From Actinomycetes bacterium (GTDB lineage: Bacteria > Actinomycetota > Acidimicrobiia > Acidimicrobiales > Ilumatobacteraceae): 64,000 bases of DNA. This document shows, piece after piece, positions 1 to 64,000 of this stretch; within the stretch, counting starts at the first letter, position 1; every line of letters starts with the position of its first letter. The stretch covers positions 12,120-76,119 of the forward strand of contig JANYCT010000095.1 of assembly GCA_025360105.1 (NCBI GenBank). Reading direction: 5' to 3'. A program made the translations under genes and the position numbers. Under the pieces are notes generated by a model, which was not told where the DNA came from, made no database searches, and saw only the letters and a program-made list of their open reading frames with translations.

Positions 1-162
1 CAGTGCCGCAGCGTCGGCGGCGGTTTGGGCTTGGCTGCGCGAGACCACACGTAACGACAGTGTGGCCACACCCCAAGCAAGCGTCATGATGAGCGCCACC
101 GCCGCGATGACCAGCGCACACGCCTGTCCGTTGTCACTCACGTCTCGTCGTTTGACCACCAT
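1..162 (-). CDS. TadE-like (Rv3654c-family) membrane protein, N-terminal part only (gene continues left of window)
   Basis: Own translation of the minus strand from ATG 162-160 (GGAGG 5 nt upstream): MVVKRRDVSDNGQACALVIAAVALIMTLAWGVATLSLRVVSRSQAQTAADAAAL. That is a short tail, one TM helix, then an AQxAADxAAL motif typical of this family. It is below the ORF-track length cutoff. Confidence 0.35.
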   Translation of the reverse strand, partial: MVVKRRDVSDNGQACALVIAAVALIMTLAWGVATLSLRVVSRSQAQTAADAAAL

Positions 163-243
163 AGAAACCTCCACGTCACAGCAATGGTGACGGCACAAGG
201 CCGCGATCGGCGCACGTAGCGCGACAGTGCGAGCGAGGCTGAG

Positions 244-2712
244 TTACTCGTCGACGTCGGAAGCGAGAATGGGTGCGACCGAGGCAACCGTCTGACCGTC
301 GTCAAGGCTCATCACCCGCACGCCCGTGGCATCTCGGCCCTGCGAGCTGATTTCGCGCACGCTCATACGAATGGTCACGCCGCCGCTCGAGACCGCAACG
401 ATGTCGTCGTCGAGCGCCACCATGAACGCCGCGACAACCTTGCCTTTGCGACCGGTGAGTTTGATACCGATGACACCCTGTCCACCACGGCCCTGTCGGT
501 TGAACCGGTCGAGTTGGGTGCGCTTGCCGTAGCCGGCCTCGGTGATCAACAAGATCGCTGTGTCGTCGCGAGCAACGTCGACACTCACGACCTCGTCACC
601 CACCTTCATCTTCATGCCGCGCACCCCGCCTGCCGAGCGGCCCATCGGGCGCACTTCGTCCTCGCTGAACCGAATCGTGATGCCAGCACGGCTCACCATG
701 AAAATGTCGTCGGTTCCGCTGGTCTCAATGACCTTCACCAACTCGTCGTTGTCACGCAGATTGATCGCGATCAGACCATCGCGGCGACTCGAGTCGTATT
801 CATTGAACGAGGTCTTCTTCACGGTGCCCTTCTTCGTGGCGAAGAACAGATATCGCTCGCTGGCGAAATCGCGTGTGTCGATGATGGCCTGGATGGTCTC
901 GCCCGCCTGCAGCGGCAAGAGGTTGACAATGGGCATGCCCTTTGCGGTGCGCTCGCGCTCGGGGATGTCCATAGCTCGTAGGCGATAGACCTTGCCGCGA
1001 TTGCTGAAGAACAGCAAGAACGCGTGCGCTGTGGTGAAGATGACGTGGCGAACCAGATCGTCGGTCTTGAGCTTGGCGCCGCTCACACCACGGCCGCCGC
1101 GACCCTGGGTTTTGAAACTTGCTGCGGGCACCGCCTTCACGTACTGCGCCTCGGTCATCACGATGACCAACTCGCGATCATCGACGAGATCCTCGATGCT
1201 CATCTCGCCCGAGTCGTACGTGATCGCACACTTGCGTGGCGTCGCAAATTCCTCGCGCACGGCGAGCATCTCGGTCTTGATCACGCCGCGCAGTTTCTCG
1301 GGTGAATCGAGAATCGACTGCAGCTCGAGAATCCGCTCCTGCAACTCGCCGAGTTCGCGCTCGAGATCGATACGGCTCAGTCGCGTGAGTTGGCGAAGCT
1401 GCATTTCGAGAATGTCCTGCGCCTGGATCTCGCTGAACTCAAAAGGCACTGCCATCAGACCTTCGCGTGCCGCGGCCACGTCGTCGCTGGCACGGATGAG
1501 CGCAATGATCTCGTCGATCACGTTGAGAGCCTTGATGCGACCCTCGACTTTGTGTTCGCGCTCTCGCGCAACGCGCAGTCGATAGATCGTGCGGCGCGTG
1601 ATGACCTCGATCTGATGACTGATGTAGCCGTGCAGCGCCGAGGCGAGATTGAGCGTACGCGGCACGCCATCGACCAAGGCCACCATGTTCACGCCAAAGC
1701 TGGTCTGTAACTGGGTGAGCTTGTAAAGGTTGTTGAGCACGACGTTGGCATTGGCGTCACGCTTGAGCGAGATGATCAGGTTGGTTTTGCCGCCCGACGA
1801 ACCGTCGTTGACGTCAGAAATGCCATCGAGATCACCACCATCCACCAACTCTTGGATGCGCCCGGCGATGGCCGAGCAACTGGTCTGGTACGGCAACTCG
1901 GTGACGACGATGTGATAGCCACCGCGCTTGGTTTCCTCGATACTCGCTGTCGCTCGCATTTTGATGCTGCCGCGGCCGGTTGTGTATGCATCGATGATGC
2001 CGGCGCGACCAAGAATCGAGCCGCCCGTCGGGAAATCGGGACCGTGCACGAAGTGCATCAGATCCTCCGACGTCGCTTCGGGATGATCGATGAGGTGGAT
2101 CGTCGCGTCGATGACCTCGCCGAGGTTGTGCGGTGGAATGTTGGTGGCCATACCAACCGCGATGCCCTGGCTGCCATTCACGAGCAAGTTCGGGAAGCGG
2201 GCCGGCAGCACCGTGGGCTCTTCGCGACTGCCGTCGTAGGTGGCCACCATGTCGACGGTTTCCTCGTCGATGTCGGCGAGCAGTTGCATGGCGAGGGGAT
2301 GCAGTCGGCACTCGGTGTAGCGGCTCGCTGCAGGCCCGAAGTCCGGCGAACCATAGTTGCCATGGAAGTCGATGAGCGGGTGACGCACCGAGAACGGTTG
2401 GGCCATACGCACCAGGGCGTCATAGATAGCGCCGTCGCCGTGGGGGTGATACTTGGCCATGGTGTCGCCGCTGACGCGAGCCGACTTCACGAACGGTCGG
2501 TCGGGCCGGAAGCCCTGTTCGTCCATGTCCCAAATGATGCGGCGGTGTACGGGCTTCAACCCGTCGCGTACGTCGGGCAGGGCGCGGGCCATGATGACCG
2601 ACATCGCGTAGTCGAGGAAGCTTCGCTCCATCTCGTCCTGCAATGAGATCGGCTGCACCGACAGCGATGCGTCCCTCTCGTCGTCGGGTGGGTTCGTTGG
2701 TGTATCAGACAT
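244..2712 (-). CDS. gyrA: DNA gyrase subunit A
   Basis: 822-aa ORF. N-terminal [24 protein letters not shown], active-site Tyr context [11 protein letters not shown]-terminal beta-pinwheel repeats. Directly downstream of gyrB. Confidence 0.97.
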
Positions 2713-2744
2713 GTGTTGGTTCCGTAATCAGTGAAGGCAATGAA

Positions 2745-4727
2745 CTAGATGTCGAGGAAGCGAACATCTTTGGCGTTGGTCTGGATGAAGTGCTTACGGC
2801 TTTCTACGTCGTCGCCCATGAGCACGCTGACGATCTCGTCGGCAATAGCTGCCTCTTCGACGTTGACGCGCAACAGGGTGCGGCTTTCGGCCGCCATGGT
2901 GGTGCCGCGCAGTTCTTCCCAGTCCATCTCACCGAGGCCCTTGAGGCGTTGGAATTCTTTTTTGTGATTGGGTCGCTCCTCGAGGAAGCGGGTCTTGGCG
3001 GCATCGTCTTTGAGGTACACCTTTTCTTTGGCGACCTCGGTGGAAAACAGCGGCGGTTGAGCAATGTAGACAAAACCCGCTTCGACCAAGGGGCGCATCT
3101 GCCGGAAGAAGAACGTGAGCAGCAGGGTGCGAATGTGGCTGCCGTCGACGTCGGCGTCAGCGAGCACGATCACCTTGTGATAGCGGGCCTTGGCAGCATC
3201 GAACTCGTCGCCCACACCACCACCGATGGCGGTAATGAGCGTCTGGACCTCGGTGTTCTTCAACATGCGGTCGAGCCGTGCCCGCTCGACGTTGAGGATC
3301 TTGCCGCGGATCGGCAAAATGGCCTGTGTACGAGGATCGCGTGCATCGAGCGCGGTGCCACCAGCAGAGTCGCCCTCGACGATGAATAACTCACTCTCTT
3401 CTGGGTTGCCGCTCGTGCAGTCCTTCAGCTTGTCGGGCATGCCGGCGCCAGCGAGCGCCGTCTTACGACGAATCGCATTGCGCGCATTCTTCGCGGCGAC
3501 GCGGGCCTGTGCGGCCGCTAACGCCTTTTTGACAATGCGGTTGGCCTCGGTTGGATTTTCCTCGAGCCACTCGGCAAGACGTTCGTTGGTGGCCTTTTGC
3601 ACGAAAGACCGCATCGGGACGTTGCCGAGCTTGGCCTTGGTCTGGCCCTCGAACTGCGGCTCGCGCAACTTCACCGAGACGATGGCAGTGATGCCTTCGC
3701 GGATGTCCTCGCCGAGGAGGTTGTCCTCTTTTTCCTTGAGCAGGTTCTTCGCCCGGGCGTACTTGTTCAGCACGCTGGTGAGCGCCGTCTTGAAGCCTTC
3801 GACATGCATGCCACCCTCGGTGGTCGAGATGCCGTTCGCGTAGCCATGGATGCCTTCGTAGTAACCCGTGTTCCACTGAATAGCGATGTCGAGCGTCTGA
3901 CCCTCGGCATCGTCGGAATCCTCGTAGTTGGCGACCTTGCTGAACAATGCCTCCTTGGAGACGTTCAGATGCTTGACAAAGTCGACGATGCCGCCTTTGT
4001 ACTGGTACGTGATCGTCTGCTCACGACCAAGTCGTTCGTCGGTGAACACGATCTCGAGGTTCTTGTTGAGAAACGCCATCGTCTGCAGGCGCTCGAGCAC
4101 GGTGCGCGCCACGAAGTCGGTTCCCTCGGCTTGGAAGATGCCTGCGTCTGGCCAAAACGAAATTGACGTACCGGTCTTGCGCCCGCGCGCCGGGGATTCG
4201 CCAACGGCTCCCATCTTGCCCTGCGGCTTACCACCCTGGGCATACAGTTGCTGATAGTGCTGTCCGTCGCGATCGACTTCGACGATGAGTTTTTCGCTCA
4301 ACGCGTTGACCACGCTGACGCCCACGCCGTGCAAGCCACCCGACACCTTGTAGCCCTCACCACCAAATTTGCCGCCCGCGTGCAGAACCGTGAGCACCAC
4401 CTCGGCGGCGCTCTTGCCCTTGTGTGGGCCCGACGGATAGGGATCGACAGGAATACCGCGCCCGTTGTCGTCGACGCGGCAACCGCCATGTGCAAGTAGC
4501 GTTACTCCGATCCGGGTGCAAAAGCCGGCCATTGCCTCGTCTACAGAGTTGTCGACGACTTCCCAGATGAGGTGATGCAGGCCGGCAAGCCCCGTAGAAC
4601 CGATGTACATGCCGGGCCGTTTACGAACGGGATCGAGTCCTTCCAGAACCTGAATGTCCTTTGCGCCGTAATCAGCGCTGGGCTGGCTGGATGACTTGCC
4701 AGTACCGGGGGCGTCAGTCTGTGACAC
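2745..4727 (-). CDS. gyrB: DNA gyrase subunit B
   Basis: 660-aa ORF. GHKL ATPase motifs (LHHLIWEVVDNSVDEA, GGLHGVG), Toprim EGDSAGG, C-terminal DVRFLDI. Confidence 0.97.
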   Translation of the reverse strand: MSQTDAPGTGKSSSQPSADYGAKDIQVLEGLDPVRKRPGMYIGSTGLAGLHHLIWEVVDNSVDEAMAGFCTRIGVTLLAHGGCRVDDNGRGIPVDPYPSGPHKGKSAAEVVLTVLHAGGKFGGEGYKVSGGLHGVGVSVVNALSEKLIVEVDRDGQHYQQLYAQGGKPQGKMGAVGESPARGRKTGTSISFWPDAGIFQAEGTDFVARTVLERLQTMAFLNKNLEIVFTDERLGREQTITYQYKGGIVDFVKHLNVSKEALFSKVANYEDSDDAEGQTLDIAIQWNTGYYEGIHGYANGISTTEGGMHVEGFKTALTSVLNKYARAKNLLKEKEDNLLGEDIREGITAIVSVKLREPQFEGQTKAKLGNVPMRSFVQKATNERLAEWLEENPTEANRIVKKALAAAQARVAAKNARNAIRRKTALAGAGMPDKLKDCTSGNPEESELFIVEGDSAGGTALDARDPRTQAILPIRGKILNVERARLDRMLKNTEVQTLITAIGGGVGDEFDAAKARYHKVIVLADADVDGSHIRTLLLTFFFRQMRPLVEAGFVYIAQPPLFSTEVAKEKVYLKDDAAKTRFLEERPNHKKEFQRLKGLGEMDWEELRGTTMAAESRTLLRVNVEEAAIADEIVSVLMGDDVESRKHFIQTNAKDVRFLDI

Positions 4728-4958
4728 AGGAGACCTCGTCTGTTGTGTTGGTCGAGAGCGTCGAAATGCTTCGAAACGCTCGATCGTGAGTGGGTTCGAG
4801 CACGAACGAACCGAGTGGCAACTGGCGCTCTGAAACGCTTCAAGAACCGCCGTGATCGCACTGCCGACAGCCTACCAAAGGGGTACTACAAAGGTGTGCT
4901 TTGTCTGGGCTTCCGCGCATAGAGTTTTTTGGGTCGGAAACCGCCCGAAATTGCCGTC

Positions 4959-5261
4959 TCAGCGGGGTTTCACACGAATATCGAAGCGAGAGACCTCTAA
5001 ACCGGCTACGGACCGCAGGCGTGCGATTACATCGGCCTCGAGAAACCGTAGCTGTGTGGCCCATCCGGGCTCGTCAACTTCCACGAGTAAGCGATCGCCA
5101 TCGAGCTTCACCGGACGCGCGTGGTCGGCGACCACTTCACCGACCGCATCGACCCAACGACTGAACAGCGTGCCCATGGAGCGGGCGTCGGAGGTGCCTC
5201 CGCGCAACGCGCGGACCACACCATTGATACTGCTCGTCAGCGGAATCGGCTCATAGCTCAC
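4959..5261 (-). CDS. dciA: DUF721 domain protein (DciA-type helicase operator, Rv0004 position)
   Basis: 100-aa ORF between recF and gyrB, the position of Rv0004. Sequence ...VKLDGDRLLVEVDEPGWATQLRFLE... is typical of DUF721. 4-nt overlap with the recF stop. Confidence 0.75.
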   Translation of the reverse strand: MSYEPIPLTSSINGVVRALRGGTSDARSMGTLFSRWVDAVGEVVADHARPVKLDGDRLLVEVDEPGWATQLRFLEADVIARLRSVAGLEVSRFDIRVKPR

Positions 5262-6337
5262 ACCAGCACCGTACCGTTGCTGACGCGCAGCACGCGATCA
5301 GCGCGAGCATCACTCGGCAGCGGGCTGGCCGTGGTGATCAGCACCTGACCGATCGGGAGATTCGCCAACAGCGCTGCTGCCCGCGCAGAGTCGAGTTCGC
5401 TCAGTACATCGTCAAGAATGAGAATCGGCGGGGTACCGACTTTGTCAGCAACCAGGCGATGCGCTCCCAAACGCAGGGCCAGCGCCAGCGATCGTTGTTC
5501 GCCTTGAGACGCGTGTGTGCGTGCCGGCAGTCCGTTGAGCGAGATCTCTACGTCGTCTCGATGCGGACCGACCGTGCTTGACTGCCGGCGGATGTCGTCG
5601 GCGCGCGCAGCGCTGAGCGCATGCAGCAGACCAGTTCGCCGCCAGGGCGGTTCGTACACCAACTCCACCGGTGTTGCCCGACCTGCGAGTTGCTCGTATG
5701 CCTCGAGCACCATCGGAGTCAGTCGCGCCACCAGCGTGGCACGGGCGTGGCCAAGTTGTTCGCCGTGTTGGGCGAGCTTTTCGTCCCACACATCCAACGT
5801 CAACGAGACGTCATCGCTCACTCGCCCGCCGCACTGCTTGAGCAAACTGTTGCGTTGCTTCAGGACGCGATCGATCTCCAACCTCAACGAATCGTGCTTG
5901 ACTGCGAGCGACACCAAGGTGTCGTCCATCAGGCGACGACGTTCAGCCGGGCCCTCTTTCACAAGCGCCAAGTCATCGGGTGAGAACACCGAGACGCGTA
6001 GCACACCGAGCAACTCGCGACTGCGACTGAGGCGTTGCCGGTTCACCAACACACGGTTGCGACCACTGCGATTGATCTCAGCCTCGATCAGTAGTTCGCG
6101 TCCGTCGTCGTGGATGATCTCGGCACGAATGATCGCCGTGTCGGCCCCGTTGCGGATAAGGGCATCGATCGGGGCTCCTCGAAACGACTCGAGTGTGGCG
6201 AGGTAGCCCAGCGATTCCGCGAGGTTCGTCTTACCCTGCCCATTGTCGCCAACGATCGCTGTAGTACCCGGCACAAAGTCGAGTTGCGCTGTGATGTAGT
6301 TGCGGAAATCAACGAGTTCCAACGACCGCACCAACAC
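5258..6337 (-). CDS. recF: DNA replication and repair protein RecF
   Basis: 359 aa. Walker A GDNGQGKTNL, signature SQGEQRSLALAL, Walker B PILILDDVLSELD. Canonical dnaN-recF order. Confidence 0.95.
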   Translation of the reverse strand: MLVRSLELVDFRNYITAQLDFVPGTTAIVGDNGQGKTNLAESLGYLATLESFRGAPIDALIRNGADTAIIRAEIIHDDGRELLIEAEINRSGRNRVLVNRQRLSRSRELLGVLRVSVFSPDDLALVKEGPAERRRLMDDTLVSLAVKHDSLRLEIDRVLKQRNSLLKQCGGRVSDDVSLTLDVWDEKLAQHGEQLGHARATLVARLTPMVLEAYEQLAGRATPVELVYEPPWRRTGLLHALSAARADDIRRQSSTVGPHRDDVEISLNGLPARTHASQGEQRSLALALRLGAHRLVADKVGTPPILILDDVLSELDSARAAALLANLPIGQVLITTASPLPSDARADRVLRVSNGTVLV

Positions 6338-6383
6338 GCCAGCACGCTAGCGGCCCGGTCTGCGCGCCAGCGGGAAGCCAGCG

Positions 6384-7478
6384 CTATGGCACTCGAACGG
6401 GCATGAGCAGATAGAGATATTCCGGTCGGCCCACTCCCCGGAGTACCGCAGGTTTCAACGCGTCGAGGGTCTCGAGTGTGACCTCGTCGCCGCCGACCGC
6501 TTCGACCCCTGCAGCGAAATAGTCAGGGTTGAAGGCCACCGTCAATTCAGTGCCCTCAAGCACAGCGTCGAGTTCTTCGACAGCGTTCCCAACGTCTTGT
6601 GTGATGGCGGTGAGGCGCAAGCTGTCGGCCGACATTTGCAGACGAATCGGTGTGGCGTCGCGCGCAAGGATCTTGACACGCCTGATGGCCTCCATCAGCG
6701 ACTCGCGCGCAACCGTGAGCTTGTTCGGGTAACTGGCGGGGATGAGCTGTCGATAATTCGGGAACTCGCCCTCAATCAGGCGCGTCGTCAAGCGGGTGTT
6801 GCCAACCTCGAAGGTGGCATCTCGCTCACCGAGGCGCAACGTAAGTTCGCTGGCATGACCTACCAGTCGCTGCAATTCGCTCAGTGCACGGCCAGGAACG
6901 AGCACTTTCTGATCGGCACCGAGCACACTCGCGCCAGGAAGGTCACGTACCGCGAGTCGATACGAATCGGTTGCCACCATGCGTAATCCCTCGGCCTCTG
7001 CGGTCAACAACACACCGGTGAGAATTGGACGCGCCTCGTCGGTACTTGCCGCTCGAACCACTTGGCGAAGGGCTTCTCCGACTTCACCACTGGGCAGCGT
7101 CACCGCACTCGAAGCCGGTGCGGCAAGACGCGGGTAGTCATCAAGCGACAGCGGGCGTACGGCAAACTGTGAGCGGCCCCCGGCGATGGATACGTCGTCG
7201 CCATCGACGGATACCTCCACCTTGCCCGCGCTCAGAGACCGCACGATGTCGGCGGCAAGACGCGCTGGCAACACAACACCACCATCGCGTTCGCCACCCA
7301 CTTCGATCTCGAGCTGAATCGTCAGTTCGAGATCGGTGCCGGTCACCGTGAGTTTGTCGCCGACGAGTTCGAGTCGAAGTCCCGAGAGTACGGGCAACGT
7401 TCCGGTGCGACCTGTGGCGGCTCGCCCAGCAGTGGCCAGTGCGTCAGCCAGAAGATCGCGTTCACAGCGGAATTTCAC
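6384..7478 (-). CDS. dnaN: DNA polymerase III beta sliding clamp
   Basis: The ORF track gives 6384-7604. The clamp homology starts at VKFRCERDLLADAL, so I place the start at GTG 7478-7476 (GGGAAAGG upstream). The upstream 42 codons run into the DnaA-box/AT-rich region. Confidence 0.93.
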   Translation of the reverse strand: MKFRCERDLLADALATAGRAATGRTGTLPVLSGLRLELVGDKLTVTGTDLELTIQLEIEVGGERDGGVVLPARLAADIVRSLSAGKVEVSVDGDDVSIAGGRSQFAVRPLSLDDYPRLAAPASSAVTLPSGEVGEALRQVVRAASTDEARPILTGVLLTAEAEGLRMVATDSYRLAVRDLPGASVLGADQKVLVPGRALSELQRLVGHASELTLRLGERDATFEVGNTRLTTRLIEGEFPNYRQLIPASYPNKLTVARESLMEAIRRVKILARDATPIRLQMSADSLRLTAITQDVGNAVEELDAVLEGTELTVAFNPDYFAAGVEAVGGDEVTLETLDALKPAVLRGVGRPEYLYLLMPVRVP

Positions 7479-7716
7479 GTTGCAACCTTTCCCACCAGAT
7501 GGTGATGTATCAGAGTAATGGTAGTAATAAGGGCTGTGGATTGTGGACAACGCCGAGTTGTTGCAGCGTAGGGGCCATATTGCGGTGTGCACGGGTATCC
7601 CCACCCGTCCACAGGGCTGAGTGCTCGATCGACGACGTCGGTGGACAACTCTGCGTTATCCCCGTCGCAGCACCCGGTGTCCACAGCAAGTTCATGTGTT
7701 GTTTGCACAGGGGCCA
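7479..7716. other. Probable oriC: DnaA-box cluster plus AT-rich element
   Basis: Six DnaA-box-like 9-mers: 7535-7543, 7542-7550, 7605-7613, 7640-7648, 7656-7664, 7677-7685. A 27-nt stretch of about 30% GC lies at 7505-7531. The dnaA-dnaN gap is the oriC location in Mycobacterium and Streptomyces. Confidence 0.65.
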
Positions 7717-9126
7717 TCAACCCTGCTTTAGCCGTTGCACCATGTCGGTGACCTGGTCGTAGACCTGCTTGCGCTCGCTCATCAGTCGTTGAATCTTTTC
7801 GACTGCATGGATGACGGTTGTGTGATCGCGACCGCCGAACAGTCGAGCGATTGCGGGATAACTCAAGTCGGTCAAGTCACGGAACACGTACATCGCAATT
7901 TGGCGACTGGTCACGAGAGGACGTTGACGACTCTTGCCGCGAAGGGCCTCGACGCTCTGGCCGAGGATGATGGCCATTTCGTTGAGCAACTCCTCGTCAG
8001 TACGTGTCTTGGCTGCGCTGTCGGTGAGCAGGTCGCGCAGCAGTTGCTCGGCGAGATGTGTGGTGATCGGGACTCGACTGAGACTGGCATAGGCCGTGAC
8101 ACGAATCATTGCCCCTTCGAGCTCGCGAATGTTGTTCGTGATGTGGGTGGCGATGAACTCGAGCGTCTCTGCCGGCACGCGTGAGTCGTCGCGTTCGGCT
8201 TTATTGCGCAGAATTGCGAGTCGTGTTTCCATATCGGGAGGTTGCACGTCGGTGATCAGGCCCCACTTGAAGCGACCACGGAGACGCTCCTCGAGGGTGG
8301 GGATGGCGTCGGGCATGCGGTCACTGGAGATGACGATCTGCTTGTTCGCACCATGCAAGGAGTTGAACGTGTGGAAGAACTCCTCTTGGAGACCCTCTTT
8401 GCCCTCCATGAACTGAATGTCGTCGATGAGGAGTACATCAATGTCGCGGTAGCGGCGTTTGAACGATGCCGTGGTGTTACTGCGAATCGCGTCAACGTAT
8501 TCGTTCAGGAACGTTTCGGTACTGACATAGCGCACGACATCGTGTTGATAGTGACGGTGCACGTAATGACCAATGGCGTGCAACAGGTGGGTCTTGCCCA
8601 GACCAGCAGCGCCATAGATGAACAACGGGTTATAGCTCCGACCCGGCGTTTCGGCCACGCGTTGTGCGGCGGCGAGTGCGAACTGGTTCGACTGGCCTTT
8701 GACGAACGTTTCGAATGAATAGCGGGGGTTCAGCCCGGCGATGTCGCCGGGACCACTGTTTGTGGAGGAACGCGACGATCCCAGATTCGGCTGTATTTCG
8801 GCTGCTATACCGCCGGCTGCTCCGTCAAGGGCATCGACGTCGGTTACGTCGCGCAGTTCGTCGGCCGCTTCGCTGACCTGTACATCGACGATGAACGTGC
8901 GGTTCGAGGCGCCGATTTCTTCGAGTGCGTCGAGCACGAGCGGGAGAAACCTCGACATGATCCGATCACGCAGGTGAGTGCTGGGTGCACTGACGCGCAG
9001 TTCGTTCGGCGCACTTTCGAGCGGAACGACGTCTTGGAAGGTAGAGAACCACACGGCCTCGGACACTTGCGCGCGGAGCAACTGAGCAACGGCTGTCCAC
9101 AACTGCTCATAGTCGCTCACCTGCAC
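7717..9126 (-). CDS. dnaA: Chromosomal replication initiator DnaA
   Basis: 469 aa. AAA+ Walker A GAAGLGKTHLL, box VII/sensor motifs, C-terminal DNA-binding signature ...GGRDHTTVIHA. Confidence 0.97.
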   Translation of the reverse strand: MQVSDYEQLWTAVAQLLRAQVSEAVWFSTFQDVVPLESAPNELRVSAPSTHLRDRIMSRFLPLVLDALEEIGASNRTFIVDVQVSEAADELRDVTDVDALDGAAGGIAAEIQPNLGSSRSSTNSGPGDIAGLNPRYSFETFVKGQSNQFALAAAQRVAETPGRSYNPLFIYGAAGLGKTHLLHAIGHYVHRHYQHDVVRYVSTETFLNEYVDAIRSNTTASFKRRYRDIDVLLIDDIQFMEGKEGLQEEFFHTFNSLHGANKQIVISSDRMPDAIPTLEERLRGRFKWGLITDVQPPDMETRLAILRNKAERDDSRVPAETLEFIATHITNNIRELEGAMIRVTAYASLSRVPITTHLAEQLLRDLLTDSAAKTRTDEELLNEMAIILGQSVEALRGKSRQRPLVTSRQIAMYVFRDLTDLSYPAIARLFGGRDHTTVIHAVEKIQRLMSERKQVYDQVTDMVQRLKQG

Positions 9127-9147
9127 CTCCTCCTAGAACGTCCTACG

Positions 9148-9180
9148 CTGTCCACATCATTGTCCACACAGTGTGGACAA
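9148..9180. promoter_or_regulatory. Three DnaA boxes upstream of dnaA, two forming a perfect 21-bp palindrome
   Basis: CTGTCCACA 9148-9156, TTGTCCACA 9160-9168, TGTGGACAA 9172-9180. They start 22 nt upstream of the dnaA start codon. Confidence 0.7.
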
Positions 9181-9411
9181 CAAAATCCTGGTGAGTGCAC
9201 AGAGCCGGGCACGCTAGCACCGTTTGCAAGGGGGCCGTTCACAGCGCCTGGAGATGAACCACAGATGACGCGTCGACTTGGTTGATGAGTTGCCAAGTTC
9301 GGGATTCCTGCCGTAGCCTGTTGCAGTTCTGGCGCAATCTGTATGTTGGCTCGCGTCAGGGTCCCACGATTTCTGCTCCACCTGCGGTGGCGCCTTCCGA
9401 GGAGGTTTGCG

Positions 9412-9546
9412 TTGAAGCGCACCTTTCAACCCAACAACTTGCAGCGCGCCAAGAAGCATGGCTTCCGCGCCCGTATGAGCACCAAGGGCGGCCGTGCCGT
9501 ACTGAAGTCTCGTCGGGCCAAGGGCCGGCACCGTCTGTCAGCTTGA
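9412..9546 (+). CDS. rpmH: 50S ribosomal protein L34
   Basis: Within ORF 9343-9546. L34 homology starts at (L)[24 protein letters not shown] 9412 is preceded by GGAGG at 9401-9405. Confidence 0.9.
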
Positions 9547-9920
9547 TCGGGCGCTTTGGTGGGCGAGCCATGTTTGAGCGATTGGCTCAGACCGGTTCGC
9601 GTGCTCGCGCCGGAGTGCTGTGGTGCACGTTCGTACTCGATCCCCACGTAACGCCCCCTCGGGTGGCGTATGCGATCGGCCGCGCCGTCGGCCCCGCAGT
9701 GACGCGCAATCGTCTCCGTCGCCGGTTGCGGTCGCTTCTGCAACGGAAATTTCCCCATCTGCCCAGTGGTTTGTACCTCATCGGAGCCACACCGGCCGCC
9801 GCACAACGGTCCTACAGCGAACTGACGTTCGACCTCGAGCGAATGATGACGCGCATTTCGACCGCGGCGACTCCGACCACAAACCTGACCAGTCAGCCTC
9901 CGCACTCAACCGTCGACTGA
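9543..9920 (+). CDS. rnpA: Ribonuclease P protein component
   Basis: Frame of ORF 9282-9920: ...[24 protein letters not shown]... (RNR motif). Follows rpmH. Start is either TTG 9543 (overlaps the rpmH stop) or ATG 9570. Confidence 0.85.
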
Positions 9921-10135
9921 TCGCGGCGGTTCACTGGTATCAGTACCAGGCCGAGGGGCGTCCCTCGCCATGCCGTTTCACGCCGACCTGCTCATGCTAC
10001 GCCGTCGAAGCGCTCAACACGCATGGCACGGTGCGTGGTTTGTGGCTCACTGTTCGTCGACTCCTGCGTTGTCGTCCGTTCGGTCCGAGCGGATTTGACC
10101 CCGTTCCCGACCTGCCATCCAAGAAAGTGATGTAG
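9917..10135 (+). CDS. yidD: Membrane protein insertion efficiency factor YidD
   Basis: Frame of ORF 9620-10135: ...[37 protein letters not shown]...[10 protein letters not shown] is diagnostic for YidD. There is no ATG/GTG/TTG between 9623 and the conserved core, so the start is provisionally CTG 9917 or ATC 9920 (see findings). Confidence 0.8.
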
Positions 10136-10140
10136 CTCTT

Positions 10141-11226
10141 ATGTTTGAAGGTCCCGCCTGGCTCGTTGCCCAGTTCTACGCACTCACCCATAACTATGCG
10201 ATCGCCATTGCGCTCGTGGCGCTCACCGTGATGATCCTAGTCACGCCGCTCACATTGAAGAGCACCAAGGGCATGCTCGAGATGCAGCGTCTGCAGCCCG
10301 AGATGAAGAAGCTGCAGGCCGAGCACAAAAACGACCGTCAGAAGCTCAACGAAGAGATGATGAAGCTCTACCAGGAGCACAAGGTCAATCCGTTGGCCTC
10401 CTGCCTGCCGCTGTTGCTGCAGATGCCGGTGTTCTTCATCATGTATCGCGTGCTACGCGGGCTCAGCCGTCCGGCGACATTTGCCGATGCGGCGGCCTGC
10501 AAGGCGTCAGAGTTCTGCACCACGAACCAGATCCCGATCGGTAAGACCGTCTTCAATCCCGATCACATCTCCAAGACGTCCGAACTCTACAAGAGCCTGG
10601 TTCCGCTGCATGGCAAGAACGAGATGATTGCGTTCGGTCTCGACCTGTCGAAGTCACCCGCTCACTTCATTAGCACGTCTTTCGGTCAGGGCTTGATCTA
10701 CGCGGCGCTAGTCGTTGCCCTCGGCCTGCTCTATTTCGTGCAGCAGAAGATGGTTGCCTCGCGTGCTGCAGTGAGCCCCACGATGTCGCCCACTCAGGCC
10801 AAAGTCATGCAGTACCTCCCCGTGGTATTTGCGGTCTTCCAGATCTTCTTCCTTACGGGTTTGGTCATCTACTACCTCACGCAGGCCATCTTTCGTATCG
10901 GTCAGAACGCGTACATCACCAAGCGGTTCTACGGCGACGAGGACTCGCTCGGGCGCCAAGCGATGGCAGCCGGTGAGCGTGCTCGCGAGGACGCGAAGAA
11001 GAACGGCGCACCGGCCGCCGTTGGTGGGGGCATGTTCGCCCAGGCCAAGCGCGATGCCCAGGCCAAGCGTGAGGCCCAAGAGGCCGCGGCCAAGCCCGCT
11101 GCCCCGGTGAGTAAGCGCGTCACGCCACCGAAGAACAAGCCGACGCCGAGTGCGAGCCGGCCACAGAAGCCGGCCGCATCTGCCCGCCCCGGAGCGCCGG
11201 CTAAGCCGAAACCACCGAAGAAGTAA
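10141..11226 (+). CDS. yidC: Membrane protein insertase YidC
   Basis: 361 aa. Multi-TM 60-kDa-IMP core (...KLYQEHKVNPLASCLPLLLQMPVFF...) and a long Lys/Pro-rich C-terminal tail. Confidence 0.93.
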   Translation: MFEGPAWLVAQFYALTHNYAIAIALVALTVMILVTPLTLKSTKGMLEMQRLQPEMKKLQAEHKNDRQKLNEEMMKLYQEHKVNPLASCLPLLLQMPVFFIMYRVLRGLSRPATFADAAACKASEFCTTNQIPIGKTVFNPDHISKTSELYKSLVPLHGKNEMIAFGLDLSKSPAHFISTSFGQGLIYAALVVALGLLYFVQQKMVASRAAVSPTMSPTQAKVMQYLPVVFAVFQIFFLTGLVIYYLTQAIFRIGQNAYITKRFYGDEDSLGRQAMAAGERAREDAKKNGAPAAVGGGMFAQAKRDAQAKREAQEAAAKPAAPVSKRVTPPKNKPTPSASRPQKPAASARPGAPAKPKPPKK

Positions 11227-11324
11227 AGCCACCAACAAGTAAAAGCCAGCAACACGTAGGGAACACCAAGTACGGAATACCTGTGCGATCGCAATCGCGA
11301 TCGCCGATCTGATGGGACGAGAAC

Positions 11325-12143
11325 ATGCAGTGGGTTGAAACCACCGGTAAGACAATCGATGAGGCCAAGGGCCTCGCACTCGATCAGTTGGGTGTCGCTG
11401 AAGACGATGCTGAATTTGAAATTGTTGCTGAGCCCAAAGCGGGACTGTTCGGCAGAGTAAAAGGCGAGGCCCGAGTTCGTGCGCGGGTGCGGCCAACCGC
11501 GGTGCGTCCCAAAGTCGAGCGCCGTGATCGGCGCAAAGGTCGTGAGCAGGATCAACAGGCCACAACTGGGTCGCCACCTGCTACCGTGAAGGCGCCCAAG
11601 GGCGATGTTGCTGCCAAGCCCCGAACATCTCCCCAACGCCGTGATTCTGCGGCACAAGCACCCCGAGAGGATTCCGCCGTGAGCGCACAGCAGGTTGGCG
11701 AAGAGGCCAAGAAGTTTCTGACGGATTTGGTAGCCGCGTTTGGTCTGAGTGGTGATGTAGCGCTTCGCGAAGATGGCGATGATCTCGAACTGACCGTGAG
11801 CGGCAACGATCTGGGCCTGATGGTAGGGCCGCGAGGGAACACGCTGTTGGCCGTGCAAGACCTCACCCGTGTTGCATCTCAACGCCGGCTCGGCGACCAC
11901 GACACTCGGTTGCGCGTTGATGTGGGCGGCTATCGCGAGCGCCGCCGCGAGGCGCTGTCGCGGTTCGCAACCCAGATCGCCGACCAAGTGGCCGCATCGG
12001 GAGAAGCCCGCTCACTTGAGGCGATGTCTTCGGCCGATCGTAAGGTCATCCACGACGTGCTGACTGAGAACACAGCGGTGGTCACCCGCTCCGAGGGCGA
12101 GGATCCCAATCGCCGGGTCGTCATCGCTCCGGCGAATGCCTGA
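11325..12143 (+). CDS. jag: Jag/KhpB-type RNA-binding protein (Jag_N, KH, R3H)
   Basis: 272 aa. N-terminal MQWVETTGKTIDEAKGLALDQLGV..., C-terminal R3H-like ...MSSADRKVIHDVL.... Conserved position after yidC. Confidence 0.85.
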   Translation: MQWVETTGKTIDEAKGLALDQLGVAEDDAEFEIVAEPKAGLFGRVKGEARVRARVRPTAVRPKVERRDRRKGREQDQQATTGSPPATVKAPKGDVAAKPRTSPQRRDSAAQAPREDSAVSAQQVGEEAKKFLTDLVAAFGLSGDVALREDGDDLELTVSGNDLGLMVGPRGNTLLAVQDLTRVASQRRLGDHDTRLRVDVGGYRERRREALSRFATQIADQVAASGEARSLEAMSSADRKVIHDVLTENTAVVTRSEGEDPNRRVVIAPANA

Positions 12144-12720
12144 CGATACCGATCTTCTCGCGGTTCTTGAATTTCTGCGTGAGCGCGGCGCGCTCGGCGA
12201 AGCATCGCTTCCCCGTGCCGTGGCTCACGCAGATTTGTTTGTAGCGGCAGCACCACCGGCGTGTCGGCGTGTCCTCGACCTCGGTTCAGGTGGGGGGCTT
12301 CCGGGGCTCGTGATTGCGAGTCGGATGCCAGACGCGACGGTGGTGCTCACGGATCGTCGTGAGCGGCGGATGGACTTGCTTCGCGTGGCATGCGCTCGAC
12401 TTGGATGGGGGTCGAGGGTTTCGGTGATTACCGCCGATGTCGTCGCGTTGGGTCGAGACCCGGCACACCATGGCGGCTACGACGTGGTCACCGCCCGTGC
12501 CTTTGGTGACCCGATCTGGACGCTGTCATGCGCCGTTCCGTTCCTGAACGATGCTGGTGTCGTGATCGTGTCCGAGCCACCCGCGGTGGGCGAGGCTGAG
12601 CGTTGGCCGACCGATGCGGTTCACGCACTGGGTCTACGCGGTTCGAATCAGCAGTACCCCCAGGTCAGGCGGTTCGAACGGACTCACGGAATTGTTTCAC
12701 GTGAAACCCTCGGTGAATGA
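12136..12720 (+). CDS. rsmG: 16S rRNA (guanine527-N7)-methyltransferase
   Basis: 194 aa. SAM motif VLDLGSGGGLPGLV. 8-nt overlap with the jag stop. Canonical jag-rsmG-parA-parB order. Confidence 0.9.
   Translation: MPDDTDLLAVLEFLRERGALGEASLPRAVAHADLFVAAAPPACRRVLDLGSGGGLPGLVIASRMPDATVVLTDRRERRMDLLRVACARLGWGSRVSVITADVVALGRDPAHHGGYDVVTARAFGDPIWTLSCAVPFLNDAGVVIVSEPPAVGEAERWPTDAVHALGLRGSNQQYPQVRRFERTHGIVSRETLGE
12693..12708. promoter_or_regulatory. parS centromere-like site
   Basis: TGTTTCACGTGAAACC matches 15 of 16 positions of the parS consensus TGTTTCACGTGAAACA. It lies inside the last codons of rsmG, about 130 nt upstream of parA. Confidence 0.75.
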
Positions 12721-12834
12721 CTTGACCGGTGGCTTCGCGGCGGTAGTCTGCAAACTAGGAGATCGCCGCTGTCCTGAACGCACGTGGGATCAGGATCCTC
12801 CGAGTGTTTGATCTATGTAAGGGAGACCACCGAG

Positions 12835-13734
12835 ATGGAGTCCATCACCGACCACGGCGACGCAGCGAACGCCGAAACTGGGCCGATTGAGACCCGACCT
12901 GTTGACGTGACGGCCGCTGCTGTTGAGGCGCCTGTCGACATGGCGATGTACCCGCTTCCGCGGATCATGGCGGTCGCGAATCAAAAGGGGGGCGTAGGTA
13001 AGACGACGACCACGGTCAACTTGGGTGCGTGCTTGGCCGAGCTGGGTTATCGCACCCTAGTGATCGATCTTGATCCACAGGGAAACGCTTCGACCGGGCT
13101 CGGCATCGACAATCGTGGACTTGACACGTCGATGTATCACGTGATCATGCATGAGGCCCCGCTCGAGAACTGCATTGAGCCAGCGTCGGTCAAGAATCTC
13201 TTCGTGGCACCGGCCAGTCTCGATTTGGCCGGCACCGAGATCGAACTTGTGCCAGCGTTCAGTCGGGAGAATCGTTTGAAACGGGCCATCGAGGCCGTGC
13301 AGGACGATTACGACTATGTGCTCATCGACTGCCCTCCCTCGCTCGGCTTGCTCACCGTCAATGGACTGACCGCGGCCACCGAAGTGTTGGTGCCGATTCA
13401 ATGCGAGTACTATGCGCTCGAGGGGTTGGGTCAACTGTTGCGCAACGTCGATCTTGTCCGGCGAAACCTGAATCCTTCGCTTGCGGTGAGCACGATCGTG
13501 TGCGTGATGTACGACGCCCGAACAAAGCTAGCCGATCAAGTGGTCACAGAAGTTCGCGAGCACTTTGGCGACAAGGTCATGCGAACGGTGGTTCCCCGCA
13601 CCGTGCGATTGTCCGAGGCTCCCTCGTTCGGGCAACCGATCATTACATTCGATTCCACTTCGCGAGGCGCTGTCGCCTATCGCATGGTTGCAAAGGAGGT
13701 GAGCGCGCATGGCACGCCTCGGGGGACTCGGTAA
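12835..13734 (+). CDS. parA: Chromosome partitioning ATPase ParA/Soj
   Basis: ORF 12784-13734. Deviant Walker A NQKGGVGKTTT. I prefer ATG 12835 (GGGAGA 8 nt upstream) over the ORF-track start. Confidence 0.9.
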   Translation: MESITDHGDAANAETGPIETRPVDVTAAAVEAPVDMAMYPLPRIMAVANQKGGVGKTTTTVNLGACLAELGYRTLVIDLDPQGNASTGLGIDNRGLDTSMYHVIMHEAPLENCIEPASVKNLFVAPASLDLAGTEIELVPAFSRENRLKRAIEAVQDDYDYVLIDCPPSLGLLTVNGLTAATEVLVPIQCEYYALEGLGQLLRNVDLVRRNLNPSLAVSTIVCVMYDARTKLADQVVTEVREHFGDKVMRTVVPRTVRLSEAPSFGQPIITFDSTSRGAVAYRMVAKEVSAHGTPRGTR

Positions 13735-14656
13735 AGGCTTGGGAGCGCTCATCCCGTCAGATTTGAGTGACGCTGGAGCGACAGATCCGGGTGGAGATCC
13801 CGATCGCGCGCGGTTGGTCGAGGTGCCTATCGAGGCGCTGTCGCCAAACCCCAATCAGCCACGCGTCCATTTTGATGAGGACTCGCTCGCGGAACTCGCG
13901 GCGTCGATTCGCGAAATCGGCGTACTCCAACCAGTACTCGCCCGCGACATGGGCGACGGCACCTATCAGCTCGTCGCTGGCGAGAGGCGGTGGCGTGCGG
14001 CCCGCCGCGCTGGACTCACCTCCATTCCTGCCGTTGTTCGTCGCACTGGGGACTTGAGCTCTGTCGAGCAGGCGCTTGTCGAGAACCTGCATCGTCAAGA
14101 CCTCACTCCATTGGAAGAAGCAGCGGCATACCAGCAGCTCATTGAGGACTTTGGCCTGACGCACGAGCAGGTGTCGTCGCGCGTCGGCAAGAGTCGCTCA
14201 GCGATCTCGAATACGCTACGTTTGCTGACGCTGCCGCCAGCGATCCAGCATTTGCTGGCCGATGGACGGTTGTCGGCAGGGCACGCTCGGGCACTGCTTG
14301 GCAGTCCGGATCGAGCCTTCCAAGAGCACCTGGCGAAACGAGCCGTGGGTGAGGGCTGGTCGGTTCGCGCCGTCGAAGATGCCGTGCGCGATCGACAGGC
14401 GGGAGGCGGCGAGCCGAGCCGTGGGGATGTGACTCAGGTCACTCCAACCGATGGTGCGGGGCTGACGCCGGTGACTCGACTGCGACCGCCGGGGCTGCTC
14501 GAACTCGAGCATTTGCTGGCCGAGCATCTCGATACTCGCGTTGCGGTGACGATGGGCGCGAAGCGGGGCAAGGTGTCGATTGAGTTTGCCGATCTTGAGG
14601 ATCTTGAACGGATCTACCGCCACATGGTGGAGGGTTCCTCGAAGCACACCGACTAA
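13709..14656 (+). CDS. parB: Chromosome partitioning protein ParB/Spo0J
   Basis: 315 aa. MARLGGLGKGLGALIP N-terminus, GERRWRAA arginine patch, HTH region. Confidence 0.93.
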   Translation: MARLGGLGKGLGALIPSDLSDAGATDPGGDPDRARLVEVPIEALSPNPNQPRVHFDEDSLAELAASIREIGVLQPVLARDMGDGTYQLVAGERRWRAARRAGLTSIPAVVRRTGDLSSVEQALVENLHRQDLTPLEEAAAYQQLIEDFGLTHEQVSSRVGKSRSAISNTLRLLTLPPAIQHLLADGRLSAGHARALLGSPDRAFQEHLAKRAVGEGWSVRAVEDAVRDRQAGGGEPSRGDVTQVTPTDGAGLTPVTRLRPPGLLELEHLLAEHLDTRVAVTMGAKRGKVSIEFADLEDLERIYRHMVEGSSKHTD

Positions 14657-14738
14657 TCATGCCCCTGAGCAGGTGCGATGGGGCTGCTTGTTACTCTCAC
14701 CCTTGGGTGTACCTCGCGCGTGAGGCTTACGCACATCG

Positions 14739-14759
14739 TGTGGACAGGCCTGTGGATAA
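14739..14759. promoter_or_regulatory. Pair of DnaA-box 9-mers in the convergent parB/cwlM gap
   Basis: TGTGGACAG 14739-14747 and TGTGGATAA 14751-14759. The second is a perfect reverse complement of the E. coli-type consensus TTATCCACA. Confidence 0.45.
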
Positions 14760-14774
14760 ACCCTCACGTGGCAG

Positions 14775-15770
14775 TTATGGCTCGTTGTGTGAGGCGCGTT
14801 GGGGTGTCGGCAGGAGCGGTTGGGCGGCCCATTGCTCGATCGACGATCGCACGATGTGGGCGATCTCGATGGAGTGGTCGACGGTGTGTCGCAGCGATCC
14901 CAACGACGCGAGAACCGCGGGCATGCGCGTCTCACGCAATACCTGCAGGCGCATGCCGGCCAACTGTGGGTTCAATCCGCAATGGCCGCGTAGGCCGGTG
15001 ACCATACGGTCGGCGAGTGATCGACCCCCGGTGGACTCGAAGGTGGGTACGGCGTAATAGCAGACACGGCTGACGTCGTCGGTGCGGGCCTCGAAACCAA
15101 CATAGACAGCGGCTCCAAATCGGTTCGCGGCCTCGGCCTGCACGATTGCGTCGGGCTCGTCGACGGAGATGACCACGGCGCCGCTCATCCGCAGATCTCG
15201 ACTGAGTGCGCGTGTGAGCTTGCTGAGACCGCCGAACTGCCCAATGACGATATGAACACCCTGGAGTGAGCCGGAACTTGATCGCAGACGTTCACGTTCA
15301 CGCACGGTCGCAACCCCGGGACCGGTTCCGGTTTGTCGACTGACGCGTTCGATGGCCCGCACCGTGTCGACACCACAGGTGCCGTCAGCAAGCACACCAC
15401 AGTTGCGCTGAAAGTCCTCGAGGGCGCGCGCTGTTCGAGGGCCAAGAATGCCGTCGACTCGGCCGCAGTCGAAACCAATTCTCCCGAGCCGCCCCTGCAG
15501 ATCGGCAATGTCATCGCCTCGAAGATTCGGCGAGGTCAAAAACAGCAACCGGTCACCGAGACGCCATGAGGCCTCAACAAGAACGGTCCAGGTGACCTCA
15601 TCACAGCAACCGTCGACGCGCAGACCACGCGCCTGCTGAAAGCCGCGCACGGCAGCCTCTGTGCAAGCGCAATAGACGCCTGCCTGTGCGCCGACGGCGG
15701 GTGGGAATCCGGCAGCGCTGAGGCGGCGCTGCACGTCGCGAATGGCCTCCCCGCGCTGACCCGGGGTCAG
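14775..15770 (-). CDS. cwlM: CwlM-like protein: two PG_binding_1 repeats plus an N-acetylmuramoyl-L-alanine amidase (Amidase_3) domain
   Basis: ORF 14775-15734, plus 12 upstream in-frame codons ([12 protein letters not shown]) that complete the first PG-binding repeat. Same position as Rv3915, next to trxA/trxB. The GHGG zinc-ligand motif reads GQFGG by eye, which would fit a regulatory, non-hydrolytic CwlM. The start codon is uncertain (see findings). Confidence 0.85.
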
Positions 15771-16105
15771 AGGGAGGTAGCCAGGAATTCGTCGAGCTCC
15801 TGCAGTAGTTGTCCTTTGCCCTTGGCGCCAACGAGGCGCTTGGCGACCTCGCCACCTTTGAACACCAAAAGGGTGGGGATGCTCATCACGTTGAAACGCA
15901 TCGCCAGATCGGGGTTCTCGTCGACGTTGAGCTTCGCAATGGTGATCTTGCCGGCGTTCTCCTTGGCGATTTCACCGAGGATGGGCGCAATCATCTTGCA
16001 TGGACCGCACCACTCGGCCCAGAAGTCGACAACAACCGCGGTATCTGACGATGCAATGATTTCGTCGAAGGTGTTGGTGGTGAGAGTAACGATGCCTTCA
16101 GCCAT
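15767..16105 (-). CDS. trxA: Thioredoxin
   Basis: 112 aa with the WCGPC active site ([13 protein letters not shown]). Confidence 0.95.
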
Positions 16106-16187
16106 GATGGCGTCCTTTCAATGGAGAAACTATTGTACCGATCGGAACACCGTGTTGGGGTTGGGCATTCCCCTGGACGATGTCGCC

Positions 16188-17132
16188 TCAGTGGCCAACG
16201 GCCTCGAGCCACCGTTCGGCGTCGATGGCGGCCATGCAACCCGACCCGGCCGCAGTGATGGCCTGACGGTACGTGTGATCTTGGACGTCACCGCAGGCAA
16301 AGACACCATCGATGTTGGTGTACGACGAATCGGATTTGGTGATGAGGTAGCCACTGTCTTCCATGTCGAGGACACCTTTGAACAGATCGGTGTTCGGCCG
16401 GTGGCCGATGGCCACGAACAAACCGGTGACCGGCAGCAGCGATTCCTCGGCCGTATTGACATCACGAACCATCGCGCCAACCAACTTGTCGTGGCCAATG
16501 AGATTGGTGACCACACTGTTCCAGCGCATCTCGATCTTTGGGTTGCTGAGCGCTCGGTCCTGCATGATCTTGGAGGCGCGCAGTGTGTCGCGGCGGTGGA
16601 TGAGGGTGACTTTCGAGGCGAATTTGGTGAGGAATGTTGCTTCCTCGATAGCGCTGTCGCCGCCGCCGACGACGGCGATCTCTTGCCCACGAAAGAAGAA
16701 TCCATCGCACGTGGCGCAGGTGGAGACGCCGTGGCCGAGCAGTCGTTCCTCGGCCTCGAGACCGATCATCAGCGACTGAGCCCCGGTGGACACGATGATG
16801 GAATCGGCCTCGTACAGATCGTCGCGAACCCACACCTTGAAGGGGCGCTGGCTGAAGTCAATTGCAGTGGCCTTGGCGGTGATGAATGATGCGCCGAAGC
16901 GGGACGCCTGTTCGCGAAAGCGCATCATTAACTCGGGACCCATGATGCCCTCGGGAAAACCAGGAAAGTTCTCGACCTCGGTGGTGAGCATGAGTTGCCC
17001 ACCGGGTTGATCGCTCGTGCTGCTGGGCTCTCCTTCGATGACCAGCGGCGACAGGTTGGCTCGAGCGGTGTAGATGGCAGCAGTGAGACCTGCCGGCCCG
17101 GAGCCGATGATCACAACAGGATGGCGGCTCAC
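16188..17132 (-). CDS. trxB: Thioredoxin-disulfide reductase
   Basis: ORF 16188-17348 trimmed to GTG 17132. Homology begins at SRHPVVIIGSGPAGLTAAIY, with a redox CATCDG motif. The GTGA overlap with the upstream gene stop supports this start. Confidence 0.95.
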   Translation of the reverse strand: MSRHPVVIIGSGPAGLTAAIYTARANLSPLVIEGEPSSTSDQPGGQLMLTTEVENFPGFPEGIMGPELMMRFREQASRFGASFITAKATAIDFSQRPFKVWVRDDLYEADSIIVSTGAQSLMIGLEAEERLLGHGVSTCATCDGFFFRGQEIAVVGGGDSAIEEATFLTKFASKVTLIHRRDTLRASKIMQDRALSNPKIEMRWNSVVTNLIGHDKLVGAMVRDVNTAEESLLPVTGLFVAIGHRPNTDLFKGVLDMEDSGYLITKSDSSYTNIDGVFACGDVQDHTYRQAITAAGSGCMAAIDAERWLEAVGH

Positions 17133-17509
17133 GCTGTGGCCCGCGCCGTGGTGGCTCCGGTTTGGTCGGCGCCATTGGCTTGTCCGGCTTCGTCGAGGGA
17201 GTGACGCTTGTTCATACAGAAGGCGCCGACAATGGTGAAGACCACACCCATGAGGAGATATGACATCCAGACAGCGTCGCGATGATCGAATGGCCACTCG
17301 AGGATGGATTGCAATCCGCGGGTGAGAGCGATCACCAGCAGCACACACGCGATGATGCCACCGACCACACCGATGACTCCGAACACGATGCCTCGGTAGA
17401 GCAGGAGTAGCGGTTTGGTGGTCTTGTCACGCACCAGCCCGACGACGCGCTCGATGGTGTCGGCAAGCTTGGCTGCCCAGTTCGGATCGGTCAATGGGTT
17501 CCCCGGCAT
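17129..17509 (-). CDS. Small membrane protein, unknown function (2 predicted TM helices)
   Basis: 126-aa ORF with hydrophobic segments GIVFGVIGVVGGIIACVLLVIAL and MSYLLMGVVFTIVGAFC. Translationally coupled (GTGA) to trxB. Confidence 0.6.
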   Translation of the reverse strand: MPGNPLTDPNWAAKLADTIERVVGLVRDKTTKPLLLLYRGIVFGVIGVVGGIIACVLLVIALTRGLQSILEWPFDHRDAVWMSYLLMGVVFTIVGAFCMNKRHSLDEAGQANGADQTGATTARATA

Positions 17510-17531
17510 GCCGACGACTCTAACCGACGGC

Positions 17532-18392
17532 TCAGGGTAGAGCGATGGTCGTTACCGTTCGACAAGTTGCGGGGTCGATGACGCTCAGTTGCCGCGAACC
17601 GGGATCCCGTATGGCGAGCACCTGTTGGCCTTGGAAGACCACAGCGGCGAATGGGGTCGTGACCGCGGCAAGACAGTTGGTGTTGTATTGGGTTCGTTCA
17701 TCGGTAGCGCTCATGGTTCCTGCGGTAGCAGCAGCCGTAGACACAGCTGTTGTCCCCAAGGGGTCAGCGCGGCGTCCGAAGCCGGGGTTGGACGCATATG
17801 ACGCAAGTTCGGCTGCGGTGGTAAAGCTCGGCGCAAGCGCCCACGCGGTAACGACAGCGGGACTGTTGATGCCGCCGGCCATGGGTGTGGAACCGGCCGT
17901 GGCCACAGCAGTCGGTCCACCCGTGGGGGCGCCGGCTTGCGGAATTGGTGCGGTGGCCGTTTGCGACTTCTGGGTCTGGGAATTCTGGGCTGCTGCATCG
18001 AAGCTACCGGAGCTTTTTTTGTCGTCGCCTCCGGAGTTGATGACCGCAGCACCGACGACGAGCACGGCCACGGCGGCCGCTGCGCCGCTCAGCCATCGGT
18101 ATTGACGGCGTCGCCGATCGCTGAGGGAAATCACCGGCGCAAGCGCAACGGTGTCGTCCCCGGCTGGCGATTGCAGGTCGTCAAAGGCACTGAGCGCGGC
18201 GGCAACAGCGGCCTCACGAGCGGTCGGCGGTATCTCGATGTCGACCAACTCGGACCGCAACTGCGAATATGCCTCGAACAACTGACGTCCTTGGGGGGTG
18301 GCCTCGATACGAACGCGTTCCATCGGCGACACCTCGCCGTCGAAGGCGGCGCTGGCCAGTTCGGCCTCGTTGGTCAATGAATCGTCAGTCAT
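17532..18392 (-). CDS. Putative single-pass anti-sigma factor (Rv3912/RsmA position)
   Basis: 286 aa. 4-nt overlap with the ECF sigma gene. Cytoplasmic N-domain, one TM helix (WLSGAAAAVAVLVVGAAVI), extracytoplasmic Ala/Thr-rich domain. No HxxxCxxC zinc motif. Confidence 0.55.
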   Translation of the reverse strand: MTDDSLTNEAELASAAFDGEVSPMERVRIEATPQGRQLFEAYSQLRSELVDIEIPPTAREAAVAAALSAFDDLQSPAGDDTVALAPVISLSDRRRRQYRWLSGAAAAVAVLVVGAAVINSGGDDKKSSGSFDAAAQNSQTQKSQTATAPIPQAGAPTGGPTAVATAGSTPMAGGINSPAVVTAWALAPSFTTAAELASYASNPGFGRRADPLGTTAVSTAAATAGTMSATDERTQYNTNCLAAVTTPFAAVVFQGQQVLAIRDPGSRQLSVIDPATCRTVTTIALP

Positions 18393-18991
18393 GATGTGGG
18401 AGTTGGACGCTCGAGGGGATCGGGTTGGTTCCGTGAAGTTCGATCGATGCGGGCGGCCAACATCGAACGGCCGCGGGCGATACGGCTCTTGACAGTGCCG
18501 AGAGGGACGTTCAGAACCTCGGCAATCTCGGCGTAGTCAAGATCACCGACATCGCGGAGAACGACGGGCAACCGAAAGTCCTCGGGTAAATCGGCCAGTG
18601 CAGCGTCGATTGCCAGACGGTCACCCAGCGCCTCAATGCGAAGTCCAGCATCAGGATCGGGAACCTCGTCGTAGATCATGGTGCCATCGCCGTGGACCTG
18701 CGCTCCTTTGTTGAGCAGCGGTCGACGCTGGCGTCGACGCAATTCATCGAGGCTGGTGTTGGTCGCGATGCGATAAGTCCAGGTGCTGAAGCTGCTCCGG
18801 CCGTCGAACTTGGCAAGACCGCGCACAATGGCGATCATGGCCTCCTGCGCAGCATCAGCAGCATCGGCTTCATTGCCGGTGATGCGTCTGCACACGGCGA
18901 ACACCCGGTCGTAGTGACGTCGGAGCAACTGGTCGAGACTCGAGCGGTCGCCGGCTCGGGCGGCTGCTACGAGCGAATGGTCGTCGGACAA
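18389..18991 (-). CDS. ECF RNA polymerase sigma factor (SigM-like by synteny)
   Basis: 200 aa. Region 2 (...DAAQEAMIAIVRGLAKFDGRSSFSTWTYRIATN...) and region 4 (...DLDYAEIAEVLNVPLGTVKSRIARGR). Confidence 0.9.
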   Translation of the reverse strand: MSDDHSLVAAARAGDRSSLDQLLRRHYDRVFAVCRRITGNEADAADAAQEAMIAIVRGLAKFDGRSSFSTWTYRIATNTSLDELRRRQRRPLLNKGAQVHGDGTMIYDEVPDPDAGLRIEALGDRLAIDAALADLPEDFRLPVVLRDVGDLDYAEIAEVLNVPLGTVKSRIARGRSMLAARIDRTSRNQPDPLERPTPTS

Positions 18992-19036
18992 CGGATCGAT
19001 ACCGAGAGCGTAGCCATGCGTGTAGGTTCCGAAGAA

Positions 19037-20725
19037 TCAACCAGTTGGTGCGAAGCTGATCTCGCTGATCGCACCGCGGTAGGGACGAGACTTGTTGCAC
19101 GCGCTGTCGCGGCCGACCTCGTGCAGCAGTACCAACACGTATCGGGCTGGTTCAGCGGTAATCGGGGCAGTGATCGTGCCGGGTGTGGTGTTGTACGACT
19201 TGCGTTGCACGGGAGCGCCCCACGATTCCACCGACGGAGGAATCGTTGCCGCGCTGCTGGCGAAGACCTCGAGTTGATACGGCGCATTCTTCATGGTGAT
19301 TGCCACCGTGCCCACGGCAGGGGTCGAGAGTTCGATGACGAGGCCCACCCCGGACTTGCCACCGAAGTACTGCGACTCGTAGCAGTTCGTGGTCCACGCA
19401 GTGGCAGCGTTGCGGTCGATGGCGAGGCCGACCTGATCGGGGTTCTCGGTTCCCTGATTCGGATCGTCAGGATCGAAGCTGGTGACGGCGACGATCGAGA
19501 TTGGACCCGACGCGCCGGCCACCGATGTGGCCGCGGCCGCCGCCTGTGTTGGCACCGGAGCGGGGAGTGCTGGGTTGGCCGGGGCCTTGGACGGCCACAA
19601 CAGTGCGATCATGATGACGGCCAACAGCAACAGCACCATGACCACAATCGTGGGGGTGCGGCGTTGCTGGAAGTGTCGAGCGGGGACACCTCGCGGACTC
19701 CCCGAGGTGGGTGTGCGATCGCGCGGCGGCGGCGCGATGATCGGCCGCGACGTGCTCTGCCGCGTGGAGTTGCTCGCTGGGCGCTCGGGTGTTGGGCGTT
19801 CTGGTGCTGGGCGTTCTGGACTCGTTGGTGTGTTGATCGATGTGCCGCGCGGCGGTGTGATCGTGGTCGTTGGATCGTCGACACCGCTCGCGATGCGAGT
19901 GAGGCGCGCCTTCAGTTCGCCACCGGTTCCGGGGCGATCGTCGGGGTTGCGGGCAAGCAGTTGGTGGATGAGGTTCGATAATCCGTACGGCAGTGTGGGC
20001 CGGAGACGGGCCAGATCGGTGGGTTCGCGCTGGAGCCGCGCGAGCGCCGTATCGGCGTCGCTCTCGCCGAGGAAGGGCACTCGGCCAGCGAGGCATTCGT
20101 ACAGCACGAGACCCAACGCATAGAGATCGGCACGCCCATCGAGCTTCTTGCCGCGTACCTGCTCGGGCGAGAGGTACTTCGCCGTCCCCATCATCACGTT
20201 GTCGCTAGTGAGGTCGTCAGTGCTCCCCAAACCCTTGGCAATGCCGAAGTCCGCGAGCAGCACGCGGCCGTCGGGAGTAATGAGGATGTTGCCGGGCTTG
20301 ACGTCACGATGGACGAGTCCAGCGGTGTGCGCAGCGTCGAGTGCACCCGCCACGCACGCGCCGATGTGCATGGTGAGCTCGGGACTCAGTCGTTTCTGCT
20401 CATCGAGCAGCTGGCGCAAGCTCTTGCCGTTGATGAGTTGCATCACCACGGCCTGGCGTCCGTCGTAGTCGATGGTGTCGTGCACCGCAACGATGTTTGG
20501 GTGGCTCAGACGAGCAACGGTGATGGCCTCACGACGAAACCGTTCGGCGACGACTGGGTCGGTGGCCAAGCCCGACTTGAGCACCTTGACGGCAACCTGA
20601 CGCGACAGCGAGGTGTCGGTGGCGAGCCACACTTCGGCCATACCACCTTGCGCGATTTTACGCTCCAGACGATAACGCTGGGCAAGAAGCGGCGGGGGCG
20701 GCAGTGGACTTGTGTTCGTGGGCAT
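19037..20725 (-). CDS. Transmembrane Ser/Thr protein kinase with an extracellular discoidin (F5/8 type C)-like domain
   Basis: ORF 19037-21136 trimmed to ATG 20725 because the extension overlaps degV. Catalytic motifs are intact: AQGGMAEV, VAVKVLK, HRDVKPGNIL, DFGIA, SPEQ. Pro-rich linker with ERPAPERPTPERP, TM helix IVVMVLLLLAVIMIALLW. C-terminal ...AIDRNAATAWTT...ARYVLVLL...ISEISF. Confidence 0.9.
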   Translation of the reverse strand: MPTNTSPLPPPPLLAQRYRLERKIAQGGMAEVWLATDTSLSRQVAVKVLKSGLATDPVVAERFRREAITVARLSHPNIVAVHDTIDYDGRQAVVMQLINGKSLRQLLDEQKRLSPELTMHIGACVAGALDAAHTAGLVHRDVKPGNILITPDGRVLLADFGIAKGLGSTDDLTSDNVMMGTAKYLSPEQVRGKKLDGRADLYALGLVLYECLAGRVPFLGESDADTALARLQREPTDLARLRPTLPYGLSNLIHQLLARNPDDRPGTGGELKARLTRIASGVDDPTTTITPPRGTSINTPTSPERPAPERPTPERPASNSTRQSTSRPIIAPPPRDRTPTSGSPRGVPARHFQQRRTPTIVVMVLLLLAVIMIALLWPSKAPANPALPAPVPTQAAAAATSVAGASGPISIVAVTSFDPDDPNQGTENPDQVGLAIDRNAATAWTTNCYESQYFGGKSGVGLVIELSTPAVGTVAITMKNAPYQLEVFASSAATIPPSVESWGAPVQRKSYNTTPGTITAPITAEPARYVLVLLHEVGRDSACNKSRPYRGAISEISFAPTG

Positions 20726-20810
20726 GGTTCGCGGGCGAACGCTAGTGCTGCAGCGGCCCGAGAAGCCGTCAATCGATGCGATGAGCCTGCTACGGGCCAG
20801 CTGGAGCCTT

Positions 20811-21647
20811 CTATTCGCGAACTTGAAAGGCGATGCCGATGGTGCCGCGGCCGGCATGGGTACCGACCACTGGGCCAATGTCGCCGATGACGATGTCGCC
20901 GCTGTAATGCGGGCGCAGCATTTCAACAAAGTGATCGACGTCGGAGCAATCGGCGTGCATGACGGCAAGGTTGTCGATCGGGCCGTAGCTCTGCAGCTTG
21001 TCGACGAGGAACGCGAGCGCCTTGCTGCGAGTGCGCTGCTTGCCACCCTCTTCCACCTTGCCGTCGCGCACCTCAATGATGGGCTTGATGGACAACACTG
21101 ACGCGAGCATCGCCTTTGCGCCGCCGATGCGTCCACCCTTCTTCAGGTTCTCGAGTGTGTCGAGGGCACCCCAGACCTTGGTACGGCTGGCGAGATCGGC
21201 AGCCATTGCGGCCACCGTCTCGAACGAGGCACTGTCTTTTGCCGCCCTGGCGCAGGCGGCCACCACGATGCCGAGCCCAAGTGTCGCCGACCGGCTGTCG
21301 ACCACGGTGATGGCAATCTCGTCGGCGACCGCGCGCGCAGCGAGTTCGGCACTCTGCATCGTTGCGGAGAGTCCGGCGCTGAGCGAGATGACCACGATGC
21401 CGGTGGCACCCTCCGCGATGAGTGTGCGGTAGGTCTGTTCGAACTGACCAGGTGCCGGGGCCGCCGTCTCGGGCAGAGTCGCCGATGCAGCGGAACGTGC
21501 CCAGAACTCGGCCGGAGTGAGGTCACGCCGGTCGATGAACTCGTCGTTGCCGAATCGAATCGACAGCGGCACGATCTCGATGCCAAGGTCATCGGCGACG
21601 GATTGTGGAAGATCACAGGCACTATCAGTAACGATACGAACGGTCAC
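20811..21647 (-). CDS. DegV family fatty-acid-binding protein
   Basis: 278 aa. MTVRIVTDSACDLPQSVADDLGIEIVPLSIRFG is typical of DegV. 4-nt overlap with the upstream gene. Confidence 0.9.
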   Translation of the reverse strand: MTVRIVTDSACDLPQSVADDLGIEIVPLSIRFGNDEFIDRRDLTPAEFWARSAASATLPETAAPAPGQFEQTYRTLIAEGATGIVVISLSAGLSATMQSAELAARAVADEIAITVVDSRSATLGLGIVVAACARAAKDSASFETVAAMAADLASRTKVWGALDTLENLKKGGRIGGAKAMLASVLSIKPIIEVRDGKVEEGGKQRTRSKALAFLVDKLQSYGPIDNLAVMHADCSDVDHFVEMLRPHYSGDIVIGDIGPVVGTHAGRGTIGIAFQVRE

Positions 21648-23698
21648 GAATCCGCGACGTTAGCCGAACCGGCGCCGCCCTCATCACTGGTCTGGGTGGC
21701 GGGGTGGTGTGGCATTGTGTGGCGATGGCCGCGCTTGCGACGCGTCGTTCGCATGTGACGAACCCACCAGGTGAGCAGCACCAACAGCAATCCGCCGGTG
21801 AGGAGTTGCGCGAGTCCGGTGAGAGCGCTGACTCGGGCCTTGAGGAATTGTGTCGGGGCCAAGGGCGTGGTGGCATCGGGCGTGAGGATGTCGAGCGATA
21901 CAGGGAAGCTGCCGTTTGAACGCGCAATGACGGGCACGGCGACATCGGTGACCCCCTTGGGCTCGAGTTGCACTGTTTGATCGCCTGCCGGGAAGGTGAG
22001 CTTGGTGGAACTCATCCTCACCAGTACTCGCAACGGCTCGGCGCCGGTGTTCTCGAGTCGTATTCGAATGGTGGTGCGTCGTCCGCCGAGGGTGAACGCA
22101 TAGGCGGGCCGTGGGCTGACGGCGCCGGCGATTGCGTCGAACTCTCCGGTGAGCGATGCAGCGGTGGCGTTGACCTCGGCATCGGTGAGCGCGGTGGACG
22201 TGAGCACGTCGATGGTCTCGTTCCAACGCGCCGCGCGACCACCGTCCGCAACGAGCATGCCCCCGACGGTGCCAGCGCGAGTGCTCAGCGCCGCGAGGGT
22301 GGCCAAGCGGGTTGAGATGTCGATCGCTGGAGTTGCGCCGAGCACGATCTGCACAGGCAGACCATCGACCAGCATGGTGGTGGTGGAACGCTCGAGCCCA
22401 TCAAACGTCACGAAGTCAACAGCTTCGGTCGGAGCGAGCAACGCCTGTATCCGCGCCAACAGTGTTGGATTCGGCACACCGCCTCGTCGGAGTCCGATGA
22501 CCATGCTGTGTCCGGCAACCGGAGTCGCAGCCGCAGCGGCCTGATCGCGCGCGGCAATCAGGTCTGCGGCCGCATACAACGCTGCCTGCTCCGGGGTGAG
22601 CAGTGAGTTGTTGAGTCGGTCGGCCAACACGGGATCGATGACCATCGTGGGCATCACCGTGCTGTCGGGGAGTTGTGTCTGAAGGAGCTGTGTGGTGTCG
22701 GTGAACCCTCCGAGCGAACCCGTGGCCGAGGCATACTCGTCGGGCGACAGCACCAACATCCGGGTACCGAGGTTGCGGAGCAGCGATGCGCCTGCGGTCG
22801 TCAACTGACTCGTTGACAGCCAGACGGCGCGGTCGCTCGGTGGTGTTGCGTCAAGGGCACTGATGGCATTCTCGCCTTCGCGGAGCCACCTCGTGAAGAG
22901 GGCCTCTTGTGAAGCGGCGGCGGCAGCCGATGGGTCAAGCGGTACGCGAGGTTGCGACAACGTCAGGTTGCCGGTGAAGACTTGGCGCAAGTTATCGCGT
23001 GTCGTTGCGTCGACCCGATCGAGAAGTTCAGGACTGATCGCAACCGACAGCGGAACGGCCTTGGGAAAGCTGATGAGATCAGTCAGAGCCTGGGTGACCG
23101 TTGGATCGAGGGGCGTCTCGGATCCGGGTATCGCAGGAGGTGCGGTGATCGATGCCGCAACGGACACGTTGAGGGAACCCAGTGACGCCTCGCCGGGCGT
23201 CCCGAGTCGATCAACGAAGGTGGTGAGTTCGGCGACGACATCGGAGGTGTTGCGCACATCGACGAGAATGGGGTACAAGCCCTGTTGAGCGAACTGCAGC
23301 GTGTCTGACGACCGTGTCGATGTTGCAGTCGGAACAGTGATGGTCGTGACACCATTGGAGTCGGTCGTGATGGCACTTGGTGTGACGTCGACGGTATCGA
23401 TCGAGCGCGAGAGTTTGCCGTTGATGGTCGCTGCGAGATCGAGGCGGCTCTGTATGCGTTGGTACGCCGTCACCACGATCGTGCCGTCGACGGGCAGCAG
23501 TTGGTCGAGGTGAAAACTGATGGTCAGCGGTGCCTCGGGGTCAAGAGCAAGGCTCTGGCGCACGAGCGTAATGGGTTGCAGCGTGCTAGCAGATCGAGCA
23601 GGCGCGGCGGCGGAGGTGGCCTCAGTCGCCCCGACGAACGCCAGCGCCACCGGCGCGAGCATGACTGCTGCTGCGAGGGCCGCTCGGCGTGTCGTCAC
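21644..23698 (-). CDS. Large secreted, C-terminally anchored protein (Rv3909/DUF6049-like by position)
   Basis: 684 aa. Signal peptide MTTRRAALAAAVMLAPVALAFVGATEA, C-terminal TM helix LTGGLLLVLLTWWV followed by a basic tail. The family assignment rests on synteny and memory only. Confidence 0.55.
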   Translation of the reverse strand: MTTRRAALAAAVMLAPVALAFVGATEATSAAAPARSASTLQPITLVRQSLALDPEAPLTISFHLDQLLPVDGTIVVTAYQRIQSRLDLAATINGKLSRSIDTVDVTPSAITTDSNGVTTITVPTATSTRSSDTLQFAQQGLYPILVDVRNTSDVVAELTTFVDRLGTPGEASLGSLNVSVAASITAPPAIPGSETPLDPTVTQALTDLISFPKAVPLSVAISPELLDRVDATTRDNLRQVFTGNLTLSQPRVPLDPSAAAAASQEALFTRWLREGENAISALDATPPSDRAVWLSTSQLTTAGASLLRNLGTRMLVLSPDEYASATGSLGGFTDTTQLLQTQLPDSTVMPTMVIDPVLADRLNNSLLTPEQAALYAAADLIAARDQAAAAATPVAGHSMVIGLRRGGVPNPTLLARIQALLAPTEAVDFVTFDGLERSTTTMLVDGLPVQIVLGATPAIDISTRLATLAALSTRAGTVGGMLVADGGRAARWNETIDVLTSTALTDAEVNATAASLTGEFDAIAGAVSPRPAYAFTLGGRRTTIRIRLENTGAEPLRVLVRMSSTKLTFPAGDQTVQLEPKGVTDVAVPVIARSNGSFPVSLDILTPDATTPLAPTQFLKARVSALTGLAQLLTGGLLLVLLTWWVRHMRTTRRKRGHRHTMPHHPATQTSDEGGAGSANVADS

Positions 23699-24498
23699 AG
23701 ATCGTCCAACCCACGGGTGAGCACCCTAAGACCGTGAGGCAGGACTCTGAAGCCCATGTCGAGATACAGACCGAGCGCTACCTCGTTGTCGACGTGAGTA
23801 TTCACCATGGCGCGGGTGAGTCTGCGACGCTGCATCCAGATCAGTGAATCACGCGTGAGGCTCCGGCCTGCACCGCGACCCTGGTACACGGGGTGCACCG
23901 CCAGTCGTTGGAGGTAGCCGGTGTGATCGGCGCGTCCGGTGATGGCGTAGGCAATGGGACCACTCGAGTTGAATTGAGCACCGTCGACGGATCGGGAGCG
24001 ATGGGTCGGCGTTGCAGCGCAGGTTTCCGCAATGCCGATCGAGTCCATTGCCCATGTGTCACCGAATGCGGCGAGATCGACCACGGCCGCGGCCGGACGA
24101 TCACGCACGCGAAGCCGATCGGCACGCACCCCGTTGTCGGTTGGCGCGCGCCAACCAATGAGGGAGAGATCGAGCAGATGCAACCGCTGCATTACCTGAA
24201 ATCCCTGGCGCTGCAGTGTGTCGGCGCCGCTCTCGGTGACCGCGCCCGAGCGGACGGCAGTGAAGCCCCTCGCGCGTAGTTCGCCGAGCCACACACGCAG
24301 CACCGTGCTCGACGGAACGAGTCCGTGTTCGGTGAAGGTGAGTTGCGCGACCGTTGGGTTGTGCCACCACGGGCGCACACGCGCCCGCCCGGCGCCGCTG
24401 TGAAGAACGAGCGGCCATTCGACTCCGCCGGGCGAGGCGGTTCGGGCACGGGAGCTCACGTCTGTGACCGTAGCGCCGGCGGGCGCGCCCGAACGCAC
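23695..24498 (-). CDS. GNAT family N-acetyltransferase
   Basis: 267 aa. C-terminal acetyl-CoA motif LAVHPVYQGRGAGRSL...ALGLYLDMGF. The N-terminal start is uncertain. Confidence 0.7.
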   Translation of the reverse strand: MRSGAPAGATVTDVSSRARTASPGGVEWPLVLHSGAGRARVRPWWHNPTVAQLTFTEHGLVPSSTVLRVWLGELRARGFTAVRSGAVTESGADTLQRQGFQVMQRLHLLDLSLIGWRAPTDNGVRADRLRVRDRPAAAVVDLAAFGDTWAMDSIGIAETCAATPTHRSRSVDGAQFNSSGPIAYAITGRADHTGYLQRLAVHPVYQGRGAGRSLTRDSLIWMQRRRLTRAMVNTHVDNEVALGLYLDMGFRVLPHGLRVLTRGLDDL

Positions 24499-24518
24499 AG
24501 CGATCCTTCTATTGTGGG

Positions 24519-25532
24519 GTGGTGGCAGTGCTGTTTTCGACTCATCCTGCGTATCTCGATCACATTGCGGGGCGCAATCACCCTGAGCGTCCCGAGCGAC
24601 TCAATGCTGTCATTGCGGGCAGCCACCTTGCTGAGGTTGCTGACGCGTTGGTTCCACTCGAACCGATGCCAGCCCCTCTCGAGATCGTCGAGCGTGTGCA
24701 CCCTGCTGCCTATCTCGCCCACCTCAAGGTGATCAGCGAAACAGGGGGTGGTCGGCTCGATCCTGATACGGCGCTGAGTGCTGGCTCGTGGAAGGCGGCA
24801 CTGTTGGCGGCCGGTGCGGGCCTGACCGCGATCGCCGCCTTGCAGGGTGGTGAGGCTGATGCAGCCTTTTGTGCTGTGCGGCCCCCAGGGCATCACGCAA
24901 CGCCTGACGAGTCGATGGGTTTCTGCTTGATCTCCAACGTTGCAGTTGCGGCCATGGCCCTTGCTGATCAGGGAGAGCGGGTCATGATCTTGGACTATGA
25001 CGCGCATCATGGCAACGGCACTGAGGCGGTCTTCTTCGGCGACCCGCGGGTGCTGTTCGTGTCGTTCCATCAGTGGCCGCTGTATCCCGGTACCGGCGCG
25101 GCTCATGACGTCGGATCCGGTGCCGGGCGTGGTTACACGATGAACATCCCCCTCCCACCCGACGCGACGGGTGATCACTATCTCCGCGCGTTCGACGAGT
25201 TGGTCGTGCCGCGTGCCGCTGCATTCGGGCCGACGTGGTTGATCATCTCTGCGGGTTTCGATGGTCATCGTGATGATCCGATCACCGATCTTGGATTGTC
25301 CTCGGGTGACTACGCGCTGTTGACACAACGAGCGCTCACACTGGTGCCGGCGGGTCGCCGCCTGGTGATGCTCGAGGGTGGCTACGACTTGCGCGCACTC
25401 ACGCTGTGTACCGCAGCGGTGCTCGGCGCTCTTGCCGGTCGCCATGTGCAGCCCGAACCCCTCACGAACGGTGGCCCCGGCTCGGCCAATGTCGACGGAT
25501 GCCTCGACATCTGGTCCGAGATCCCGGTGTGA
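24519..25532 (+). CDS. Histone deacetylase-family amidohydrolase (AcuC/HDAC class II-like)
   Basis: 337 aa. ...HPERPERL..., RPPGHHA, ILDYDAHHGNGTEAVF, and the SAGFDGH motif. Confidence 0.9.
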   Translation: MVAVLFSTHPAYLDHIAGRNHPERPERLNAVIAGSHLAEVADALVPLEPMPAPLEIVERVHPAAYLAHLKVISETGGGRLDPDTALSAGSWKAALLAAGAGLTAIAALQGGEADAAFCAVRPPGHHATPDESMGFCLISNVAVAAMALADQGERVMILDYDAHHGNGTEAVFFGDPRVLFVSFHQWPLYPGTGAAHDVGSGAGRGYTMNIPLPPDATGDHYLRAFDELVVPRAAAFGPTWLIISAGFDGHRDDPITDLGLSSGDYALLTQRALTLVPAGRRLVMLEGGYDLRALTLCTAAVLGALAGRHVQPEPLTNGGPGSANVDGCLDIWSEIPV

Positions 25533-25534
25533 CG

Positions 25535-26941
25535 ATGATCCCTGAACGATTTGCTCCGATCCTGGCCGAACTGGCGCCCCTCACGGATCGCTTCCGGTCC
25601 GCCGGAAAGCGGTTGTACCTCGTCGGAGGCACAGTGCGTGATTTACTGATCGACCGCCTTAGCGACGATCGTGACTACGACGCCACCACCGATGCCTTGC
25701 CGGGTGAGATCAAGGCATGCCTCGAGGGTTGGGCAGACGCGATCTGGACCCAGGGTGAGAAGTTCGGCACGATCGGGGCGAAGAAGGGCGATCGGATCTA
25801 CGAAATCACGACCCACCGCGCCGAGGTGTATCTCGAGGATTCACGAAAGCCCGCAGTCACATTTGCGAGCGAGATCGAGGTCGATCTCTCGCGTCGCGAC
25901 TTCACGGTGAACGCAATGGCACTCGAACTCACGAGCGAATCGCCAACGCTGGTCGATCCATTCGGAGGGGCAGCAGACCTCGCGACTCGAACGTTGCGCA
26001 CGCCATTGGCACCTGAGATCAGCTTCAGCGACGATCCCCTTCGGATGTTGCGAGCGGCCCGATTCATCGCTGGCTACCAACTGCAGCCACAACCCGAACT
26101 CGTGGCAGCGGTGCGCGCAATGTACGCACGGTTGGCGATCGTGTCGGCGGAGCGGGTTCGTGACGAGCTCGACAAGTTGATGGTCGTCGACCATCCCGCT
26201 GATGGCCTGTACTTCTTGGTCGACACCGGCCTCGCAGGTGAATTCCTGCCTGAACTGCCCGCGATGCGGCTCGAGCAGGATCCCATTCATCGACATAAGG
26301 ATGTGTTGACCCACACGATTGCCGTGGTCGAGAACGTGACCCGCGATTTCCCGGGTGAGTACGACTTTCGTCGCACCCGTCTCGCCGCACTGCTGCACGA
26401 CGTGGGTAAACCCCGAACTCGCGGCTACCTGAAGGGCAAGGGTGTCACGTTCCATCATCACGAAGTCGTTGGTGCGCGCATGGCCCGAACCCGCCTGCAA
26501 GCGTTGCGCTATAGCAACGACGACGTCGACGCGATCACCGAACTGGTGGCGCTCCACCTTCGCTTTCACGGTTACGAGGCCGGTTGGACCGACTCTGCGG
26601 TACGTCGGTACGTGCACGACGCCGGCCCGTTGCTCGCTGAGTTGAACGTGTTGACCCGCTGCGATTGCACGACCCGCAACGAAAAGAAAGCCGTGATGCT
26701 CAGTCGCCGGATGGACGATCTCGAGCTACGCATCGCGCAACTCGCGGCGCAGGAGGAAATGAAAGCGATCCGCCCGGAAATGGACGGATCTCAAGTGATG
26801 GCGCACCTCGGACTGACGCCCGGTCCGGCGGTAGGCACAGCGATGAAGTTCCTGCTCGAGGTGCGATTGGAAGAGGGAATCCTCGGTGACGAGGCCATTC
26901 GAAATCGTCTCGCATCATGGTGGCGCACACACGGAGAGTGA
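25535..26941 (+). CDS. cca: CCA tRNA nucleotidyltransferase / poly(A) polymerase with HD domain (Rv3907c PcnA position)
   Basis: ORF 25406-26941 trimmed to ATG 25535, 2 nt after the HDAC stop. LYLVGGTVRDLL, RRDFTVNAM, and HD motif HDVGKP. Confidence 0.9.
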   Translation: MIPERFAPILAELAPLTDRFRSAGKRLYLVGGTVRDLLIDRLSDDRDYDATTDALPGEIKACLEGWADAIWTQGEKFGTIGAKKGDRIYEITTHRAEVYLEDSRKPAVTFASEIEVDLSRRDFTVNAMALELTSESPTLVDPFGGAADLATRTLRTPLAPEISFSDDPLRMLRAARFIAGYQLQPQPELVAAVRAMYARLAIVSAERVRDELDKLMVVDHPADGLYFLVDTGLAGEFLPELPAMRLEQDPIHRHKDVLTHTIAVVENVTRDFPGEYDFRRTRLAALLHDVGKPRTRGYLKGKGVTFHHHEVVGARMARTRLQALRYSNDDVDAITELVALHLRFHGYEAGWTDSAVRRYVHDAGPLLAELNVLTRCDCTTRNEKKAVMLSRRMDDLELRIAQLAAQEEMKAIRPEMDGSQVMAHLGLTPGPAVGTAMKFLLEVRLEEGILGDEAIRNRLASWWRTHGE

Positions 26942-26987
26942 GTTACACTCCCTCAGCGGTTACTTCACCACTTGACGTGGGAAGCTG

Positions 26988-29900
26988 ATGGAACAAGGCG
27001 GAGCAGCGCTGGTGGGTGTGCAACTGGTGGACGGCAAACGAGATGCGGAGCGCAACGCCACGGCGTTGAACGCAATCGCGCCCGTGCCCATGTGGCGCCC
27101 TTTGCTCAGTTTTGACCAGATGTTCTCGGCCGTCGTTGTACGAACTCTCGTCGTCGGAATCCTGGCCGCCTGCTTCGTGCTGAACATGATCGAGATCCTG
27201 CGTGCCGGTTGGAATGCCGACAACTGGGGAATCCTTGGTGACTATTCCGAGCTGTTCATGCCGATGCTGGCCGCACTCTTACTGGCGCGCCGGGCGCGCC
27301 AGAATCCGCGGCGCGGCTGGGCGTGGATGTCTCTCGGGGCGATCTCGTGGGCGATCGGCCAAGCCGTATGGATGGTCATCCAGTATGGAATGCACGAGGA
27401 CCCGACCGTGTCGGTCGCGACGATCGGTTTTGTCGGTTGGGCGGTACTCACCACGATCGGTCTGATGAAGCTTGGTGGCCGATCGAGCGCCTTGGCGAGT
27501 GTCAGCAATGTGATCGCGGAATCGCTGGTGTTGGCCGCGTCGCTGGGATTTCTGTTGTGGGAGTTGGTCCTGTCGCCGTCGGTAACCGACCAGAGCAACT
27601 TCAACGTCGTGATGCTCGCGATCGTGCCGCTGAGTTCGTCGTTCGTGATCTCCTCCGCGCTGTTGATGTGCCTGCACGAGCGGCCCCCCGTCATCGTCGT
27701 CGTCGGTGTGGCCGCCTTCGTATTGTTGACAGCGGACTCGTTCCTCACGGTGTGGTTTGCGGACAACGCCGCAGTTCTGACGGTCGCACATTTCTTGTAC
27801 CTGCTCACCTTCGTGTTGGTGGGTGTTGCGGCGCTGCTGCCGCACCGGGTGTCGCGGCCGCCGGTTCGATCGAGCCTGCGACGGCTCGTGATCGTGTACC
27901 TGCCGCTCTCTGTTGCGATCTGGACCGGGGTCTGGCGATATCTCGTCCAGCGCCATGAGGCCTCGATCGTGAGTATCGCCCTCGCTCTGGCCGCCGGTTT
28001 CCTGGTTGCACTCAGCCAGGTGGCCGCGTGGTTTGATTCGGGCAAACTGGCTGAGCGGCTGCAGAACAACGTGATCAGACTGCGCCAGGCCGAGAAAGAG
28101 TTGCGTACGTTGCTCGACGATCTCCCTGAGGCGCTTGTGGTACTCAGCTCCAATGGCACGATTCGAGACCTCAATGCTTTGACCCTGCGACTGACCGGGC
28201 AAAGCCGAGAGGAATTGATCGGCCAGTCGTTCGCGCGCATGGTCGACGAGACTGATCTCGCGCGCCTCGGCGTGTTGTGGCGCCAGATGTTGCACGAAGA
28301 ACACGTCGACAAGCCCACATTCATGCTCACGCATGTGAACGGCTCGGTGGCGATTGTCGAGGCCGATGTCAACACACCGATTCACGACCCCGAGTGCATC
28401 GTGGTTGCACTGCGCGATGTCACTCAGCGCCTCGCCGAGTCGGCTGAATTGGAGCAGGCGCAAACTCGATTCCGTCTTGCATTCCAGTCAGCGCCGACAG
28501 GCATGGCCATGTCATCGGCCGGCACCGGTCGCTTGCTCGACGTGAACGAGACCTTGGCCGAGATGCTCGGCGCTTCACGCGAATTCCTTGTCGGTAGATC
28601 GGTCGAGGACATCACTCACCCCGACGATTGGAACGCCAACAAGGTGGAGCTGGATCGCGCCCTCGATGGAACCGTGGCCAGCTACAAGCTCGACAAGCGC
28701 TACCTACGCGCCGATGGGCAAGTCGTGTGGGCGCGCACGTCGGCCAGCGTGATGAGCGATCCAACCGGTAACGCGATTGTGATCGCGCACGTCGAGGACA
28801 TCACCGAGCAACGTCGCACGGCAGCACACCTTCAATGGGCGGCGAGTCACGACGAACTCACCGGACTCCCCAACCGAGCCCACTTCTTGGAGCAACTTCG
28901 CCGCCGCCTCGATGGTGCGGAGTTGGGCTCGATCGCGGTCCTATTCATCGATCTCGACAACTTCAAGGTGGTGAACGACAGCCTCGGCCATGCAGTTGGT
29001 GATCAACTGCTGCGAGCGATGAGCGAACGTCTCCGGTCGGTGGTTCGTGACCGCGACATGCTCGGCAGGTTCGGCGGCGACGAGTTCATTGTGATGCTCG
29101 ACGGTCTCCAACTCGACGTGTCGCCGGCAGACGTCGCCGAGCGTTTACTGCGTGCGATTTCACAGCCGCTCACGGTGGAGGAATCCGAACTGTACGTGAG
29201 CGGCAGTATCGGCATTGCCTTCTCCGATCGAGTCGGAGTGACAGCGGACGAACTGTTGCGCGACGCGGATGCAGCGATGTATCGCGCCAAGGCACGCGGG
29301 AGAGACTGCATCGAGGTCTTCGCACCGGGAACGCACGAGACATCTGTACTCACCCTGCGCACATCGGGCGAGTTACGTCATGGCCTCGAGCGCGGCGAGA
29401 TCGTCCCCTACTACCAGCCGATCGTTGACCTCGCGACTGGCCAACTCACGGGTTTCGAGGTGCTCGCCCGGTGGCGCCATCCTGATCGTGGTCTGCTCGG
29501 CCCCGATCAATTTCTGCCGATGGCCGAGGAGACCGGCCTCATCGCCGACGTAGGTGCGGCAATTCTGCGTGCGTCATTGGCGCAACTGGGACTCTGGCAG
29601 GCCAACGTGGCCACGCTGGCCAATGTCTCGATCGCGGTCAATGTGTCGGTGCGTCAACTCGTCGACGCGCGATTCCACGATGTGGTGGCCGAGACGCTCG
29701 CCGAGACTGGCGTGTTGGCTGACTCGTTGTGGCTCGAGATCACGGAGACCGCGTTGATGAGCGATGTGAAGTCAGCGACCATCGCGTTGCGAAATCTGCG
29801 CAGCCTCGGACTGCATCTGTCGGTCGACGACTTCGGAACCGGCTACTCGTCGCTCACCTATCTGAAGCGCTTTCCCGTGGAGGCGATCAAGGTGGATCGC

Positions 29901-30122
29901 ACGTTTGTGAAGGGTCTCGGCATTGATGCCGAGGACACCACCATTGTCGAAGCAGTGGTGAATCTCGGTCGGTCACTCGGGCTGATGGTGGTGGCCGAGG
30001 GCGTAGAGACGCCATTGCAACTCACCCGCTTGCGTGAGATGGGATGCGATCGCGCGCAGGGTTATCTGTTCGGGCGTCCCCGCCCGGCGGCGCTGATCGA
30101 GGCCGAACGCGCTGGCGTGTGA
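26988..30122 (+). CDS. Multi-TM PAS-PAS-GGDEF-EAL c-di-GMP signalling protein
   Basis: 1044 aa. About 9 N-terminal TM helices, two PAS regions, GGDEF (RFGGDEF with RDRD I-site 5 aa upstream), EAL domain ([28 protein letters not shown]). Confidence 0.9.
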
Positions 30123-30137
30123 CGACGGCCCGGTTGC

Positions 30138-30737
30138 TCAGTCACCCAGCTTGCGGGCCCTGATGACCAACACTGCAGGTGTGAGCGCGCCACGTGCGTT
30201 CAGTGGCATCAGCTCGTGCATCATGTCGATGCGGAAATTCGTGCGCTGCATCGCCATGAAGACATCGCTGATCGAACGTGTTGCGCCGCTGCCGTACGCG
30301 TGCTTCACCACCTGCTCGCCGTCGGCGGTTGTGAGCATGCCCGCGATGGGGTGGGGCCCGGCCATCACGAACGGAGCCTCTGGTTTCAAGACGCGATGGA
30401 TTTGCCGCAAGAGTCGTGCCAGATCGTCGACATCCTGCAGCGTGTGTGACGCTACGACGAGATCGATTGACGCACTGGTGGCAAACCCGAGGTCGGCAAC
30501 ATCGCTCTGGTGACACTGCACGGTGACCTCGGCCTGCTCGGCCTGCTTACGCAACAATGCAATGCGGTCTGACGACGGGTCCACAGCCAAGGCGCGTGCA
30601 CCTGCTGCTGCGAGCGCGACGGCGTTGCTGGGGGCGGCGATGCCCAACTCGATGACGCGCTTGCCCGCGACGTCGCCACACAGCCGCAGCTCGCCTTCGT
30701 CGGCAACCGATGCTCCATACCGTACGACTGTTGTCAC
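30138..30737 (-). CDS. Class I SAM-dependent methyltransferase
   Basis: ORF 30138-31205 trimmed to GTG 30737. The longer version overlaps the convergently read DUF5318-like gene. SAM motif VIELGIAAPSNAVALAAAGA...VDPS. Confidence 0.72.
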   Translation of the reverse strand: MTTVVRYGASVADEGELRLCGDVAGKRVIELGIAAPSNAVALAAAGARALAVDPSSDRIALLRKQAEQAEVTVQCHQSDVADLGFATSASIDLVVASHTLQDVDDLARLLRQIHRVLKPEAPFVMAGPHPIAGMLTTADGEQVVKHAYGSGATRSISDVFMAMQRTNFRIDMMHELMPLNARGALTPAVLVIRARKLGD

Positions 30738-30824
30738 ATTGCAAGTGTTGTCCGTTCGCAACGCCGAGACGCGGATGACCACCGCACACTGATGACGGTG
30801 TGTGGTTCGGTAACCTGTCGCACA

Positions 30825-31265
30825 ATGTCCTTCTCGCCCGACGCACTCCGCAATGGTGGTGATCGTAAGGGTGCGCGCAACGGCCCTCGCGCGGTGGTGG
30901 ACCACCGACTCGAGCGACGTGCGCTTATCAACGAGTATCGCCGCGGTCGGCTTCGACGCGATCAGTTGTGCGATGCGCATCCGGAGTTGATTCGTGCGGC
31001 CAAGAACCTGGGAGCACCCAGTACCGTCACGTGCCCAATCTGCGAAGAGGTCAAGCTCGTTCTGGTCACCTATGTGTTCGGTCCGCGTCTGCCGGCTCAT
31101 GGTCGCTGTGTGGCCACCAAGGCCGACCTTGCACAGTTCAACGGGCGCACCGACGAGCTCGATGCCTATGTCGTGGAGGCCTGCGTCAACTGTCGCTGGC
31201 ACCATCTACTTCGGGTGCTCCCCATCGGCGGCAGGCGTGTGACTGCAGCCCAGACCTCGCCATGA
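30825..31265 (+). CDS. Conserved actinobacterial Cys-rich protein (DUF5318-like)
   Basis: ORF 30792-31265. ...RRALINEYRRGRL...CDAHPELIRAAKNLG...CPICEE...VTYVFGPRLP...CVNCRWHHL. Start is ATG 30825 or earlier. The family name is from memory. Confidence 0.55.
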   Translation: MSFSPDALRNGGDRKGARNGPRAVVDHRLERRALINEYRRGRLRRDQLCDAHPELIRAAKNLGAPSTVTCPICEEVKLVLVTYVFGPRLPAHGRCVATKADLAQFNGRTDELDAYVVEACVNCRWHHLLRVLPIGGRRVTAAQTSP

Positions 31266-31305
31266 ATCACCCAGGATGACGCAAGCAGGATGAGCGGATG
31301 AGCGT

Positions 31306-31629
31306 GTGAGTTGTCTCTTCGTCTACGGAACACTGCTCCCGGGCGAGACTCGTTGGCACTTCCTCGAAGCGTTCGTCGTCGGTGACGGGCGCGCCGACTC
31401 GCTGCTGGGCCAACTCTTCGACACGGGCCTTGGGTATCCGGCGGCACGCGTGACGGGTGTTGATCACGCTGTTGACCCATTGTCCCGTCCGATCACTGGT
31501 GAGGGCATTCGTGCGTGGGTGTATGAGTATGGAGCCGATCCCAGCGACGACATCGAGTTGACGCGCATCGTCAGTGGCGATTGGTCGTCGCGCACTCTTG
31601 CGTCACAACCGGAGGGTGATCCGTGTTGA
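31306..31629 (+). CDS. Short gamma-glutamylcyclotransferase (AIG2/GGACT)-like protein
   Basis: 107 aa. N-terminal FVYGTLLPGE...LGQLFDTGLGYPAA and C-terminal AWVYEY match the family ends. The middle appears shortened. Confidence 0.5.
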   Translation: MSCLFVYGTLLPGETRWHFLEAFVVGDGRADSLLGQLFDTGLGYPAARVTGVDHAVDPLSRPITGEGIRAWVYEYGADPSDDIELTRIVSGDWSSRTLASQPEGDPC

Positions 31630-34600
31630 CAACCACAACCGACGTGCCAGAAGTGGCTGACGTGCAACATCTGTTGTTGCCGTACGTGTCGGATCTGCTC
31701 CTGCATTGGCCGCAGGATCGTGCGTGGCAGCAGCTCGAGGGCACGCTCGTCTCGGCCGATATCTCAGGTTTCACCGCGCTGTCCGAGCGGCTCGCTTCGC
31801 GTGGCCGTGAGGGCGCCGAAGAGTTGACCGCGCTCATCAACGACTGCTTCGAGGGCATGATTGAGAACTGTCATCGCAATGGTGGCGACATCGTGAAGTT
31901 TGGTGGTGATGCGCTCCTCGTGTGGTTCATGGGCGACTCCCACGCCCGCCGCGCGTGTCGCGCTGCCGTGGCCATGCGTCGCACGCTTCGTAACGAGCGG
32001 CGCACGTCGGATGGCAAGCTCGTGAAGCTCAAGGTGTCGATCGGTGCGCACAGCGATCTGCATACGTTTTTCATGGTCCGCAGCGGCCATTGCGAGCTCG
32101 TGGTCACCGGACCCGGCGTGACCCACACCGTCGATTGCGAGTCCGCGGCGTCGGCCGGCGAGATTCTGATCACGCATCAAACGGCAAAACTCCTGCCGGC
32201 GTCGTGGCTCGGCGAGGTGCGCCCAGAGGGCGTGATCGTTCGCCATGTGACTGCGGCCAAAGAGCGGTCGTCCTCCGACGCAACATCGACATCGACATCG
32301 ACATCGAGATCGAACGTGTCGCTTGCGTCGCCAACTCCTTCGGCCGCGGCGTTTATCCCCCCCGAGCAGCAGGCGCAGATCGTTGCCGGAGCCGTCAACG
32401 AACATCGACAGGTGGCAATCAGCTTTGTCGAGTTCTCGGGAACCGATGCCCTGATCGCTGAAGGCCAGATCGACACCCTCAGTGATCGACTTCAAACCTT
32501 CACCGATTCGGTTGCGGCCGCGTGCAGCCACTATGGGGCGTACTGGCTGGCTACCGACGTTTATCACGACGGTGGCAAGTTCATCCTCACGGCCGGTGTG
32601 CCGTTGTCGCTGGGTCAGGTCGAAGAGCGCATGTTGCGTGCGGTCCGTGACATCATCGATGCCGACCCGGGCATCAACCTGCGCGCCGGTATCAATCGCG
32701 GTTACGTGTTTGCCGGTGACCTGGGTTCAGATCGGCGTCGTACGTACACCACAATGGGCGACGCAGTGAACCTGTCGGCGCGGTTGATGTCGAAGGCAAC
32801 CTCGGGTGAGATCATTGTCAGTCGTCCCACGATGGAGTGGGCGTCGTCCCGCTTCGAGTACGCACCGCTCGAGCCGTTCTTCGTGAAGGGCAAGAGCGTG
32901 CCGATCTATGCGGGCCAACTCGGCCGCTGGCTCGGTCGCCAATCCGAACTCGATGGTGTCGATGTCGAGCTGTGTGGTCGTACCGACGAGCTCGCTCGGA
33001 TGCTCGCACTCGCCGACGGTGCAGCGCTGGGCCAGAGCTCGGTGGTGATGGTCACGGGCGAGCCGGGCATCGGCAAGAGCCGGCTTGCGGTCGAGGTGGC
33101 ACGCCAGCGACCCGACTTTGCGGTTGCCATCGCACGCTGTCAACCGTTCGACCGATTGTCCGCGTACTCCGTGACCGAACCTCTCATTCGCGCCATGCTC
33201 GGCATCGGCGCGGATGCAACGTCGACCGAAGCCGGCACCATGTTGGTCGAGTGGTTGATGAATCACGCTCCGACTCTGGTGCCCTTTGCCCCGTTGCTGG
33301 CCCTGACGGTCGGTGCCGATGTGGCATCCACCCGCGAAGCCGACGCGGTGATTCCCGAGTTCCGCCGCCTCCGTACGCTGCAATTGTTGGTCGAGATCGT
33401 GAACGCTTCGATCTCAGCGCCCACGATCGTGTTCATCGACGACATCAACCATGCCGACGACGCCACTCGGGAATTGGTCGAAGCGCTCGTATCGGGCGCC
33501 GGTCGGATCCCGTTGTTCATCATCGCGACGTCGGTGCCTGACGACACGCTCGCAGGCGAGCGCATCACGCTCGGTGGCCTCAACGAGCGCGAGGTGTCGT
33601 TGATGATCGACTCGCTCCTCGGTGATCGCGCGATCAGCGCAGCGACGGTCCGCAACCTCGTGCAACGATCCGATGGGAATCCCCTGTTCGTCACCGAACT
33701 GCTGAAGGTTTTGAGCGAGGATCCGCACGCAGCGATGCCATCGTCGTTGGAATCGCTGGTCGAGTCGCGTATCGACACGCTCGAGCCGGCCGATCGGCAA
33801 CTGCTTCGGTTCGCATCGGTACTCGGCAACGTTGTCGACATTCGCCTCCTTGCGCAGATGAGCGACGAATCGCTCGTGAGCCGGCAAGACCGTTGGGACC
33901 GGCTCGACCGTTTCCTCGAACGCGTTGGTCCAGGGGTGGTTCGTTTCCGTTACGACACCTTTCAGCGAGTTGTCTACGAGGGCCTGTCGTTCCGGGCGCG
34001 TCGTGGGGCGCACAGTCGGGTTGTCGAGCTCTTGGAAGGCTCACCCGACGAGGACGAGCGAGAACAGCTCGCGTTGCTTGCTTTCCACGCACATCGTGCC
34101 GGTGACGAATCGCGAACGTGGACATACAGCTGTGCGGCGGCAGCGGCAGCGGCAGAGGACGCGATGTTCGGCGAGGCGGCGCGTTTGTATGCGCTCGCGC
34201 TCGCGACGCATCGCCACGGTGCCACCGACGACGAGCTACGGGTCATCGCCGAGCGGGCAGGCGACGTGTACGAATCGGCTGGTCAGTTCGATAAGGCCGA
34301 GCATGCGCTGGGGCTGTCGTTACGTCACGCCACCGAGGGTCTCGATCAGGCACGCCTGTGGCGCAAGCGGGCCGAGGTGGCCGAGCGAACCGGCGACTAC
34401 GCCCGCGTGCAGCGACTGCTGGCACGCGCTGCCAAGGCACTGGCCGGTGTCCCATGGACCCAGGCAATCGGGGAGCATGCGCGTTGGGAGACCGCACAGA
34501 GCGCCTTTGCCCTTCGCCAATCACGACTCGAGGATGCGTGGAAGTACGCGACAGGGGCGTTTGCCTCGGCACAGCTCATCGAGGACTGGAAGACAGCGGC

Positions 34601-35435
34601 GCACGCTGCGCTCATGCTCGACAACATGGTCACCACGCTGCGCTGGGAGGGCACCATCGTGCAACGTCCCGATGTCGTGCAGCTCTATCAGCGCGCAAAG
34701 GATCCGATCGGTGAGGCGAAGTACCTCAGCAACCGCGCCGTCGATCACTACTTTGACGGCGAATGGCACAACGCGATCCGACTGCATCGCGAGTCATCCG
34801 AGCGATCGGCCGAATATGGCCACGTCGTGTCCGAGGCAACGGGCCTCAACAACATCGCCGAGATCCTCAGTGATCAGGGCCACTATGACGAAGCTCGCCA
34901 GATGCTGCGCGAGGCAAGTCGCACATGGCGATCCACCGGTTACGGAATCGGTATTGCGTTGGCCGAGGCAAATCTGGGTCGCCTCGCGACGCGCACCGGT
35001 CAGTACGAGGAGGCGCAGGCCATGCTCGAAGCGTCAGCACAACGGTTCGCAGAACTGGGTGCTGGCGGCTTTGTGGTGGAGGTTGCGCTGCGAATTGTCG
35101 ACAATGCCTTGCTGGCCGGTCGAACAGTGACCGAGGACATGTGGCCATCATCTGAAGAACTCGATCAGGACCCGACGTTGCAGGTGTACGCCAACCGATT
35201 GCGCGCGCTCCACGCCTTTGGGAGAGCAAGCAATGGAGCCGTCGCGCTCATCGATACGAGCATTGCGACCGCACGTTCGGCCGGGTTGCCCTTCGAGCTT
35301 GCCCTGTCGCTGCTCGCCCGGTCACGCATCGTGGTCGACGACGATGCGGCCCGCGAGGCGGCGACGTTGCTCGCCAGCCTCGATGTGGTGAACCCACCAC
35401 CATTCGCGGTTGTATCAAGTTCAGGTGAAATGTAG
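31623..35435 (+). CDS. Tandem class III nucleotidyl cyclase - AAA/STAND NTPase - TPR signalling protein
   Basis: 1270 aa. Cyclase domains at about aa 36-195 and 258-405, Walker A GEPGIGKS, Walker B IVFIDDINHADD, long helical/TPR C-terminus. No HTH at the C-terminus. Confidence 0.9.
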   Translation: MLTTTTDVPEVADVQHLLLPYVSDLLLHWPQDRAWQQLEGTLVSADISGFTALSERLASRGREGAEELTALINDCFEGMIENCHRNGGDIVKFGGDALLVWFMGDSHARRACRAAVAMRRTLRNERRTSDGKLVKLKVSIGAHSDLHTFFMVRSGHCELVVTGPGVTHTVDCESAASAGEILITHQTAKLLPASWLGEVRPEGVIVRHVTAAKERSSSDATSTSTSTSRSNVSLASPTPSAAAFIPPEQQAQIVAGAVNEHRQVAISFVEFSGTDALIAEGQIDTLSDRLQTFTDSVAAACSHYGAYWLATDVYHDGGKFILTAGVPLSLGQVEERMLRAVRDIIDADPGINLRAGINRGYVFAGDLGSDRRRTYTTMGDAVNLSARLMSKATSGEIIVSRPTMEWASSRFEYAPLEPFFVKGKSVPIYAGQLGRWLGRQSELDGVDVELCGRTDELARMLALADGAALGQSSVVMVTGEPGIGKSRLAVEVARQRPDFAVAIARCQPFDRLSAYSVTEPLIRAMLGIGADATSTEAGTMLVEWLMNHAPTLVPFAPLLALTVGADVASTREADAVIPEFRRLRTLQLLVEIVNASISAPTIVFIDDINHADDATRELVEALVSGAGRIPLFIIATSVPDDTLAGERITLGGLNEREVSLMIDSLLGDRAISAATVRNLVQRSDGNPLFVTELLKVLSEDPHAAMPSSLESLVESRIDTLEPADRQLLRFASVLGNVVDIRLLAQMSDESLVSRQDRWDRLDRFLERVGPGVVRFRYDTFQRVVYEGLSFRARRGAHSRVVELLEGSPDEDEREQLALLAFHAHRAGDESRTWTYSCAAAAAAAEDAMFGEAARLYALALATHRHGATDDELRVIAERAGDVYESAGQFDKAEHALGLSLRHATEGLDQARLWRKRAEVAERTGDYARVQRLLARAAKALAGVPWTQAIGEHARWETAQSAFALRQSRLEDAWKYATGAFASAQLIEDWKTAAHAALMLDNMVTTLRWEGTIVQRPDVVQLYQRAKDPIGEAKYLSNRAVDHYFDGEWHNAIRLHRESSERSAEYGHVVSEATGLNNIAEILSDQGHYDEARQMLREASRTWRSTGYGIGIALAEANLGRLATRTGQYEEAQAMLEASAQRFAELGAGGFVVEVALRIVDNALLAGRTVTEDMWPSSEELDQDPTLQVYANRLRALHAFGRASNGAVALIDTSIATARSAGLPFELALSLLARSRIVVDDDAAREAATLLASLDVVNPPPFAVVSSSGEM
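32283..32312 (+). repeat. Hexanucleotide microsatellite (ACATCG)x4 plus one imperfect unit
   Basis: Read directly at 32283-32306 (perfect) and 32307-32312 (AGATCG). Encodes TSTSTSTSRS in the linker between the two cyclase domains. Confidence 0.9.
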
Positions 35436-35542
35436 CCAGCACCCTGTTCAGACAGTGACAAGCGGAACTACTCTGCGTGCACTGCTGTTTAATCGGAACG
35501 GCGGGGGGATCTGGTCTGCAGCCAGAGGGAATCGGGTGTGTC

Positions 35543-38500
35543 GTGAGTCGTTCCGCATTTCGGAAGACGTGTGTATCTGTCGTCGCCATGTCGCTGTTGG
35601 GCGGCGTGCTCGTTGTGGGCGTGTCACCAGTTGTGCCCGCGCGCGCACTGGATCCGAACTATGTGATCGACTCCACCATCGATGCTCCCGATGCCGCACC
35701 CGGCGATGGCGTGTGCGCCAGCGCGAGCAATGGCTGCACCCTGCGGGCAGCGTTACAGCAGGCAGTTGCGGCCGGAGTGGACGCAACGATTACCGTGGAT
35801 TCGACTTTGTTGGCGACGGTACCCACCTTCGCTCTCGCAAGCGAGCTCATGGTTGCGGTGCCTGCAGGCACGACCATCACGCTGCAAGGCTCATCAACGA
35901 TCGTCGGGCGCCCCATCATCTCTGGTGGCGGCACACACCGGGTGTTCAATGTTGAAGGCCCCGGCGCGTTCCACATCGTTGGCTTTGAGATCACCGATGG
36001 CCAGGGTGCCATCATCGGGGCCGCCGGCACACCTCGTATTGATCCGACGACATCGACCGTGTACGAGCCCCAATCCGGCGGCTATCCCACCGATTCGGCT
36101 TGTGGACCCTCCAGCGCGCTGACCGGTATCTCGGTGCGGGTGAGCCTCGGCACCGGGTGGCCTTCGGCGTTTCGCCCGACGTGCACCGACGTGGTGATCG
36201 CCGGCAGTAGCTACACGCTCGGTGGCAGTCACCTCGGACCCTGGTTCCCCGATCGGCCCGCGGACGCCTTCGCCCTTCCGTCGACACCGGGCATTGCCGA
36301 CCAGCAGTGCCCGTCCGGCTCGGTGGCAACGGGTTTTGCGGGCCGATCGGGTTCGGCCGTCGACCGTGTCAAGTTGCGCTGCGCACCATTGCTGACCGAC
36401 GGAACCTTGGGGGCAGGAACCTATATCGGTGAGGTCGGCGACGATTTCATCGGCGACCCAAGCGGGCCGTCTCTAGAACGTGGTGGCAGCCCGTTCCCGC
36501 TGCATTCCTGTCCCGTCGGTGCCTTCGCGTCGGGGTTCACGGGTTTCTACGGCCTGAACTACAACTACGTGTACTCCCCCTACTATCCGGGCTATACCTA
36601 CACGGCGGAATCGTATATCCAGGGACTCGCGCTGACCTGCGCCAATTCCACCGATGCTCCCTCCATCACGCCGGGTAACGGTGGCGGCATTTTGGCCACT
36701 GGCGATCTCACACTCGACAAGGTGGCTGTGACCAACAACGCAACGGCGTCGGGCAACGGCGGTGGCGTGTATTCCAGCGCTGCACTCACCATCGTCAACA
36801 GCACCGTTTCCGGCAACGCAGCGGCCGGTGCAGGTGGCGGCGTCTATGCCGTTGGGTCGCTGTCGATCAACGATTCGACCATTCGTGACAACTCTGCCCA
36901 GGCCGCACCCATCGGGGGGGATTCACCCAAGGGTGGCGGCGTGTACATGGCGAATGAGAACTTCGACGTGGCCATGGCGGACACGGTCGTGTCGGGGAAC
37001 ACTGCGGCGTCCGACGGCGGTGGCCTGTCCATGGACGCGGCAGGTTTCACGATGGAGCGCTCTGCGATCACCTCGAACTCCGCGCCGAATGGAGAGGGCG
37101 GCGGTCTGTTCATGCCCTTCTTCGCGTCGACGGCTGCGTGCGGTGGTGAGTGTTCGGGATCGCTCGTCATGCGCAACGTCACCGTCGCTGGCAACGGTGC
37201 GCAGGGCGCCAGCGGATTGAAGATCAGTAACTTGAATCCTGTCGATGCCGCACTCACGAACGTGACTGTCACGAACAACGACAGCGTCGGTGGCTCAGCG
37301 GGGTTGAGCCTGAGCTATTGGGGGCACAAATCAATCGAAGACTCGATCGTGTCCGGCAATACCACTCCGTCGGAGAACAACGACTGCGACTATTTCTACT
37401 ATTACGGCAACGGCACGCCCAGTGTGATCTCCTCTGGCAACTGTTATGCGCAGGACCCCTCACCACAACTGAACGCCGATCCCGGGCTGAAGGCGTTGGG
37501 CAACTACGGCGGGCGCGTCAATGGTGCGGGCGACGTGATCCCCGTGACCCCGATCCCCGGCGACTCGAACGCAGCGGGCGCAGGTACGTGCCCAATGTCG
37601 GTTGACGCCCGTTCGCTTCCCCGGCCGGTTGCTTCGTGCGATCTCGGCGCCTTCGAGCTCACCCTCGCAGCCGGTGATGTCACCAATGTGCCGAATCTCG
37701 GCCAGCCGGTGATCCTGCCGTCGCTGAGGAGCGGTGCCAGTTCGGTGCCCATCACCGATATTCCTGCGTCGGCATTCCTTCCTGCCACCGGTAACGGCAG
37801 CGCAGATGCCACTGCTGGTGCCTCCACCGCACAGATTCGTGGTATCGCCCTCGGCGACACGGGGCTTTCGGCCGTGCAGTTGCGCCAGGTTTCATTGGGC
37901 GCCATTCCACTCGACTCAAAGGTGCTCGACTCGATCGCGCTCTCGCAGCTTCCGCTCACGTACTCCAGCTCCAGTGGCAACGGAACCGGCTGGCACGCCT
38001 ACCTTCTCGACGTCAACCTCACCGAACTGGCCGCACAGCCGCTCAACACCGTGTCGTTCGGCGAGGTGCTCGCAGCCACCAAGGATCTTGCGGTCGCGCA
38101 GCAGTTGAGCCTCGACCAGGTCGACTTCTCTGCGACCCCGCTGGGCTCGCTGCCTGTGGGCGCAATCGCCCTCGGCGCGGTGCCACTGTCAGCGCTTGTC
38201 TCGACTGATGGCTCACCGGTGGACTGGTGCGCCATCGTCGCCAAGTACTCCACCGCATCATGTGGTCCCGGCCAAGAGATCGATCCGACCACCGCCAGCC
38301 TTGTTTCCATCTCACTGCAGGGCGTTCCGTTGCGTCAGGTGCCGCTCAGCGCGATGCAGCTGCGCCAAGTAGATCTCACCCCGGCTCAGTTGCGTCAGGT
38401 ACCGCTGTACGGCGTTCCGTTGCGTCAGGTCGATATGGCCGCGACACAGTTGCGTCAGGTGCAGCTCCGTCAGGTGCAGCTCCGCCAAGTGCAGCTCCGC

Positions 38501-41500
38501 CAAGTGCAGTTGCGCCAGGTGAACCTGCAGGGTTCGCAGTTGCGCCAGGTGCAGTTGCGTCAGGTGAACTTGCAGGGTTCGCAGTTGCGCCAGGTGCAGT
38601 TGCGTCAGGTGATGCTCACGGGTTCACAGTTGCGTCAGGTGCAGTTGCGTCAGGTGCAGTTGCGCCAGATCGACATCAGCGCATCGCCGTTGGCCGGGGC
38701 ACTGCTCACCTCGTTCAGCAGCATTGGCTCGATCGTCGACTGCTCGGCGGTCGATTGTCTCAGCCCCACGCTCACGCTCGGCGATGTCGCTGGCCACTTC
38801 CTCCCCGGAGCGACACTCGGCGCGCTGCTCGACATGGCCCTTGCCAGTGTCAATTTCGGTGGCATCGGTGACATCACCGGCCCCGGTTTGGACACCGCCT
38901 TCGCCACTTTGACCCTGGGCGACATCCTCGATCTCCTGCTGGCCGACCCAACATTCCTCGACATGACGCTCGAGCAGTTGGGCGGACCCGACTTGCTCGC
39001 CTCGGTCACCTTCGGTGACATCGTGCCTGGCGCCTATGGCGACATCACGATCGGCGATGTCCTCTCGGCGCTGGCCGATGCCGTCCCCGGCGATCCGGGA
39101 TACGGCCTCACGCTCGGCGATCTCCTCGCCGGCATCCTGCCCCCATCGGATTTCCCGTGGCAGAACCTCGACCTCGCCACCGCGACGCCCGTATTGCAGG
39201 CGGCAACATTCCCGCAAGCCGAGAACTACAACGTCGATATCACCAGCACCCTGCCCGCGGGTACTCAGGTCACCGCCCACCTCAGTGTCCCGAAGGGATA
39301 CTTGATCAACCCGGCTTCGATTTCATTGCTCGACGGAGCGGCCGGCTCTCCTGAGCCGACCTCCACGCAGACGGTCGATGCGGTTACCGGCGTCACTACC
39401 GTCGATATCACGTTGTACCCGCGCGAGGGACTTTCGAAGCTCCGGTTCAGTGCTGTCTCGCCCGTTGACCTCGGGCAGACAGCCAGTTTCACCATCACGC
39501 TCGAGGCAGCTGACTTTGCTTCGTCGGCCACCGCTGGCCAGGAACCGTTCACCATCGTCGATGGTTCCGAACCCTCGAACGACAACCCGGCCTCCGCGCC
39601 GTTGGCCACTCCGGGCAACCTGTATCTGGGGCACATTCAGAATGCCTCTGATGTCGATTTCTTCCGTGTGCATCTCACGCAGGGTCAGAGGCTGTCGGCA
39701 TTCTTGTCGAACCTTCCGGCCGATTACGACCTGTTGCTGTTCGGTCCCGTGCCGGCGCGGCTGCGTGGTGTTGCGAACAAGTCGCTCACCCCCTCACCCG
39801 ACGGTGGCCTCAGTCTGATCAGTGCCGACAACGCCGTGAATGCCCAGGTTGGCGCCGACATCAACACGGCACCTCCTGCCGGGATGCAGTTGGTCAGTGT
39901 CTCGAGCCGACGCGGCACGGGCGACGAACGCATCGACACCGCTGCACTGCCAGCGGGCGACTACGCGATCAAAGTCATTGGCTACAACAGCGCGAGTAGT
40001 AATAAGCCATACAGCCTGCGCATTCGCATCAGTGGCAGCGCGGCTGGGGCAGCATGCTCGGCCGTCGATCCTGCGGCTCCAGCGACCGACGCGGTGCAGT
40101 CGTTGATCGATTCAGGCGCCACCACGATCACCCCCGACACCACCACCATCTTGCTCACCAACGTCGCCCGGGCGCAGCGTGCCTACGGCGGCAGCGACGC
40201 CACGGTCGTCGGTGCGCTGAATCGTTTCGTCACAACGGTGAACGCTGATCCTTCCAGCTACGCCGGCACGAGTGCCGCAGTGGTCACGCTCGACGACCTC
40301 ACGTCGTACGGAGCCTGGGATGGCGCACCTTGTGATCCAGCGGCGGCCAATGCTGTGGTCAGCGAGATCGGTGATCGCATCGATCTCCTCCGCAGCCAGT
40401 GGCCGAACATCAAGAACGTGGTGCTCGTCGGTGCCGACGATCAGATCCCGTTTGCTCGCGTGGCCGATGCGGTTCCGTCGAACAACGAGAGCGAATACGC
40501 CAGCACCTTTGCCGACAATTCGCCGCTGAAGTCGGCGCTGTCGTTGGGTTACATGCTCACCGACAACCCGTACGCAGTTGGCCATCCCATTGCCGTTGGC
40601 AGCAGGGAACTGTTCGTTCCCGACATCGCTGTGGGTCGCCTCGTGGAATCGGCCAACGACATCCAGACCGCGCTCGACAACTTCGTTGGTTTCAACGGTC
40701 ACCTCAACCCCACCACGGCCTTCAGCGCTGGCTACGACTTCCTCGCCGATGGCGCCACCGCCGTGGCCGACGCGATCAAGGGTGGCGGCATCGTCGATCC
40801 CGCCAACGTGAACACCGACCTAATCAGTGAAACGTGGAACCGTCAGCAACTGATCGATGCGCTCGTCGGTGCGACTCCGCCGGGCCTCGCATCGGTGAAC
40901 GCGCACTTCGATCACTATCGGGCGCTGCCTGCCGACCAGAATGCCCTCGGCCACCTCACCGATCCGTTCACGTTGACTGACGTGACGAAAGGTGCCCCGC
41001 TCAACGGTTCGGTGATCTTCAGTATGGGCTGCCATGCGGGTCTGTCCGTGTCTGATGCGTCAATCGGTGCCAACGACACGAGCATCTCGGCTGACTGGGC
41101 TCAAACCTTCGCCGGCGCCGGCGCCGACGTCTTCGTCGGCAACACGGGCTACGGATACGGCGATGACACAGTTGTCGGTGCCACCGAGGAACTGATGCAT
41201 CAGTTCGCCAAGCGACTCGATGGATCAATGACCATTGGCGACGCGATGGCATATGCCAAGCAGAAGTACACCGCCGATCTGGCCGTCGTGAGCCCCTTCG
41301 ACGAAAAGGTGGTCAGCGAGGTCGTGTTCTACGGCCTGCCGATGTACACCGTGGGTAAGGCCATCCCCCGGACTGCTCCGTTCGCTGCGCTCAATGTCGG
41401 TGCTGCCATCAACGATTCGACCGGACTCGATTCGACGATCCGGACCATCGATTTGCCGGTGAAGCTCACGAGTGGCCCGTCGAACCTACACCGCCAGGAC

Positions 41501-44500
41501 ACCACCAAGGGCTCGTTCTACGAGGTCAACGGTGACACGCAGACATCGCCGTATCAGCCGGTACAGCCGAGCCTTTCCATCGACGTCACGCAATCCGGTC
41601 GCACTGCGCGTGGGGCGCTCATCACCGAGTTGACCTCCCAAGACGACAAGCCGTTCGATCCCGTGTACATGACACCAATCGATGACTCCACCACCGCGAA
41701 CCCCGAGGCCAACGTTGCTGGCGCCGTGTTCCCATCGGTGTTGCAGACGGTCAATCACCTCGAAACAGCCGGCGGCCCTAGCGATCAGTTGGTGTTCATC
41801 CCCGGCCAGTTCCGTGGCGACCCGGACTCGCCCACGGGGTCGGGCACGCAACGGTTGTTCACCAATGCGACCGCCTTGGTCTACTACGCGCCCGACGGCA
41901 ACACCGATACCACGCCTCCGACAATTGTGTCGACGAGGTCGACGGTGCTCACCGGATCCGCCGCCTTCTCGGTGAACGCCTTTGATGAGTCGGGCATCAG
42001 CCGGGTCTATGTGCTGTACACCGATTCAGCTCACCCGGGTACGTGGTTCGGCGCCGACCTTGCGTCGGCCGGTGGAGATACCTATACAGGTATTGCCACG
42101 GCCCCGACCGGCGCCGAGACGATCGACTACATGGTCCAGGTCGTCGACAGTGCCGGCAACGTGTCGGTCAGCTCGAACAAGGGCGACAACTTTGTCGGCC
42201 GAAACAACCCCACTCCTGTGGTGCTCGTGGGCCCCAAGACCTACGACGGAACCACGAGCGCGACGGTGGCTTCGTGCACCTTGTATGACGCAGCCGGTCT
42301 TGTGGTTGCTGACCCTGGAGTGGGTTGTGAAGCCACGGCGACCTTCGCGTATGCCGGTGCGGGCGACATCGTGCCGGTGAACGTCGATGGGATCACACTG
42401 ACGGGCACGAACGCCGCGCTCTATGCATTGTCCTCGACGACGGCCACAACCTTTGGCTCGATCTCACCGGTTTCATTGTCGGTAAGTCCAACCGACACCA
42501 ACGTGATCTACGGGCATCCGGCCACCTATCCGTTCGTTGTGTCGGGTTTCGTGAATGGCGATACGGACGGTTCGGGTGTGAAGCCGGCAAAGGGCTTCGT
42601 AGCACCAGTGTGTTCGTCGTCCTACACCACGTCCACGCCAGTGGCAGATTCACCGGTGGAGATCTCGTGCAGTGGTGGCTCGGCCGATAACTACAGCTTT
42701 GACACGTACTACTTCGGATCGCTCACCATCTCGCAGGCCCCGGTGCACCCCGTGGTCGCAGTCCTCAACAAGGTTGCGGACGGCACCACCGATGCAACCG
42801 TGTCGTCGTGCACGTTGTACGACGACACGAATGTAGCGGTGTCCGACGCCAACGTCGGTTGCTCCGCTACGTCGGCATCCTTCGACTCTGTCGGTCCAGG
42901 TATTGGCATCGGTGTGACGGTCTCTGGAATCACGCTGTTTGGCGGCACCGCCGTCAACTACTCGTTGAATTCAGGCACGGCGTTCACGATGGCAAACATC
43001 ACACTGCACGATGATCTGCATGCCGTCGTCACCGTGGATGACAAGCCATACGACGGCGGCACCAACGCAACCGTGTCGTCGTGCACGGCGCTCGACATCA
43101 ACGATCTACCCGTCGTTGCTGTTGGCTGTGACGTCGGCAACGCCTCCTTCCAGAGCGCTGATGCAGGTATCGGCATTCCAGTGGATGTTTCGGGCATCAC
43201 ACTGACCGGCGCCAACGCTGCTGACTATTCGCTGGCCTCGGACACGGTGTCGGCGACAGCGTCGATCACTCCGGTTGTGCTCACGGTGACCCCGCAACCC
43301 ACCGATGTCATCTACGGCCGCACGGCGGCCTATCCGTTCGATGTGACGGGTTTCGTGAATGGCGAAACCGACGGGTCCGGCATCAAGCCGGCCAAGGGAT
43401 ACGTGGCCCCGGAGTGTTCTTCGGGTTACAAGACCACGTCAGACATTTCGGAGGCACCGTTTGATGTCTTCTGTGCACGCGGTACGGCTGACAACTACAC
43501 CTTTGATGTGGCTGCACATTCGGTGTTGACGATGCTGCGGGCGCAAGTGCACGCAGTGGTCGTGGCGAACAACAAGCCCTATGACGGCACGACAGATGCA
43601 ACGTTGTTGTCGTGCACGCTGCTGGACGCCGGTAACGAGGTTGTGGTCGGTGCCGGTTGTGATGCGACGGTTTCCTTCACGAGTGCCTATGCGGGTCTCC
43701 ATGTTCCCGTGTCGGTGGATCTGGTCACGCTGAATGGCCCCGATTCGGGGAACTATGTACTGCAGTCGTCGTCGGTTGATCCAGCAGCCATTGGTCAGGT
43801 CACCCTCACGGTGACTCCGGTTGCGAAGTCGGTGACGTATGGTGATGCTCCGCCGGTGTACACGTTTGGTGTGTCCGGGTTTATCACGGGTGAGGGTGCG
43901 GCCAACGCGGCGGGGTATGTGGCGCCGTCGTGCACGTCGTTGTACACGGCAGCGACACCGGTGGCTTCGTCTCCGTCGATTACGTGTAGTGGTGGCAGCG
44001 CGAGCAATTATTCGTTCTCGTATGGCACGGCTGCGGTCACGGTGACGCCAGCCAGCCTGCTGGTGGATTACACCGGTCCATTGACCGCAACGTCGGCAAC
44101 GGCATCAGCGACGGTTACCTTGACGGCAACGGTCACGGGGCTCTGCGCCAATGGGGCTGCCGTGACCATGACGGTGACGGACGATGGCACCGGCGTCGTG
44201 CTCGGCTCGTACCCACTGGTCGCATCCGCGAGCGGTTTGGTGACGAAGTCTGGCGTGGTGCTGCCGGTGGGCAGTGTGTACGCCATCGACGTCGTCGCCG
44301 CCGATTCCGCAAACTGCATCGGGGCCAGCGACACTAGCTTCCTGGATGTGACCCCGGTGACGCCTCCGACCGGAAACTCTCACGGTTCGGGCTCGTACAT
44401 GGTGGGCCTCACGAAGGTCAACTTCGGGTTCTACGGATTCACCAAAGCGGTCAAGGGCGGCTTCACCTCGGGCGGCTACGTGGACTGGAAGGTATCCCGC

Positions 44501-44830
44501 AACGTCCGGTTCACCGGTGCGATCTCTGGATACACCGCAGCGTGCCCCGCGGGCACCGCGACACCTGCGGGCACGAAGTGCTCGTATATGACCGGTACCG
44601 GAAGCTTGTTCACCTGGGTGCCCGGCAGGGTTCGCGGGGGGTCGTGGGTGAGGACATCTACGGGTGTGGCATTCCAGTTGACGGTTGCCGATGGCGGCGT
44701 GGTCACACCAAGGATTGGGCCACCGACCCGTAACCCGGACTACATCCGCATGAATTTCCCGGTGCCGGTGGTGGTCGGCGAAACGACCACGCTGGTGGTC
44801 ACATCGTCCGGGAACATCGGAGTGCAGTAA
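35543..44830 (+). CDS. Giant secreted multidomain protein (about 3,095 aa): CSLREA-like motif, right-handed beta-helix repeats, pentapeptide array, PPC domain, clan-CD-like peptidase domain, YDG/MBG-like modules
   Basis: ORF 35477-44830. I prefer GTG 35543, which yields a Sec-type signal peptide VSRSAFRKTCVSVVAMSLLGGVLVVGVSPVVPARA/LD. Domain calls come from motifs read in the translation (see findings). Confidence 0.9.
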   Translation: MSRSAFRKTCVSVVAMSLLGGVLVVGVSPVVPARALDPNYVIDSTIDAPDAAPGDGVCASASNGCTLRAALQQAVAAGVDATITVDSTLLATVPTFALASELMVAVPAGTTITLQGSSTIVGRPIISGGGTHRVFNVEGPGAFHIVGFEITDGQGAIIGAAGTPRIDPTTSTVYEPQSGGYPTDSACGPSSALTGISVRVSLGTGWPSAFRPTCTDVVIAGSSYTLGGSHLGPWFPDRPADAFALPSTPGIADQQCPSGSVATGFAGRSGSAVDRVKLRCAPLLTDGTLGAGTYIGEVGDDFIGDPSGPSLERGGSPFPLHSCPVGAFASGFTGFYGLNYNYVYSPYYPGYTYTAESYIQGLALTCANSTDAPSITPGNGGGILATGDLTLDKVAVTNNATASGNGGGVYSSAALTIVNSTVSGNAAAGAGGGVYAVGSLSINDSTIRDNSAQAAPIGGDSPKGGGVYMANENFDVAMADTVVSGNTAASDGGGLSMDAAGFTMERSAITSNSAPNGEGGGLFMPFFASTAACGGECSGSLVMRNVTVAGNGAQGASGLKISNLNPVDAALTNVTVTNNDSVGGSAGLSLSYWGHKSIEDSIVSGNTTPSENNDCDYFYYYGNGTPSVISSGNCYAQDPSPQLNADPGLKALGNYGGRVNGAGDVIPVTPIPGDSNAAGAGTCPMSVDARSLPRPVASCDLGAFELTLAAGDVTNVPNLGQPVILPSLRSGASSVPITDIPASAFLPATGNGSADATAGASTAQIRGIALGDTGLSAVQLRQVSLGAIPLDSKVLDSIALSQLPLTYSSSSGNGTGWHAYLLDVNLTELAAQPLNTVSFGEVLAATKDLAVAQQLSLDQVDFSATPLGSLPVGAIALGAVPLSALVSTDGSPVDWCAIVAKYSTASCGPGQEIDPTTASLVSISLQGVPLRQVPLSAMQLRQVDLTPAQLRQVPLYGVPLRQVDMAATQLRQVQLRQVQLRQVQLRQVQLRQVNLQGSQLRQVQLRQVNLQGSQLRQVQLRQVMLTGSQLRQVQLRQVQLRQIDISASPLAGALLTSFSSIGSIVDCSAVDCLSPTLTLGDVAGHFLPGATLGALLDMALASVNFGGIGDITGPGLDTAFATLTLGDILDLLLADPTFLDMTLEQLGGPDLLASVTFGDIVPGAYGDITIGDVLSALADAVPGDPGYGLTLGDLLAGILPPSDFPWQNLDLATATPVLQAATFPQAENYNVDITSTLPAGTQVTAHLSVPKGYLINPASISLLDGAAGSPEPTSTQTVDAVTGVTTVDITLYPREGLSKLRFSAVSPVDLGQTASFTITLEAADFASSATAGQEPFTIVDGSEPSNDNPASAPLATPGNLYLGHIQNASDVDFFRVHLTQGQRLSAFLSNLPADYDLLLFGPVPARLRGVANKSLTPSPDGGLSLISADNAVNAQVGADINTAPPAGMQLVSVSSRRGTGDERIDTAALPAGDYAIKVIGYNSASSNKPYSLRIRISGSAAGAACSAVDPAAPATDAVQSLIDSGATTITPDTTTILLTNVARAQRAYGGSDATVVGALNRFVTTVNADPSSYAGTSAAVVTLDDLTSYGAWDGAPCDPAAANAVVSEIGDRIDLLRSQWPNIKNVVLVGADDQIPFARVADAVPSNNESEYASTFADNSPLKSALSLGYMLTDNPYAVGHPIAVGSRELFVPDIAVGRLVESANDIQTALDNFVGFNGHLNPTTAFSAGYDFLADGATAVADAIKGGGIVDPANVNTDLISETWNRQQLIDALVGATPPGLASVNAHFDHYRALPADQNALGHLTDPFTLTDVTKGAPLNGSVIFSMGCHAGLSVSDASIGANDTSISADWAQTFAGAGADVFVGNTGYGYGDDTVVGATEELMHQFAKRLDGSMTIGDAMAYAKQKYTADLAVVSPFDEKVVSEVVFYGLPMYTVGKAIPRTAPFAALNVGAAINDSTGLDSTIRTIDLPVKLTSGPSNLHRQDTTKGSFYEVNGDTQTSPYQPVQPSLSIDVTQSGRTARGALITELTSQDDKPFDPVYMTPIDDSTTANPEANVAGAVFPSVLQTVNHLETAGGPSDQLVFIPGQFRGDPDSPTGSGTQRLFTNATALVYYAPDGNTDTTPPTIVSTRSTVLTGSAAFSVNAFDESGISRVYVLYTDSAHPGTWFGADLASAGGDTYTGIATAPTGAETIDYMVQVVDSAGNVSVSSNKGDNFVGRNNPTPVVLVGPKTYDGTTSATVASCTLYDAAGLVVADPGVGCEATATFAYAGAGDIVPVNVDGITLTGTNAALYALSSTTATTFGSISPVSLSVSPTDTNVIYGHPATYPFVVSGFVNGDTDGSGVKPAKGFVAPVCSSSYTTSTPVADSPVEISCSGGSADNYSFDTYYFGSLTISQAPVHPVVAVLNKVADGTTDATVSSCTLYDDTNVAVSDANVGCSATSASFDSVGPGIGIGVTVSGITLFGGTAVNYSLNSGTAFTMANITLHDDLHAVVTVDDKPYDGGTNATVSSCTALDINDLPVVAVGCDVGNASFQSADAGIGIPVDVSGITLTGANAADYSLASDTVSATASITPVVLTVTPQPTDVIYGRTAAYPFDVTGFVNGETDGSGIKPAKGYVAPECSSGYKTTSDISEAPFDVFCARGTADNYTFDVAAHSVLTMLRAQVHAVVVANNKPYDGTTDATLLSCTLLDAGNEVVVGAGCDATVSFTSAYAGLHVPVSVDLVTLNGPDSGNYVLQSSSVDPAAIGQVTLTVTPVAKSVTYGDAPPVYTFGVSGFITGEGAANAAGYVAPSCTSLYTAATPVASSPSITCSGGSASNYSFSYGTAAVTVTPASLLVDYTGPLTATSATASATVTLTATVTGLCANGAAVTMTVTDDGTGVVLGSYPLVASASGLVTKSGVVLPVGSVYAIDVVAADSANCIGASDTSFLDVTPVTPPTGNSHGSGSYMVGLTKVNFGFYGFTKAVKGGFTSGGYVDWKVSRNVRFTGAISGYTAACPAGTATPAGTKCSYMTGTGSLFTWVPGRVRGGSWVRTSTGVAFQLTVADGGVVTPRIGPPTRNPDYIRMNFPVPVVVGETTTLVVTSSGNIGVQ
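38312..38716 (+). repeat. 27 consecutive in-frame pentapeptide units (13 exact QLRQV), a 15-nt-period coding repeat
   Basis: Read directly. Leu/Ile/Met occupies every fifth residue from SLQGV to LLTSF. The DNA units use varied synonymous codons. Confidence 0.9.
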
Positions 44831-44835
44831 GCAGT

Positions 44836-44871
44836 TGCGTGCTGATCGTGGGGGGTCACGATCAGCACGCA
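44836..44871 (+). terminator. Perfect 15-bp stem / 6-nt loop hairpin between the giant gene and the ABC genes (attenuator or terminator candidate)
   Basis: TGCGTGCTGATCGTG-GGGGGT-CACGATCAGCACGCA, starting 6 nt after the stop codon. There is no clean U-tract (CATGGTGTTATC follows). Confidence 0.5.
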
Positions 44872-44908
44872 CATGGTGTTATCGGGGACCGACCAAGGGG
44901 GAGAGACC

Positions 44909-45937
44909 ATGCTCAGAGCGGCATTACGCGATTTGCAATGGCGCAAGAAGAGATTCGTGATTGCGATGCTCGGGGTCGCGCTCGTCTTCGCAATGGGTTT
45001 GATCATGACCGGTCTCACCGAGTCGTTCTCGCTCGAGGTGGATCGCACGTTGAACGCGATCGGCGCCGAGGCTTGGTTGGTCTCCGACAGTGCGACCGGC
45101 CCCTTCACATCGTTCTCGCCGGTGCCCACCGCACTGGTCACCGACTCGGAGGCGTCGCCGGCATTGGTGTTGCGCCAGAGCATCGATGACAACGGCAAGA
45201 TCGTCGACGTCGTCGTGATTGGAGCACAACCCGGCCGACTGGGGTCGGTGACTGCGTCGAGCGGCAAGAGCGTTGCGGGTCCCGGTGAGGCCGTTGTGGA
45301 CAACGACTTCACCCTTGCCGGTCTCGGTCAGTCGTTCTCCATCGGTGGGAAGAGCTTCAAGGTGGTCGGCACCGTGTCGGGGCAACGCCTCTACGCAGGA
45401 TTACCAATGGTCTACATCGCGCTCTCCGAAGCCCAAAAAGTGTCGCTGCAGGGTCAGCCGTACGCGTCGACGTTCATCTACGCAAAAATGCCCACAACTA
45501 TCCCGACGGGGTTGAAGGCGATGTCGAACGCCGAGGTGCGAACCGACGTGCTGCGCCCATTGCAAAACGCAATGGACTCGATCGCGCTCGTGCGTGTGTT
45601 GCTGTGGATCGTGGCTGCCACGATCATCGGTTCGGTGCTGTACCTACAGGCGATGGAACGCACACGCGACTTCGCGGTGTTTAAGGCAACGGGTACCTCC
45701 ACTGCCGCGATCGGTGTGGGACTCGCGCTCCAGGCGGTGGTGCTTTCGCTGGCCGCCGCTGCGTTGGCCGCGGTCTTCGCCGCCTTGCTGGCACCGACGT
45801 TCCCCATGCACGTAGAGATACCGACGAGTGCATACGAGCTCCTTCCCGTGGTCACGGTGGTGGTTGGTCTGCTCGCCAGCTTGATCGCACTCCGCAAGAC
45901 CGCAACCGTCCAACCCGCTGCTGCGTTCGGAGGCTGA
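44909..45937 (+). CDS. FtsX/MacB-type ABC transporter permease
   Basis: ORF 44873-45937. Start ATG 44909 (AAGGGGGAGAG upstream). MLRAALRDLQWRKKRFVIAMLGV..., a large extracytoplasmic loop after TM1, and three C-terminal TM helices. Confidence 0.88.
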   Translation: MLRAALRDLQWRKKRFVIAMLGVALVFAMGLIMTGLTESFSLEVDRTLNAIGAEAWLVSDSATGPFTSFSPVPTALVTDSEASPALVLRQSIDDNGKIVDVVVIGAQPGRLGSVTASSGKSVAGPGEAVVDNDFTLAGLGQSFSIGGKSFKVVGTVSGQRLYAGLPMVYIALSEAQKVSLQGQPYASTFIYAKMPTTIPTGLKAMSNAEVRTDVLRPLQNAMDSIALVRVLLWIVAATIIGSVLYLQAMERTRDFAVFKATGTSTAAIGVGLALQAVVLSLAAAALAAVFAALLAPTFPMHVEIPTSAYELLPVVTVVVGLLASLIALRKTATVQPAAAFGG

Positions 45938-45938
45938 G

Positions 45939-46928
45939 ATGTCACAACCCGGAGCCGATCTCCATATCAAGGACCTCACAGTCGAGTTCAGCAAGGGCGA
46001 CTACACGGTGCGCCCCCTCGACAACATGAGTGTCACCGTGAAAGCCGGTTCGCTGGCGCTGCTGCTGGGGCCGTCGGGCTGCGGTAAGACCACCTTGCTG
46101 TCGTGTCTTGCAGCGATCCTCAAACCTACGTCGGGCACGATCACCTATGGCGACAAGGACATCACGGCGTTGAGCGGCAAGGCCCTCACCGATCACCGAC
46201 GACACGGTGTCGGTGTGGTCTTCCAGGCGTTCAACCTGGTGCCGAGCCTGAACAGCATCGAGAACGTTGCGGTACCCATGCGATCGGCCGGCGTGAAGGC
46301 GCGTGCAGCAAAGGCAAAGTCGATCGAGTTGCTCGAGGGAGTTGGTCTCGGTGAGCGCTTGACGCACAAGCCGAACAGCCTCAGCGGAGGTCAGCAGCAG
46401 CGCGTTGCCATCGCTCGCGCGCTCGCGCTCGATGCGCCACTGGTGCTCGCCGATGAGCCGACCGCTCATCTCGACTACATCCAGGTCGAGGGCGTGCTGC
46501 GTCTCATTCGCCGTCTCACCGATGGCGGGCGCGTGGTGGTGGTGTCGACTCACGACGATCGCATGTTGCCCCTCGCCGATCAGATCATCGAGATGCGCCC
46601 CGACTTCTTGCCCCAGAGCGACGCTGCTCCCGTACAGGTCACCCTCGTTGCCGGTCAACACCTTTTCAATCAGGGCGATCCGAGCGATCTCATCTACATG
46701 GTCGAGGATGGCCAGGTCGATGCCGTGCAGGATCTCGGCGAAGGCGAGATCGTGTTGGCCACGATGGGCCCCGGTGAGCACCTCGGCGAGATGGGACCGC
46801 TGTTTGGTCTGCGACGATCAGCGACAGTGCGCGCCCGCACGGACGCAACACTCACCGGCTACACCGTGAAGGCATTCCGTGATCTGGTTGGCGCTGAACG
46901 GCTGCCCTCGCTGATACGCGGCCGATAG
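45939..46928 (+). CDS. ABC transporter ATP-binding protein fused to a C-terminal cyclic-nucleotide-binding domain
   Basis: 329 aa. Walker A GPSGCGKTT, signature LSGGQQQRVAIARA, Walker B LVLADEPT. From about aa 232: ...LFNQGDPSDLIYMVEDGQV...GEHLGEMGPLFGLRRSATVRA (phosphate-binding cassette). GGAGG 5 nt upstream. Starts 1 nt after the permease stop. Confidence 0.9.
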   Translation: MSQPGADLHIKDLTVEFSKGDYTVRPLDNMSVTVKAGSLALLLGPSGCGKTTLLSCLAAILKPTSGTITYGDKDITALSGKALTDHRRHGVGVVFQAFNLVPSLNSIENVAVPMRSAGVKARAAKAKSIELLEGVGLGERLTHKPNSLSGGQQQRVAIARALALDAPLVLADEPTAHLDYIQVEGVLRLIRRLTDGGRVVVVSTHDDRMLPLADQIIEMRPDFLPQSDAAPVQVTLVAGQHLFNQGDPSDLIYMVEDGQVDAVQDLGEGEIVLATMGPGEHLGEMGPLFGLRRSATVRARTDATLTGYTVKAFRDLVGAERLPSLIRGR

Positions 46929-47004
46929 CTACTCCTCACCACCGGGTGACGTGTGAGCCGTCGACGCGCGATACTGGAGCGACCCTCCACGTCAGGAACA
47001 TGTC

Positions 47005-47421
47005 ATGAACGAGATCATTGTCGGAGTCGATGAAAGCGCTACAGCCCACAAGGCTGCCGTCGAGGCTTCCGAACTGGCGTCGATGACCAACCGCCCCTTG
47101 CACGTGGTGATGGCGTTGTCGCGCGGCTCGGTGCAGCAGGTGCGTAGTGGATCAGAGACCTGGATCCACGATCCGATCACCCATGGCGAGCAGGCCCTTG
47201 CGGCGCTCGTTGGCGAGTTGGCGTGCACGGCGCCGGTTACGTATTCGGTGGTGATGAAAGATCCGGCGAAAGCGCTCTGCGATGAGGCCGCACGGCTCGA
47301 CGCGTGGATGATCGTGGTCGGTAACAAGCGGGTGCAGGGGGCTGCGCGCGTGTTGGGCTCGATTGCCAACGACGTGGCCAAGACGGCGCCGTGCAATGTG
47401 CTGATCGTGCACACCACCTAA
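47005..47421 (+). CDS. Universal stress protein family
   Basis: 138 aa. IIVGVDESATAHKAA... and ...MIVVGNKRVQGAARVLGSIANDVAKTAPCNVLIVH. Confidence 0.85.
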   Translation: MNEIIVGVDESATAHKAAVEASELASMTNRPLHVVMALSRGSVQQVRSGSETWIHDPITHGEQALAALVGELACTAPVTYSVVMKDPAKALCDEAARLDAWMIVVGNKRVQGAARVLGSIANDVAKTAPCNVLIVHTT

Positions 47422-47433
47422 AACGGGCCCTGA

Positions 47434-48024
47434 CTAAAACGGACTGAGTCCCATGCGCCCGCGAATGCCGATCATCTCACCGAGGTGAGCGTGCCGGTGC
47501 GCGACGCATTCCCATTGCACGAACCAACTCACCGGTTTGTCGGTCCACATCGTGTGCAGCCACTCGAGTCCCGCGCTCGGAAGGCCGGCCTTGTGTTCGA
47601 GTTGATAGCTGGCTGACGGCACCGAGTCGAGCGCCATCATGCTCAGGTGCTTGAGCCATTCGTCGGTCGCAGTTGTCACGGCGTTCACGTACGTGAGGAG
47701 GTGCTCGAGATTGAGCGCCAGGGTGACGCTTCGATCCTCGGTTTCGGACAGTCCTCCCGCTCTCGGGACCATGTCGAGGCCGAGCGCGCTGCGGTGCTGG
47801 TCGAGGATCGGTGCATGATTACGGATCGCGGTGTTGAGGGCAAGGTCTTCGTGGTAGGTCGTGTGGAACAGCAGCGCGGCGATGCACGATCCACCGCCCG
47901 GTGGGGTCTCAGCCCAGCGCTCGATGGGCACGAAATTGGCGATGGCCGAGTCGAAGCGCGATGTCACCGTCGCATGGTCGTTCTCGATCCACGTCTGCAG
48001 GTCCACCTCGCGAGCTTGGCACAT
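47434..48024 (-). CDS. DinB-like (DinB_2 / mycothiol-dependent-enzyme-like) four-helix-bundle protein
   Basis: ORF 47434-48126 trimmed to ATG 48024. His-rich helices (LLFHTTYHEDL, ...CVAHRHAHLGEM). The family assignment is tentative. Confidence 0.5.
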   Translation of the reverse strand: MCQAREVDLQTWIENDHATVTSRFDSAIANFVPIERWAETPPGGGSCIAALLFHTTYHEDLALNTAIRNHAPILDQHRSALGLDMVPRAGGLSETEDRSVTLALNLEHLLTYVNAVTTATDEWLKHLSMMALDSVPSASYQLEHKAGLPSAGLEWLHTMWTDKPVSWFVQWECVAHRHAHLGEMIGIRGRMGLSPF

Positions 48025-48056
48025 GCGCAGCCACGATGACGCAGTACCGTCGCGGC

Positions 48057-48914
48057 ATGCTCGGAACAGTCGGAGACCTCGTCGAGGACATCGTGGTACA
48101 TCTCGGTGGACCCGTGAATGTGGCATCCGATACCAAGGCCGTGGTCGTGCGTCGCCGCGGCGGCAGTGCAGCGAACATGGCCGTCAGTGCCGTGCGCGCC
48201 GGAACACCGGCCCGCTTCATCGGTCAGGTTGGCGACGACGCGCACGGTGATGTGCTCATCGCTGCGTTGCGAGCCGAGGGTGTCGATGTCGTGGTGCGTC
48301 GGGGTGGTCGTATCGGCACCATCGTGGTGCTCGTCGACCAAGCCGGTGAGCGCACCATGCTGAGCGATCGCGGCGGTTGCACCGACCTCGACCATCCCAA
48401 CCCCGCGTGGCTCGACGGTCTCAGCACGCTGCATGTGCCGCTCTATTCGTTGGTGGTGTCCCCGCTCGCGGAGACCGCTGCGACGCTGATCGGTTGGGCG
48501 CACGAGCGAGCGATCACCGTGTCGATCGATGCATCGTCGTCAGCGGTCATCACCGACTTCGGCGTGCAACGAACCGTCGAGATGCTCGACCGATTGCACC
48601 CCACCGTGTTGCTGTGCAACGAGATGGAAGCCGAGTGCCTCGGCGCGGCCGCCGAGCCTGCACGCATCGGCGCACAGGTGACGGTGGTGAAGCAAGGTGC
48701 AGGTCCCGCGTTGGTGATGCGACCGGGTGCTGCCACTGTCTCGGTATCCGCCCCACCGATCGAGGATGTTCGCGACACCACCGGCGCAGGCGACGCGTTC
48801 GCTGCGGGCTTCCTCGCAGCGTTCGTCTCCGGTGACTCAGCGGTGGTGGCGGCCGAGGCCGGTCATCGCAGCGCGGCCGCCGCGATCATCGCGGCATCGC
48901 GGCAAGGGGTGTAG
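48057..48914 (+). CDS. PfkB-family carbohydrate kinase
   Basis: ORF 47901-48914. Homology begins at MLGTVGDLVEDIVV (ATG 48057; ATG 48036 is also possible). Signature DTTGAGDAFAAGFL. Confidence 0.85.
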   Translation: MLGTVGDLVEDIVVHLGGPVNVASDTKAVVVRRRGGSAANMAVSAVRAGTPARFIGQVGDDAHGDVLIAALRAEGVDVVVRRGGRIGTIVVLVDQAGERTMLSDRGGCTDLDHPNPAWLDGLSTLHVPLYSLVVSPLAETAATLIGWAHERAITVSIDASSSAVITDFGVQRTVEMLDRLHPTVLLCNEMEAECLGAAAEPARIGAQVTVVKQGAGPALVMRPGAATVSVSAPPIEDVRDTTGAGDAFAAGFLAAFVSGDSAVVAAEAGHRSAAAAIIAASRQGV

Positions 48915-51900
48915 GTCGCGAGATATCGCTGAGCGCGATGTCGAGATGATGGAGAAAAGTCTCGCAGTCATTCGGCGAGAACACGATGGGTGGCTTGATC
49001 TTGAGCACGTTGTGGTGTGGTCCCTCGGTGCTCAACAGCACACCGTCCTGCTTCATGCGTTCGACGAGGATGCTCAATTCGGTATCGGCTGGCTCCTGCG
49101 TGTCACGGTTGCGCACCAACTCGACGCCGATGAACAGTCCGTGGCCGCGCACGTCGCCGATGAGGGAGTACTTCTCGGCCAACTCGCTCAGTCCCAGCAT
49201 CATCTGCTCACCGACAACCGCCGCGTTGTGCATGAGACGTTCGTCGCGGATCACGTCGAGCACGGCCAGACCAATCGCGGCAGAAACAGGATTGCCTCCG
49301 AAGGTGCTGAAGTACTCCATGCCGTTGGCAAATGCCGCGGCGATCTCGGGACGGGTGACGACGGCGGCCATCGGATGGCCGTTGCCGATGGGTTTGCCCA
49401 TCGTGACGATGTCGGGCACCACGTCCTGCGTCTCGAACGCCCACATGTGGGATCCGACTCGTCCGAACCCGATCTGTACCTCGTCGGCAATGCACACCCC
49501 GCCCGCAGCGCGGACGTGTGCGTACGCGTGCGCCAGATACCCATCGGGGAGTGCGAGCATGCCGCCGGTGCCGAGGATGCCTTCACTGAAGAACGCGGCC
49601 GGTCGTTTCCCCGCAGCGGCCATCTCACCGATGAGCGCGGCAACGCTGTCGGCATATCCGCGGCCGGCATCTTCGTCGCCGTAACGTAGGCGGCCGCGGT
49701 AGAGGTCGGGCATTTCGGTGACCCAGACATGGTTGCTTTGCCCCTCGCCGCCGGGTCCAGCGAACTTGTATGGGCTGACCTCGACGATGGAGGTGACATT
49801 GCCGTGGTAGGCGTGATCTATCGTGATGACATCGCGCTGCGCTGTGTAGGCGCGGGCCAGGCGCAACGCAAGGTCGTTGGCCTCGCTGCCCGAGTTCACC
49901 ATGAACACCACCGACAACTCCTCGGGAAGCGTCGCTGTGAGCCGGCGTGAGTACTCCACCAGATTGTCGTGGAGGTAGCGCGAGTTGGTGTTGAGCTGCG
50001 CTGCTTGAAGAGACCCGGCGGCTACCACCCGCGGGTGGCAGTGACCCACATGGCACACGTTGTTCACCATGTCGAGGTACGTGTTGCCGCGATCGTCGAA
50101 CAGGTGAATGCCCTCGCCGCGCACGATCTTCAACGGACTGTCGTAGGCAAGGCTCAACGAACGCCCCAATACGTAGCGCCGCTCGCGCTGCAGCCACGCT
50201 GCGTCGCGTTGCACGACGACGCTGCAGTCCACCGGAAGGCCGAGCACGAGATTCGGATTGGGGAAGACGCTGCCCCAGACATCCCACTGGCTACGAGCGA
50301 CGACGCCGATGATCTGGGTCGCGCTCCAACCGCACAGGTGGGTCATCACCTGGAAGTGCAGATGCGGCACCCAGCCGCCGTTCTCTGCGGGGGTACCGAG
50401 GCGAGCGATCACGTCGCCCGCAGCGAGGTGCTGACCGACGGTCAGTGTTTGCAGGCTTGCGGGCGACAGATGTCCGTACAGCGTCCAGAACGGCGCGCCG
50501 TCGTCGGTCTCGTGCCGCAGCACCACAATGCCACCGAAGCCCAAGCGCACGGTCTCGACCCCTAGGTCGACCACCACCGCGTCGAGGGGTGCGAGTACGT
50601 CGTCCCCGGCAGGTGCGAACAGGTCGATACCGATATGGATGGTGCGCGCTTCGCTGGAGTCGATGGTCTCGAACTCAGGGGCGGAATACATCGAGCGGTT
50701 CTCGCCGTAACGACCAATCGCAGTAGAGGTCGCCAGCGCTTCCGTGTCAGTGAGACCCGCGAGTGTTCCTGCATCCGCAACGACCCCGCTGAGATCGAGC
50801 ACCCTCAAATGTTCGCGACTCATATCGCGGCGCAGCACCGGTCCACAGCGATGCCCGTTGTGCTCGAGCCAGCGCTCGATGTGTGGCCGTGTCGGCGAGG
50901 CCTCGTACCGACACGCGGCACGGAGACGCATGATCTCGATATGGCGATTCTGGGCGAGCAGCAGCTGCAGCCGTTCCCACACGTCTCGCTGACTGATGAG
51001 GAGATAGCCGTTCGTCGGATTGTCACGAATCTGCGCAGCGGCGACGCAGATGCTCGTGGCGTAGCGGGTGAGGATGAGGTCGAACAGCACATCCGCGTCG
51101 ATCTCGTCGAGGGGATTCTCGTCGTGGTACGCGGCCACCAGTGGCAGCACGCTGCCGATCGCGTCTGTGGCACCGATCATGGCGTAGGCGCACGCGATGG
51201 CGACCTCGTTCACTCGCCAGGTGCGCACGATGTCGCCGAAGTCGATGATGCCGCTGACGGTTCCGTCGGCCGCGAGCAGCACGTTGTAGTCGTTGGCGTC
51301 GTTGTGAATGATCTGACGCGGACGTTCCGCCAGACGCGGCGCAACGTGATCGACGAAGCGGCGCAGGACACCCTCGACCGCGGCGCGTTTCACGGGATCG
51401 TCGATGAGTGCCACGAGATCGAGGTGGTCCCCGGCTCTGGCGAGATCCCAACGATGCTCGCGTTCCGCTCCCGGATGCTCGAACTGCGCGAGCACCTTGT
51501 CGAGTCGGGCGAGCAGCGTGCCGAGCGACGCTGCGGAGTGGGCCCGCTTCTGGCCGTCGGGTTCGATGTTGTTGCCCCAGACGATGCCTGGCAGCCACGT
51601 GGTGAGGCGCACACAACGTAGGTTGCCAAGGGGATCCGTGACGCGGGGCAAGATCTCAGCCGCGGTAGTCGCCACGAGGCGCTGCACCGGGAGCTCGGGA
51701 GCCGTTTGCTCGAGGAAGGTCAACACGGCCGCTTGCAGTTCGACGTCGTCTGGTTCGGCACCGGCGTCGTGCAGGCGGAGCAGGAAGCGATTACCGTCGG
51801 GCGCTGTGACCTTGATGTTCGTGTCGAGCTCGCCGGGCAGTTCGTCGAGTTCGCCAGCGATGCCGTAGCACGCCATCAGCGTGTTGTTGACGAAATCCTC

Positions 51901-51969
51901 GAGTGACTCCATAGGAACCACGATTCTGCCACCTTCACGATTCGGTCGGTGGCGTCGTCGCGTGTTCAC
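48886..51969 (-). CDS. Triple-fusion protein: APH/hydroxylysine-kinase-like phosphotransferase + M23 metallopeptidase domain + class III aminotransferase-fold (phospho-lyase-like) domain
   Basis: 1027 aa. HNDANDYNVL...IDFGD (APH). HIGIDL...HLHFQV (M23 HxxxD / HxH). DEVQIGFGRVG...TMGKPIGNGHP (PLP lysine). Start is GTG 51969 or ATG 51912. Confidence 0.9.
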   Translation of the reverse strand: MNTRRRHRPNREGGRIVVPMESLEDFVNNTLMACYGIAGELDELPGELDTNIKVTAPDGNRFLLRLHDAGAEPDDVELQAAVLTFLEQTAPELPVQRLVATTAAEILPRVTDPLGNLRCVRLTTWLPGIVWGNNIEPDGQKRAHSAASLGTLLARLDKVLAQFEHPGAEREHRWDLARAGDHLDLVALIDDPVKRAAVEGVLRRFVDHVAPRLAERPRQIIHNDANDYNVLLAADGTVSGIIDFGDIVRTWRVNEVAIACAYAMIGATDAIGSVLPLVAAYHDENPLDEIDADVLFDLILTRYATSICVAAAQIRDNPTNGYLLISQRDVWERLQLLLAQNRHIEIMRLRAACRYEASPTRPHIERWLEHNGHRCGPVLRRDMSREHLRVLDLSGVVADAGTLAGLTDTEALATSTAIGRYGENRSMYSAPEFETIDSSEARTIHIGIDLFAPAGDDVLAPLDAVVVDLGVETVRLGFGGIVVLRHETDDGAPFWTLYGHLSPASLQTLTVGQHLAAGDVIARLGTPAENGGWVPHLHFQVMTHLCGWSATQIIGVVARSQWDVWGSVFPNPNLVLGLPVDCSVVVQRDAAWLQRERRYVLGRSLSLAYDSPLKIVRGEGIHLFDDRGNTYLDMVNNVCHVGHCHPRVVAAGSLQAAQLNTNSRYLHDNLVEYSRRLTATLPEELSVVFMVNSGSEANDLALRLARAYTAQRDVITIDHAYHGNVTSIVEVSPYKFAGPGGEGQSNHVWVTEMPDLYRGRLRYGDEDAGRGYADSVAALIGEMAAAGKRPAAFFSEGILGTGGMLALPDGYLAHAYAHVRAAGGVCIADEVQIGFGRVGSHMWAFETQDVVPDIVTMGKPIGNGHPMAAVVTRPEIAAAFANGMEYFSTFGGNPVSAAIGLAVLDVIRDERLMHNAAVVGEQMMLGLSELAEKYSLIGDVRGHGLFIGVELVRNRDTQEPADTELSILVERMKQDGVLLSTEGPHHNVLKIKPPIVFSPNDCETFLHHLDIALSDISRPTPLAAMPR

Positions 51970-52033
51970 TTCCTACCGAACTCACACCAGGAACCGACCG
52001 AGGGTGCTGCGCTGCCGGGTATGGTTCGCCCAC

Positions 52034-52576
52034 ATGAACCAATGGTTCGGTTACCTGACACGCGCATCGGGCATCGTCGCCATGGTGTTGATGGTCGCAT
52101 CGTTGTGCTGGGGGCTGTTCTTCTCAGCTCGCGAAACCGGCAAGCGGCTGCGGCCAGCGTGGTGGCTCGATCTGCACAACTGGTTGGGTGGTCTCGCGCT
52201 GGTGTTCACCGGTGTGCACATGTTTGCCGCCTTCGCCGATTCGAACCTTGCCCTCGGTCTCCGCGATGTGCTGTTACCCGGTGCCGGTAAACGTCAGAGT
52301 GGCGCCCTGAACTGGGGCGTGGTCGCGTTCTACGGTCTTGCTGTCGTGGTGTTCACGTCGTGGCCGAAGAAGCTGTTCAAGCGGCCGGTGTGGCGAGCCG
52401 TGCACCTGTTCTCGGTGCCGGCCACCGTGTTTGCCTGTGTGCATGCCTATCGGATGGGCAGCGATGCCAGCACGTTCTGGTTCAAGGCGCTGCTGGTGCT
52501 CGTCGCTGGTGCGGCTGCGTATCCGTTGGTGATTCGCGTCGCGGGCGTGGTGCTCGGTCGTCTCGACTCGCGTTGA
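52034..52576 (+). CDS. Ferric-reductase-like (MsrQ/NOX-type) bis-heme transmembrane protein
   Basis: ORF 51881-52576 trimmed to ATG 52034 (MNQWFGYL...). Two His pairs in TM helices: LH-x13-H (LHNWLGGLALVFTGVH) and H-x12-H (VHLFSVPATVFACVH). Confidence 0.75.
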   Translation: MNQWFGYLTRASGIVAMVLMVASLCWGLFFSARETGKRLRPAWWLDLHNWLGGLALVFTGVHMFAAFADSNLALGLRDVLLPGAGKRQSGALNWGVVAFYGLAVVVFTSWPKKLFKRPVWRAVHLFSVPATVFACVHAYRMGSDASTFWFKALLVLVAGAAAYPLVIRVAGVVLGRLDSR

Positions 52577-52665
52577 CGGCTCGTTCGAAGGCCCGCTCTT
52601 TACTCGACCTTGGCACGCTTCTGGCGGGGATCTCAACGAGGTCTTGAACGACTCTTACCCCGAAC

Positions 52666-53397
52666 GTGCCTACTGGAGGCATGGAAGATCTCTGGCCAGC
52701 ACCCATCACTGATGCGCCGATGGGAGACCCGCTGATGCAGGAGCGTCTTGCTCGTCTCGCCGCCCGCCGTGGCGCGCCTGCCCCAACGGCACGGACCAAT
52801 CGCCCTGTGGCCAAGACGGTAACCAAGCCGGGGTCCAAGCAGGGGTCCAAGACGAAGCGCCGTCACGCGGCCAAGGGCAGTCGTATCGCGGCATTGGCGA
52901 TGAGTGTCGGCACCACGGTCGGCTTGAGTGGCTACTTCTCTCACCTCGACGCCTCAGCCGCCTCAGCTGGATCGTCGACGTTGTCGGGCACTGCGACTGC
53001 GGTGGGCGCCAATGCGAGTGCAACAAATTCGGTTGCCGCCGGTACTGCGTCCACCACGGCTACAGCGGCCGCGGCCAAGACGACCACCGCCACTGGAACG
53101 GCGCTCAAGGATGGCACCTACGCCGGGGCGACCTCCAACAACCGTTGGGGACCCGTGCAAGTGCAGATCATGGTCAGCGGCGGCGCGATCGCCGACGTCA
53201 CTGCGTTGCAGACTCCGAGCGATCAAGACCGCAGCGTGCAGATCAACGACTACGCCACGCCGATCCTGCGCACCGAGACACTGACGGCACAGAGCGCCAC
53301 CATTCATACGGTGTCGGGTGCCACCTACACCAGCAACAGCTACAAGCAGTCGCTGCAGTCGGCGATCGACGTGGCACGCGCCGCGACTGCCGGGTGA
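52666..53397 (+). CDS. Membrane-anchored FMN-binding domain protein (ApbE flavinylation substrate)
   Basis: 243 aa. TM helix IAALAMSVGTTVGLSGYF, Ala/Thr-rich linker, FMN_bind core ...GTYAGATSNNRWGPVQVQI...IHTVSGATYTSNSY (SGAT flavinylation motif). The exact start is uncertain. Confidence 0.8.
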   Translation: MPTGGMEDLWPAPITDAPMGDPLMQERLARLAARRGAPAPTARTNRPVAKTVTKPGSKQGSKTKRRHAAKGSRIAALAMSVGTTVGLSGYFSHLDASAASAGSSTLSGTATAVGANASATNSVAAGTASTTATAAAAKTTTATGTALKDGTYAGATSNNRWGPVQVQIMVSGGAIADVTALQTPSDQDRSVQINDYATPILRTETLTAQSATIHTVSGATYTSNSYKQSLQSAIDVARAATAG

Positions 53398-53401
53398 TGT
53401 G

Positions 53402-54199
53402 ATGACCACGATCGCGAACGCACAACAATTCGGCTTGCATCACGTCGAGTTTGTGATGGGCATGGCGGTTTCCATCGACGTACGCGACAACGTCGAGCGC
53501 GAGGTCATCAACGAGGTCGTGGCGTGGCTGCACCATGTAGACGCGACGTTCAGTACCCACAATGTGGAGAGTCCCATCAGCCGGCTCGGCTCGGGTGAGT
53601 TCACCCTCGACGACATGAGCGACGAGGTGCTCGGCGTCTTGGCGCTGTGCGAGGAACTCAACACCGACAGCGACGGTGCCTTCGACGTGCTCGCCGTGCC
53701 CGCACCGAACGGCAGTCTGCTCGACCCGTCCGGAGTCGTGAAAGGTTGGTCCGTCGAGCGCGCCGCCGCGATGATGACGGCTCGCGGCGCCGAGAATTTC
53801 TGCATCAACGCAGGTGGCGATATTGCGATTCGTGGTGAGTCAAGTCCAGGCGAGCCCTGGCGCATCGGAGTCCGTCATCCCGATCATGCCGATCTCAGCG
53901 CGGCGGTCATCACCGGCTCGGGCCGACTTGCGGTGGCCACGTCGGCCACGTACGAACGCGGGGCGCACATCATCGACCCCACCACGGGTGAACCCACGGC
54001 CGATCTCGCCAGCGTGACCATCATCGGCCCCGACCTCACGTTTGCCGACGCGTACGCCACGACGGTGTTCGTGATGGGCGTGGCCGGACTGAGCTGGTTG
54101 ATGGACAAGCATCCCGACTATGCCGGGTTCATCATCACCCGTGACGACCTCACCGTGTCAACTCCCTCATTCGATCAGTACGTGGCCACCGACATCTGA
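53402..54199 (+). CDS. apbE: FAD:protein FMN transferase (ApbE family)
   Basis: ORF 53318-54199 trimmed to ATG 53402 (GTG 53399 also possible), just after the FMN_bind stop. ...MGMAVSIDV...NAGGDIA...VATSATYERG.... Confidence 0.88.
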   Translation: MTTIANAQQFGLHHVEFVMGMAVSIDVRDNVEREVINEVVAWLHHVDATFSTHNVESPISRLGSGEFTLDDMSDEVLGVLALCEELNTDSDGAFDVLAVPAPNGSLLDPSGVVKGWSVERAAAMMTARGAENFCINAGGDIAIRGESSPGEPWRIGVRHPDHADLSAAVITGSGRLAVATSATYERGAHIIDPTTGEPTADLASVTIIGPDLTFADAYATTVFVMGVAGLSWLMDKHPDYAGFIITRDDLTVSTPSFDQYVATDI

Positions 54200-54359
54200 G
54201 CAGCTCCCGCGCCTCGAATATGGCTGTCACACCCATCTGCAACTCTGTGACCATGCAGCTCAGAACGCCGCTACACTCACCCGGTCATATTCACCCTGCC
54301 CCATTGCGGGGCCCCGCACGCTTTAGGCGCGTTCGGGTCCGAAGGGAGGTTCCACACGC

Positions 54360-54692
54360 ATGATGCGTGCTTACGAATTCATGATCATCCTCAATGGTGA
54401 TCTCGACGACACGGCTGCGCAGGCGTGGGTGAAGTCGGTCTCCGACAGCATCACCAAAGCTGGCGGCGCTGTACACGGCAAGCCCGATTGGTGGGGCCGG
54501 CGCCAGTTCGCCTACCCGATCAACAAAAAAGAGCATGGCTACTACGCCGTGTTCAATCTTTTGGCGCCCGGTGGGGCGCTTGACGATTTCGAGCGCCAGC
54601 TCCGTCTCGCGGACGAAGTCGTCCGCCACAAGCTCCTTCGCCTTCCCGATGCCGAGGCCGAGCGCCGCGGCATGGTTGGCGCCGCGGCCTGA
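54360..54692 (+). CDS. rpsF: 30S ribosomal protein S6
   Basis: 110 aa. MRAYEFMIILNGDLD...WGRRQFAYPINKKEHGYY. GGGAGG upstream. Confidence 0.93.
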   Translation: MMRAYEFMIILNGDLDDTAAQAWVKSVSDSITKAGGAVHGKPDWWGRRQFAYPINKKEHGYYAVFNLLAPGGALDDFERQLRLADEVVRHKLLRLPDAEAERRGMVGAAA

Positions 54693-54723
54693 TCCGGCCG
54701 CCGTACCCGTTAGGGGAAACACC

Positions 54724-55188
54724 ATGGCAGATTCCACCGTCACCATCACCGGCACCTTGACCCGCGACCCCGAATTGCGCTTCACCACAGGTGGCCGGGG
54801 CATCGCCAGCTTCGGCGTTGCTGTGAACCGTCGCTACCAGCAGAACAACGAATGGGTCGAGCAGACCTCGTTCTTCAACGTCACGGCATGGGGCACTCTC
54901 GGCGAGAACGCTTCGGCGTCGCTCACCAAGGGAACCCGCGTCATTGTCACCGGCCGGCTCGAACAGCGCTCGTACGAGACGCAACAGGGCGAAAAGCGCA
55001 GCGTCGTCGAGATCGTCGCCGACGAGATCGGGCCCAGCTTGCGTTGGGCCACCGCACAGGTCGAAAAGACCAGCCGCTCCGATGCCTCTGGCGCGCAGGG
55101 CGGCTATAGCGGCGGCAATGCCGGTGGCGGACAGTCAAGCGGAAATCGCGCCCCCGATCCTGTGTACGGCGATGAAGAACCCTTCTGA
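54724..55188 (+). CDS. ssb: Single-stranded DNA-binding protein
   Basis: ORF 54535-55188 trimmed to ATG 54724. MADSTVTITGTLTRDPELRFT OB fold, Gly-rich tail ending in DEEPF. Confidence 0.95.
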   Translation: MADSTVTITGTLTRDPELRFTTGGRGIASFGVAVNRRYQQNNEWVEQTSFFNVTAWGTLGENASASLTKGTRVIVTGRLEQRSYETQQGEKRSVVEIVADEIGPSLRWATAQVEKTSRSDASGAQGGYSGGNAGGGQSSGNRAPDPVYGDEEPF

Positions 55189-55213
55189 GTATTTCGAGAA
55201 AATTGGATAAGAG

Positions 55214-55624
55214 ATGACCAGCAAAAAGAACAAGGCGCGTGCGCCAAAAGAGACAAATCCCAAGAAGTTCAAGAAGAAGACCAGCGTTCTTGTCACCGAC
55301 AAGATCGAGTACGTCGACTACAAAGACGTCAATCTTCTGACCCGCTTCGTCAGCGATCGCTCCAAGATCCGCAACCGCCGCGTCACGGGTAACTCCGTGC
55401 AGCAGCAGCGCGACATCGCCAATGCGATCAAGAACTCGCGTGAGATGGCATTGCTGCCGTACACCAAGCGCGTGTCCAACACCCGCCCGGGTCGCCCGCC
55501 GCGCGATGGCGAGCGCGGTCCCCGCCGCGATGCCGCTCCGGCAGCCGACGAGGCCGTTGAAACGTTGGGCGTCGATACCGAGGTTGACGCCGACGATGCC
55601 GACATGATCGATGCGGAGGCCTGA
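55214..55624 (+). CDS. rpsR: 30S ribosomal protein S18 with a C-terminal extension of about 49 aa
   Basis: 136 aa. The S18 core ...[53 protein letters not shown] is followed by a Pro/Arg-rich and then acidic tail. Confidence 0.9.
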
Positions 55625-55625
55625 G

Positions 55626-56072
55626 ATGAAGGTCATTCTTCGTGCCGATAGCAAGGGTCTTGGCAAGCGCGGCGACATCATCGACGTGTCCGACGGTCAT
55701 GCCCGCAACTACTTGCTGCCACAGGGCCTCGCGCTCGTGGCATCAGACGGGGCCATGGCTCAGGCTGGTTCCATGCGCCGTGCCCGCGACCTGCGCGATG
55801 CCGCCGATCGCGACAGTGCCCAGACCATCGCCAAGGCGCTTGTCGCCCAGGTCATCACCATTACCGCAAAGGCGGGTGCCGAGGGCAGGTTGTTCGGCTC
55901 GGTCACTGCTTCCGATGTTGCATCGGCCGTTCAGGCCCAGGCCCACATCGAACTTGACCGCAAGAAGCTGCACATGCCCGAGTCGATCAAGATACTTGGC
56001 GAGTACAGCGTGACGGCCAAGCTGCATCACGACGTGGAGTTCCCCTTCACGATTGCAGTCGTCAAGGCCTGA
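55626..56072 (+). CDS. rplI: 50S ribosomal protein L9
   Basis: ORF 55611-56072 trimmed to ATG 55626. MKVILRADSKGLGKRGDIIDVSDGHARNYLLPQGLA. Confidence 0.93.
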   Translation: MKVILRADSKGLGKRGDIIDVSDGHARNYLLPQGLALVASDGAMAQAGSMRRARDLRDAADRDSAQTIAKALVAQVITITAKAGAEGRLFGSVTASDVASAVQAQAHIELDRKKLHMPESIKILGEYSVTAKLHHDVEFPFTIAVVKA

Positions 56073-56142
56073 GTTCACCGAACTGGTCCCGACCCACCGT
56101 TGGTCGGGAGTCGGCGCCCGATCAACCACTGATTGACAACCA

Positions 56143-56174
56143 ACACGGCCCCGCTGTCCGCAGCGGGGCCGTGT
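56143..56174 (+). terminator. Intrinsic-terminator-like hairpin after rplI
   Basis: ACACGGCCCCGCTG-TCCG-CAGCGGGGCCGTGT: a 14-bp GC-rich stem with a 4-nt loop, 71 nt after the rplI stop. The U-tract is weak. Confidence 0.6.
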
Positions 56175-56178
56175 TGTC

Positions 56179-56222
56179 CACAACAACACCACAGGCAAGT
56201 CACAACAACATCACAGGCTTGT
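56179..56222. repeat. Tandem 22-bp direct repeat upstream of dnaB
   Basis: CACAACAACACCACAGGCAAGT (56179-56200) and CACAACAACATCACAGGCTTGT (56201-56222) match at 19 of 22 positions. The first unit overlaps a TTGTCCACA DnaA box at 56174-56182. Confidence 0.8.
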
Positions 56223-56263
56223 GCCCCTAGCGATACACAGGCCAACTGCGAGAGGGTGGAGGA

Positions 56264-57640
56264 ATGTCCCTGGCTGATAACTCCCGCGATCGCGTCCGAC
56301 CAGTGCGATCGGTACGTGGCGAAGGTCGGGTACCACCGCACAACCTCAACGCAGAGGAATCATTGCTCGGTGCGCTGTTACTGTCACGCGACGCTGTCGG
56401 CACTGTGACCGAGATGGGCCTGTCGGTCAACGACTTCTACAAGCCCGCTCACCAATACGTGTACGACGCTATCCGCGGTCTCAACGCCACTGGTCAACCG
56501 ATCGACGCGGTCACGGTGGCCGACGAACTCCGACGCGCCGGACTGCTCGATGAAATCGGTGGTGCCGAGCTACTGCTCGAGTTGCAGAACGCTACGCCGG
56601 CCATCTCCAACGCGTCGCGTTACGCCAAGATCGTGCAGGACACGGCGGTGCTTCGCCGTCTCATCGGGGTGGCCGCTGAGATCGCCGAAATTGCCTACAA
56701 CGAACCCGACGACGTGTCGCGCGCGCTCGACGAAGCCGAGACAAAAGTGTTTGAGATCGCCGAGGATCGCGTCACCGATTCGGTGCAACCGCTCGGCGAA
56801 CTCATGCCGCTCGCCATGGACAAGTTGCAGGAAACCTACGAACGCGGCAACACCATCACGGGTCTCGCCACCGGCTATCACGATCTCGACGAACTGCTGT
56901 CGGGGCTGCAACCGAGCACGTTGAACATCGTTGGTGCGCGGCCTGCAATGGGCAAGACGGCGTTCGGGTTGGGGCTGGCGGTACATGCGGCGCAGACCGC
57001 CAAGGTGCCGGTACTCGTGTTCTCACTCGAAATGGGCCACGCCGAGCTCACCCAGAGAATCCTCAGCAGCGAAGCTCGCGTCGATTCGCAGAAGCTACGT
57101 AACGGCAAGCTCACCGAATCGGATTGGACCAAACTCGGTCGCGCCGTCGGTCGGCTCGAGGTGCCGTTGTATCTCGACGACAACCCGCGCGTCACCGTGA
57201 TGGAGATCCGTGCAAAGGCACGTCGGTTGAAGTCGCGAGAGGGCCTCGGCCTGATCGTGATCGACTATCTCCAACTGATGTCGGGCAACGGTTCCGAGAA
57301 CCGCCAACTCGAGGTCAGCGAGATCAGCCGTGGCCTCAAGATTCTCGCCCGCGAGCTGCAGATTCCCATCGTCGCGCTCAGCCAGCTCAGCCGAAACCTC
57401 GAGAGTCGCAGCGATAAGCGACCCATGCTTGCCGACTTACGCGAAAGCGGCAGCCTTGAACAGGACGCCGACGTGGTGATGTTCTTGTACCGCGACGAGG
57501 TCTACAACAACGAGTCCCCCGACAAGGGTTCAGCCGAGGTGATCATTGCCAAGCATCGCTCCGGCCCCATCGGTGTGCGACGCCTTGCGTTCCTCGGTGC
57601 CTACACCCGCTTTGACAATGCGGCTCGCAGCGGCGTGTAG
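56264..57640 (+). CDS. dnaB: Replicative DNA helicase DnaB
   Basis: 458 aa. PPHNLNAEESLLGALLLS N-terminus, Walker A GARPAMGKTAF, Walker B LIVIDYLQLM. No intein-sized insertion. Confidence 0.95.
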   Translation: MSLADNSRDRVRPVRSVRGEGRVPPHNLNAEESLLGALLLSRDAVGTVTEMGLSVNDFYKPAHQYVYDAIRGLNATGQPIDAVTVADELRRAGLLDEIGGAELLLELQNATPAISNASRYAKIVQDTAVLRRLIGVAAEIAEIAYNEPDDVSRALDEAETKVFEIAEDRVTDSVQPLGELMPLAMDKLQETYERGNTITGLATGYHDLDELLSGLQPSTLNIVGARPAMGKTAFGLGLAVHAAQTAKVPVLVFSLEMGHAELTQRILSSEARVDSQKLRNGKLTESDWTKLGRAVGRLEVPLYLDDNPRVTVMEIRAKARRLKSREGLGLIVIDYLQLMSGNGSENRQLEVSEISRGLKILARELQIPIVALSQLSRNLESRSDKRPMLADLRESGSLEQDADVVMFLYRDEVYNNESPDKGSAEVIIAKHRSGPIGVRRLAFLGAYTRFDNAARSGV

Positions 57641-57648
57641 GACGCGCC

Positions 57649-57666
57649 GCTGCGGTCTACCGCAGC
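57649..57666 (+). terminator. Short hairpin after dnaB (weak terminator candidate)
   Basis: GCTGCGG-TCTA-CCGCAGC, 9 nt after the dnaB stop. Confidence 0.3.
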
Positions 57667-57721
57667 ACGATCTTCAAGATGCGCACTGCCACTCGTACGT
57701 GATCGGTGATACAAAGGTTGC

Positions 57722-58462
57722 GTGGTACGTCGTATGCGCACCTTTGTGGTGCCCAAGCGTTTGACCGATCGAATTGCCTCGATCGATCCGGAAGCCGTCG
57801 CGACGCTCATGCTGAAGGGCGTCGAGAAAGCAACGAGCGAGCGCTGGGATGCCGCGGTCGAGCGCGCCGCTGCCCTTCCCGGCGACGTACGTCCGGAGAA
57901 GATCCATGCGCTCACGAATGCATTTGCACGCGAACTCGGCATTGTCGGCGCGGCCGCTGGCATGACAGCGGCGACACCGCTCGTCGGCGCCGGTGCAACG
58001 CTGATGGCCGCAACGGTAGAACTCTCGTGGTTCACGGCGCGTGCCGGCGACCTGGTGTTGACCATCGCCGCGTTGCACGGCCGTCCCACCCCCACGGTGG
58101 AGGAACGACGGGCATGGGTGCTCGCCGTGCTCGTGTTCGGCAGCACGGCGCGCCAGGGCCTCACCGGTGTTGCCAACTCGATGGGCGCCGGGCTCAGCGA
58201 GACTGCACCGAATCGAATGTCGCTCGCAACGCTGCGTGCCACGAACGGCGCGATGAGTCGCTTGGTCCTGCGTGGCTACGGCACCAGGCGCGGCGCGATC
58301 GCTCTGGGGACGGCGCTGCCACTTGGCATTGGTGCGGTGGTGGGCGCCAGCGCGAATGTAGTGGCTATCCGCCGCCTGGCTGCGCAAGCCGACGGATTCT
58401 TCGCCCGCCTGCCGTATTCGTCGATCGACGCAACATCAACCGCTTTGGCCGGCGATCTCTGA
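57722..58462 (+). CDS. Hypothetical protein (possibly EcsC-like)
   Basis: 246-aa ORF with coding-like composition. Gly/Ala-rich amphipathic segments plus ...DLVLTIAALHGRPTPTVEERRAWVLAVL... are reminiscent of EcsC. The function call is weak. Confidence 0.55.
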   Translation: MVRRMRTFVVPKRLTDRIASIDPEAVATLMLKGVEKATSERWDAAVERAAALPGDVRPEKIHALTNAFARELGIVGAAAGMTAATPLVGAGATLMAATVELSWFTARAGDLVLTIAALHGRPTPTVEERRAWVLAVLVFGSTARQGLTGVANSMGAGLSETAPNRMSLATLRATNGAMSRLVLRGYGTRRGAIALGTALPLGIGAVVGASANVVAIRRLAAQADGFFARLPYSSIDATSTALAGDL

Positions 58463-58482
58463 CTGTTGCGCCGGCGCGGACC

Positions 58483-59049
58483 TCAGGCGTTCGTGTGCAG
58501 CGGGATGGGCTGGTGCACGGTTGCGTTCGCATGCCCGTTGAACTCGGGTTTGCCCTGGAGCAGCATCGCGTTGGAATGGGCGATCTCGTCGTCGGTGAAG
58601 GGCCGCGTGGTGTGGCAGAACTCGACCATATTGCCGCTGGGATCGCGGATGTAGATGCTGATGCAGAACTCGTGGTTCACCTCGAGCACATGGTGGCCAT
58701 GCGTGCGCCAACGGTCGCGGTGGCGGTGCAGATCGTCGATCGTGGGCGCATCGAACGCGATGTGATTCACCCACCATGGCAGGCCTGCGGTGGTGTTGAT
58801 ATCGACCGGGAAGTCGTCGCCGATCTCGGTGTCGTGAATCTCCCAGAACGCAATCATCCCACCGTCGCCGCTGGCCCCCTGACCGCCAGCACCATTGGTG
58901 GAGTAGAAGAAGTGCTTACTCCAACCACCGTGCTCGCCGGGCGTGGGTGAGGCCACGACCTTGACGAGGCTGAACCCCATCACGTTCGTGTAGAACTCAT
59001 GCGTCGCAGCGGTGTCACGAGTGGCGAGTGCGACGTGGTGAAAACCCAT
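58483..59049 (-). CDS. VOC (glyoxalase/bleomycin-resistance/dioxygenase) family protein
   Basis: ORF 58483-59289 trimmed to ATG 59049. MGFHHVALATRDTAATHEFYTNVMGF...VNHIAFDA...IYIRDPSGNMVEF. Confidence 0.8.
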   Translation of the reverse strand: MGFHHVALATRDTAATHEFYTNVMGFSLVKVVASPTPGEHGGWSKHFFYSTNGAGGQGASGDGGMIAFWEIHDTEIGDDFPVDINTTAGLPWWVNHIAFDAPTIDDLHRHRDRWRTHGHHVLEVNHEFCISIYIRDPSGNMVEFCHTTRPFTDDEIAHSNAMLLQGKPEFNGHANATVHQPIPLHTNA

Positions 59050-59137
59050 GGGAACTCCTTTGGCCCGAGTGTTGCCAGTGTGGCACTTTTCGCGCCCGAA
59101 ATGTCGATCGAAGTAACCCTTTCCATGCGGAACCGCC

Positions 59138-59356
59138 ATGATGGTATTCATGCTCTTGGGAGACGATCTGTTGGCCTGGTTGGTGCTCGCTCTCGGCGGC
59201 GCGTTGTTCGTAGGCAACCTGCTCGCGCTGCTCAAGCCACCGCCACGACCCAAGTCCGGCGAATTGTCGCGTGCACCCACGGGTCGCACGCTGCTGATGG
59301 CACTGATCGGCGGCGTCGCCGCGCTGTGGGCGATTGGCTCGTTGGTGTCAAAGTAA
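59138..59356 (+). CDS. Small hypothetical membrane protein (2 TM helices)
   Basis: 72-aa ORF. LLAWLVLALGGALFVGNLLALL and LLMALIGGVAALWAIGSLV, with high third-position GC. Lies 42 nt upstream of the GGDEF-EAL gene. Confidence 0.4.
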   Translation: MMVFMLLGDDLLAWLVLALGGALFVGNLLALLKPPPRPKSGELSRAPTGRTLLMALIGGVAALWAIGSLVSK

Positions 59357-59397
59357 CGCCAAGCAGCACCATGACGAATCGCTAGACCTTTCTCTGA

Positions 59398-62049
59398 GTG
59401 GGTACTACGCTACCCAAAGTGATGACACGGTGGGCTCAAGAGGCGCGACAGCATGCACGGTCGCGCTGGTCGGCGTGGACGGCGCCCACCCAGCGACGAG
59501 TTGGGCGGCGAGGCGACGACTTCTGGAAGCTCGTCGTGGTGGTTCGGCTGTTCTTCGCGGTGATCATCAGCATCACCGTGCTGTTCCTCGACATCGCGCG
59601 CTTTCACACCGGCTTGGTCGTCACCTGCGTCGTACTGGTGGGGATGAATGCAGCGCTCGCCCGCATGGCGGTTGATCGTGGCGGGCTCGGCGTGTTGTCG
59701 GCGTGGCCCGAGGCGATCGCAATCGGCGTATGGGCGGCCTTGTTGCCCGATCAGATGTGGGCTGCGGTCACCATCTTCGCTGGCTACTTCGCGTACGTCG
59801 CTATCGCGTTCGGTCGTCGTGTCGTGGCACTGATGAGCGGGGTGTGTCTGGTGCCGATTGTGATCGGCGTGGTCGTGGGTCACCCGGCCCAACAGGGTGC
59901 CATCTTGTCGCTTTACGTCGTGATGAGCCTGAGTGCAATCCTGCTCATCGGACACGCCGCCGACGAGGCGACCGAGGTTCGCGGTGACTTCGAGGCGATG
60001 CTCGACGCTCTCGACGTGGTGCTGTGGGACGTGTCGATCGACAAGGACGAGCCCTACACGCTGGTTGGACCCATCGAACGACTGACAGGTCTGCCCCTCG
60101 AGTTCCACCGCCGACAGGGGTCGTGGTACGAACTGGTACATCCCGATGACGTTGCGCGCGTCGACGGTGCTCAAGAATCTCTCGAGCGCGGCGAGGATCA
60201 CGTGCTGCGCTATCGGCTCCGCCTGGCCGACGGTAATTTCGTGTGGTGGCAGGACGATGTGCACATCACCCGCGGTGCCGACGGAAGAGTCATTGGCTCA
60301 CGTGGCTTCTCGCGAGTCGTCGAAGACGAGATGCGTAACCTGCTGACGGTCGCACAGTTCACGGATTTCGTGGAGGCCGTGCCGTTTGGTGTGCTGATTG
60401 CAGAGCTGATCGACCCAGCCGACCACCGTTCGCTGGAGATCCGATCCGTGAATCCCTCGCTGTGTGTTCTCTCACACCGCGAGGCGTCTGAGCTGGTCGG
60501 TCAACCCCTGGCGGCCGCCTATCCCGAGGCATTCATCGACAGCCCCGAAGGCGACTCGCTGTTGCGCAGCATTGCCAGTGCCGCGCGTTCTGGCGTCGAC
60601 TTCGACGTGCAATTCGATGTGCCGGCGCCGATCGGGACTGTGCCGATCGGGACTGTGCAGGAATCGCGCACGATCGCACTTCGTGTCGTTGGACTGCAGG
60701 GGGCAGGCGTGGCACTGGTCTTTGACGAGATCACCGCCCGAGTCCGCGCCGAGGTCGCATTGGCCCAGCGAGCAACGACCGACGCACTCACCGGCTTGGC
60801 CAACCGCAGTTTGCTCCTCGATCGATTAGAGGCGATCGGCCATGAGCCCTCAATCCAGCATGTGACCTTGCTCGTCGTCGACCTCGATCGCTTCAAGGAC
60901 GTGAACGATACTTTCGGGCACGAACGAGGCGATGTGTTCCTGCAGAAGGTGGCCGATCGGTTCCGCACTGCATTGCCAGCGGAGTCGTTGCTGGCACGAC
61001 TCGGTGGGGACGAGTTTGCAATACTGCTCGCACCGGGATCCACCATCGCCGACGGCATCGCTGCCGCGCACGCGATCGAGGCATCACTCGTCGAACCCAT
61101 TGCCGTCGCTCCCTGGCTCACATTGCAGGCCTCGGCAAGCGTGGGCATTGCATCGATGCCTGATCACGCTGACACCGTGGACGCCCTCTTGGTGCGTGCC
61201 GACGTCGCGATGTACAGCGCCAAACGCAGCGGCCTGCGATATGCCCTGTACGAACCCCAGAATGATCGCTCGTCGGTTCGGCGGATGGTGCTACTTGGCG
61301 ATCTCCGTCGGGCGATTTCCAGCGGCGAACTGGTGCTTCACTACCAGCCCGTGGTTGATCGCGACGGCGTGATCGTTGGCGCCGAGGGGCTGGTTCGTTG
61401 GCAGCATCCCGAACTCGGTCTGGTGTTCCCCGACGAATTCATCGAACTCGTCGAGGTCGGCAGCCTCAGTCACCCGCTGGTGCTCACCGTCGTCCGTCAA
61501 GCATTGCAGCAGGCACGCACCCTGCATGCGATGGGCTTCACGATGGGTGTCAGCGTGAACCTCACCCCGCGCGACCTCTGCGACGCCGAGCTGATCCGGA
61601 CCGTTGCGCAGCTTGTCGAGGAGGCACGACTTCCGCACCACAGCATCACCGTCGAACTCACCGAACGTCAGCTGCTTGCAGATACCGCGGCGGTCACCGC
61701 GTCGGTCCTGGCGCTGCACACGGCCGGCGTTCGTATCGCCATCGACGATTTCGGCACGGGCTCGACATCGCTGTATCTCCTGCGCCGACTTGAGGTCGAC
61801 GAGCTCAAGATCGATCGGGTGTTCATCGACGATCTGCGGAATGGTCACGACTCGGTGGTGCGCTCGATCATCGAGCTTGCTCACGATCTCGGTATGTCCG
61901 TCACGGCCGAAGGGGTCGAGGAGATGAGCGTGTGCGACCAACTGCGCGAACTCGGTTGCGATCGGATGCAGGGTTTTGCGATCGCCCGGCCGATGCCTCC
62001 CGAACGGCTCACTGAGTTACTGATGGCAGCGGAGCGTACGCTGGCGTAA
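59398..62049 (+). CDS. Multi-TM PAS-GGDEF-EAL c-di-GMP signalling protein
   Basis: 883 aa. 5-6 TM helices, PAS-like regions, RLGGDEF (no RxxD I-site), EAL domain (EGLVRW, DDFGTGSTS, EGVEE, QGFAIARP). Start is GTG 59398 or ATG 59422. Confidence 0.9.
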   Translation: MGTTLPKVMTRWAQEARQHARSRWSAWTAPTQRRVGRRGDDFWKLVVVVRLFFAVIISITVLFLDIARFHTGLVVTCVVLVGMNAALARMAVDRGGLGVLSAWPEAIAIGVWAALLPDQMWAAVTIFAGYFAYVAIAFGRRVVALMSGVCLVPIVIGVVVGHPAQQGAILSLYVVMSLSAILLIGHAADEATEVRGDFEAMLDALDVVLWDVSIDKDEPYTLVGPIERLTGLPLEFHRRQGSWYELVHPDDVARVDGAQESLERGEDHVLRYRLRLADGNFVWWQDDVHITRGADGRVIGSRGFSRVVEDEMRNLLTVAQFTDFVEAVPFGVLIAELIDPADHRSLEIRSVNPSLCVLSHREASELVGQPLAAAYPEAFIDSPEGDSLLRSIASAARSGVDFDVQFDVPAPIGTVPIGTVQESRTIALRVVGLQGAGVALVFDEITARVRAEVALAQRATTDALTGLANRSLLLDRLEAIGHEPSIQHVTLLVVDLDRFKDVNDTFGHERGDVFLQKVADRFRTALPAESLLARLGGDEFAILLAPGSTIADGIAAAHAIEASLVEPIAVAPWLTLQASASVGIASMPDHADTVDALLVRADVAMYSAKRSGLRYALYEPQNDRSSVRRMVLLGDLRRAISSGELVLHYQPVVDRDGVIVGAEGLVRWQHPELGLVFPDEFIELVEVGSLSHPLVLTVVRQALQQARTLHAMGFTMGVSVNLTPRDLCDAELIRTVAQLVEEARLPHHSITVELTERQLLADTAAVTASVLALHTAGVRIAIDDFGTGSTSLYLLRRLEVDELKIDRVFIDDLRNGHDSVVRSIIELAHDLGMSVTAEGVEEMSVCDQLRELGCDRMQGFAIARPMPPERLTELLMAAERTLA
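60628..60657 (+). repeat. Perfect 15-bp tandem duplication (CCGATCGGGACTGTG x2) encoding PIGTV-PIGTV
   Basis: Read directly inside the GGDEF-EAL gene. Confidence 0.9.
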
Positions 62050-62630
62050 TGCCACCGATTCCGTTGCGGTTCATCAAGTCTGCGACGCGTGTCGACGATC
62101 TTCCTGAGTCCGAACGCGAGGTTGCGGTGGTGGGCCGGTCGAATGTGGGCAAGTCGTCGCTCATCAACGCGTTTGCAAACCGCACCCGATTGGCCCACAC
62201 GAGCAAGACCCCCGGGCGCACACAGCTGATCAACATCTTCGAAGTCGAGCCCGGCGTCACCGTGGTCGATCTGCCCGGCTACGGCTACGCAAAGGTGCCG
62301 AGTCGCGTCAAGCAGGACTGGGGCAAGATGATCGAGGGCTATCTGCTCGATCGAGATTGTCTGCAGATGGTGATGGTGCTCGTCGATGGTGAGATCGGTC
62401 CGACCAAGCTCGATGTGCAGATGCTCGAGTGGCTGCGCAGCAACGAGATCCCGCATCAGGTGATCGCCACCAAGAGCGACAAGGTGAAGTCCGCGAAGAA
62501 GCCCAAGCGGCGCACCGATCTGGCCGAGGGTTGCATGCTCGAGCCTGGCGACATCGTGTGGGTCAGCGCGTCGAAGGGCGTTGGCATCGACCGACTCCAG
62601 GACCTGATCTGGTCGTGGCTTGCGCCCTGA
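62049..62630 (+). CDS. engB: Ribosome biogenesis GTP-binding protein YihA/EngB
   Basis: 193 aa. G1 GRSNVGKSSLIN, G3 DLPGYG, G4 TKSDK. The ATG overlaps the upstream TAA (TAATG). Confidence 0.9.
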   Translation: MPPIPLRFIKSATRVDDLPESEREVAVVGRSNVGKSSLINAFANRTRLAHTSKTPGRTQLINIFEVEPGVTVVDLPGYGYAKVPSRVKQDWGKMIEGYLLDRDCLQMVMVLVDGEIGPTKLDVQMLEWLRSNEIPHQVIATKSDKVKSAKKPKRRTDLAEGCMLEPGDIVWVSASKGVGIDRLQDLIWSWLAP

Positions 62631-62662
62631 ACCCGGGCGAGCGTCGCTCGGTCGCGATTCGT

Positions 62663-64000
62663 TTACGGTTCGATGATCGCAAAGAACAGATCGAACTGGT
62701 CGAGCAGCGCAACGAACCGCTCGAACGTGGCACGATTCCCGGTGACCGTCATTGCCCCGGCCGCGATCTCGTCGTCGAGCGTGCTCGCAACACTTGTGAC
62801 CTTCACGAACGCCTCGACCGTGGTGGCGATGTGCGCGGTGGCGTCAATGGCGCGGCGAGTGCCGTAGTAGAGCACGCCCTTGGCAACCACCACGCGGTAC
62901 TGCACGTCGTGGTCGGTGAAGTCGAGATCGAACACGAGTTGGTCGTCGATCGCGTCGGGTGCGTTGAGTTTCACGCCGCAGTTGTCGAGCACCATGCGCG
63001 GCGTCATCGCACGCATCACGTCGACGCGTGTTGCGCCGCGTAGACCGGGCACTGATGGTGTGCCGTTGCGGAGTTCCTGCGCGCCGGTGAGATAGAACGC
63101 GCGCCACGGACCCGACTCGCTCTGGTACCCGAGCTGCTCGAGTGCATCGGCCTGCAGCAGGCGTGCCTGTTGATTGGTGGGGTCGGCGAACACCACATGG
63201 TTCACCACCTGTGCGACCCAACGGAACTCACCGGCCGCGTAGTCGGTCGCGGCCCTCGCGAGCACGGCATCGGCACCGCCCATGTAGTCGACGAGTTTGC
63301 GAGCGGCGTCCACTGGTGGCAGCGGATGCAGGTTGGCAGGGTTCGCGTCGAACCATCCGAGGTAGCGCTGGTATACGGCCTTCACGTTGTGGCTCACAGT
63401 GCCGTAGTAATCGCGGTTGAAGAACTCGTCACCGATGGCCGCAGGCAGACGCATTTCCTCGGCGATCTCGAGCGAGGTCATGCCATGGTTGGCCATGCGC
63501 ATCGTCTCGTCGTGGAGATAGCGATACACATCGCGTTGACCGCTGAGGAATGCTTCGATGTCGGCGCTGCCCCAACGCGGCCAGTGATGGCTCGCGAAGG
63601 CAACATCGCTGCGATCGAGGAAGGTCTCCAGCGCTTCGTTGATGTAGCGACTCCACCCGAGCGCATCACGTATCTCGGCGCCGCGGGGCGTGTACAGGTT
63701 GTGCAGCGTGGCCGCGCAGTTCTCGGCCATGCACACTGCCCGATACTGCGGGAAGTAGAAGTTCATCTCGGCCGGTGCTTCGGTGCCGGGCGTGAGCTGA
63801 AACTCGATACGGATGCCATCGATGACCAGTTCGCTGCCGGTGAGCTCGATCGATTCGGTGGGTGCGATCAGCCCGCCGGCACCGAGCGGAACGCCCTTAC
63901 CCAACCCGGCGTCGACATGACCCATGGGTCCGGGCTGCAGCAACGCGCCGTACATGTACATCGCTCGGCGAATCATGGCCGGCCCTGCGACCACGTTCTC
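62663..64000 (-). CDS. Alkyl/aryl-sulfatase (MBL-fold, SdsA1/BDS1-like), C-terminal about 445 aa; N-terminus beyond the window
   Basis: The reading frame is open to the window edge. ...NFYFPQYRAVCMAENCAATLHNLYTPRGAEIRDALGWSRYINEAL..., a dimerisation domain, and an SCP2-like C-terminus. Confidence 0.85.
   Translation of the reverse strand, partial: ENVVAGPAMIRRAMYMYGALLQPGPMGHVDAGLGKGVPLGAGGLIAPTESIELTGSELVIDGIRIEFQLTPGTEAPAEMNFYFPQYRAVCMAENCAATLHNLYTPRGAEIRDALGWSRYINEALETFLDRSDVAFASHHWPRWGSADIEAFLSGQRDVYRYLHDETMRMANHGMTSLEIAEEMRLPAAIGDEFFNRDYYGTVSHNVKAVYQRYLGWFDANPANLHPLPPVDAARKLVDYMGGADAVLARAATDYAAGEFRWVAQVVNHVVFADPTNQQARLLQADALEQLGYQSESGPWRAFYLTGAQELRNGTPSVPGLRGATRVDVMRAMTPRMVLDNCGVKLNAPDAIDDQLVFDLDFTDHDVQYRVVVAKGVLYYGTRRAIDATAHIATTVEAFVKVTSVASTLDDEIAAGAMTVTGNRATFERFVALLDQFDLFFAIIEP

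Follow-up and report, generated by a model that had tools for sequence, protein, structure and literature searches.

A 64-kb stretch of DNA from an Ilumatobacter-like actinobacterium (the window) carries two separately conserved gene units which, in the reading we lean towards, are most likely joined through cAMP. Unit A (31623-44830) consists of a gene for a cyclase-STAND-TPR protein and a gene for a giant secreted protein, and unit B (44909-46928) of an FtsX/MacB permease gene and a gene for an ABC ATPase with a C-terminal cNMP-binding domain. In the proposed circuit the cyclase and giant genes would be co-transcribed as a pair, and ligand binding by the TPR region would lead to nucleotide-dependent oligomerisation of the STAND domain and so turn on cAMP synthesis. 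The giant protein would be exported through Sec and form the part of the circuit outside the cell: it would either be a co-regulated effector or give rise to the cue that the TPR region detects. Binding of cAMP to the CAP-type domain of the ATPase would in turn modulate the ATPase and alter the activity of the permease extracytoplasmic domain. An earlier note on this DNA had proposed the consecutive genes from 31306 to 47421 as one candidate module, the sixth of them (for a universal stress protein) only tentatively. Its gene and domain calls all hold by ORF coordinates and Pfam, with all six genes on the forward strand, and the motifs it quoted (GEPGIGKS, VFIDDINHADD and GEMGPLFGLRRSATVRA) were each found in the sequence (Table 1). 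The single module itself did not stand up, since unit B is a separate entity, found as a pair in 83 of 84 loci and nearly always without the cyclase or the giant gene.

Table 1. Features of the locus, in window coordinates
Feature	Position	Strand	Basis or remark
GGACT/AIG2-like ORF, 107 aa	31306..31629	+	Pfam GGACT E 6.7e-8, profile positions 1-48 only
Cyclase-STAND-TPR protein, 1,270 aa	31623..35435	+	Pfam; proposed cAMP writer
C1-like cyclase domain	31689..32180	+	phmmer vs human ADCY10 C1, query residues 23-186, E ~4e-15
C2-like cyclase domain	32400..32897	+	Pfam, residues 260-425; PDB matches CyaB, ADCY10 C2
STAND-type P-loop NTPase (AAA_16)	32967..33524	+	Pfam E 1e-18; Walker A GEPGIGKS, Walker B VFIDD...D
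TPR sensor region	34353..35039	+	Pfam TPR_12, TPR_14, others; residues 911-1139
Giant secreted protein, 3,095 aa from GTG 35543	35543..44830	+	Pfam, signal peptide
Sec-type signal peptide	35543..35647	+	MSRSAFRK + hydrophobic stretch + PARA/LD, read from sequence
Pentapeptide/decapeptide repeat run (QLRQV...)	38309..38674	+	Pfam Pentapeptide_4, E 3e-17
Conserved family core, giant residues 1065-2247	38669..42217	+	83 loci
Peptidase_C25 domain (clan CD)	40259..41281	+	PF01364, 33.7 bits vs cut-off 23
YDG/MBG_2 repeat region, adhesin-type stalk	42194..44056	+	Pfam YDG E 3e-30, MBG_2 E 4e-14
16-bp perfect stem-loop	44836..44871	+	Directly 3' of giant stop codon; weak U tract
FtsX/MacB-type permease, 342 aa	44909..45937	+	Pfam FtsX, MacB_PCD; hydropathy
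ABC ATPase + C-terminal cNMP-binding domain	45939..46928	+	Pfam ABC_tran 2.5e-34; proposed local cAMP reader
CAP-type cNMP-binding domain	46641..46889	+	PF00027, 71 bits vs cut-off 27.5, E 8.6e-20, residues 235-317
Universal stress protein, 138 aa	47005..47421	+	Pfam Usp E 1e-20

The first protein of unit A matches Guanylate_cyc twice (E 1e-21), AAA_16 (1e-18) and TPR_12 (2e-17) in Pfam, and more than 2,900 homologues share its length and architecture. Judged from its sequence, it begins with an sAC-like C1-C2 pseudo-heterodimer that has a single predicted active site and continues into a STAND NTPase and a TPR sensor; its product is predicted to be cAMP. Both metal-binding residues of the C1-like domain, Asp46 (DISGFT) and Asp96 (GGDALL), and both transition-state residues of the C2-like domain, Asn383 and Arg387 (GDAVNLSARL), are present in all 41 homologues compared, as are K485 and D612 of the STAND NTPase, while D607 is found in 39 of them. 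Lys92 of the C1-like domain, kept in 38 of the 41, aligns with a conserved Lys of ADCY10 C1. Cyclases of the Rv0386, Rv1358 and Rv2488c type in M. tuberculosis combine cyclase, ATPase and TPR regions with a LuxR HTH. The window protein resembles them in the fusion of a class III cyclase to an AAA_16/STAND NTPase and TPRs in a member of the Actinomycetota, but it has two cyclase domains and, by Pfam, no HTH or other DNA-binding output; its partial NCBIfam matches (TOMM kinase/cyclase, AfsR) fall far under the cut-offs. The full-length sAC is built of C1-C2 and a predicted STAND/P-loop region (PMC12802110). The likeness to ADCY10 (sACfl) extends to both tandem domains, to the STAND-type P-loop NTPase that follows them, and to the retained Asp pair of C1 and Asn/Arg of C2. 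The window cyclase differs in being bacterial, in its length and in its clearly TPR-type C-terminal sensor; heme or autoinhibitory regions were not identified in it, and its near-obligate giant secreted neighbour has no animal counterpart.

The giant protein starts with a signal peptide, a feature shared by most full-length members of its family, and continues through a beta-helix-like N-terminus, the QLRQV pentapeptide run and a core with the C25 domain to the YDG/MBG repeats; its Pfam matches are Pentapeptide, Peptidase_C25 (E 3e-8), four YDG and MBG_2. Two starts are available for the giant gene (35477 and 35543; end 44830) and two for ftsX (44873 and 44909; end 45937). In both cases the earlier note had picked the better one, namely GTG 35543, which provides the signal peptide, and ATG 44909, chosen here through alignment with the orthologue in locus L001. 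The core, composed of beta-sandwich/PPC-like domains, the C25 domain and Ig-like domains, shows 30-43% identity across ~1,100 aa in 83 loci, and its AlphaFold2 model (pLDDT 79.7) has PorU as the top PDB fold match (6za2, E 4.8e-8). The His (NAHFDH, core H746) and Cys (FSMGCHAG, core C788) of the C25 domain are invariant in a 26-sequence alignment (A1), and the domain is predicted to be a catalytically intact cysteine peptidase of the PorU/gingipain-like kind. The regions outside the core vary: the QLRQV repeats have a homologue in 57 of the 83 loci, and the YDG/MBG_2 region is not conserved in the family, with a C-terminal homologue in only one. These variable ends of the giant protein carry binding or adhesin modules.

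PorU is the sortase of type IX secretion, a system of the Bacteroidota. The resemblance of the giant protein to the C25 peptidases (gingipains, PorU) rests on a Pfam score above gathering, the invariant His/Cys dyad and the top fold match; the sequence identity, however, is ~11%, and global TM-scores of 0.15-0.17 are low. In addition, the giant protein belongs to an actinobacterium, a C-terminal domain of the T9SS type was not noticed in it, and the peptidase domain is embedded in proteins of 1.4-4.3 kaa whose propeller, lectin, beta-helix and Ig modules vary, a family paired near-obligately with a cytoplasmic cyclase-STAND gene.

That pairing is nearly obligatory and widespread, and it bears out the cyclase-giant association proposed in the earlier note. 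All six cyclase homologues sampled (37-54% identity) directly adjoin a giant gene that shares this core. Starting from the core, the cyclase is present in 48-49 of the 83 loci and in 8 of the 9 with at least 4.2 kb visible on both sides, although these counts, like the others drawn from the related loci, are inflated by the phylogenetic non-independence of loci such as L096/L098, L100/L108 and L138/L139. The order of the two genes varies among loci, and they often overlap or sit within ~100 nt of each other. No description of the pairing was found in the literature, and the gene pair is apparently undescribed so far. In concept, it recalls the Lap system (c-di-GMP receptor LapD, protease LapG, giant adhesin LapA): in both, genes for nucleotide second-messenger signalling, for a very large surface protein and for a cysteine protease activity are neighbours. 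By Pfam, however, there is no homologous component; the messenger would be a cNMP and not c-di-GMP, the protease lies inside the giant protein, type I secretion genes are absent, and the host is a monoderm actinobacterium.

Unit B is conserved as a pair independently of unit A. Hydropathy places TM1 of the permease before a ~180-aa extracytoplasmic domain (MacB_PCD), followed by TM2-4, as in the four-TM FtsX of the FtsEX/MacB mechanotransmission systems. The nucleotide-binding domain of the ATPase is of the FtsE/MacB/LolD type, with FtsE, DevA, MacB and LolD as the top NCBIfam matches, every score being under the equivalog cut-off. The window ATPase departs from those systems in its extra cNMP-binding domain, and a coiled-coil or hydrolase partner was not identified. 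The extra domain passes the cNMP_binding profile, as the earlier note had expected, and its phosphate-binding cassette GEMGPLFGLRRSA is kept in 112 of 118 ABC-cNMP homologues; we infer that the ATPase is cAMP-gated. The M. tuberculosis pairs Rv0072/Rv0073 and Rv2563/Rv2564 have a MacB-like organisation, with a PF00027 domain in Rv2564 (PMC7761784, PMC4886424). Unit B appears, from its domains, to be a type VII (MacB/FtsEX-like) transporter of the same architecture, in which an FtsX/MacB_PCD permease gene precedes an ABC ATPase with C-terminal PF00027. The M. tuberculosis pairs are non-essential and carry a glutamine-transporter annotation; the window pair differs in lying downstream of a cyclase-giant unit. 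Even a neighbouring cNMP-patatin gene is repeated in locus L168, as in Rv2565.

More than 100 fused ABC-cNMP homologues were found (57-97% identity), and FtsX lies directly upstream in 83 of 84 loci from Acidimicrobiia and Mycobacteriaceae; the same pairing occurs in Mycobacterium and Mycolicibacterium genomes at 57-63% identity. Neither cyclase nor giant gene accompanies unit B in ~75 of the 84 loci, and its contexts are unrelated even at 83-84% identity. A deletion has removed both genes of unit A from the nearest relative (84% nt identity), where a 58-bp relic is left. The sister lineage has kept FtsX (93%), ABC-cNMP (97%) and USP (91% amino-acid identity) despite this loss, so the transporter must have a function that does not depend on unit A. 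Within the window, the stem-loop between the giant gene and ftsX is terminator- or attenuator-like (-34.4 kcal/mol, z -5.2; equal stability in 0 of 200 shuffles), and such a stable hairpin makes co-transcription of the two genes doubtful.

The independence of the units in most genomes, the sister lineage in which unit B is unaffected by the loss of unit A, and the hairpin between them would all suit mere coincidence, in which two functionally unrelated units came to lie side by side by accident in the history of a single lineage; cNMP-binding genes also tend to cluster together in Acidimicrobiia anyway. We nonetheless find this explanation unlikely when the surroundings of unit A are considered. 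Genes with cNMP domains lie within 700 bp of 17 of the 98 visible ends of cyclase-giant modules, far above any plausible background (binomial P ~2e-16, even assuming that 1% of genes are readers). They encode MFS-cNMP, SulP-STAS-cNMP, CRP, patatin-cNMP, stand-alone domains and ABC-cNMP; in the six loci sampled from the cyclase side, no cNMP gene was found within 10 kb. Three or four separate, non-homologous gene orders, the window included, moreover place the FtsX/ABC-cNMP pair beside a STAND cyclase together with a secreted peptidase. In L159 it lies upstream of the C25-core gene and abuts it; in L016 it abuts this gene in a convergent arrangement; and in L073/L082 the order is cyclase, secreted S53 peptidase, TIG protein, FtsX, ABC-cNMP. 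Taken together, the enrichment and the recurrence support a writer-reader link through cAMP between the cyclase and the adjacent reader.

The transporter is, however, one of several interchangeable cAMP readers of the pair. The wiring in the earlier note is supported in that readers are enriched beside the pair, but the ABC-cNMP protein is not the fixed reader. Of the co-localisations it proposed to look for, that of cyclase with giant gene was seen, whereas only 1 of the 83 giant-core loci has FtsX/ABC-cNMP. In the window, this ATPase bears the sole cNMP domain in 64 kb, and the cyclase lies beside it in the layout expected of a writer and its reader. As the only reader, directly downstream of unit A, unit B probably receives the cyclase signal locally.

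A more specific version of the link, put forward in the earlier note, is a MacB/FtsEX-type motor gated by the cNMP of the cyclase, whose extracytoplasmic domain would mechanically activate, process or release the giant protein, much as FtsEX acts upon EnvC, PcsB or RipC. The one-strand order of cyclase, giant, FtsX and ABC-cNMP in the window would suit such a motor, as would the same logic in L073/L082, the C25-core genes abutting the transporter in L159 and L016, the MacB_PCD domain of the permease, and FtsE, MacB and LolD as the closest curated ATPase families. Yet FtsX/ABC-cNMP is missing from the neighbourhood of more than 95% of cyclase-giant pairs, and the usual readers (MFS, SulP, CRP, stand-alone cNMP proteins) are not able to transmit force. 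The transporter also persists under strong constraint in the sister lineage without the giant gene, it is conserved in mycobacteria with no such gene within 10 kb, and the hairpin sets ftsX apart from the giant gene. We regard this model as quite improbable; a direct mechanical action on the giant protein is possible but not conserved.

Anti-phage defence of the Pycsar/Avs type, with the STAND domain sensing infection, the cyclase signalling and cNMP-binding membrane effectors killing or arresting the cell, is very improbable. It is true that a STAND NTPase is here coupled to a cyclase as its effector, that the class III-type cyclase and cNMP-domain proteins give weak domain-level matches to PycC and cNMP-binding Pycsar effector models, that the variable and often membrane-embedded readers recall the diversity of Pycsar effectors, and that close relatives differ by an indel of this region. 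The PADLOC models, however, match only short, single-domain stretches, and the STAND-TPR fusion with its tandem, sAC-like cyclase domains does not fit Pycsar. Nor does the constant partner, a Sec-secreted adhesin- or peptidase-like giant for which the known logic of abortive infection has no place. Housekeeping genes (rpsF-ssb-rpsR-rplI-dnaB and CCA/poly(A) polymerase), and not a defence island, surround the locus, the base composition is uniform in the window, and genes of mobile elements were not noticed in the flanks that were examined.

Two genes remain beside the proposed cAMP-linked units. The GGACT ORF overlaps the cyclase ORF by 7 nt, but it has no homologue in any of the 83 giant-core loci and is a lineage-specific passenger outside the conserved system. 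The universal stress protein does not match the canonical nucleotide-binding motif G-x2-G-x9-G-[ST]. It is a possible accessory with a weak association, co-occurring only sporadically, at L083, L092 and three loci of the sister genome (L001, L002, L005).

The part of this region that appears to be new is a near-obligate operon of a cyclase-STAND gene and a gene for a giant secreted C25 protein, together with the cNMP-reader genes that recur beside it. In our search of the literature, no description was found of the cyclase-STAND and C25 combination, nor of a cNMP-gated MacB transporter. All six cyclase homologues sampled for their context (37-54% identity) directly adjoin a gene for a protein of 2,100-3,520 aa, which may lie on either side and often overlaps the cyclase gene, and each of these six giants matches residues 1065-2247 of the window giant, the core containing the C25 domain, at 30-39% identity. 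Looking from the other direction, the cyclase is present in 48-49 of the 83 giant-core loci, and in 8 of the 9 loci where at least 4.2 kb is visible on both sides. All-against-all clustering of the ORFs of the 83 loci returned no third universally conserved gene beside the pair, cNMP-domain proteins being the sole further class of recurrent neighbour. The earlier note had proposed a module running from GGACT through the cyclase, the giant and FtsX to ABC-cNMP, with USP as a possible further member; the six genes do not form one fixed module. The cyclase-giant pair survives from that proposal as a conserved unit; the transporter turned out to be independent, and the GGACT-like gene, found in 0/83 giant-core loci, was rejected as a member.

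In the window itself, the six ORFs were recovered on the same strand and at the same coordinates as first described, and all the domain assignments were upheld by Pfam. The start codons chosen in the earlier note are also preferable: GTG at 35543 gives the giant a classic Sec signal peptide, and ATG at 44909 agrees with the start of the permease orthologue. By the names that accompany the homologues, the organism belongs to Ilumatobacteraceae (Acidimicrobiia). The ABC-cNMP ATPase carries the only cNMP domain in the 64-kb window.

Features of the window, with strand and content
Feature	Position	Strand	Content
PAS-PAS-GGDEF-EAL protein, 1,044 aa	26988-30122		
Methyltransferase ORF, 355 aa	30138-31205	-	Probably over-extended; orthologue 240 aa
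DUF5318-like gene	30792-31279	+	Overlaps the methyltransferase ORF
GGACT-like gene	31306-31629	+	N-terminal half of the profile matched only
Cyclase-STAND-TPR protein, 1,270 aa	31623-35435	+	Two Guanylate_cyc stretches, AAA_16, TPR; no DNA-binding domain
Giant gene, 3,117-aa ORF	35477-44830	+	Pentapeptide repeats, Peptidase_C25, YDG x4, MBG_2 x2
Hairpin	44836-44871		Perfect 16-bp inverted repeat, -34.4 kcal/mol, z -5.2
Permease	44909-45937	+	FtsX + MacB_PCD (Pfam)
ATPase	45939-46928	+	ABC_tran + cNMP_binding
USP	47005-47421	+	Usp PF00582, E 1e-20
APH-M23-aminotransferase fusion, 1,027 aa	48886-51969	-	APH phosphotransferase + Peptidase_M23 + class III aminotransferase
Second indel relative to L001	51944-54223		
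FMN_bind gene	52666-53397		
ApbE gene	53318-54199		

Scans for promoter and terminator consensus were uninformative, with no sigma-70-type sites found, and no significant structure is seen in the stretch between the cyclase and giant genes. A strong hairpin lies directly 3' of the giant stop codon, before ftsX; its weak U tract let it escape the simple terminator scan. Its position argues against simple co-transcription of the giant and the transporter. As the giant gene here fills the counterpart of the spacer found upstream of ftsX in the sister genome, ftsX would have to be expressed by read-through or from an internal promoter in the 3' end of the giant.

The closest relative of the window, a contig of a sister genome (L001, GCA_043753895.1), is colinear with it, with ~84% nucleotide identity in either flank. 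The two share GNAT, CCA/poly(A) polymerase, PAS-GGDEF-EAL, methyltransferase and DUF5318 genes upstream, and downstream FtsX, ABC-cNMP, USP, PfkB, the APH-M23-aminotransferase gene and rpsF-ssb-rpsR-rplI-dnaB. In place of window positions 31280-44880, the sister has 223 bp. Within this spacer, 58 bp (L001 8786-8843) are homologous to window 35399-35456, which spans the 3' end of the cyclase gene and the cyclase-giant intergenic region; the local alignment reaches a score of 37, where the background gives 18.1 ± 1.9 and at most 23. This relic indicates that the adjacency is ancestral, and that the cyclase and the giant were lost from the sister by two deletions. An origin of the 13.6-kb segment by insertion of a mobile element was rejected on the same relic, the uniform GC content free of compositional anomaly, and the lack of any tRNA or Rfam match in the region. 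The genes downstream of the deletion are retained with amino-acid identities of 93% (FtsX), 97% (ABC-cNMP) and 91% (USP), and the survival of FtsX and ABC-cNMP after the loss of the cyclase and giant implies that neither is needed for the transporter to work.

The transporter is an independent unit, separate from the cyclase-giant pair. There are more than 100 full-length homologues of its ATPase (57-97% identity), and an FtsX-type permease lies directly upstream of ABC-cNMP in 83 of the 84 loci fetched from Acidimicrobiia and Mycobacteriaceae. A cyclase-STAND homologue occurs within 10 kb of the transporter in only five of these 84 loci and a C25-core gene in one, and the gene contexts of ABC-cNMP relatives with ATPase identities of 83-84%, 76% and 71% are unrelated. 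The permease and ATPase genes are 1 nt apart. By hydropathy, the permease has four TM helices, with TM1 at residues 14-39, an extracytoplasmic domain at ~40-220 and three more TM helices at the C-terminus. The top NCBIfam matches of the ATPase are FtsE, DevA, MacB and LolD, all below the equivalog cut-offs. The CAP-type domain predicted for its C-terminus was borne out by the cNMP_binding profile (PF00027; 71 bits vs a cut-off of 27.5). The phosphate-binding cassette of this domain is intact (GEMGPLFGLRRSA), and the cassette pattern GEMGPLFGLxR[ST]A is kept in 112 of 118 ABC-cNMP homologues.

Rv0072/73 and Rv2563/64 of M. tuberculosis are annotated as glutamine importers, though their organisation is MacB-like and includes a cNMP domain. 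From domain order and the literature description, the window transporter appears to share their architecture, an FtsX-type permease with an ABC ATPase that ends in a cNMP domain. The same permease pairing is seen for mycobacterial ABC-cNMP homologues at 57-63% identity, which serve here as stand-ins for the Rv0073 and Rv2564 sequences themselves. In one locus (L168, 6630-10993), FtsX/ABC-cNMP directly follows a cNMP-NTE_Ploop-patatin gene, and we take this trio to be the same as Rv2563-Rv2565. PF00027 has been noted in both Rv2564 and Rv2565 (PMC4886424), and a review describes the two transporters as MacB-like/type VII systems that are non-essential and whose function is uncertain (PMC7761784). 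A stand-alone cNMP gene of ~140 aa, divergent from and immediately upstream of FtsX/ABC-cNMP, was seen in L014, L017-L021, L023 and L026 (~8450-8920, minus strand), and such divergent genes accompany the transporter in many Acidimicrobiales loci.

Readers, that is, proteins with a cNMP-binding domain, are found beside the cyclase-giant pair in 18 loci, always immediately adjacent, and within 700 bp of 17 of the 98 visible module ends. The binomial P for this adjacency is ~2e-16, even on the assumption that 1% of genes are readers, though with a count inflated by near-duplicate loci. The flanks of the transporter loci do not provide a clean background for the density of cNMP genes, because such genes cluster there too. 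The architectures are diverse: MFS-cNMP, SulP-STAS-cNMP, CRP, cNMP-patatin, stand-alone domains and, in locus L159, FtsX with ABC-cNMP. In another locus (L016), FtsX/ABC-cNMP is convergent with the cyclase and a C25-core gene of ~1,700 aa; the cyclase and core genes are split there into overlapping ORFs (11000-19842, minus strand), probably through frameshift errors in a long-read MAG and less likely because they are pseudogenes. A layout analogous to that of the window is found in L073 (861-10966) and the syntenic L082, where one strand encodes a cyclase-STAND-TPR protein, a secreted S53 sedolisin (Pro-kuma_activ + S8), a TIG protein, FtsX and ABC-cNMP, the peptidase being non-homologous to that of the window; two stand-alone cNMP-binding genes come next on the opposite strand. 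In L083, FtsX/ABC-cNMP and the cyclase are divergent, and MFS-cNMP, USP and a further cNMP gene lie close by. USP itself, raised in the earlier note as a possible cAMP-binding member, was set aside as such and is at most a weakly linked accessory: it was seen only in the sister genome, L083 and L092, and its sequence, which reads GNKRVQGAARVLGS, does not match the canonical nucleotide-binding motif G-x2-G-x9-G-[ST]. Taken together, these comparisons support a reading in which the cNMP reader would be facultative and interchangeable, the one in the window being the MacB-type ABC transporter.

Judging from its sequence, the cyclase belongs with the sAC-like or Rv0386-like cyclase-STAND proteins, a known kind, and its family has more than 2,900 matches of ~1,260 aa each. 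Two class III homology domains are found in the one chain, and the N-terminal 440 aa resemble both catalytic domains of human ADCY10, the phmmer matches being ADCY10 C1 (query residues 23-186), ADCY10 C2 (338-390) and CyaB. Among 41 homologues, the metal-binding Asp pair of C1 (D46 and D96) and the transition-state Asn and Arg of C2 (N383 and R387) are invariant, and K92 of C1, which aligns with the conserved Lys of ADCY10, is invariant or nearly so. The STAND NTPase part (AAA_16, E 1e-18) is followed by TPR_12 (E 2e-17); its Walker residues K485 and D612 are kept in 41/41 homologues and D607 in 39/41. This order, C1-C2 followed by STAND and repeats, is the overall architecture of full-length sAC. 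For the animal enzyme, an isoform-specific regulator had not been identified in a 2025 study (PMC12802110).

The giant is likewise predicted to be a component of known kind, a C25 peptidase. Peptidase_C25 (PF01364) scores 33.7 bits, where the cut-off is 23, and the catalytic His and Cys are invariant in the core alignment. When the core was modelled with AlphaFold2 (pLDDT 79.7), its best Foldseek PDB match was PorU 6za2 (E 4.8e-8), with a low global TM-score; Ig-like and collagen-binding-domain sandwiches lie around this region. PorU is the C25 type IX sortase-peptidase. One would not expect type IX secretion in an actinobacterium, and none of the Pfam matches of the giant is a T9SS C-terminal domain. 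Family members have signal peptides and range from 1.4 to 4.3 kaa, with heads that vary among PD40/NHL propellers, lectin, delta-60 and RTX; the window giant has a beta-helix-like N-terminal region. Its N- and C-terminal parts are not conserved across the 83 core loci. The core has only 61 homologues in the protein database, but in the JGI metagenome collection its relatives number 453. Many family members (P0242-P0295) end in a motif of ~30 aa, KTxKSWAGSCRxLxVxLxDGTxHxAxFxFK, and one source names proteins of this type 'PxKF domain-containing'; the window giant lacks the motif and has YDG/MBG repeats at its end instead.

Every component is of a known kind, whether the cyclase-STAND protein, the Rv0072/73-type ABC-cNMP transporter or the C25 peptidase. 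Together they would make up a second-messenger cassette tied to a giant surface protein, or something beyond this should the STAND sensor prove to monitor the giant. The comparisons support the view that the cyclase would be a cAMP writer functionally tied to the giant. A reading as a defence system, Pycsar or another catalogued one, was the alternative, and is unlikely: PADLOC returned short domain-level stretches for PycC and effectors only, with no match for the giant, FtsX, USP or GGACT, while the constant partner of the cyclase is secreted and the genomic context is housekeeping. The earlier note had also proposed that the MacB-type motor acts mechanically on the giant; as a conserved action this found no support, and the giant is no more than a candidate partner of the permease.

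Returning to the cAMP writer, the cytoplasmic STAND-TPR sensor and the exported giant may be linked by co-regulation, by sensing of the pre-protein or by sensing of a peptidase product. In its fullest form, the sAC-like cyclase would be a dedicated cytoplasmic sensor of its secreted partner, responding either to unexported giant pre-protein or to a peptide or ligand made by the extracellular C25 domain. It would turn the status of the giant into cAMP, and the readers of this cAMP would be membrane proteins gated by cNMP and interchangeable with one another (MacB-type ABC, MFS, SulP), or else CRP. As one whole circuit, this is a tentative picture that we consider rather improbable. If true, it would be an unrecognised outside-in/inside-out circuit for giant surface proteins, and it would give the STAND/TPR half of sAC-type cyclases a natural ligand context for the first time. 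In its logic the proposed circuit is similar to the c-di-GMP-based Lap system, yet no component is held in common; a LapD-like c-di-GMP receptor, a BTLCP protease and a type I secretion system are all absent from the six proteins by Pfam. Should the link hold, it would provide a cAMP-based counterpart to the c-di-GMP control of giant adhesins.

The near-obligate bacterial partner gene offers a candidate natural cue for STAND/TPR regulation of sAC-type enzymes. Similarly, the recurrent STAND-cyclase/secreted-peptidase neighbourhood suggests cAMP-controlled envelope or exoprotein functions for the Rv0072/73 and Rv2563/64 transporters. The secreted C25/PorU-like family is widespread, mainly in Actinomycetota, with no described function, and seems to be connected to second-messenger signalling.

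Some features of the flanks are worth recording. The DUF5318-like gene has a homologue in L001 that is 73% identical. The unusual APH-M23-aminotransferase fusion is conserved in L001 as a protein of 1,004 aa. Beyond it lies the second indel, where the ~2.3 kb carrying FMN_bind and ApbE are absent from the sister, whose flanks are 6 bp apart. The PAS-PAS-GGDEF-EAL gene, 1.2 kb upstream of the region, is conserved in L001, so a c-di-GMP enzyme neighbours the cAMP genes.

Follow-up and report, generated by a model that had tools for sequence, protein, structure and literature searches.

A giant predicted exoprotein with a gingipain-type C25 peptidase domain and its adjacent soluble adenylyl cyclase-like gene in a member of the Ilumatobacteraceae

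The high-molecular-weight gingipains RgpA and Kgp of Porphyromonas gingivalis (MEROPS C25, clan CD) are processed to surface protease-adhesin complexes, and PorU is a member of the same peptidase family. In full-length soluble adenylyl cyclase (sAC), the cyclase domains are followed by a STAND/TPR region, and the cyclases of TIGR03903 (TOMM kinase/cyclase fusion) are, according to the curators' description, conserved neighbors of genes for secreted products (TOMM clusters). We know of no described cyclase of the sAC, Rv0386 or TIGR03903 kind that is tied to a giant secreted peptidase.

The window analyzed here, which is the whole stretch of 64,000 nt, contains a gene for a protein of 3,095 aa (hereafter the giant protein) next to a gene for an sAC-like cyclase (hereafter the partner). 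The features of the locus are as follows.

31283..44880, no strand assigned: 13.6-kb segment with a 107-aa ORF, the cyclase gene and the giant gene (blastn synteny, gene tables)
31623..35435, plus strand: predicted cytoplasmic sAC-like adenylate cyclase, 1,270 aa, with tandem CHD C1-C2, AAA_16 STAND P-loop and TPR (Pfam, PDB, adjacency)
35425..35474, plus strand: block shared with the region upstream of FtsX in the sister genome, GTGAAATG..CTGTTCAGACAGT..CTAnTCT (sequence comparison)
35543..44830, plus strand: giant ORF, 3,095 aa and stop codon (covered by independent contigs)
35543..35647, plus strand: predicted Sec-type signal peptide, aa 1-35, ARA/LD (read from sequence)
35648..36028, plus strand: N-terminal region with the CSLREA-like motif GDGxC..GCT[LI]RAAL, aa 36-162 (conserved in the closest relative, L085)
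36029..36667, plus strand: Cys-rich insert, aa 163-375 (repeat alignment; absent from L085)
36668..37702, plus strand: variable N-terminal module, right-handed beta-helix-like GGG[VL]x repeats, aa 376-720 (regex count)
37703..38722, plus strand: start of the core, VPITDIP motif and then a pentapeptide-type solenoid with a W-C...C insert, aa 721-1060 (Pfam, family consensus)
38723..39172, plus strand: core, VDCxxVDC motif and five [LIV]T[LIF]GD repeats, aa 1061-1210 (motif count, family consensus)
39173..39562, plus strand: core, Ig-like segment, aa 1211-1340 (63-65 of 82 homologs conserve it)
39563..40042, plus strand: core, PPC (pre-peptidase C-terminal type) domain, aa 1341-1500 (Pfam, E=1e-4)
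40043..41377, plus strand: core, gingipain-type C25 cysteine peptidase, aa 1501-1945 (Pfam, AF2, Foldseek)
40904-40906 and 41030-41032, plus strand: codons of His1788 and Cys1830, respectively (conserved dyad)
41378..42217, plus strand: core, Ig-like beta-sandwiches, aa 1946-2225 (AF2 all-beta model, pLDDT 83)
42218..44062, plus strand: variable C-terminal module, four YDG and three MBG-type adhesin modules, aa 2226-2840 (Pfam, motifs)
44063..44827, plus strand: orphan C-terminal beta-rich domain, aa 2841-3095 (no library match)
44873..46928, plus strand: FtsX/MacB_PCD permease and ABC ATPase fused to a cNMP-binding domain (Pfam)

The giant ORF is an intact, real gene. Its frame is open across 3,117 codons from 35477, with the stop codon ending at 44830; independent contigs cover it, and its core is collinear with many homologs, which confirms the 3,095-aa ORF of the earlier note. 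The GTG at 35543 is the likely start, with GAGGGA 9-14 nt upstream, and gives the 3,095 aa; no antisense ORF longer than 255 aa was found within the giant ORF. That the ORF is an assembly chimera or a pseudogene is extremely improbable. The assembly graph does break, at two sites only: the 15-nt tandem repeat (38447-38668, about 38.5 kb, found by TRF inside the solenoid region) and a stretch at 43.8-44.0 kb with short unitigs at 4-5x depth. At the latter site, repeated k-mers are the basis of both the module count and the join to the last 255 aa. However, in Logan contigs of four sediment-metagenome runs depth is even on either side and indels are absent, and a single Logan contig covers 35933-43837. 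An apparent variant with an in-frame 333-nt deletion that takes out the catalytic dyad proved spurious; it arose from a 352-nt contig that is unrelated and has two matches of 23 nt.

The earlier note had read a clan-CD-like peptidase domain in this protein, and Pfam, AlphaFold and Foldseek refine this assignment to gingipain-type C25. PF01364 matches aa 1573-1913 with 33.7 bits (cut-off 23), although the model is marginal for the clade, since only 7 of 20 family members are matched at E<=1e-4. The AF2 model of the domain (pLDDT 89.4, pTM 0.90) shows a caspase-hemoglobinase fold and has the RgpB and Kgp catalytic domains as its top four Foldseek matches (E=7e-13 to 2e-10, TM 0.52-0.56, about 440-460 aligned columns), with separase, CHAT proteases and caspases ranking next. 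The dyad was assigned from the sequence motifs SVNAH(1788)FDH and FSMGC(1830)HAG, which come behind hydrophobic strands; in an alignment of 29 sequences Cys1830 never varies and His1788 is conserved to at least 90%, and both are invariant in a second, independent alignment of 20 full-length members. Motifs and model together indicate a C25 domain with an intact predicted His/Cys dyad.

The giant protein shares with RgpA and Kgp the two-subdomain fold, the His/Cys dyad and the succession of peptidase, Ig-like sandwich(es) and adhesin modules in a secreted polyprotein, whereas sequence identity is only 10-14%. Unlike in the gingipains, an N-terminal pro-domain is unconfirmed: the profile of the post-C25 region matched the RgpB pro-domain weakly (E=0.005), but the model and the fold search show generic Ig/FN3 only, and no segment resembling a pro-domain was detected upstream. 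The model of the T9SS C-terminal sorting domain was likewise unmatched in Pfam scans. Conversely, a conserved pre-peptidase region of about 780 aa (solenoid, TxGD, Ig, PPC) is missing from the gingipains, which also differ from the giant family in its Gram-positive-type host phyla and in the cyclase gene alongside.

The C25 domain lies within a conserved core of about 1,500 aa (aa ~720-2225) with sharp edges, in which a pentapeptide solenoid, CxxxDC/TxGD repeats, an Ig-like segment, PPC, the peptidase and Ig-like sandwiches follow each other. The earlier note had this domain order right, and nearly all of the domains that it listed are present. Its pentapeptide array scores above the Pfam thresholds (Pentapeptide_4, 62.8 against a cut-off of 38; Pentapeptide, 44.6 against 20.2), with 17 LRQ[VI] units in the protein and LxSIP-type units at the same position in homologs; its hTxGD repeats were counted in five copies, and its Ig-like segment is conserved family-wide with no Pfam match at aa 1211-1340. 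The PPC domain falls just under the Pfam cut-off here (23.4 bits against 25.9) and passes it in the homolog L035. The beta-sandwich region was recovered as a predicted all-beta fold, for which the fold search returned generic Ig/FN3 matches only (E>1e-3); the last sandwich has a sub-threshold match to DUF7743 (E=0.005).

The modules outside the core were also found much as they had been described. A Sec signal peptide, read by eye from its n/h/c regions and the ARA/L site, contains the sole hydrophobic 19-mer of the protein (KD19>1.9), and the N-termini of homologs are signal-peptide-like, so that secretion is likely. The CSLREA-like motif, CTLRAAL, is kept in L085 and has no NCBIfam match; the Cys-containing region holds three CPxGxxxxGFxG repeats, each bracketed by cysteines. 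Six GGG[VL]x copies were counted at aa 380-519 (regex), the Pfam matches to beta-helix models remain sub-threshold (NosD, E=0.006; Chlam_PMP, E=0.026), and the module is common to only about 10 of 82 homologs; a sequence search of the N-terminal 685 aa against PDB gave no match. At the other end, four YDG and two MBG_2 modules exceed the Pfam cut-offs and a third MBG-like unit was recognized by its YG motif, while this block is missing from the homologs (compared across 82). The C-terminal domain of about 255 aa is, as had been suggested, unique in that it has no match in Pfam, PDB or the homolog search.

The C-terminal YDG x4 and MBG x2-3 array is shared with large Gram-positive YDG/MBG adhesins; the beta-helix-like GGGxx repeats behind a CSLREA-like motif resemble those of Pmp/CASH beta-helix surface proteins, with sub-threshold Pfam matches. 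In the giant family, however, both kinds of module are accessory and missing from most members, and, unlike those adhesins and Pmp proteins, the giant protein has no LPXTG, SLH or autotransporter barrel. The absence of a recognizable cell-wall anchor, already remarked on in the earlier note, held in motif, TM and domain scans, which found no C-terminal LPXTG, second TM segment, SLH or PG-binding domain. An internal LPATG (aa 746) was rejected as a sorting signal, being not conserved in homologs and expected about 0.17 times by chance (own estimate); within the family, a sortase-type LPSTG with a TM segment occurs in L027 only.

Homologs were searched segment by segment. The giant protein is a member of a very large, unnamed exoprotein family with a common core and lineage-specific ends, whose carriers are Actinomycetota (Acidimicrobiia, Thermoleophilia, Nocardioidaceae) and Chloroflexota and which occupies at least 578 genome loci. 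At E<=1e-30, a C25+sandwich profile matched 2,593 protein clusters; the 150 matches listed are mostly within proteins of 1,000-4,200 aa. C-termini are hypervariable across the family and N-termini vary equally, with Kelch, PD40, FG-GAP, DUF11, PKD, RTX, dockerin-like and lectin modules. The core is flanked by interchangeable binding modules, and only the two ends are mosaic add-ons. The view that this combination is not a described family stands in part: the searched libraries yielded no curated family or paper for the architecture, the domain scans returned no well-known architecture with an assigned function, and neither the family nor the cyclase pairing was found described in the literature; but the combination is not unique, since its core is common to a very large family.

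The partner encoded upstream gave Pfam matches to AAA_16 (E=1e-18) and TPR_12 (E=2e-17). It contains a Walker A motif, GEPGIGKS, and its translation shows no hydrophobic segment. The best PDB match of CHD1 is the C1 domain of human ADCY10 (E=1e-13). Among 52 partners, the metal Asp residues D46 and D96 of CHD1, which has no Asn/Arg, are always present (52/52); in CHD2, K319 is found in 46, T/S/A376, a position where the sAC pattern has Thr in place of Asp, and N383 in 51 each, and R387 in all 52, and the complementary catalytic positions of both CHDs are degenerate. This is the single-active-site residue pattern of soluble adenylyl cyclase, from which the activity is predicted. ADCY10 and the partner have in common tandem C1-C2 domains with an sAC-like split of the catalytic residues, behind which the partner has a P-loop STAND and then TPR. 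Its closest known relatives also include bacterial cyclase-ATPase-TPR proteins of the Mtb Rv0386 type, and TIGR03903 matches partially (150 bits against a cut-off of 706); as a difference from these systems, the partner contains neither a kinase domain nor an HTH.

In the adjacency statistic, based on the 80 nearest relatives, 63 of 82 loci have a cyclase beside the giant gene, which becomes about 63 of 67 when only loci with sufficient flank are counted. The gaps are mostly below 700 bp, all four orientations and two phyla are represented, and all-vs-all ORF clustering found the cyclase to be the sole conserved neighbor. The closest relative, L085, likewise has the cyclase-then-giant order (62% and 41-62% identity), and one contig carries two pairs (giants 67% and cyclases 79% identical) that look co-duplicated. 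The upstream cyclase-STAND-TPR gene, to which the earlier note had drawn no attention, is the conserved partner, and not FtsX/ABC. The converse relation is looser: a C25 core lies near only 15 of 80 cyclase loci, and in 2 of 5 of those with 10 kb on both sides, so that the cyclase family is broader than the pairing with giant proteins. No conserved cAMP receptor was found in the cyclase-giant module, and no membrane component joining the cytoplasmic cyclase to the secreted giant protein. A CRP-type operator upstream of giant genes was considered and rejected, as CRP-like sites (<=2 mismatches) were only weakly enriched (16% of upstream regions against 5% of controls, which are mostly coding) and clear palindromes occurred in L003-L005 only.

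Sister genomes L166 and L167 are missing the 13.6-kb segment. At about 83% nucleotide identity in the flanks, a sister genome has FtsX-ABC(cNMP)-Usp intact with no cyclase or giant gene at the site, and the pair in the window is therefore a 13.6-kb indel. A mobile-element origin was not borne out, as the ends have no direct or inverted repeats of >=7 nt; an integrase was seen neither in the scanned ORFs of the window nor as a conserved neighbor. The block at 35425..35474 is a possible promoter (-35 TTCAGA, 16 nt, -10 TACTCT); a sigma-70 consensus promoter/terminator scan found none there and was uninformative. The window has no Rfam match, and PADLOC returned generic cyclase, cNMP and ABC matches only, with no known defense system. 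The FtsX/ABC genes are local neighbors that are probably co-transcribed with the giant gene.

By analogy with high-molecular-weight gingipains, we consider it rather more probable than the reverse that the giant protein is an extracellular protease-adhesin under cAMP control, of which the coupling is what we infer. Its variable modules would dock it to a target or to its own cell surface, as in those gingipains, the C25 domain would cleave extracellular substrates, possibly the giant polyprotein itself, and the cyclase would set its production or activity via cAMP. In the window, the 13.6-kb indel would place the giant gene in a probable shared transcript with the pre-existing FtsX-ABC(cNMP)-Usp block, and such co-transcription would offer a local, lineage-specific route for cAMP action. 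More tentatively, and with considerable doubt, the giant exoprotein with its C25 domain may form, together with the sAC-like STAND cyclase, a dedicated two-gene signaling module that is widespread in Actinomycetota/Chloroflexota and wired either through protease-released peptides sensed by the cyclase TPR or through the cyclase licensing deployment of the giant protein.

A narrower version of such wiring is a peptide-signaling loop likened to RRNPP-type quorum sensing, in which peptides cut by the C25 domain from substrates or from the giant protein would be re-imported, bound by the TPR of the STAND cyclase and answered with cAMP as the output. The near-obligate, orientation-independent adjacency, the co-duplicating pairs, the conserved protease dyad and the STAND-TPR sensor layout with an intact cyclase effector agree with it, but no peptide permease is conserved in the loci and many related cyclases have no giant gene nearby, and we regard it as unlikely. 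Rather improbable, too, is the proposal of the earlier note that the adjacent FtsX-type ABC is the dedicated partner. In this view it would serve the giant protein as an exporter, an anchor or, like FtsEX with wall hydrolases, a mechanical activator, and its ATPase would be gated by the cAMP that the cyclase makes. FtsX and MacB_PCD domains were matched in the permease, and the ATPase resembles FtsE/MacB/LolD, as in FtsEX/MacB-type (type VII) ABC systems; the cNMP-binding domain that it carries sets it apart from these and suits the neighboring cyclase. The spacing is tight and on the same strand (a 43-bp gap from the giant gene to FtsX, then 1 nt at the permease-ATPase boundary), the block upstream of the giant gene matches that upstream of FtsX in the sister genome, which suggests one transcript, and L035 (Nocardioidaceae) and L062 (Ilumatobacteraceae) have FtsX/ABC-cNMP beside a giant gene in another arrangement. 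Yet such a system adjoins a family member in only 3 of about 67 testable loci, being absent from about 64 of them and from L085; an ABC gene of any kind occurs in just 12 of 83 loci, mostly as generic ATPases (all-vs-all clustering); orthologs of the ABC gene are 60-97% identical across Ilumatobacteraceae; and the sister genome keeps the whole block where the giant gene is missing.

Two further readings take the peptidase as a processing enzyme. Clan-CD domains are known processing peptidases of polymorphic toxins (PMC3482391), and an internal, caspase-like peptidase, hypervariable C-termini and a C-terminal domain unmatched in any library would fit a MARTX-like effector whose toxic end, here the orphan C-terminal domain, would be freed after delivery to a competitor. 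We hold this to be very unlikely, as the variable modules are of binding or structural types with no toxin domain in Pfam or PADLOC, whose matches are generic only, no small immunity-like gene is conserved downstream, and variation is equally strong at the N-termini. A role like that of PorU, as a transpeptidase or maturase processing or attaching other surface proteins, might account for family members without anchors of their own, and latent PorU appeared as a weak match (rank 28) in the post-C25 fold search; however, the top structural matches are gingipains, no substrate or sorting-signal family is conserved nearby and the variable binding modules would be left unaccounted for, which makes it highly improbable.

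Thousands of soil, sediment and freshwater Actinomycetota/Chloroflexota carry genes of this family, which encode proteins of 2,000-5,000 residues. Sources that give them a name call them hypothetical proteins, or in a few cases "peptidase," and the Pfam C25 model barely detects them; a gingipain-type core with swappable binding ends provides a working annotation as extracellular protease-adhesins and points to a large extracellular proteolytic pool in abundant uncultured lineages. The near-obligate pairing with an sAC-like cyclase makes a cAMP link to a secreted giant protein testable, and by ordinary genetics, since cultured carriers exist (Nocardioides marmorisolisilvae, Ilumatobacter nonamiensis). 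If true, the two-gene module would be an undescribed kind of system and would open, in bacteria, a way to study what the STAND/TPR region does in soluble adenylyl cyclases, and work on the pairing could reveal what the STAND-TPR part of sAC-type cyclases senses. In the search of RNA runs, none contained a match to the giant gene of the window; exact read-length metatranscriptome contigs map to the Nocardioides homolog and its cyclase, a weak sign of expression.

According to the earlier note, the long secreted protein encoded in the window combined its domains in a way not recognisable as any described family. Our analysis shows that it is not a one-off: its core is common to a large family, itself undescribed in the libraries and literature searched. 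The protein and its neighbor are encoded as follows:

31623–35435, plus strand, cytoplasmic STAND-TPR protein resembling soluble adenylyl cyclase (sAC), with tandem cyclase homology domains (CHDs), hereafter the cyclase
35543–44830, plus strand, secreted 3,095-aa protein with a core of ~1,500 aa that includes a C25 peptidase, hereafter the giant protein

The frame of the giant protein comprises 3,117 open codons on the plus strand from position 35477; translation from the GTG at 35543, with GAGGGA 9–14 nt upstream, yields 3,095 aa and ends at the stop at 44830, and the longest antisense ORF has 255 aa. Four runs of a single sediment-metagenome study supplied Logan contigs that covered the region with even depth and zero indels, one of them spanning 35933–43837. 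The assembly graph was interrupted at two sites, a 15-nt tandem repeat coding for a QLRQV array and 43.8–44.0 kb, where the depth was equal on either side. In each of the four runs, short unitigs within the third MBG module (43808–44028) had 4–5 times the k-mer depth of their surroundings, so the link to the final ~255 residues depends on repeated k-mers; this stretch has no second copy within the gene, so similar sequence is present elsewhere in the community or genome. A supposed 333-nt joint inside the peptidase was rejected as an artefact from an unrelated short contig. Over 36000–42000 the GC skew is −0.03 to −0.09, and positive in the flanks, with an unchanged GC content of ~0.63.

The domain list read earlier from the translation proved largely correct: the pentapeptide array, the clan-CD domain (Peptidase_C25) and the modules of YDG/MBG type exceeded the curated Pfam thresholds, with YDG matched four times and MBG_2 twice, and a pattern search revealed a third MBG-like YG motif. 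Other elements of that list have weaker support. PPC, at 23.4 bits, fell short of its cut-off of 25.9 (it passes in the homolog L035), and the beta-helix, with six GGG[VLI]x repeats, gave only sub-threshold matches to NosD and Chlam_PMP. The CSLREA-like motif found no match in the NCBIfam search and is kept in the nearest relative. Five TxGD repeats were counted, and the Cys-rich region consists of three CPxGxxxxGFxG repeats, each bracketed by Cys. The region after the peptidase is modeled as all-beta (pLDDT 83) and matches only generic Ig/FN3-type folds, and the last 256 residues had zero matches in Pfam, PDB sequences and a collection of 5.8 billion proteins at the sensitivity of that search. 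The lack of a recognisable cell-wall anchor was confirmed: the sequence scan revealed no C-terminal LPXTG, and the signal peptide is the sole hydrophobic segment. An internal LPATG at residue 746 was dismissed as an anchor signal, not being conserved in homologs. Only one family member carries LPSTG and a TM segment, and therefore anchorless proteins are the rule in this family.

The genome scan yielded at least 578 loci with a C25 alignment, the best 80 of which belong to Acidimicrobiia, Thermoleophilia/Gaiellales, Nocardioidaceae, and Chloroflexota; the host ORFs have 2,000–5,158 aa and signal-peptide-like N-termini. A profile of C25 and the following sandwich region retrieved 2,593 clusters at E ≤ 1e-30 from 1.84 billion representatives. 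By alignment coverage, residues ~720–2225 are common to 50–79 of 82 homologs, residues 1–720 to at most ~10, and residues 2250–3095 to almost none, with sharp edges. The family consensus of the conserved part preceding the peptidase contains a VPxxDIP motif, LxSIP-type pentapeptide runs with a W-C...C insert, VDCxxVDC, TLGD repeats, an Ig-like unit, and PPC. The end modules vary freely (Kelch, PD40/TolB-like, FG-GAP, DUF11, PKD, RTX-like, dockerin-like, lectin-like, and IPT). Even the closest relative found, L085 (41–62% identity), which has the CSLREA-like start and the beta-helix in common with the giant protein, lacks the Cys-rich insert and the entire YDG/MBG region with the orphan C-terminus. 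In L001, L002, L085, and several MFD loci, from long-read-derived MAGs, the gene calls break up the giant and cyclase genes into several pieces, apparently owing to frameshifts, which may be why no match of the first protein search exceeded 802 aa.

The AlphaFold model of residues 1501–1960 (pLDDT 89.4, pTM 0.90) had the catalytic domains of RgpB and Kgp as its four best PDB matches (~440–460 columns, E = 7e-13 to 2e-10, TM 0.52–0.56), followed by separase, CHAT proteases, and caspases. Across 29 homologs Cys1830 (FSMGCHAG) never varies and His1788 (NAHFDH) almost never; in 20 full-length members neither residue varies. The peptidase is thus a clan-CD enzyme of gingipain type that appears to be catalytically competent.

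The neighborhood comparison suggested in the earlier note identified the cyclase as the conserved neighbor. Of 82 loci, 63 have a cyclase homolog adjoining the giant gene and, because 15 of the 19 negative loci are cut by contig ends, adjacency amounts to ~63 of 67 testable loci. The gaps are mostly below 700 bp, and the cyclase gene lies downstream on the same strand (26 loci), upstream and divergent (18), downstream and convergent (16) or, as in the window, upstream on the same strand (3). When all ORFs of the loci were clustered all-vs-all, no other conserved neighbors emerged. One contig (CAVYPR010000001.1) bears two pairs ~260 kb apart (L023 and L039), with giant proteins of at least 5,158 aa (this ORF continues past the locus boundary) and 3,757 aa, cores 67% identical, and cyclases 79% identical; this sequence similarity indicates that the two genes were duplicated together as one unit.

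The cyclase has two CHDs, an AAA_16 P-loop, and TPRs, and no hydrophobic segment. Among 52 partners, CHD1 retains the two metal-binding Asp residues but no longer has Asn/Arg, and CHD2 has lost the Asp pair and retains Lys, Thr/Ser/Ala, Asn, and Arg; this split is the one-active-site residue pattern of soluble adenylyl cyclase. The best PDB match of CHD1 was human ADCY10 C1 (E = 1e-13), and the sole NCBIfam match, to the TOMM kinase/cyclase fusion, was partial and below threshold. A C25 core was found nearby in 15 of 80 metagenome loci fetched with a cyclase alignment and in two of five cyclase loci having 10 kb on both sides, so the cyclase family is broader than this pairing. Such asymmetry is expected if the cyclase regulates and the giant protein is one type of client.

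The earlier note had instead named the adjacent FtsX-type ABC system as a candidate partner. Its permease combines FtsX and MacB_PCD, its FtsE/MacB-like ATPase is fused to a cNMP-binding domain, and the pair begins only 43 bp after the giant gene; orthologs of the ATPase, 60–97% identical, are labelled Ilumatobacter or Ilumatobacteraceae, which also assigns the source organism of the window to this family. Beyond the window, however, a pair of this kind lies beside a giant gene only in L035 and L062. In the sister genome (L166/L167; flanks ~83% identical in nucleotides), window positions 22580–31282 and 44881–51943 match contiguous sequence, and the stretch 31283–44880, which carries a 107-aa ORF together with the cyclase and giant genes, corresponds to only ~220 bp. 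As the sister keeps the flanking block without the pair at this site, the ABC block is independent of the giant gene; and as a distinct giant-cyclase pair (L008) sits on another of its contigs, the pair is a movable two-gene unit. A block GTGAAATG...CTGTTCAGACAGT...CTAnTCT is common to the short cyclase-giant spacer of the window, where it occurs once, and the spacer upstream of ftsX in the sister, and was found in just those two among 168 fetched loci. It may represent the ftsX-operon promoter region, now ahead of the giant gene, in which case giant, ftsX, and abc would form one transcript in the window. The ABC system is thus no more than an accessory of certain lineages.

The conserved partner remains the cyclase, tightly coupled in the genome to a secreted protein in which swappable binding ends flank a conserved core with the gingipain-type peptidase. 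High-molecular-weight gingipains are protease-adhesin polyproteins processed at the cell surface, and by analogy the giant protein would act in a similar manner, its variable end modules would supply targeting, and the cyclase would govern its deployment via cAMP. In the reverse direction, the TPR domain of the cyclase may sense protease products. The window gene itself turned up in no RNA run. In a rhizosphere metatranscriptome, exact read-length contigs fell on the giant homolog of Nocardioides marmorisolisilvae and on its cyclase, weak evidence for transcription of a family member. Cultured carriers of the family include Nocardioides marmorisolisilvae KIS18-7 and Ilumatobacter nonamiensis YM16-303. 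The component parts are of known kinds; the domain libraries and literature searched contain no description of the ~1,500-aa core as a family, of how large that family is, or of its near-obligate pairing with an sAC-like STAND cyclase.

The rest of the neighborhood includes the following features:

244–14656, chromosomal origin region, with gyrA, gyrB, recF, dnaN, and dnaA on the minus strand and yidC, jag, parA, and parB on the plus strand; dnaA lies ~26 kb from the giant gene
26988–30122 and 59398–62049, PAS-GGDEF-EAL proteins, second-messenger genes being abundant around the giant gene
31306–31629, plus strand, the 107-aa ORF, within the inserted block and overlapping the cyclase start
47005–47421, Usp gene, immediately following the ABC ATPase with its cNMP-binding domain
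48886–51969, minus strand, phosphotransferase (APH), Peptidase_M23, and class-III aminotransferase fusion of 1,027 aa, kept in sister genomes
51944–54223, second indel relative to L166, ~2.3 kb between the fusion gene and rpsF that are absent there and contain an ApbE-family gene (53318–54199)

Some mycobacterial Usp proteins bind cAMP. The 107-aa ORF, which has no NCBIfam match and shows no conservation across the other loci, looks by eye like a gamma-glutamylcyclotransferase/AIG2-like protein from its FVYGTLxxG start. The three nearest genome-scan homologs (L003, L004, and L005) have near-perfect palindromes of the TGTCA-N6-TGACA type ~17–72 nt upstream of the first in-frame giant start codon, exact in L003 and L004 and with one arm GCACA in L005. 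These may be Crp/Fnr-family operators, and sites of this type upstream of giant genes are weakly enriched across the family.

Follow-up and report, generated by a model that had tools for sequence, protein, structure and literature searches.

The window, the 64,000-nucleotide stretch of DNA analysed here, carries an uninterrupted ABC ATPase gene on the forward strand (45939..46928, +; 329 amino acids from an ATG start), with a permease gene directly upstream. Pfam searches placed ABC_tran on residues 27-176 of the ATPase (E 2.5e-34, 119.2 bits, cut-off 25) and cNMP_binding on residues 235-317 (E 8.6e-20, 71 bits, cut-off 27.5), the two profiles (PF00005 and PF00027) with which a preliminary description of this DNA had proposed to scan the protein. 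The nucleotide-binding domain (NBD), delimited with ABC_tran, spans residues 1-220 (45939..46598, +). It contains a Walker A motif, GPSGCGKTT (residues 44-52, nt 46068-46094, +), a Q-loop at Q96, the ABC signature LSGGQQQR (residues 148-155), a Walker B motif that includes the catalytic Glu, LVLADEPT (residues 168-175), a D-loop, AHLD (residues 176-179), and an H-loop at H205. In an alignment of 56 homologues, down to 55% identity, the Walker A and B motifs, catalytic Glu, Q-loop, signature and H-loop are all invariant. Thus, judged from its motifs, the ATPase is catalytically complete.

The preliminary description had called this domain a MacB/LolD/FtsE-type NBD, which is borne out both by its nearest PDB sequences and folds (MJ0796, MacB, LolD, HrtA, YtrE and FtsE) and by its best NCBIfam matches (FtsE, DevA, MacB and LolD). 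Membership in the MJ0796/MacB/LolD subfamily is characteristic of type VII (MacB-fold) ABC systems. The protein nevertheless fell below every NCBIfam equivalog cut-off tried for these four names by a wide margin, scoring 175 bits against 264.85 for FtsE, 164 against 307.75 for LolD and 174.9 against 295.8 for DevA.

The AlphaFold2 (AF2) model of the ATPase, built from the 56-sequence alignment (mean pLDDT 86.7, pTM 0.67), consists of the NBD, a low-confidence linker, a beta-barrel and two short C-terminal helices, in that order. The linker (46599..46631, +; residues 221-231) is predicted to be flexible, with a pLDDT of about 59, and is poorly conserved, with a mean majority-residue frequency of 0.46 versus 0.79 for the NBD. 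Because of this linker, and because the pTM is only 0.67, the model defines no docking surface between the NBD and the C-terminal domain.

Based on the Pfam cNMP_binding match and the AF2 secondary structure, the predicted cyclic-nucleotide-binding (CNB) domain covers residues 232-329 (46632..46925, +), and nt 46632 is indeed the first base of residue 232, where the preliminary description had the barrel begin. Its phosphate-binding cassette, GEHLGEMGPLFGLRRSATVRA, occupies residues 279-299 on the + strand (residues 283-299 being nt 46785-46835, +); this and the NBD motifs quoted in that description were each found in place. A PDB search with just the C-terminal 115 amino acids retrieved the PKA RI-alpha cAMP-binding domains (E 6e-16), and GEMGPLFGLRRSATVRA of the cassette aligns residue for residue with GELALIYGTPRAATVKA of PKA RI-alpha. 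In this alignment, G283-E284 and R293-S294-A295 correspond to the Gly-Glu and Arg-(Ser/Thr/Ala)-Ala elements of the PKA cassette. The earlier reading of a CAP/PKA-type barrel with a canonical cassette is therefore upheld by both the Pfam score of 71 bits and the PKA match.

Six cassette residues (G283, E284, G286, R293, A295 and R298) are invariant in the 56 sequences, which range from Ilumatobacteraceae to Mycobacterium, and S294 is retained in 82% of them. Within the CNB domain, conservation peaks in the cassette (majority frequency 0.86, versus 0.67 for the barrel as a whole). This retention of the ATPase motifs and of the Gly-Glu/Arg-Ser-Ala contacts suggests that ligand binding is under purifying selection. 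The predicted domain is otherwise minimal: the AF2 model has neither an N-terminal helical bundle nor a long C-helix, and its two C-terminal helices, residues 310-317 and 319-326, are both short. The bundle and long C-helix are the signalling route in most characterised CNB domains.

This minimal architecture is one reason to ask whether the C-terminal domain senses a cyclic mononucleotide (cNMP) at all. It might instead recognise a different small molecule, like certain barrels of the CRP/FNR family, or serve as a structural or partner-docking module; the low model confidence within the cassette (pLDDT below 50 at residues 286-288) and the fact that the family is experimentally uncharacterised (PMC7034087) are compatible with this. 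We nonetheless consider it quite unlikely, given that the ribose and cyclic-phosphate contacts (Gly-Glu and, S294 aside, Arg-Ser-Ala) are invariant and lie in the most conserved part of the domain, and that further cNMP-signalling genes recur beside the module formed by the permease and ATPase genes. Superfamily members that do not bind cNMPs typically lose these Gly-Glu/Arg-Ser-Ala contacts.

A fusion of this kind could in principle arise when a sequencing or assembly frameshift merges two genes, and the preliminary description had asked for that possibility to be checked. At 52-112x depth, contigs from four independent metagenome runs of rock and sediment samples span 44800-47500 without a single difference or gap. 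Moreover, PF00005 and PF00027 occur together in 119 of the 120 homologues listed as the best relatives of the window ATPase, mostly about 325-337 amino acids long, and in all 120 of those listed for the Mycobacterium asiaticum protein, many Mycobacterium species among them; the two-domain architecture is thus present in 239 of 240 listed homologues. The cluster that contains M. tuberculosis Rv0073 is represented on at least 1000 contigs. An artefact is therefore refuted, and the fusion is real.

The same data place the window ATPase in a family that is already annotated. It is 58% identical to M. tuberculosis Rv0073 over 324 of its 329 residues (E 3e-131), with the cassette conserved, and the UniRef name of protein cluster P0171 is "Uncharacterized ABC transporter ATP-binding protein Rv0073". 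The two proteins share the order ABC_tran then cNMP_binding at almost the same length (330 and 329 amino acids for Rv0073 and the window protein, respectively), and both the window and Rv0072-type loci have an upstream MacB_PCD and FtsX permease of 342-349 amino acids. In a M. tuberculosis complex genome, the protein of the Rv0073 cluster directly follows a 349-amino acid permease with these domains. Protein P0183 is a one-residue variant of Rv0073.

The named close relatives among the matches listed are Ilumatobacter and Ilumatobacteraceae MAGs. A scan of reference-genome contigs, for which generic NBD peptides served as patterns, returned at least 80 loci; of the 80 listed, 79 are plain MacB-type ATPases and only the M. 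asiaticum locus (L001) was informative. It holds the sole full-length match outside Ilumatobacteraceae among the reference-genome loci listed (58% identity, residues 4-318), and there a gene for a 349-amino acid MacB_PCD/FtsX permease is followed by one for a 330-amino acid ABC_tran plus cNMP_binding protein, the pair occurring twice in tandem. Multi-CNB proteins, which accumulate score over their several domains, dominated an exhaustive HMMER search with the C-terminal 115 amino acids; when ten single-stretch matches were re-scanned, P0421 (340 amino acids) and five shorter proteins were found to carry both ABC_tran and cNMP_binding.

A paper by McCue et al. from 2000 is reportedly the earliest to point out the combination of an ABC ATPase with a CNB domain. 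PF00027 is listed for both Rv2564 and the neighbouring Rv2565 (PMC4886424), and Rv2563/64 and Rv0072/73 have been drawn as type VII systems of the form "[ECD/TM/NBDr]", with a regulatory domain on the NBD, by authors who doubt the glutamine importer label that these genes carry (PMC7761784). The two pairs have elsewhere been described as "experimentally not characterized" (PMC7034087), and a 2024 paper associates mycobacterial CNB domains with "predicted ATPase activities" and describes many such effectors as uncharacterised (PMC11107214). Full-length homology to Rv0073 and this existing literature mean that the fusion is not new: the preliminary description had known of no C-terminal cNMP domain on such an ATPase, and the Rv0073/Rv2564 family has one. 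The window copy is a fresh member of a known family from a different actinobacterial class. That class is Acidimicrobiia, to which Ilumatobacteraceae belong. The family is large, and its conservation extends from Acidimicrobiia of marine and rock habitats to the tubercle bacillus.

The permease gene (44909..45937, +) encodes a type VII ABC permease of 342 amino acids from an ATG, HrtB/MacB-like by Pfam, AF2 and Foldseek. The longest open reading frame begins at 44873, but the start is most likely at 44909, since a ribosome-binding site, GGGGGAGAG, precedes that position and the permease homologues, mostly about 340-347 amino acids long, start at its equivalent. Pfam scores were 40.7 bits for FtsX and 34.9 bits for MacB_PCD. 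The AF2 model (pLDDT 86.3) comprises a TM1 helix (residues 2-51), a beta-rich extracytoplasmic domain some 155 residues long (approximately residues 52-206, nt 45062-45526), TM2 (residues 207-250), a coupling helix (residues 252-261), TM3 (residues 265-297) and TM4 (residues 306-331). The features expected of a type VII permease are present in this model: four TM helices, of which the first two flank a large extracytoplasmic domain, and a coupling helix that follows TM2.

Read directly from the sequence, the gene junction (45929..45941, +) is compact. A GGAGG ribosome-binding site (45929-45933, +) lies inside the 3' end of the permease gene, and the permease stop codon, TGA (45935-45937, +), is separated by one spacer base from the ATPase ATG (45939-45941). 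The position of this site within the last permease codons and the one-base gap suggest that the two genes are translationally coupled. Across the related loci examined, which span Ilumatobacteraceae to Mycobacterium, the gap between the two genes is always 0-5 bases. A promoter and terminator scan of 44600-47600 found neither, so operon limits were inferred from spacing only.

The closest solved structure to the permease is that of HrtB, from the HrtBA heme-efflux pump of Corynebacterium diphtheriae (PDB 7W78 and related). HrtB is the best Foldseek match (TM 0.72-0.78), followed by MacB, LolC/E, YbbP and YtrF, and chain 7w78_B is the sole PDB sequence match (E 3.4e-11, full length, 21% identity). 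With the M. asiaticum copies, the permease shares 41% identity. HrtA is likewise among the close matches of the NBD, to which it is 38% identical. Both HrtBA and the window module are two-gene type VII systems without a membrane-fusion partner, but HrtA, unlike the window ATPase, has no C-terminal domain. MacB, LolCDE and FtsEX also resemble the window module in their NBD subfamily, in having a membrane domain with four helices of the FtsX type, and in the extracytoplasmic domain inserted between its TM1 and TM2, whereas their ATPases carry no CNB domain.

Several specific identities were considered and rejected. In C. diphtheriae HrtB, Glu219 at the outer end of TM2 is a heme ligand (PMC9271180). 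This residue aligns with M234 of the permease, in a column that varies among M, L, R and V in the family, and an HrtB-like heme export function was dismissed on account of this lack of conservation. An FtsEX cell-division complex was discounted because the FtsE and FtsX cut-offs were missed (6.3 bits against 250 for the actinobacterial FtsX model of NCBIfam) and the FtsX fold match ranked only 47th, with a TM of 0.34. Similarly, LolCDE was set aside with the LolD and LolC models under their cut-offs, and DevBCA with DevA under its cut-off and no membrane-fusion partner gene (HlyD/DevB family) in the gene lists of the module contexts; the NCBIfam LolC and DevC models both scored far under their cut-offs on the permease. 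By these criteria, the permease-ATPase pair is a type VII system that is HrtB-like in shape and is neither FtsEX nor a heme pump. The preliminary description had spoken of an FtsX-partnered ATPase, which is right in that the partner has a Pfam FtsX domain and wrong in that, by fold, it is HrtB/MacB-like and misses the FtsX model. The type VII fold also does not support the annotation of M. tuberculosis Rv0072/Rv0073 and Rv2563/Rv2564 ("GlnQ") as putative glutamine ABC transporters.

The fold bears as well on whether the module could export cyclic nucleotides, with the C-terminal domain as a recognition site that feeds cAMP to the pump. Mycobacteria do secrete cAMP, and a JBC paper from 2024, which names no efflux route, reports that Rv1636 does not itself carry out cAMP efflux directly (PMC11107214). 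However, HrtBA, whose fold the window permease has, lacks a transmembrane cavity, and lateral access of substrates from the outer face has been proposed as common to type VII transporters (PMC9271180). The CNB domain, moreover, is attached beneath the NBD, a long way from any pathway. A cyclic-nucleotide exporter thus seems highly improbable.

In all contexts sampled, the permease gene is the sole invariant partner of the ATPase gene, and no universally linked third gene was found in those examined. Upstream of the module in the window lie a class III cyclase open reading frame (31623-35435; 1270 amino acids, with Guanylate_cyc at 77.8 bits, AAA_16 and TPR) and, between it and the permease gene, a giant open reading frame of 3117 amino acids with pentapeptide repeats and Peptidase_C25, YDG and MBG domains. 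Together they fill a 13.6-kb segment, 31283-44880, whose GC content (0.61-0.65 throughout) does not mark it as foreign. The two closest relatives (ATPase 97% identical) are syntenic with the window up to 31282 and again from 44881, with approximately 220 bp in between, and nine further distinct contexts have no cyclase in the 8-10 kb around the module. Thus, the cyclase noted in the preliminary description exists, but it is not the dedicated partner that was proposed there. The giant open reading frame was rejected as cargo for the same reason that the cyclase was rejected as a partner, namely its absence from the closest relatives that keep the module.

Downstream, a universal stress protein (Usp) gene (47005..47421, +; 138 amino acids, Pfam Usp 75 bits) follows the ATPase gene after 76 nt. 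It is found at the same place in the closest relatives (L083 and L084) and is missing from the more distant contexts examined; it may be an operon member in the window lineage only. Rv0073, by contrast, is followed by an amidohydrolase and an aminotransferase at Rv0074/75. The window also differs from Rv0072/Rv0073 in lineage, as it derives from Ilumatobacteraceae of rock and sediment metagenomes.

Other cNMP-signalling genes recur near the module in related loci. Standalone CNB proteins are encoded beside it in four (L081, L082, L088 and L089), and in two of these (L088 and L089) the CNB protein is adjoined by a Metallophos protein; Rv0805, a metallophosphoesterase, hydrolyses cAMP (PMC3776917). 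In another locus (L091), the gene for a CNB-patatin protein converges on the module, as does that for a PG_binding_1/YkuD L,D-transpeptidase in L082, L088 and L089. The recurrence of the standalone CNB, Metallophos and CNB-patatin genes was counted in favour of the mechanism proposed below.

We propose, with somewhat better than even confidence, that binding of a cNMP, probably cAMP, to the C-terminal domain tunes ATP hydrolysis by a two-gene type VII machine, the window counterpart of Rv0072/Rv0073. The products of 44909-45937 and 45939-46928 would form this machine, presumably as a permease dimer with an ATPase dimer. A cyclic mononucleotide, most likely cAMP, would bind the cassette and reposition the two short C-terminal helices, which would in turn alter the ease of NBD dimerisation and the rate of ATP turnover. 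The coupling helix and the long stalk formed by TM1 and TM2 would then relay ATP-driven closure of the NBDs to the extracytoplasmic domain, and this domain might work on a target on the outer side of the membrane, as happens in HrtBA, MacB and LolCDE. With the ligand-contact residues invariant in 56 homologues, cyclic-nucleotide control of the window ATPase was judged reasonable, as far as sequence can indicate. The choice of cAMP over cGMP was made solely on the Arg-Ser-Ala cassette, which we take to resemble those of CAP and MloK1.

The sign of the effect was weighed by analogy. Most characterised bacterial CNB-fused effectors are turned on by cAMP, including CRP, the Rv0998 acetyltransferase and MloK1, and for this reason we lean modestly towards activation, in which the cNMP would relieve autoinhibition. 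The same machine could work the other way, with liganded C-terminal domains that hold the NBDs apart so that the cNMP acts as a brake, an effect that regulatory domains with bound ligand have in several ABC importers. Where regulatory domains at the C-terminus of ABC ATPases are documented, they inhibit: MetN is inhibited by methionine and ModC by molybdate. The best-documented case of second-messenger control of an ABC ATPase is also inhibitory, with c-di-AMP acting on the C-terminal CBS domains of OpuA (PMC7673798). Furthermore, MetN chains with C-terminal domains are present among the fold matches of the window ATPase. On the other hand, the C-terminal helices in the AF2 model are too short for a dimeric clamp of the MetN or MalK type, and the precedent of cAMP-activated effectors runs counter to a brake, which we regard as rather unlikely.

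OpuA and OpuC are also the nearest parallel to the proposed arrangement, in that a nucleotide second messenger on a C-terminal regulatory domain of the ABC ATPase gates transport (PMC7673798). They differ from the window module in their sensor, which is a tandem CBS, in their ligand, a cyclic dinucleotide, and in being importers with a substrate-binding domain. The sensor itself can be compared with those of PKA regulatory subunits and CRP, with which the window CNB domain shares the beta-barrel and the Gly-Glu and Arg-Ser/Ala-Ala contacts at the same spacing. In contrast to those proteins, it has no N-terminal bundle and two short C-terminal helices, and its output, the ABC ATPase, is N-terminal to the sensor.

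A specialist in mycobacterial cAMP signalling would know this architecture at once, and the window copy adds no new concept. It broadens the phylogeny and offers a protein source for biochemistry from a non-pathogen, and its value is as a reminder of an effector class in need of experiments: with two copies of the module in M. tuberculosis and two in tandem in M. asiaticum, Rv0073-type ATPases are one of the still uncharacterised types of cAMP effector in mycobacteria. If cAMP gating of a type VII ABC motor were demonstrated, it would add a new class of output to bacterial cAMP signalling and correct the long-standing glutamine importer annotation.

A bolder extension, which we put forward as an unlikely speculation, is that the family as a whole acts as second-messenger-gated mechanotransmitters, in which an HrtB-like type VII machine would turn the cytoplasmic cAMP level into work on the outer side of the membrane. 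Such a machine might extract a lipid or lipophilic compound, or switch on an enzyme of the cell envelope. Were this borne out, it would be the first case of an ABC motor that remodels the envelope under inside-out cNMP control. Hints in this direction come from the neighbouring genes, among them the phospholipase-like CNB-patatin protein of L091, the L,D-transpeptidases of L082, L088 and L089, and the CNB domain of Rv2565, which presumably also has a patatin domain. Rv2565 is listed as an esterase (PMC10865251).

In the clade formed by L082, L088 and L089, three loci whose module ATPases are 60-64% identical to that of the window, the neighbour genes of the module (8476-8904 in L082; 5783-6870 and 8988-9626 in L088; 5784-6895 and 9006-9854 in L089) recur. 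Upstream of the module, each locus encodes a divergent, standalone cyclic-nucleotide-binding (CNB) protein, and L088 and L089 have a Metallophos protein next to it. Throughout the clade, a gene for a PG_binding_1/YkuD L,D-transpeptidase converges on the module with a gap of at most ca. 15 nt. These CNB, Metallophos and L,D-transpeptidase neighbours may form a local cNMP circuit tied to the cell wall.

A different neighbour is found in L091, another distant locus with the module, where the gene for a 588-amino acid cNMP_binding-Patatin protein (4750-6516) converges on the ABC-cNMP gene and shares a few bases with the 3' end of the latter. We take Rv2565 of M. tuberculosis to be a patatin-like protein as well. 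Rv2565 adjoins Rv2564 and likewise has a CNB domain (PMC4886424). The CNB-patatin neighbours may hint at a lipid-related role of the module, an idea worth testing. In Mycobacterium asiaticum (L001), two permease and ABC-cNMP modules lie in tandem (4424-8561), with ATPases ca. 85% identical to one another; 3' of them come genes for a catalase-like protein and a cytochrome b561.

Within the window, a universal stress protein (Usp) gene (47005-47421) that is kept in the closest relatives begins 76 nt 3' of the ATPase gene. The canonical Usp nucleotide-binding motif is G-x2-G-x9-G-S. The window Usp instead carries G-x5-G-x5-G-S, and its binding of nucleotide is therefore uncertain. Some mycobacterial USPs, such as Rv1636, bind cAMP (PMC11107214).

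Upstream of the permease gene, the window holds a 13.6-kb segment (31283-44880), bordered on its other side by a DUF5318 gene, in place of which the two closest relatives, L083 and L084, have only ca. 220 bp. The segment, of unremarkable GC content, encodes a 1270-amino acid Guanylate_cyc/AAA_16/TPR protein and a 3117-amino acid ORF with Peptidase_C25, YDG and MBG_2 domains, a hydrophobic N-terminal stretch, pentapeptide repeats and 'QLRQV' repeats. Farther upstream, and syntenic in L083, is the gene for a 1044-amino acid PAS-PAS-GGDEF-EAL protein (26988-30122); thus, c-di-GMP and cNMP signalling proteins are both encoded in this stretch.

Two database homologues of the ATPase, P0058 and P0103, were excluded from the alignments; in both, an internal run of unrelated residues spans the Walker B to H-loop region, consistent with frameshifts in their assemblies.

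On the minus strand, a 1027-amino acid ORF (48886-51969) has a 1004-amino acid counterpart in L083 in which an APH domain (aminoglycoside phosphotransferase-like kinase) occurs together with Peptidase_M23 and Aminotran_3 domains, an unusual set for one protein. A second stretch without counterpart in L083 and L084, ca. 2.3 kb long, occupies 51944-54223; synteny with both skips from 51943 to 54224, immediately ahead of the rpsF-ssb-rpsR-rplI-dnaB block.
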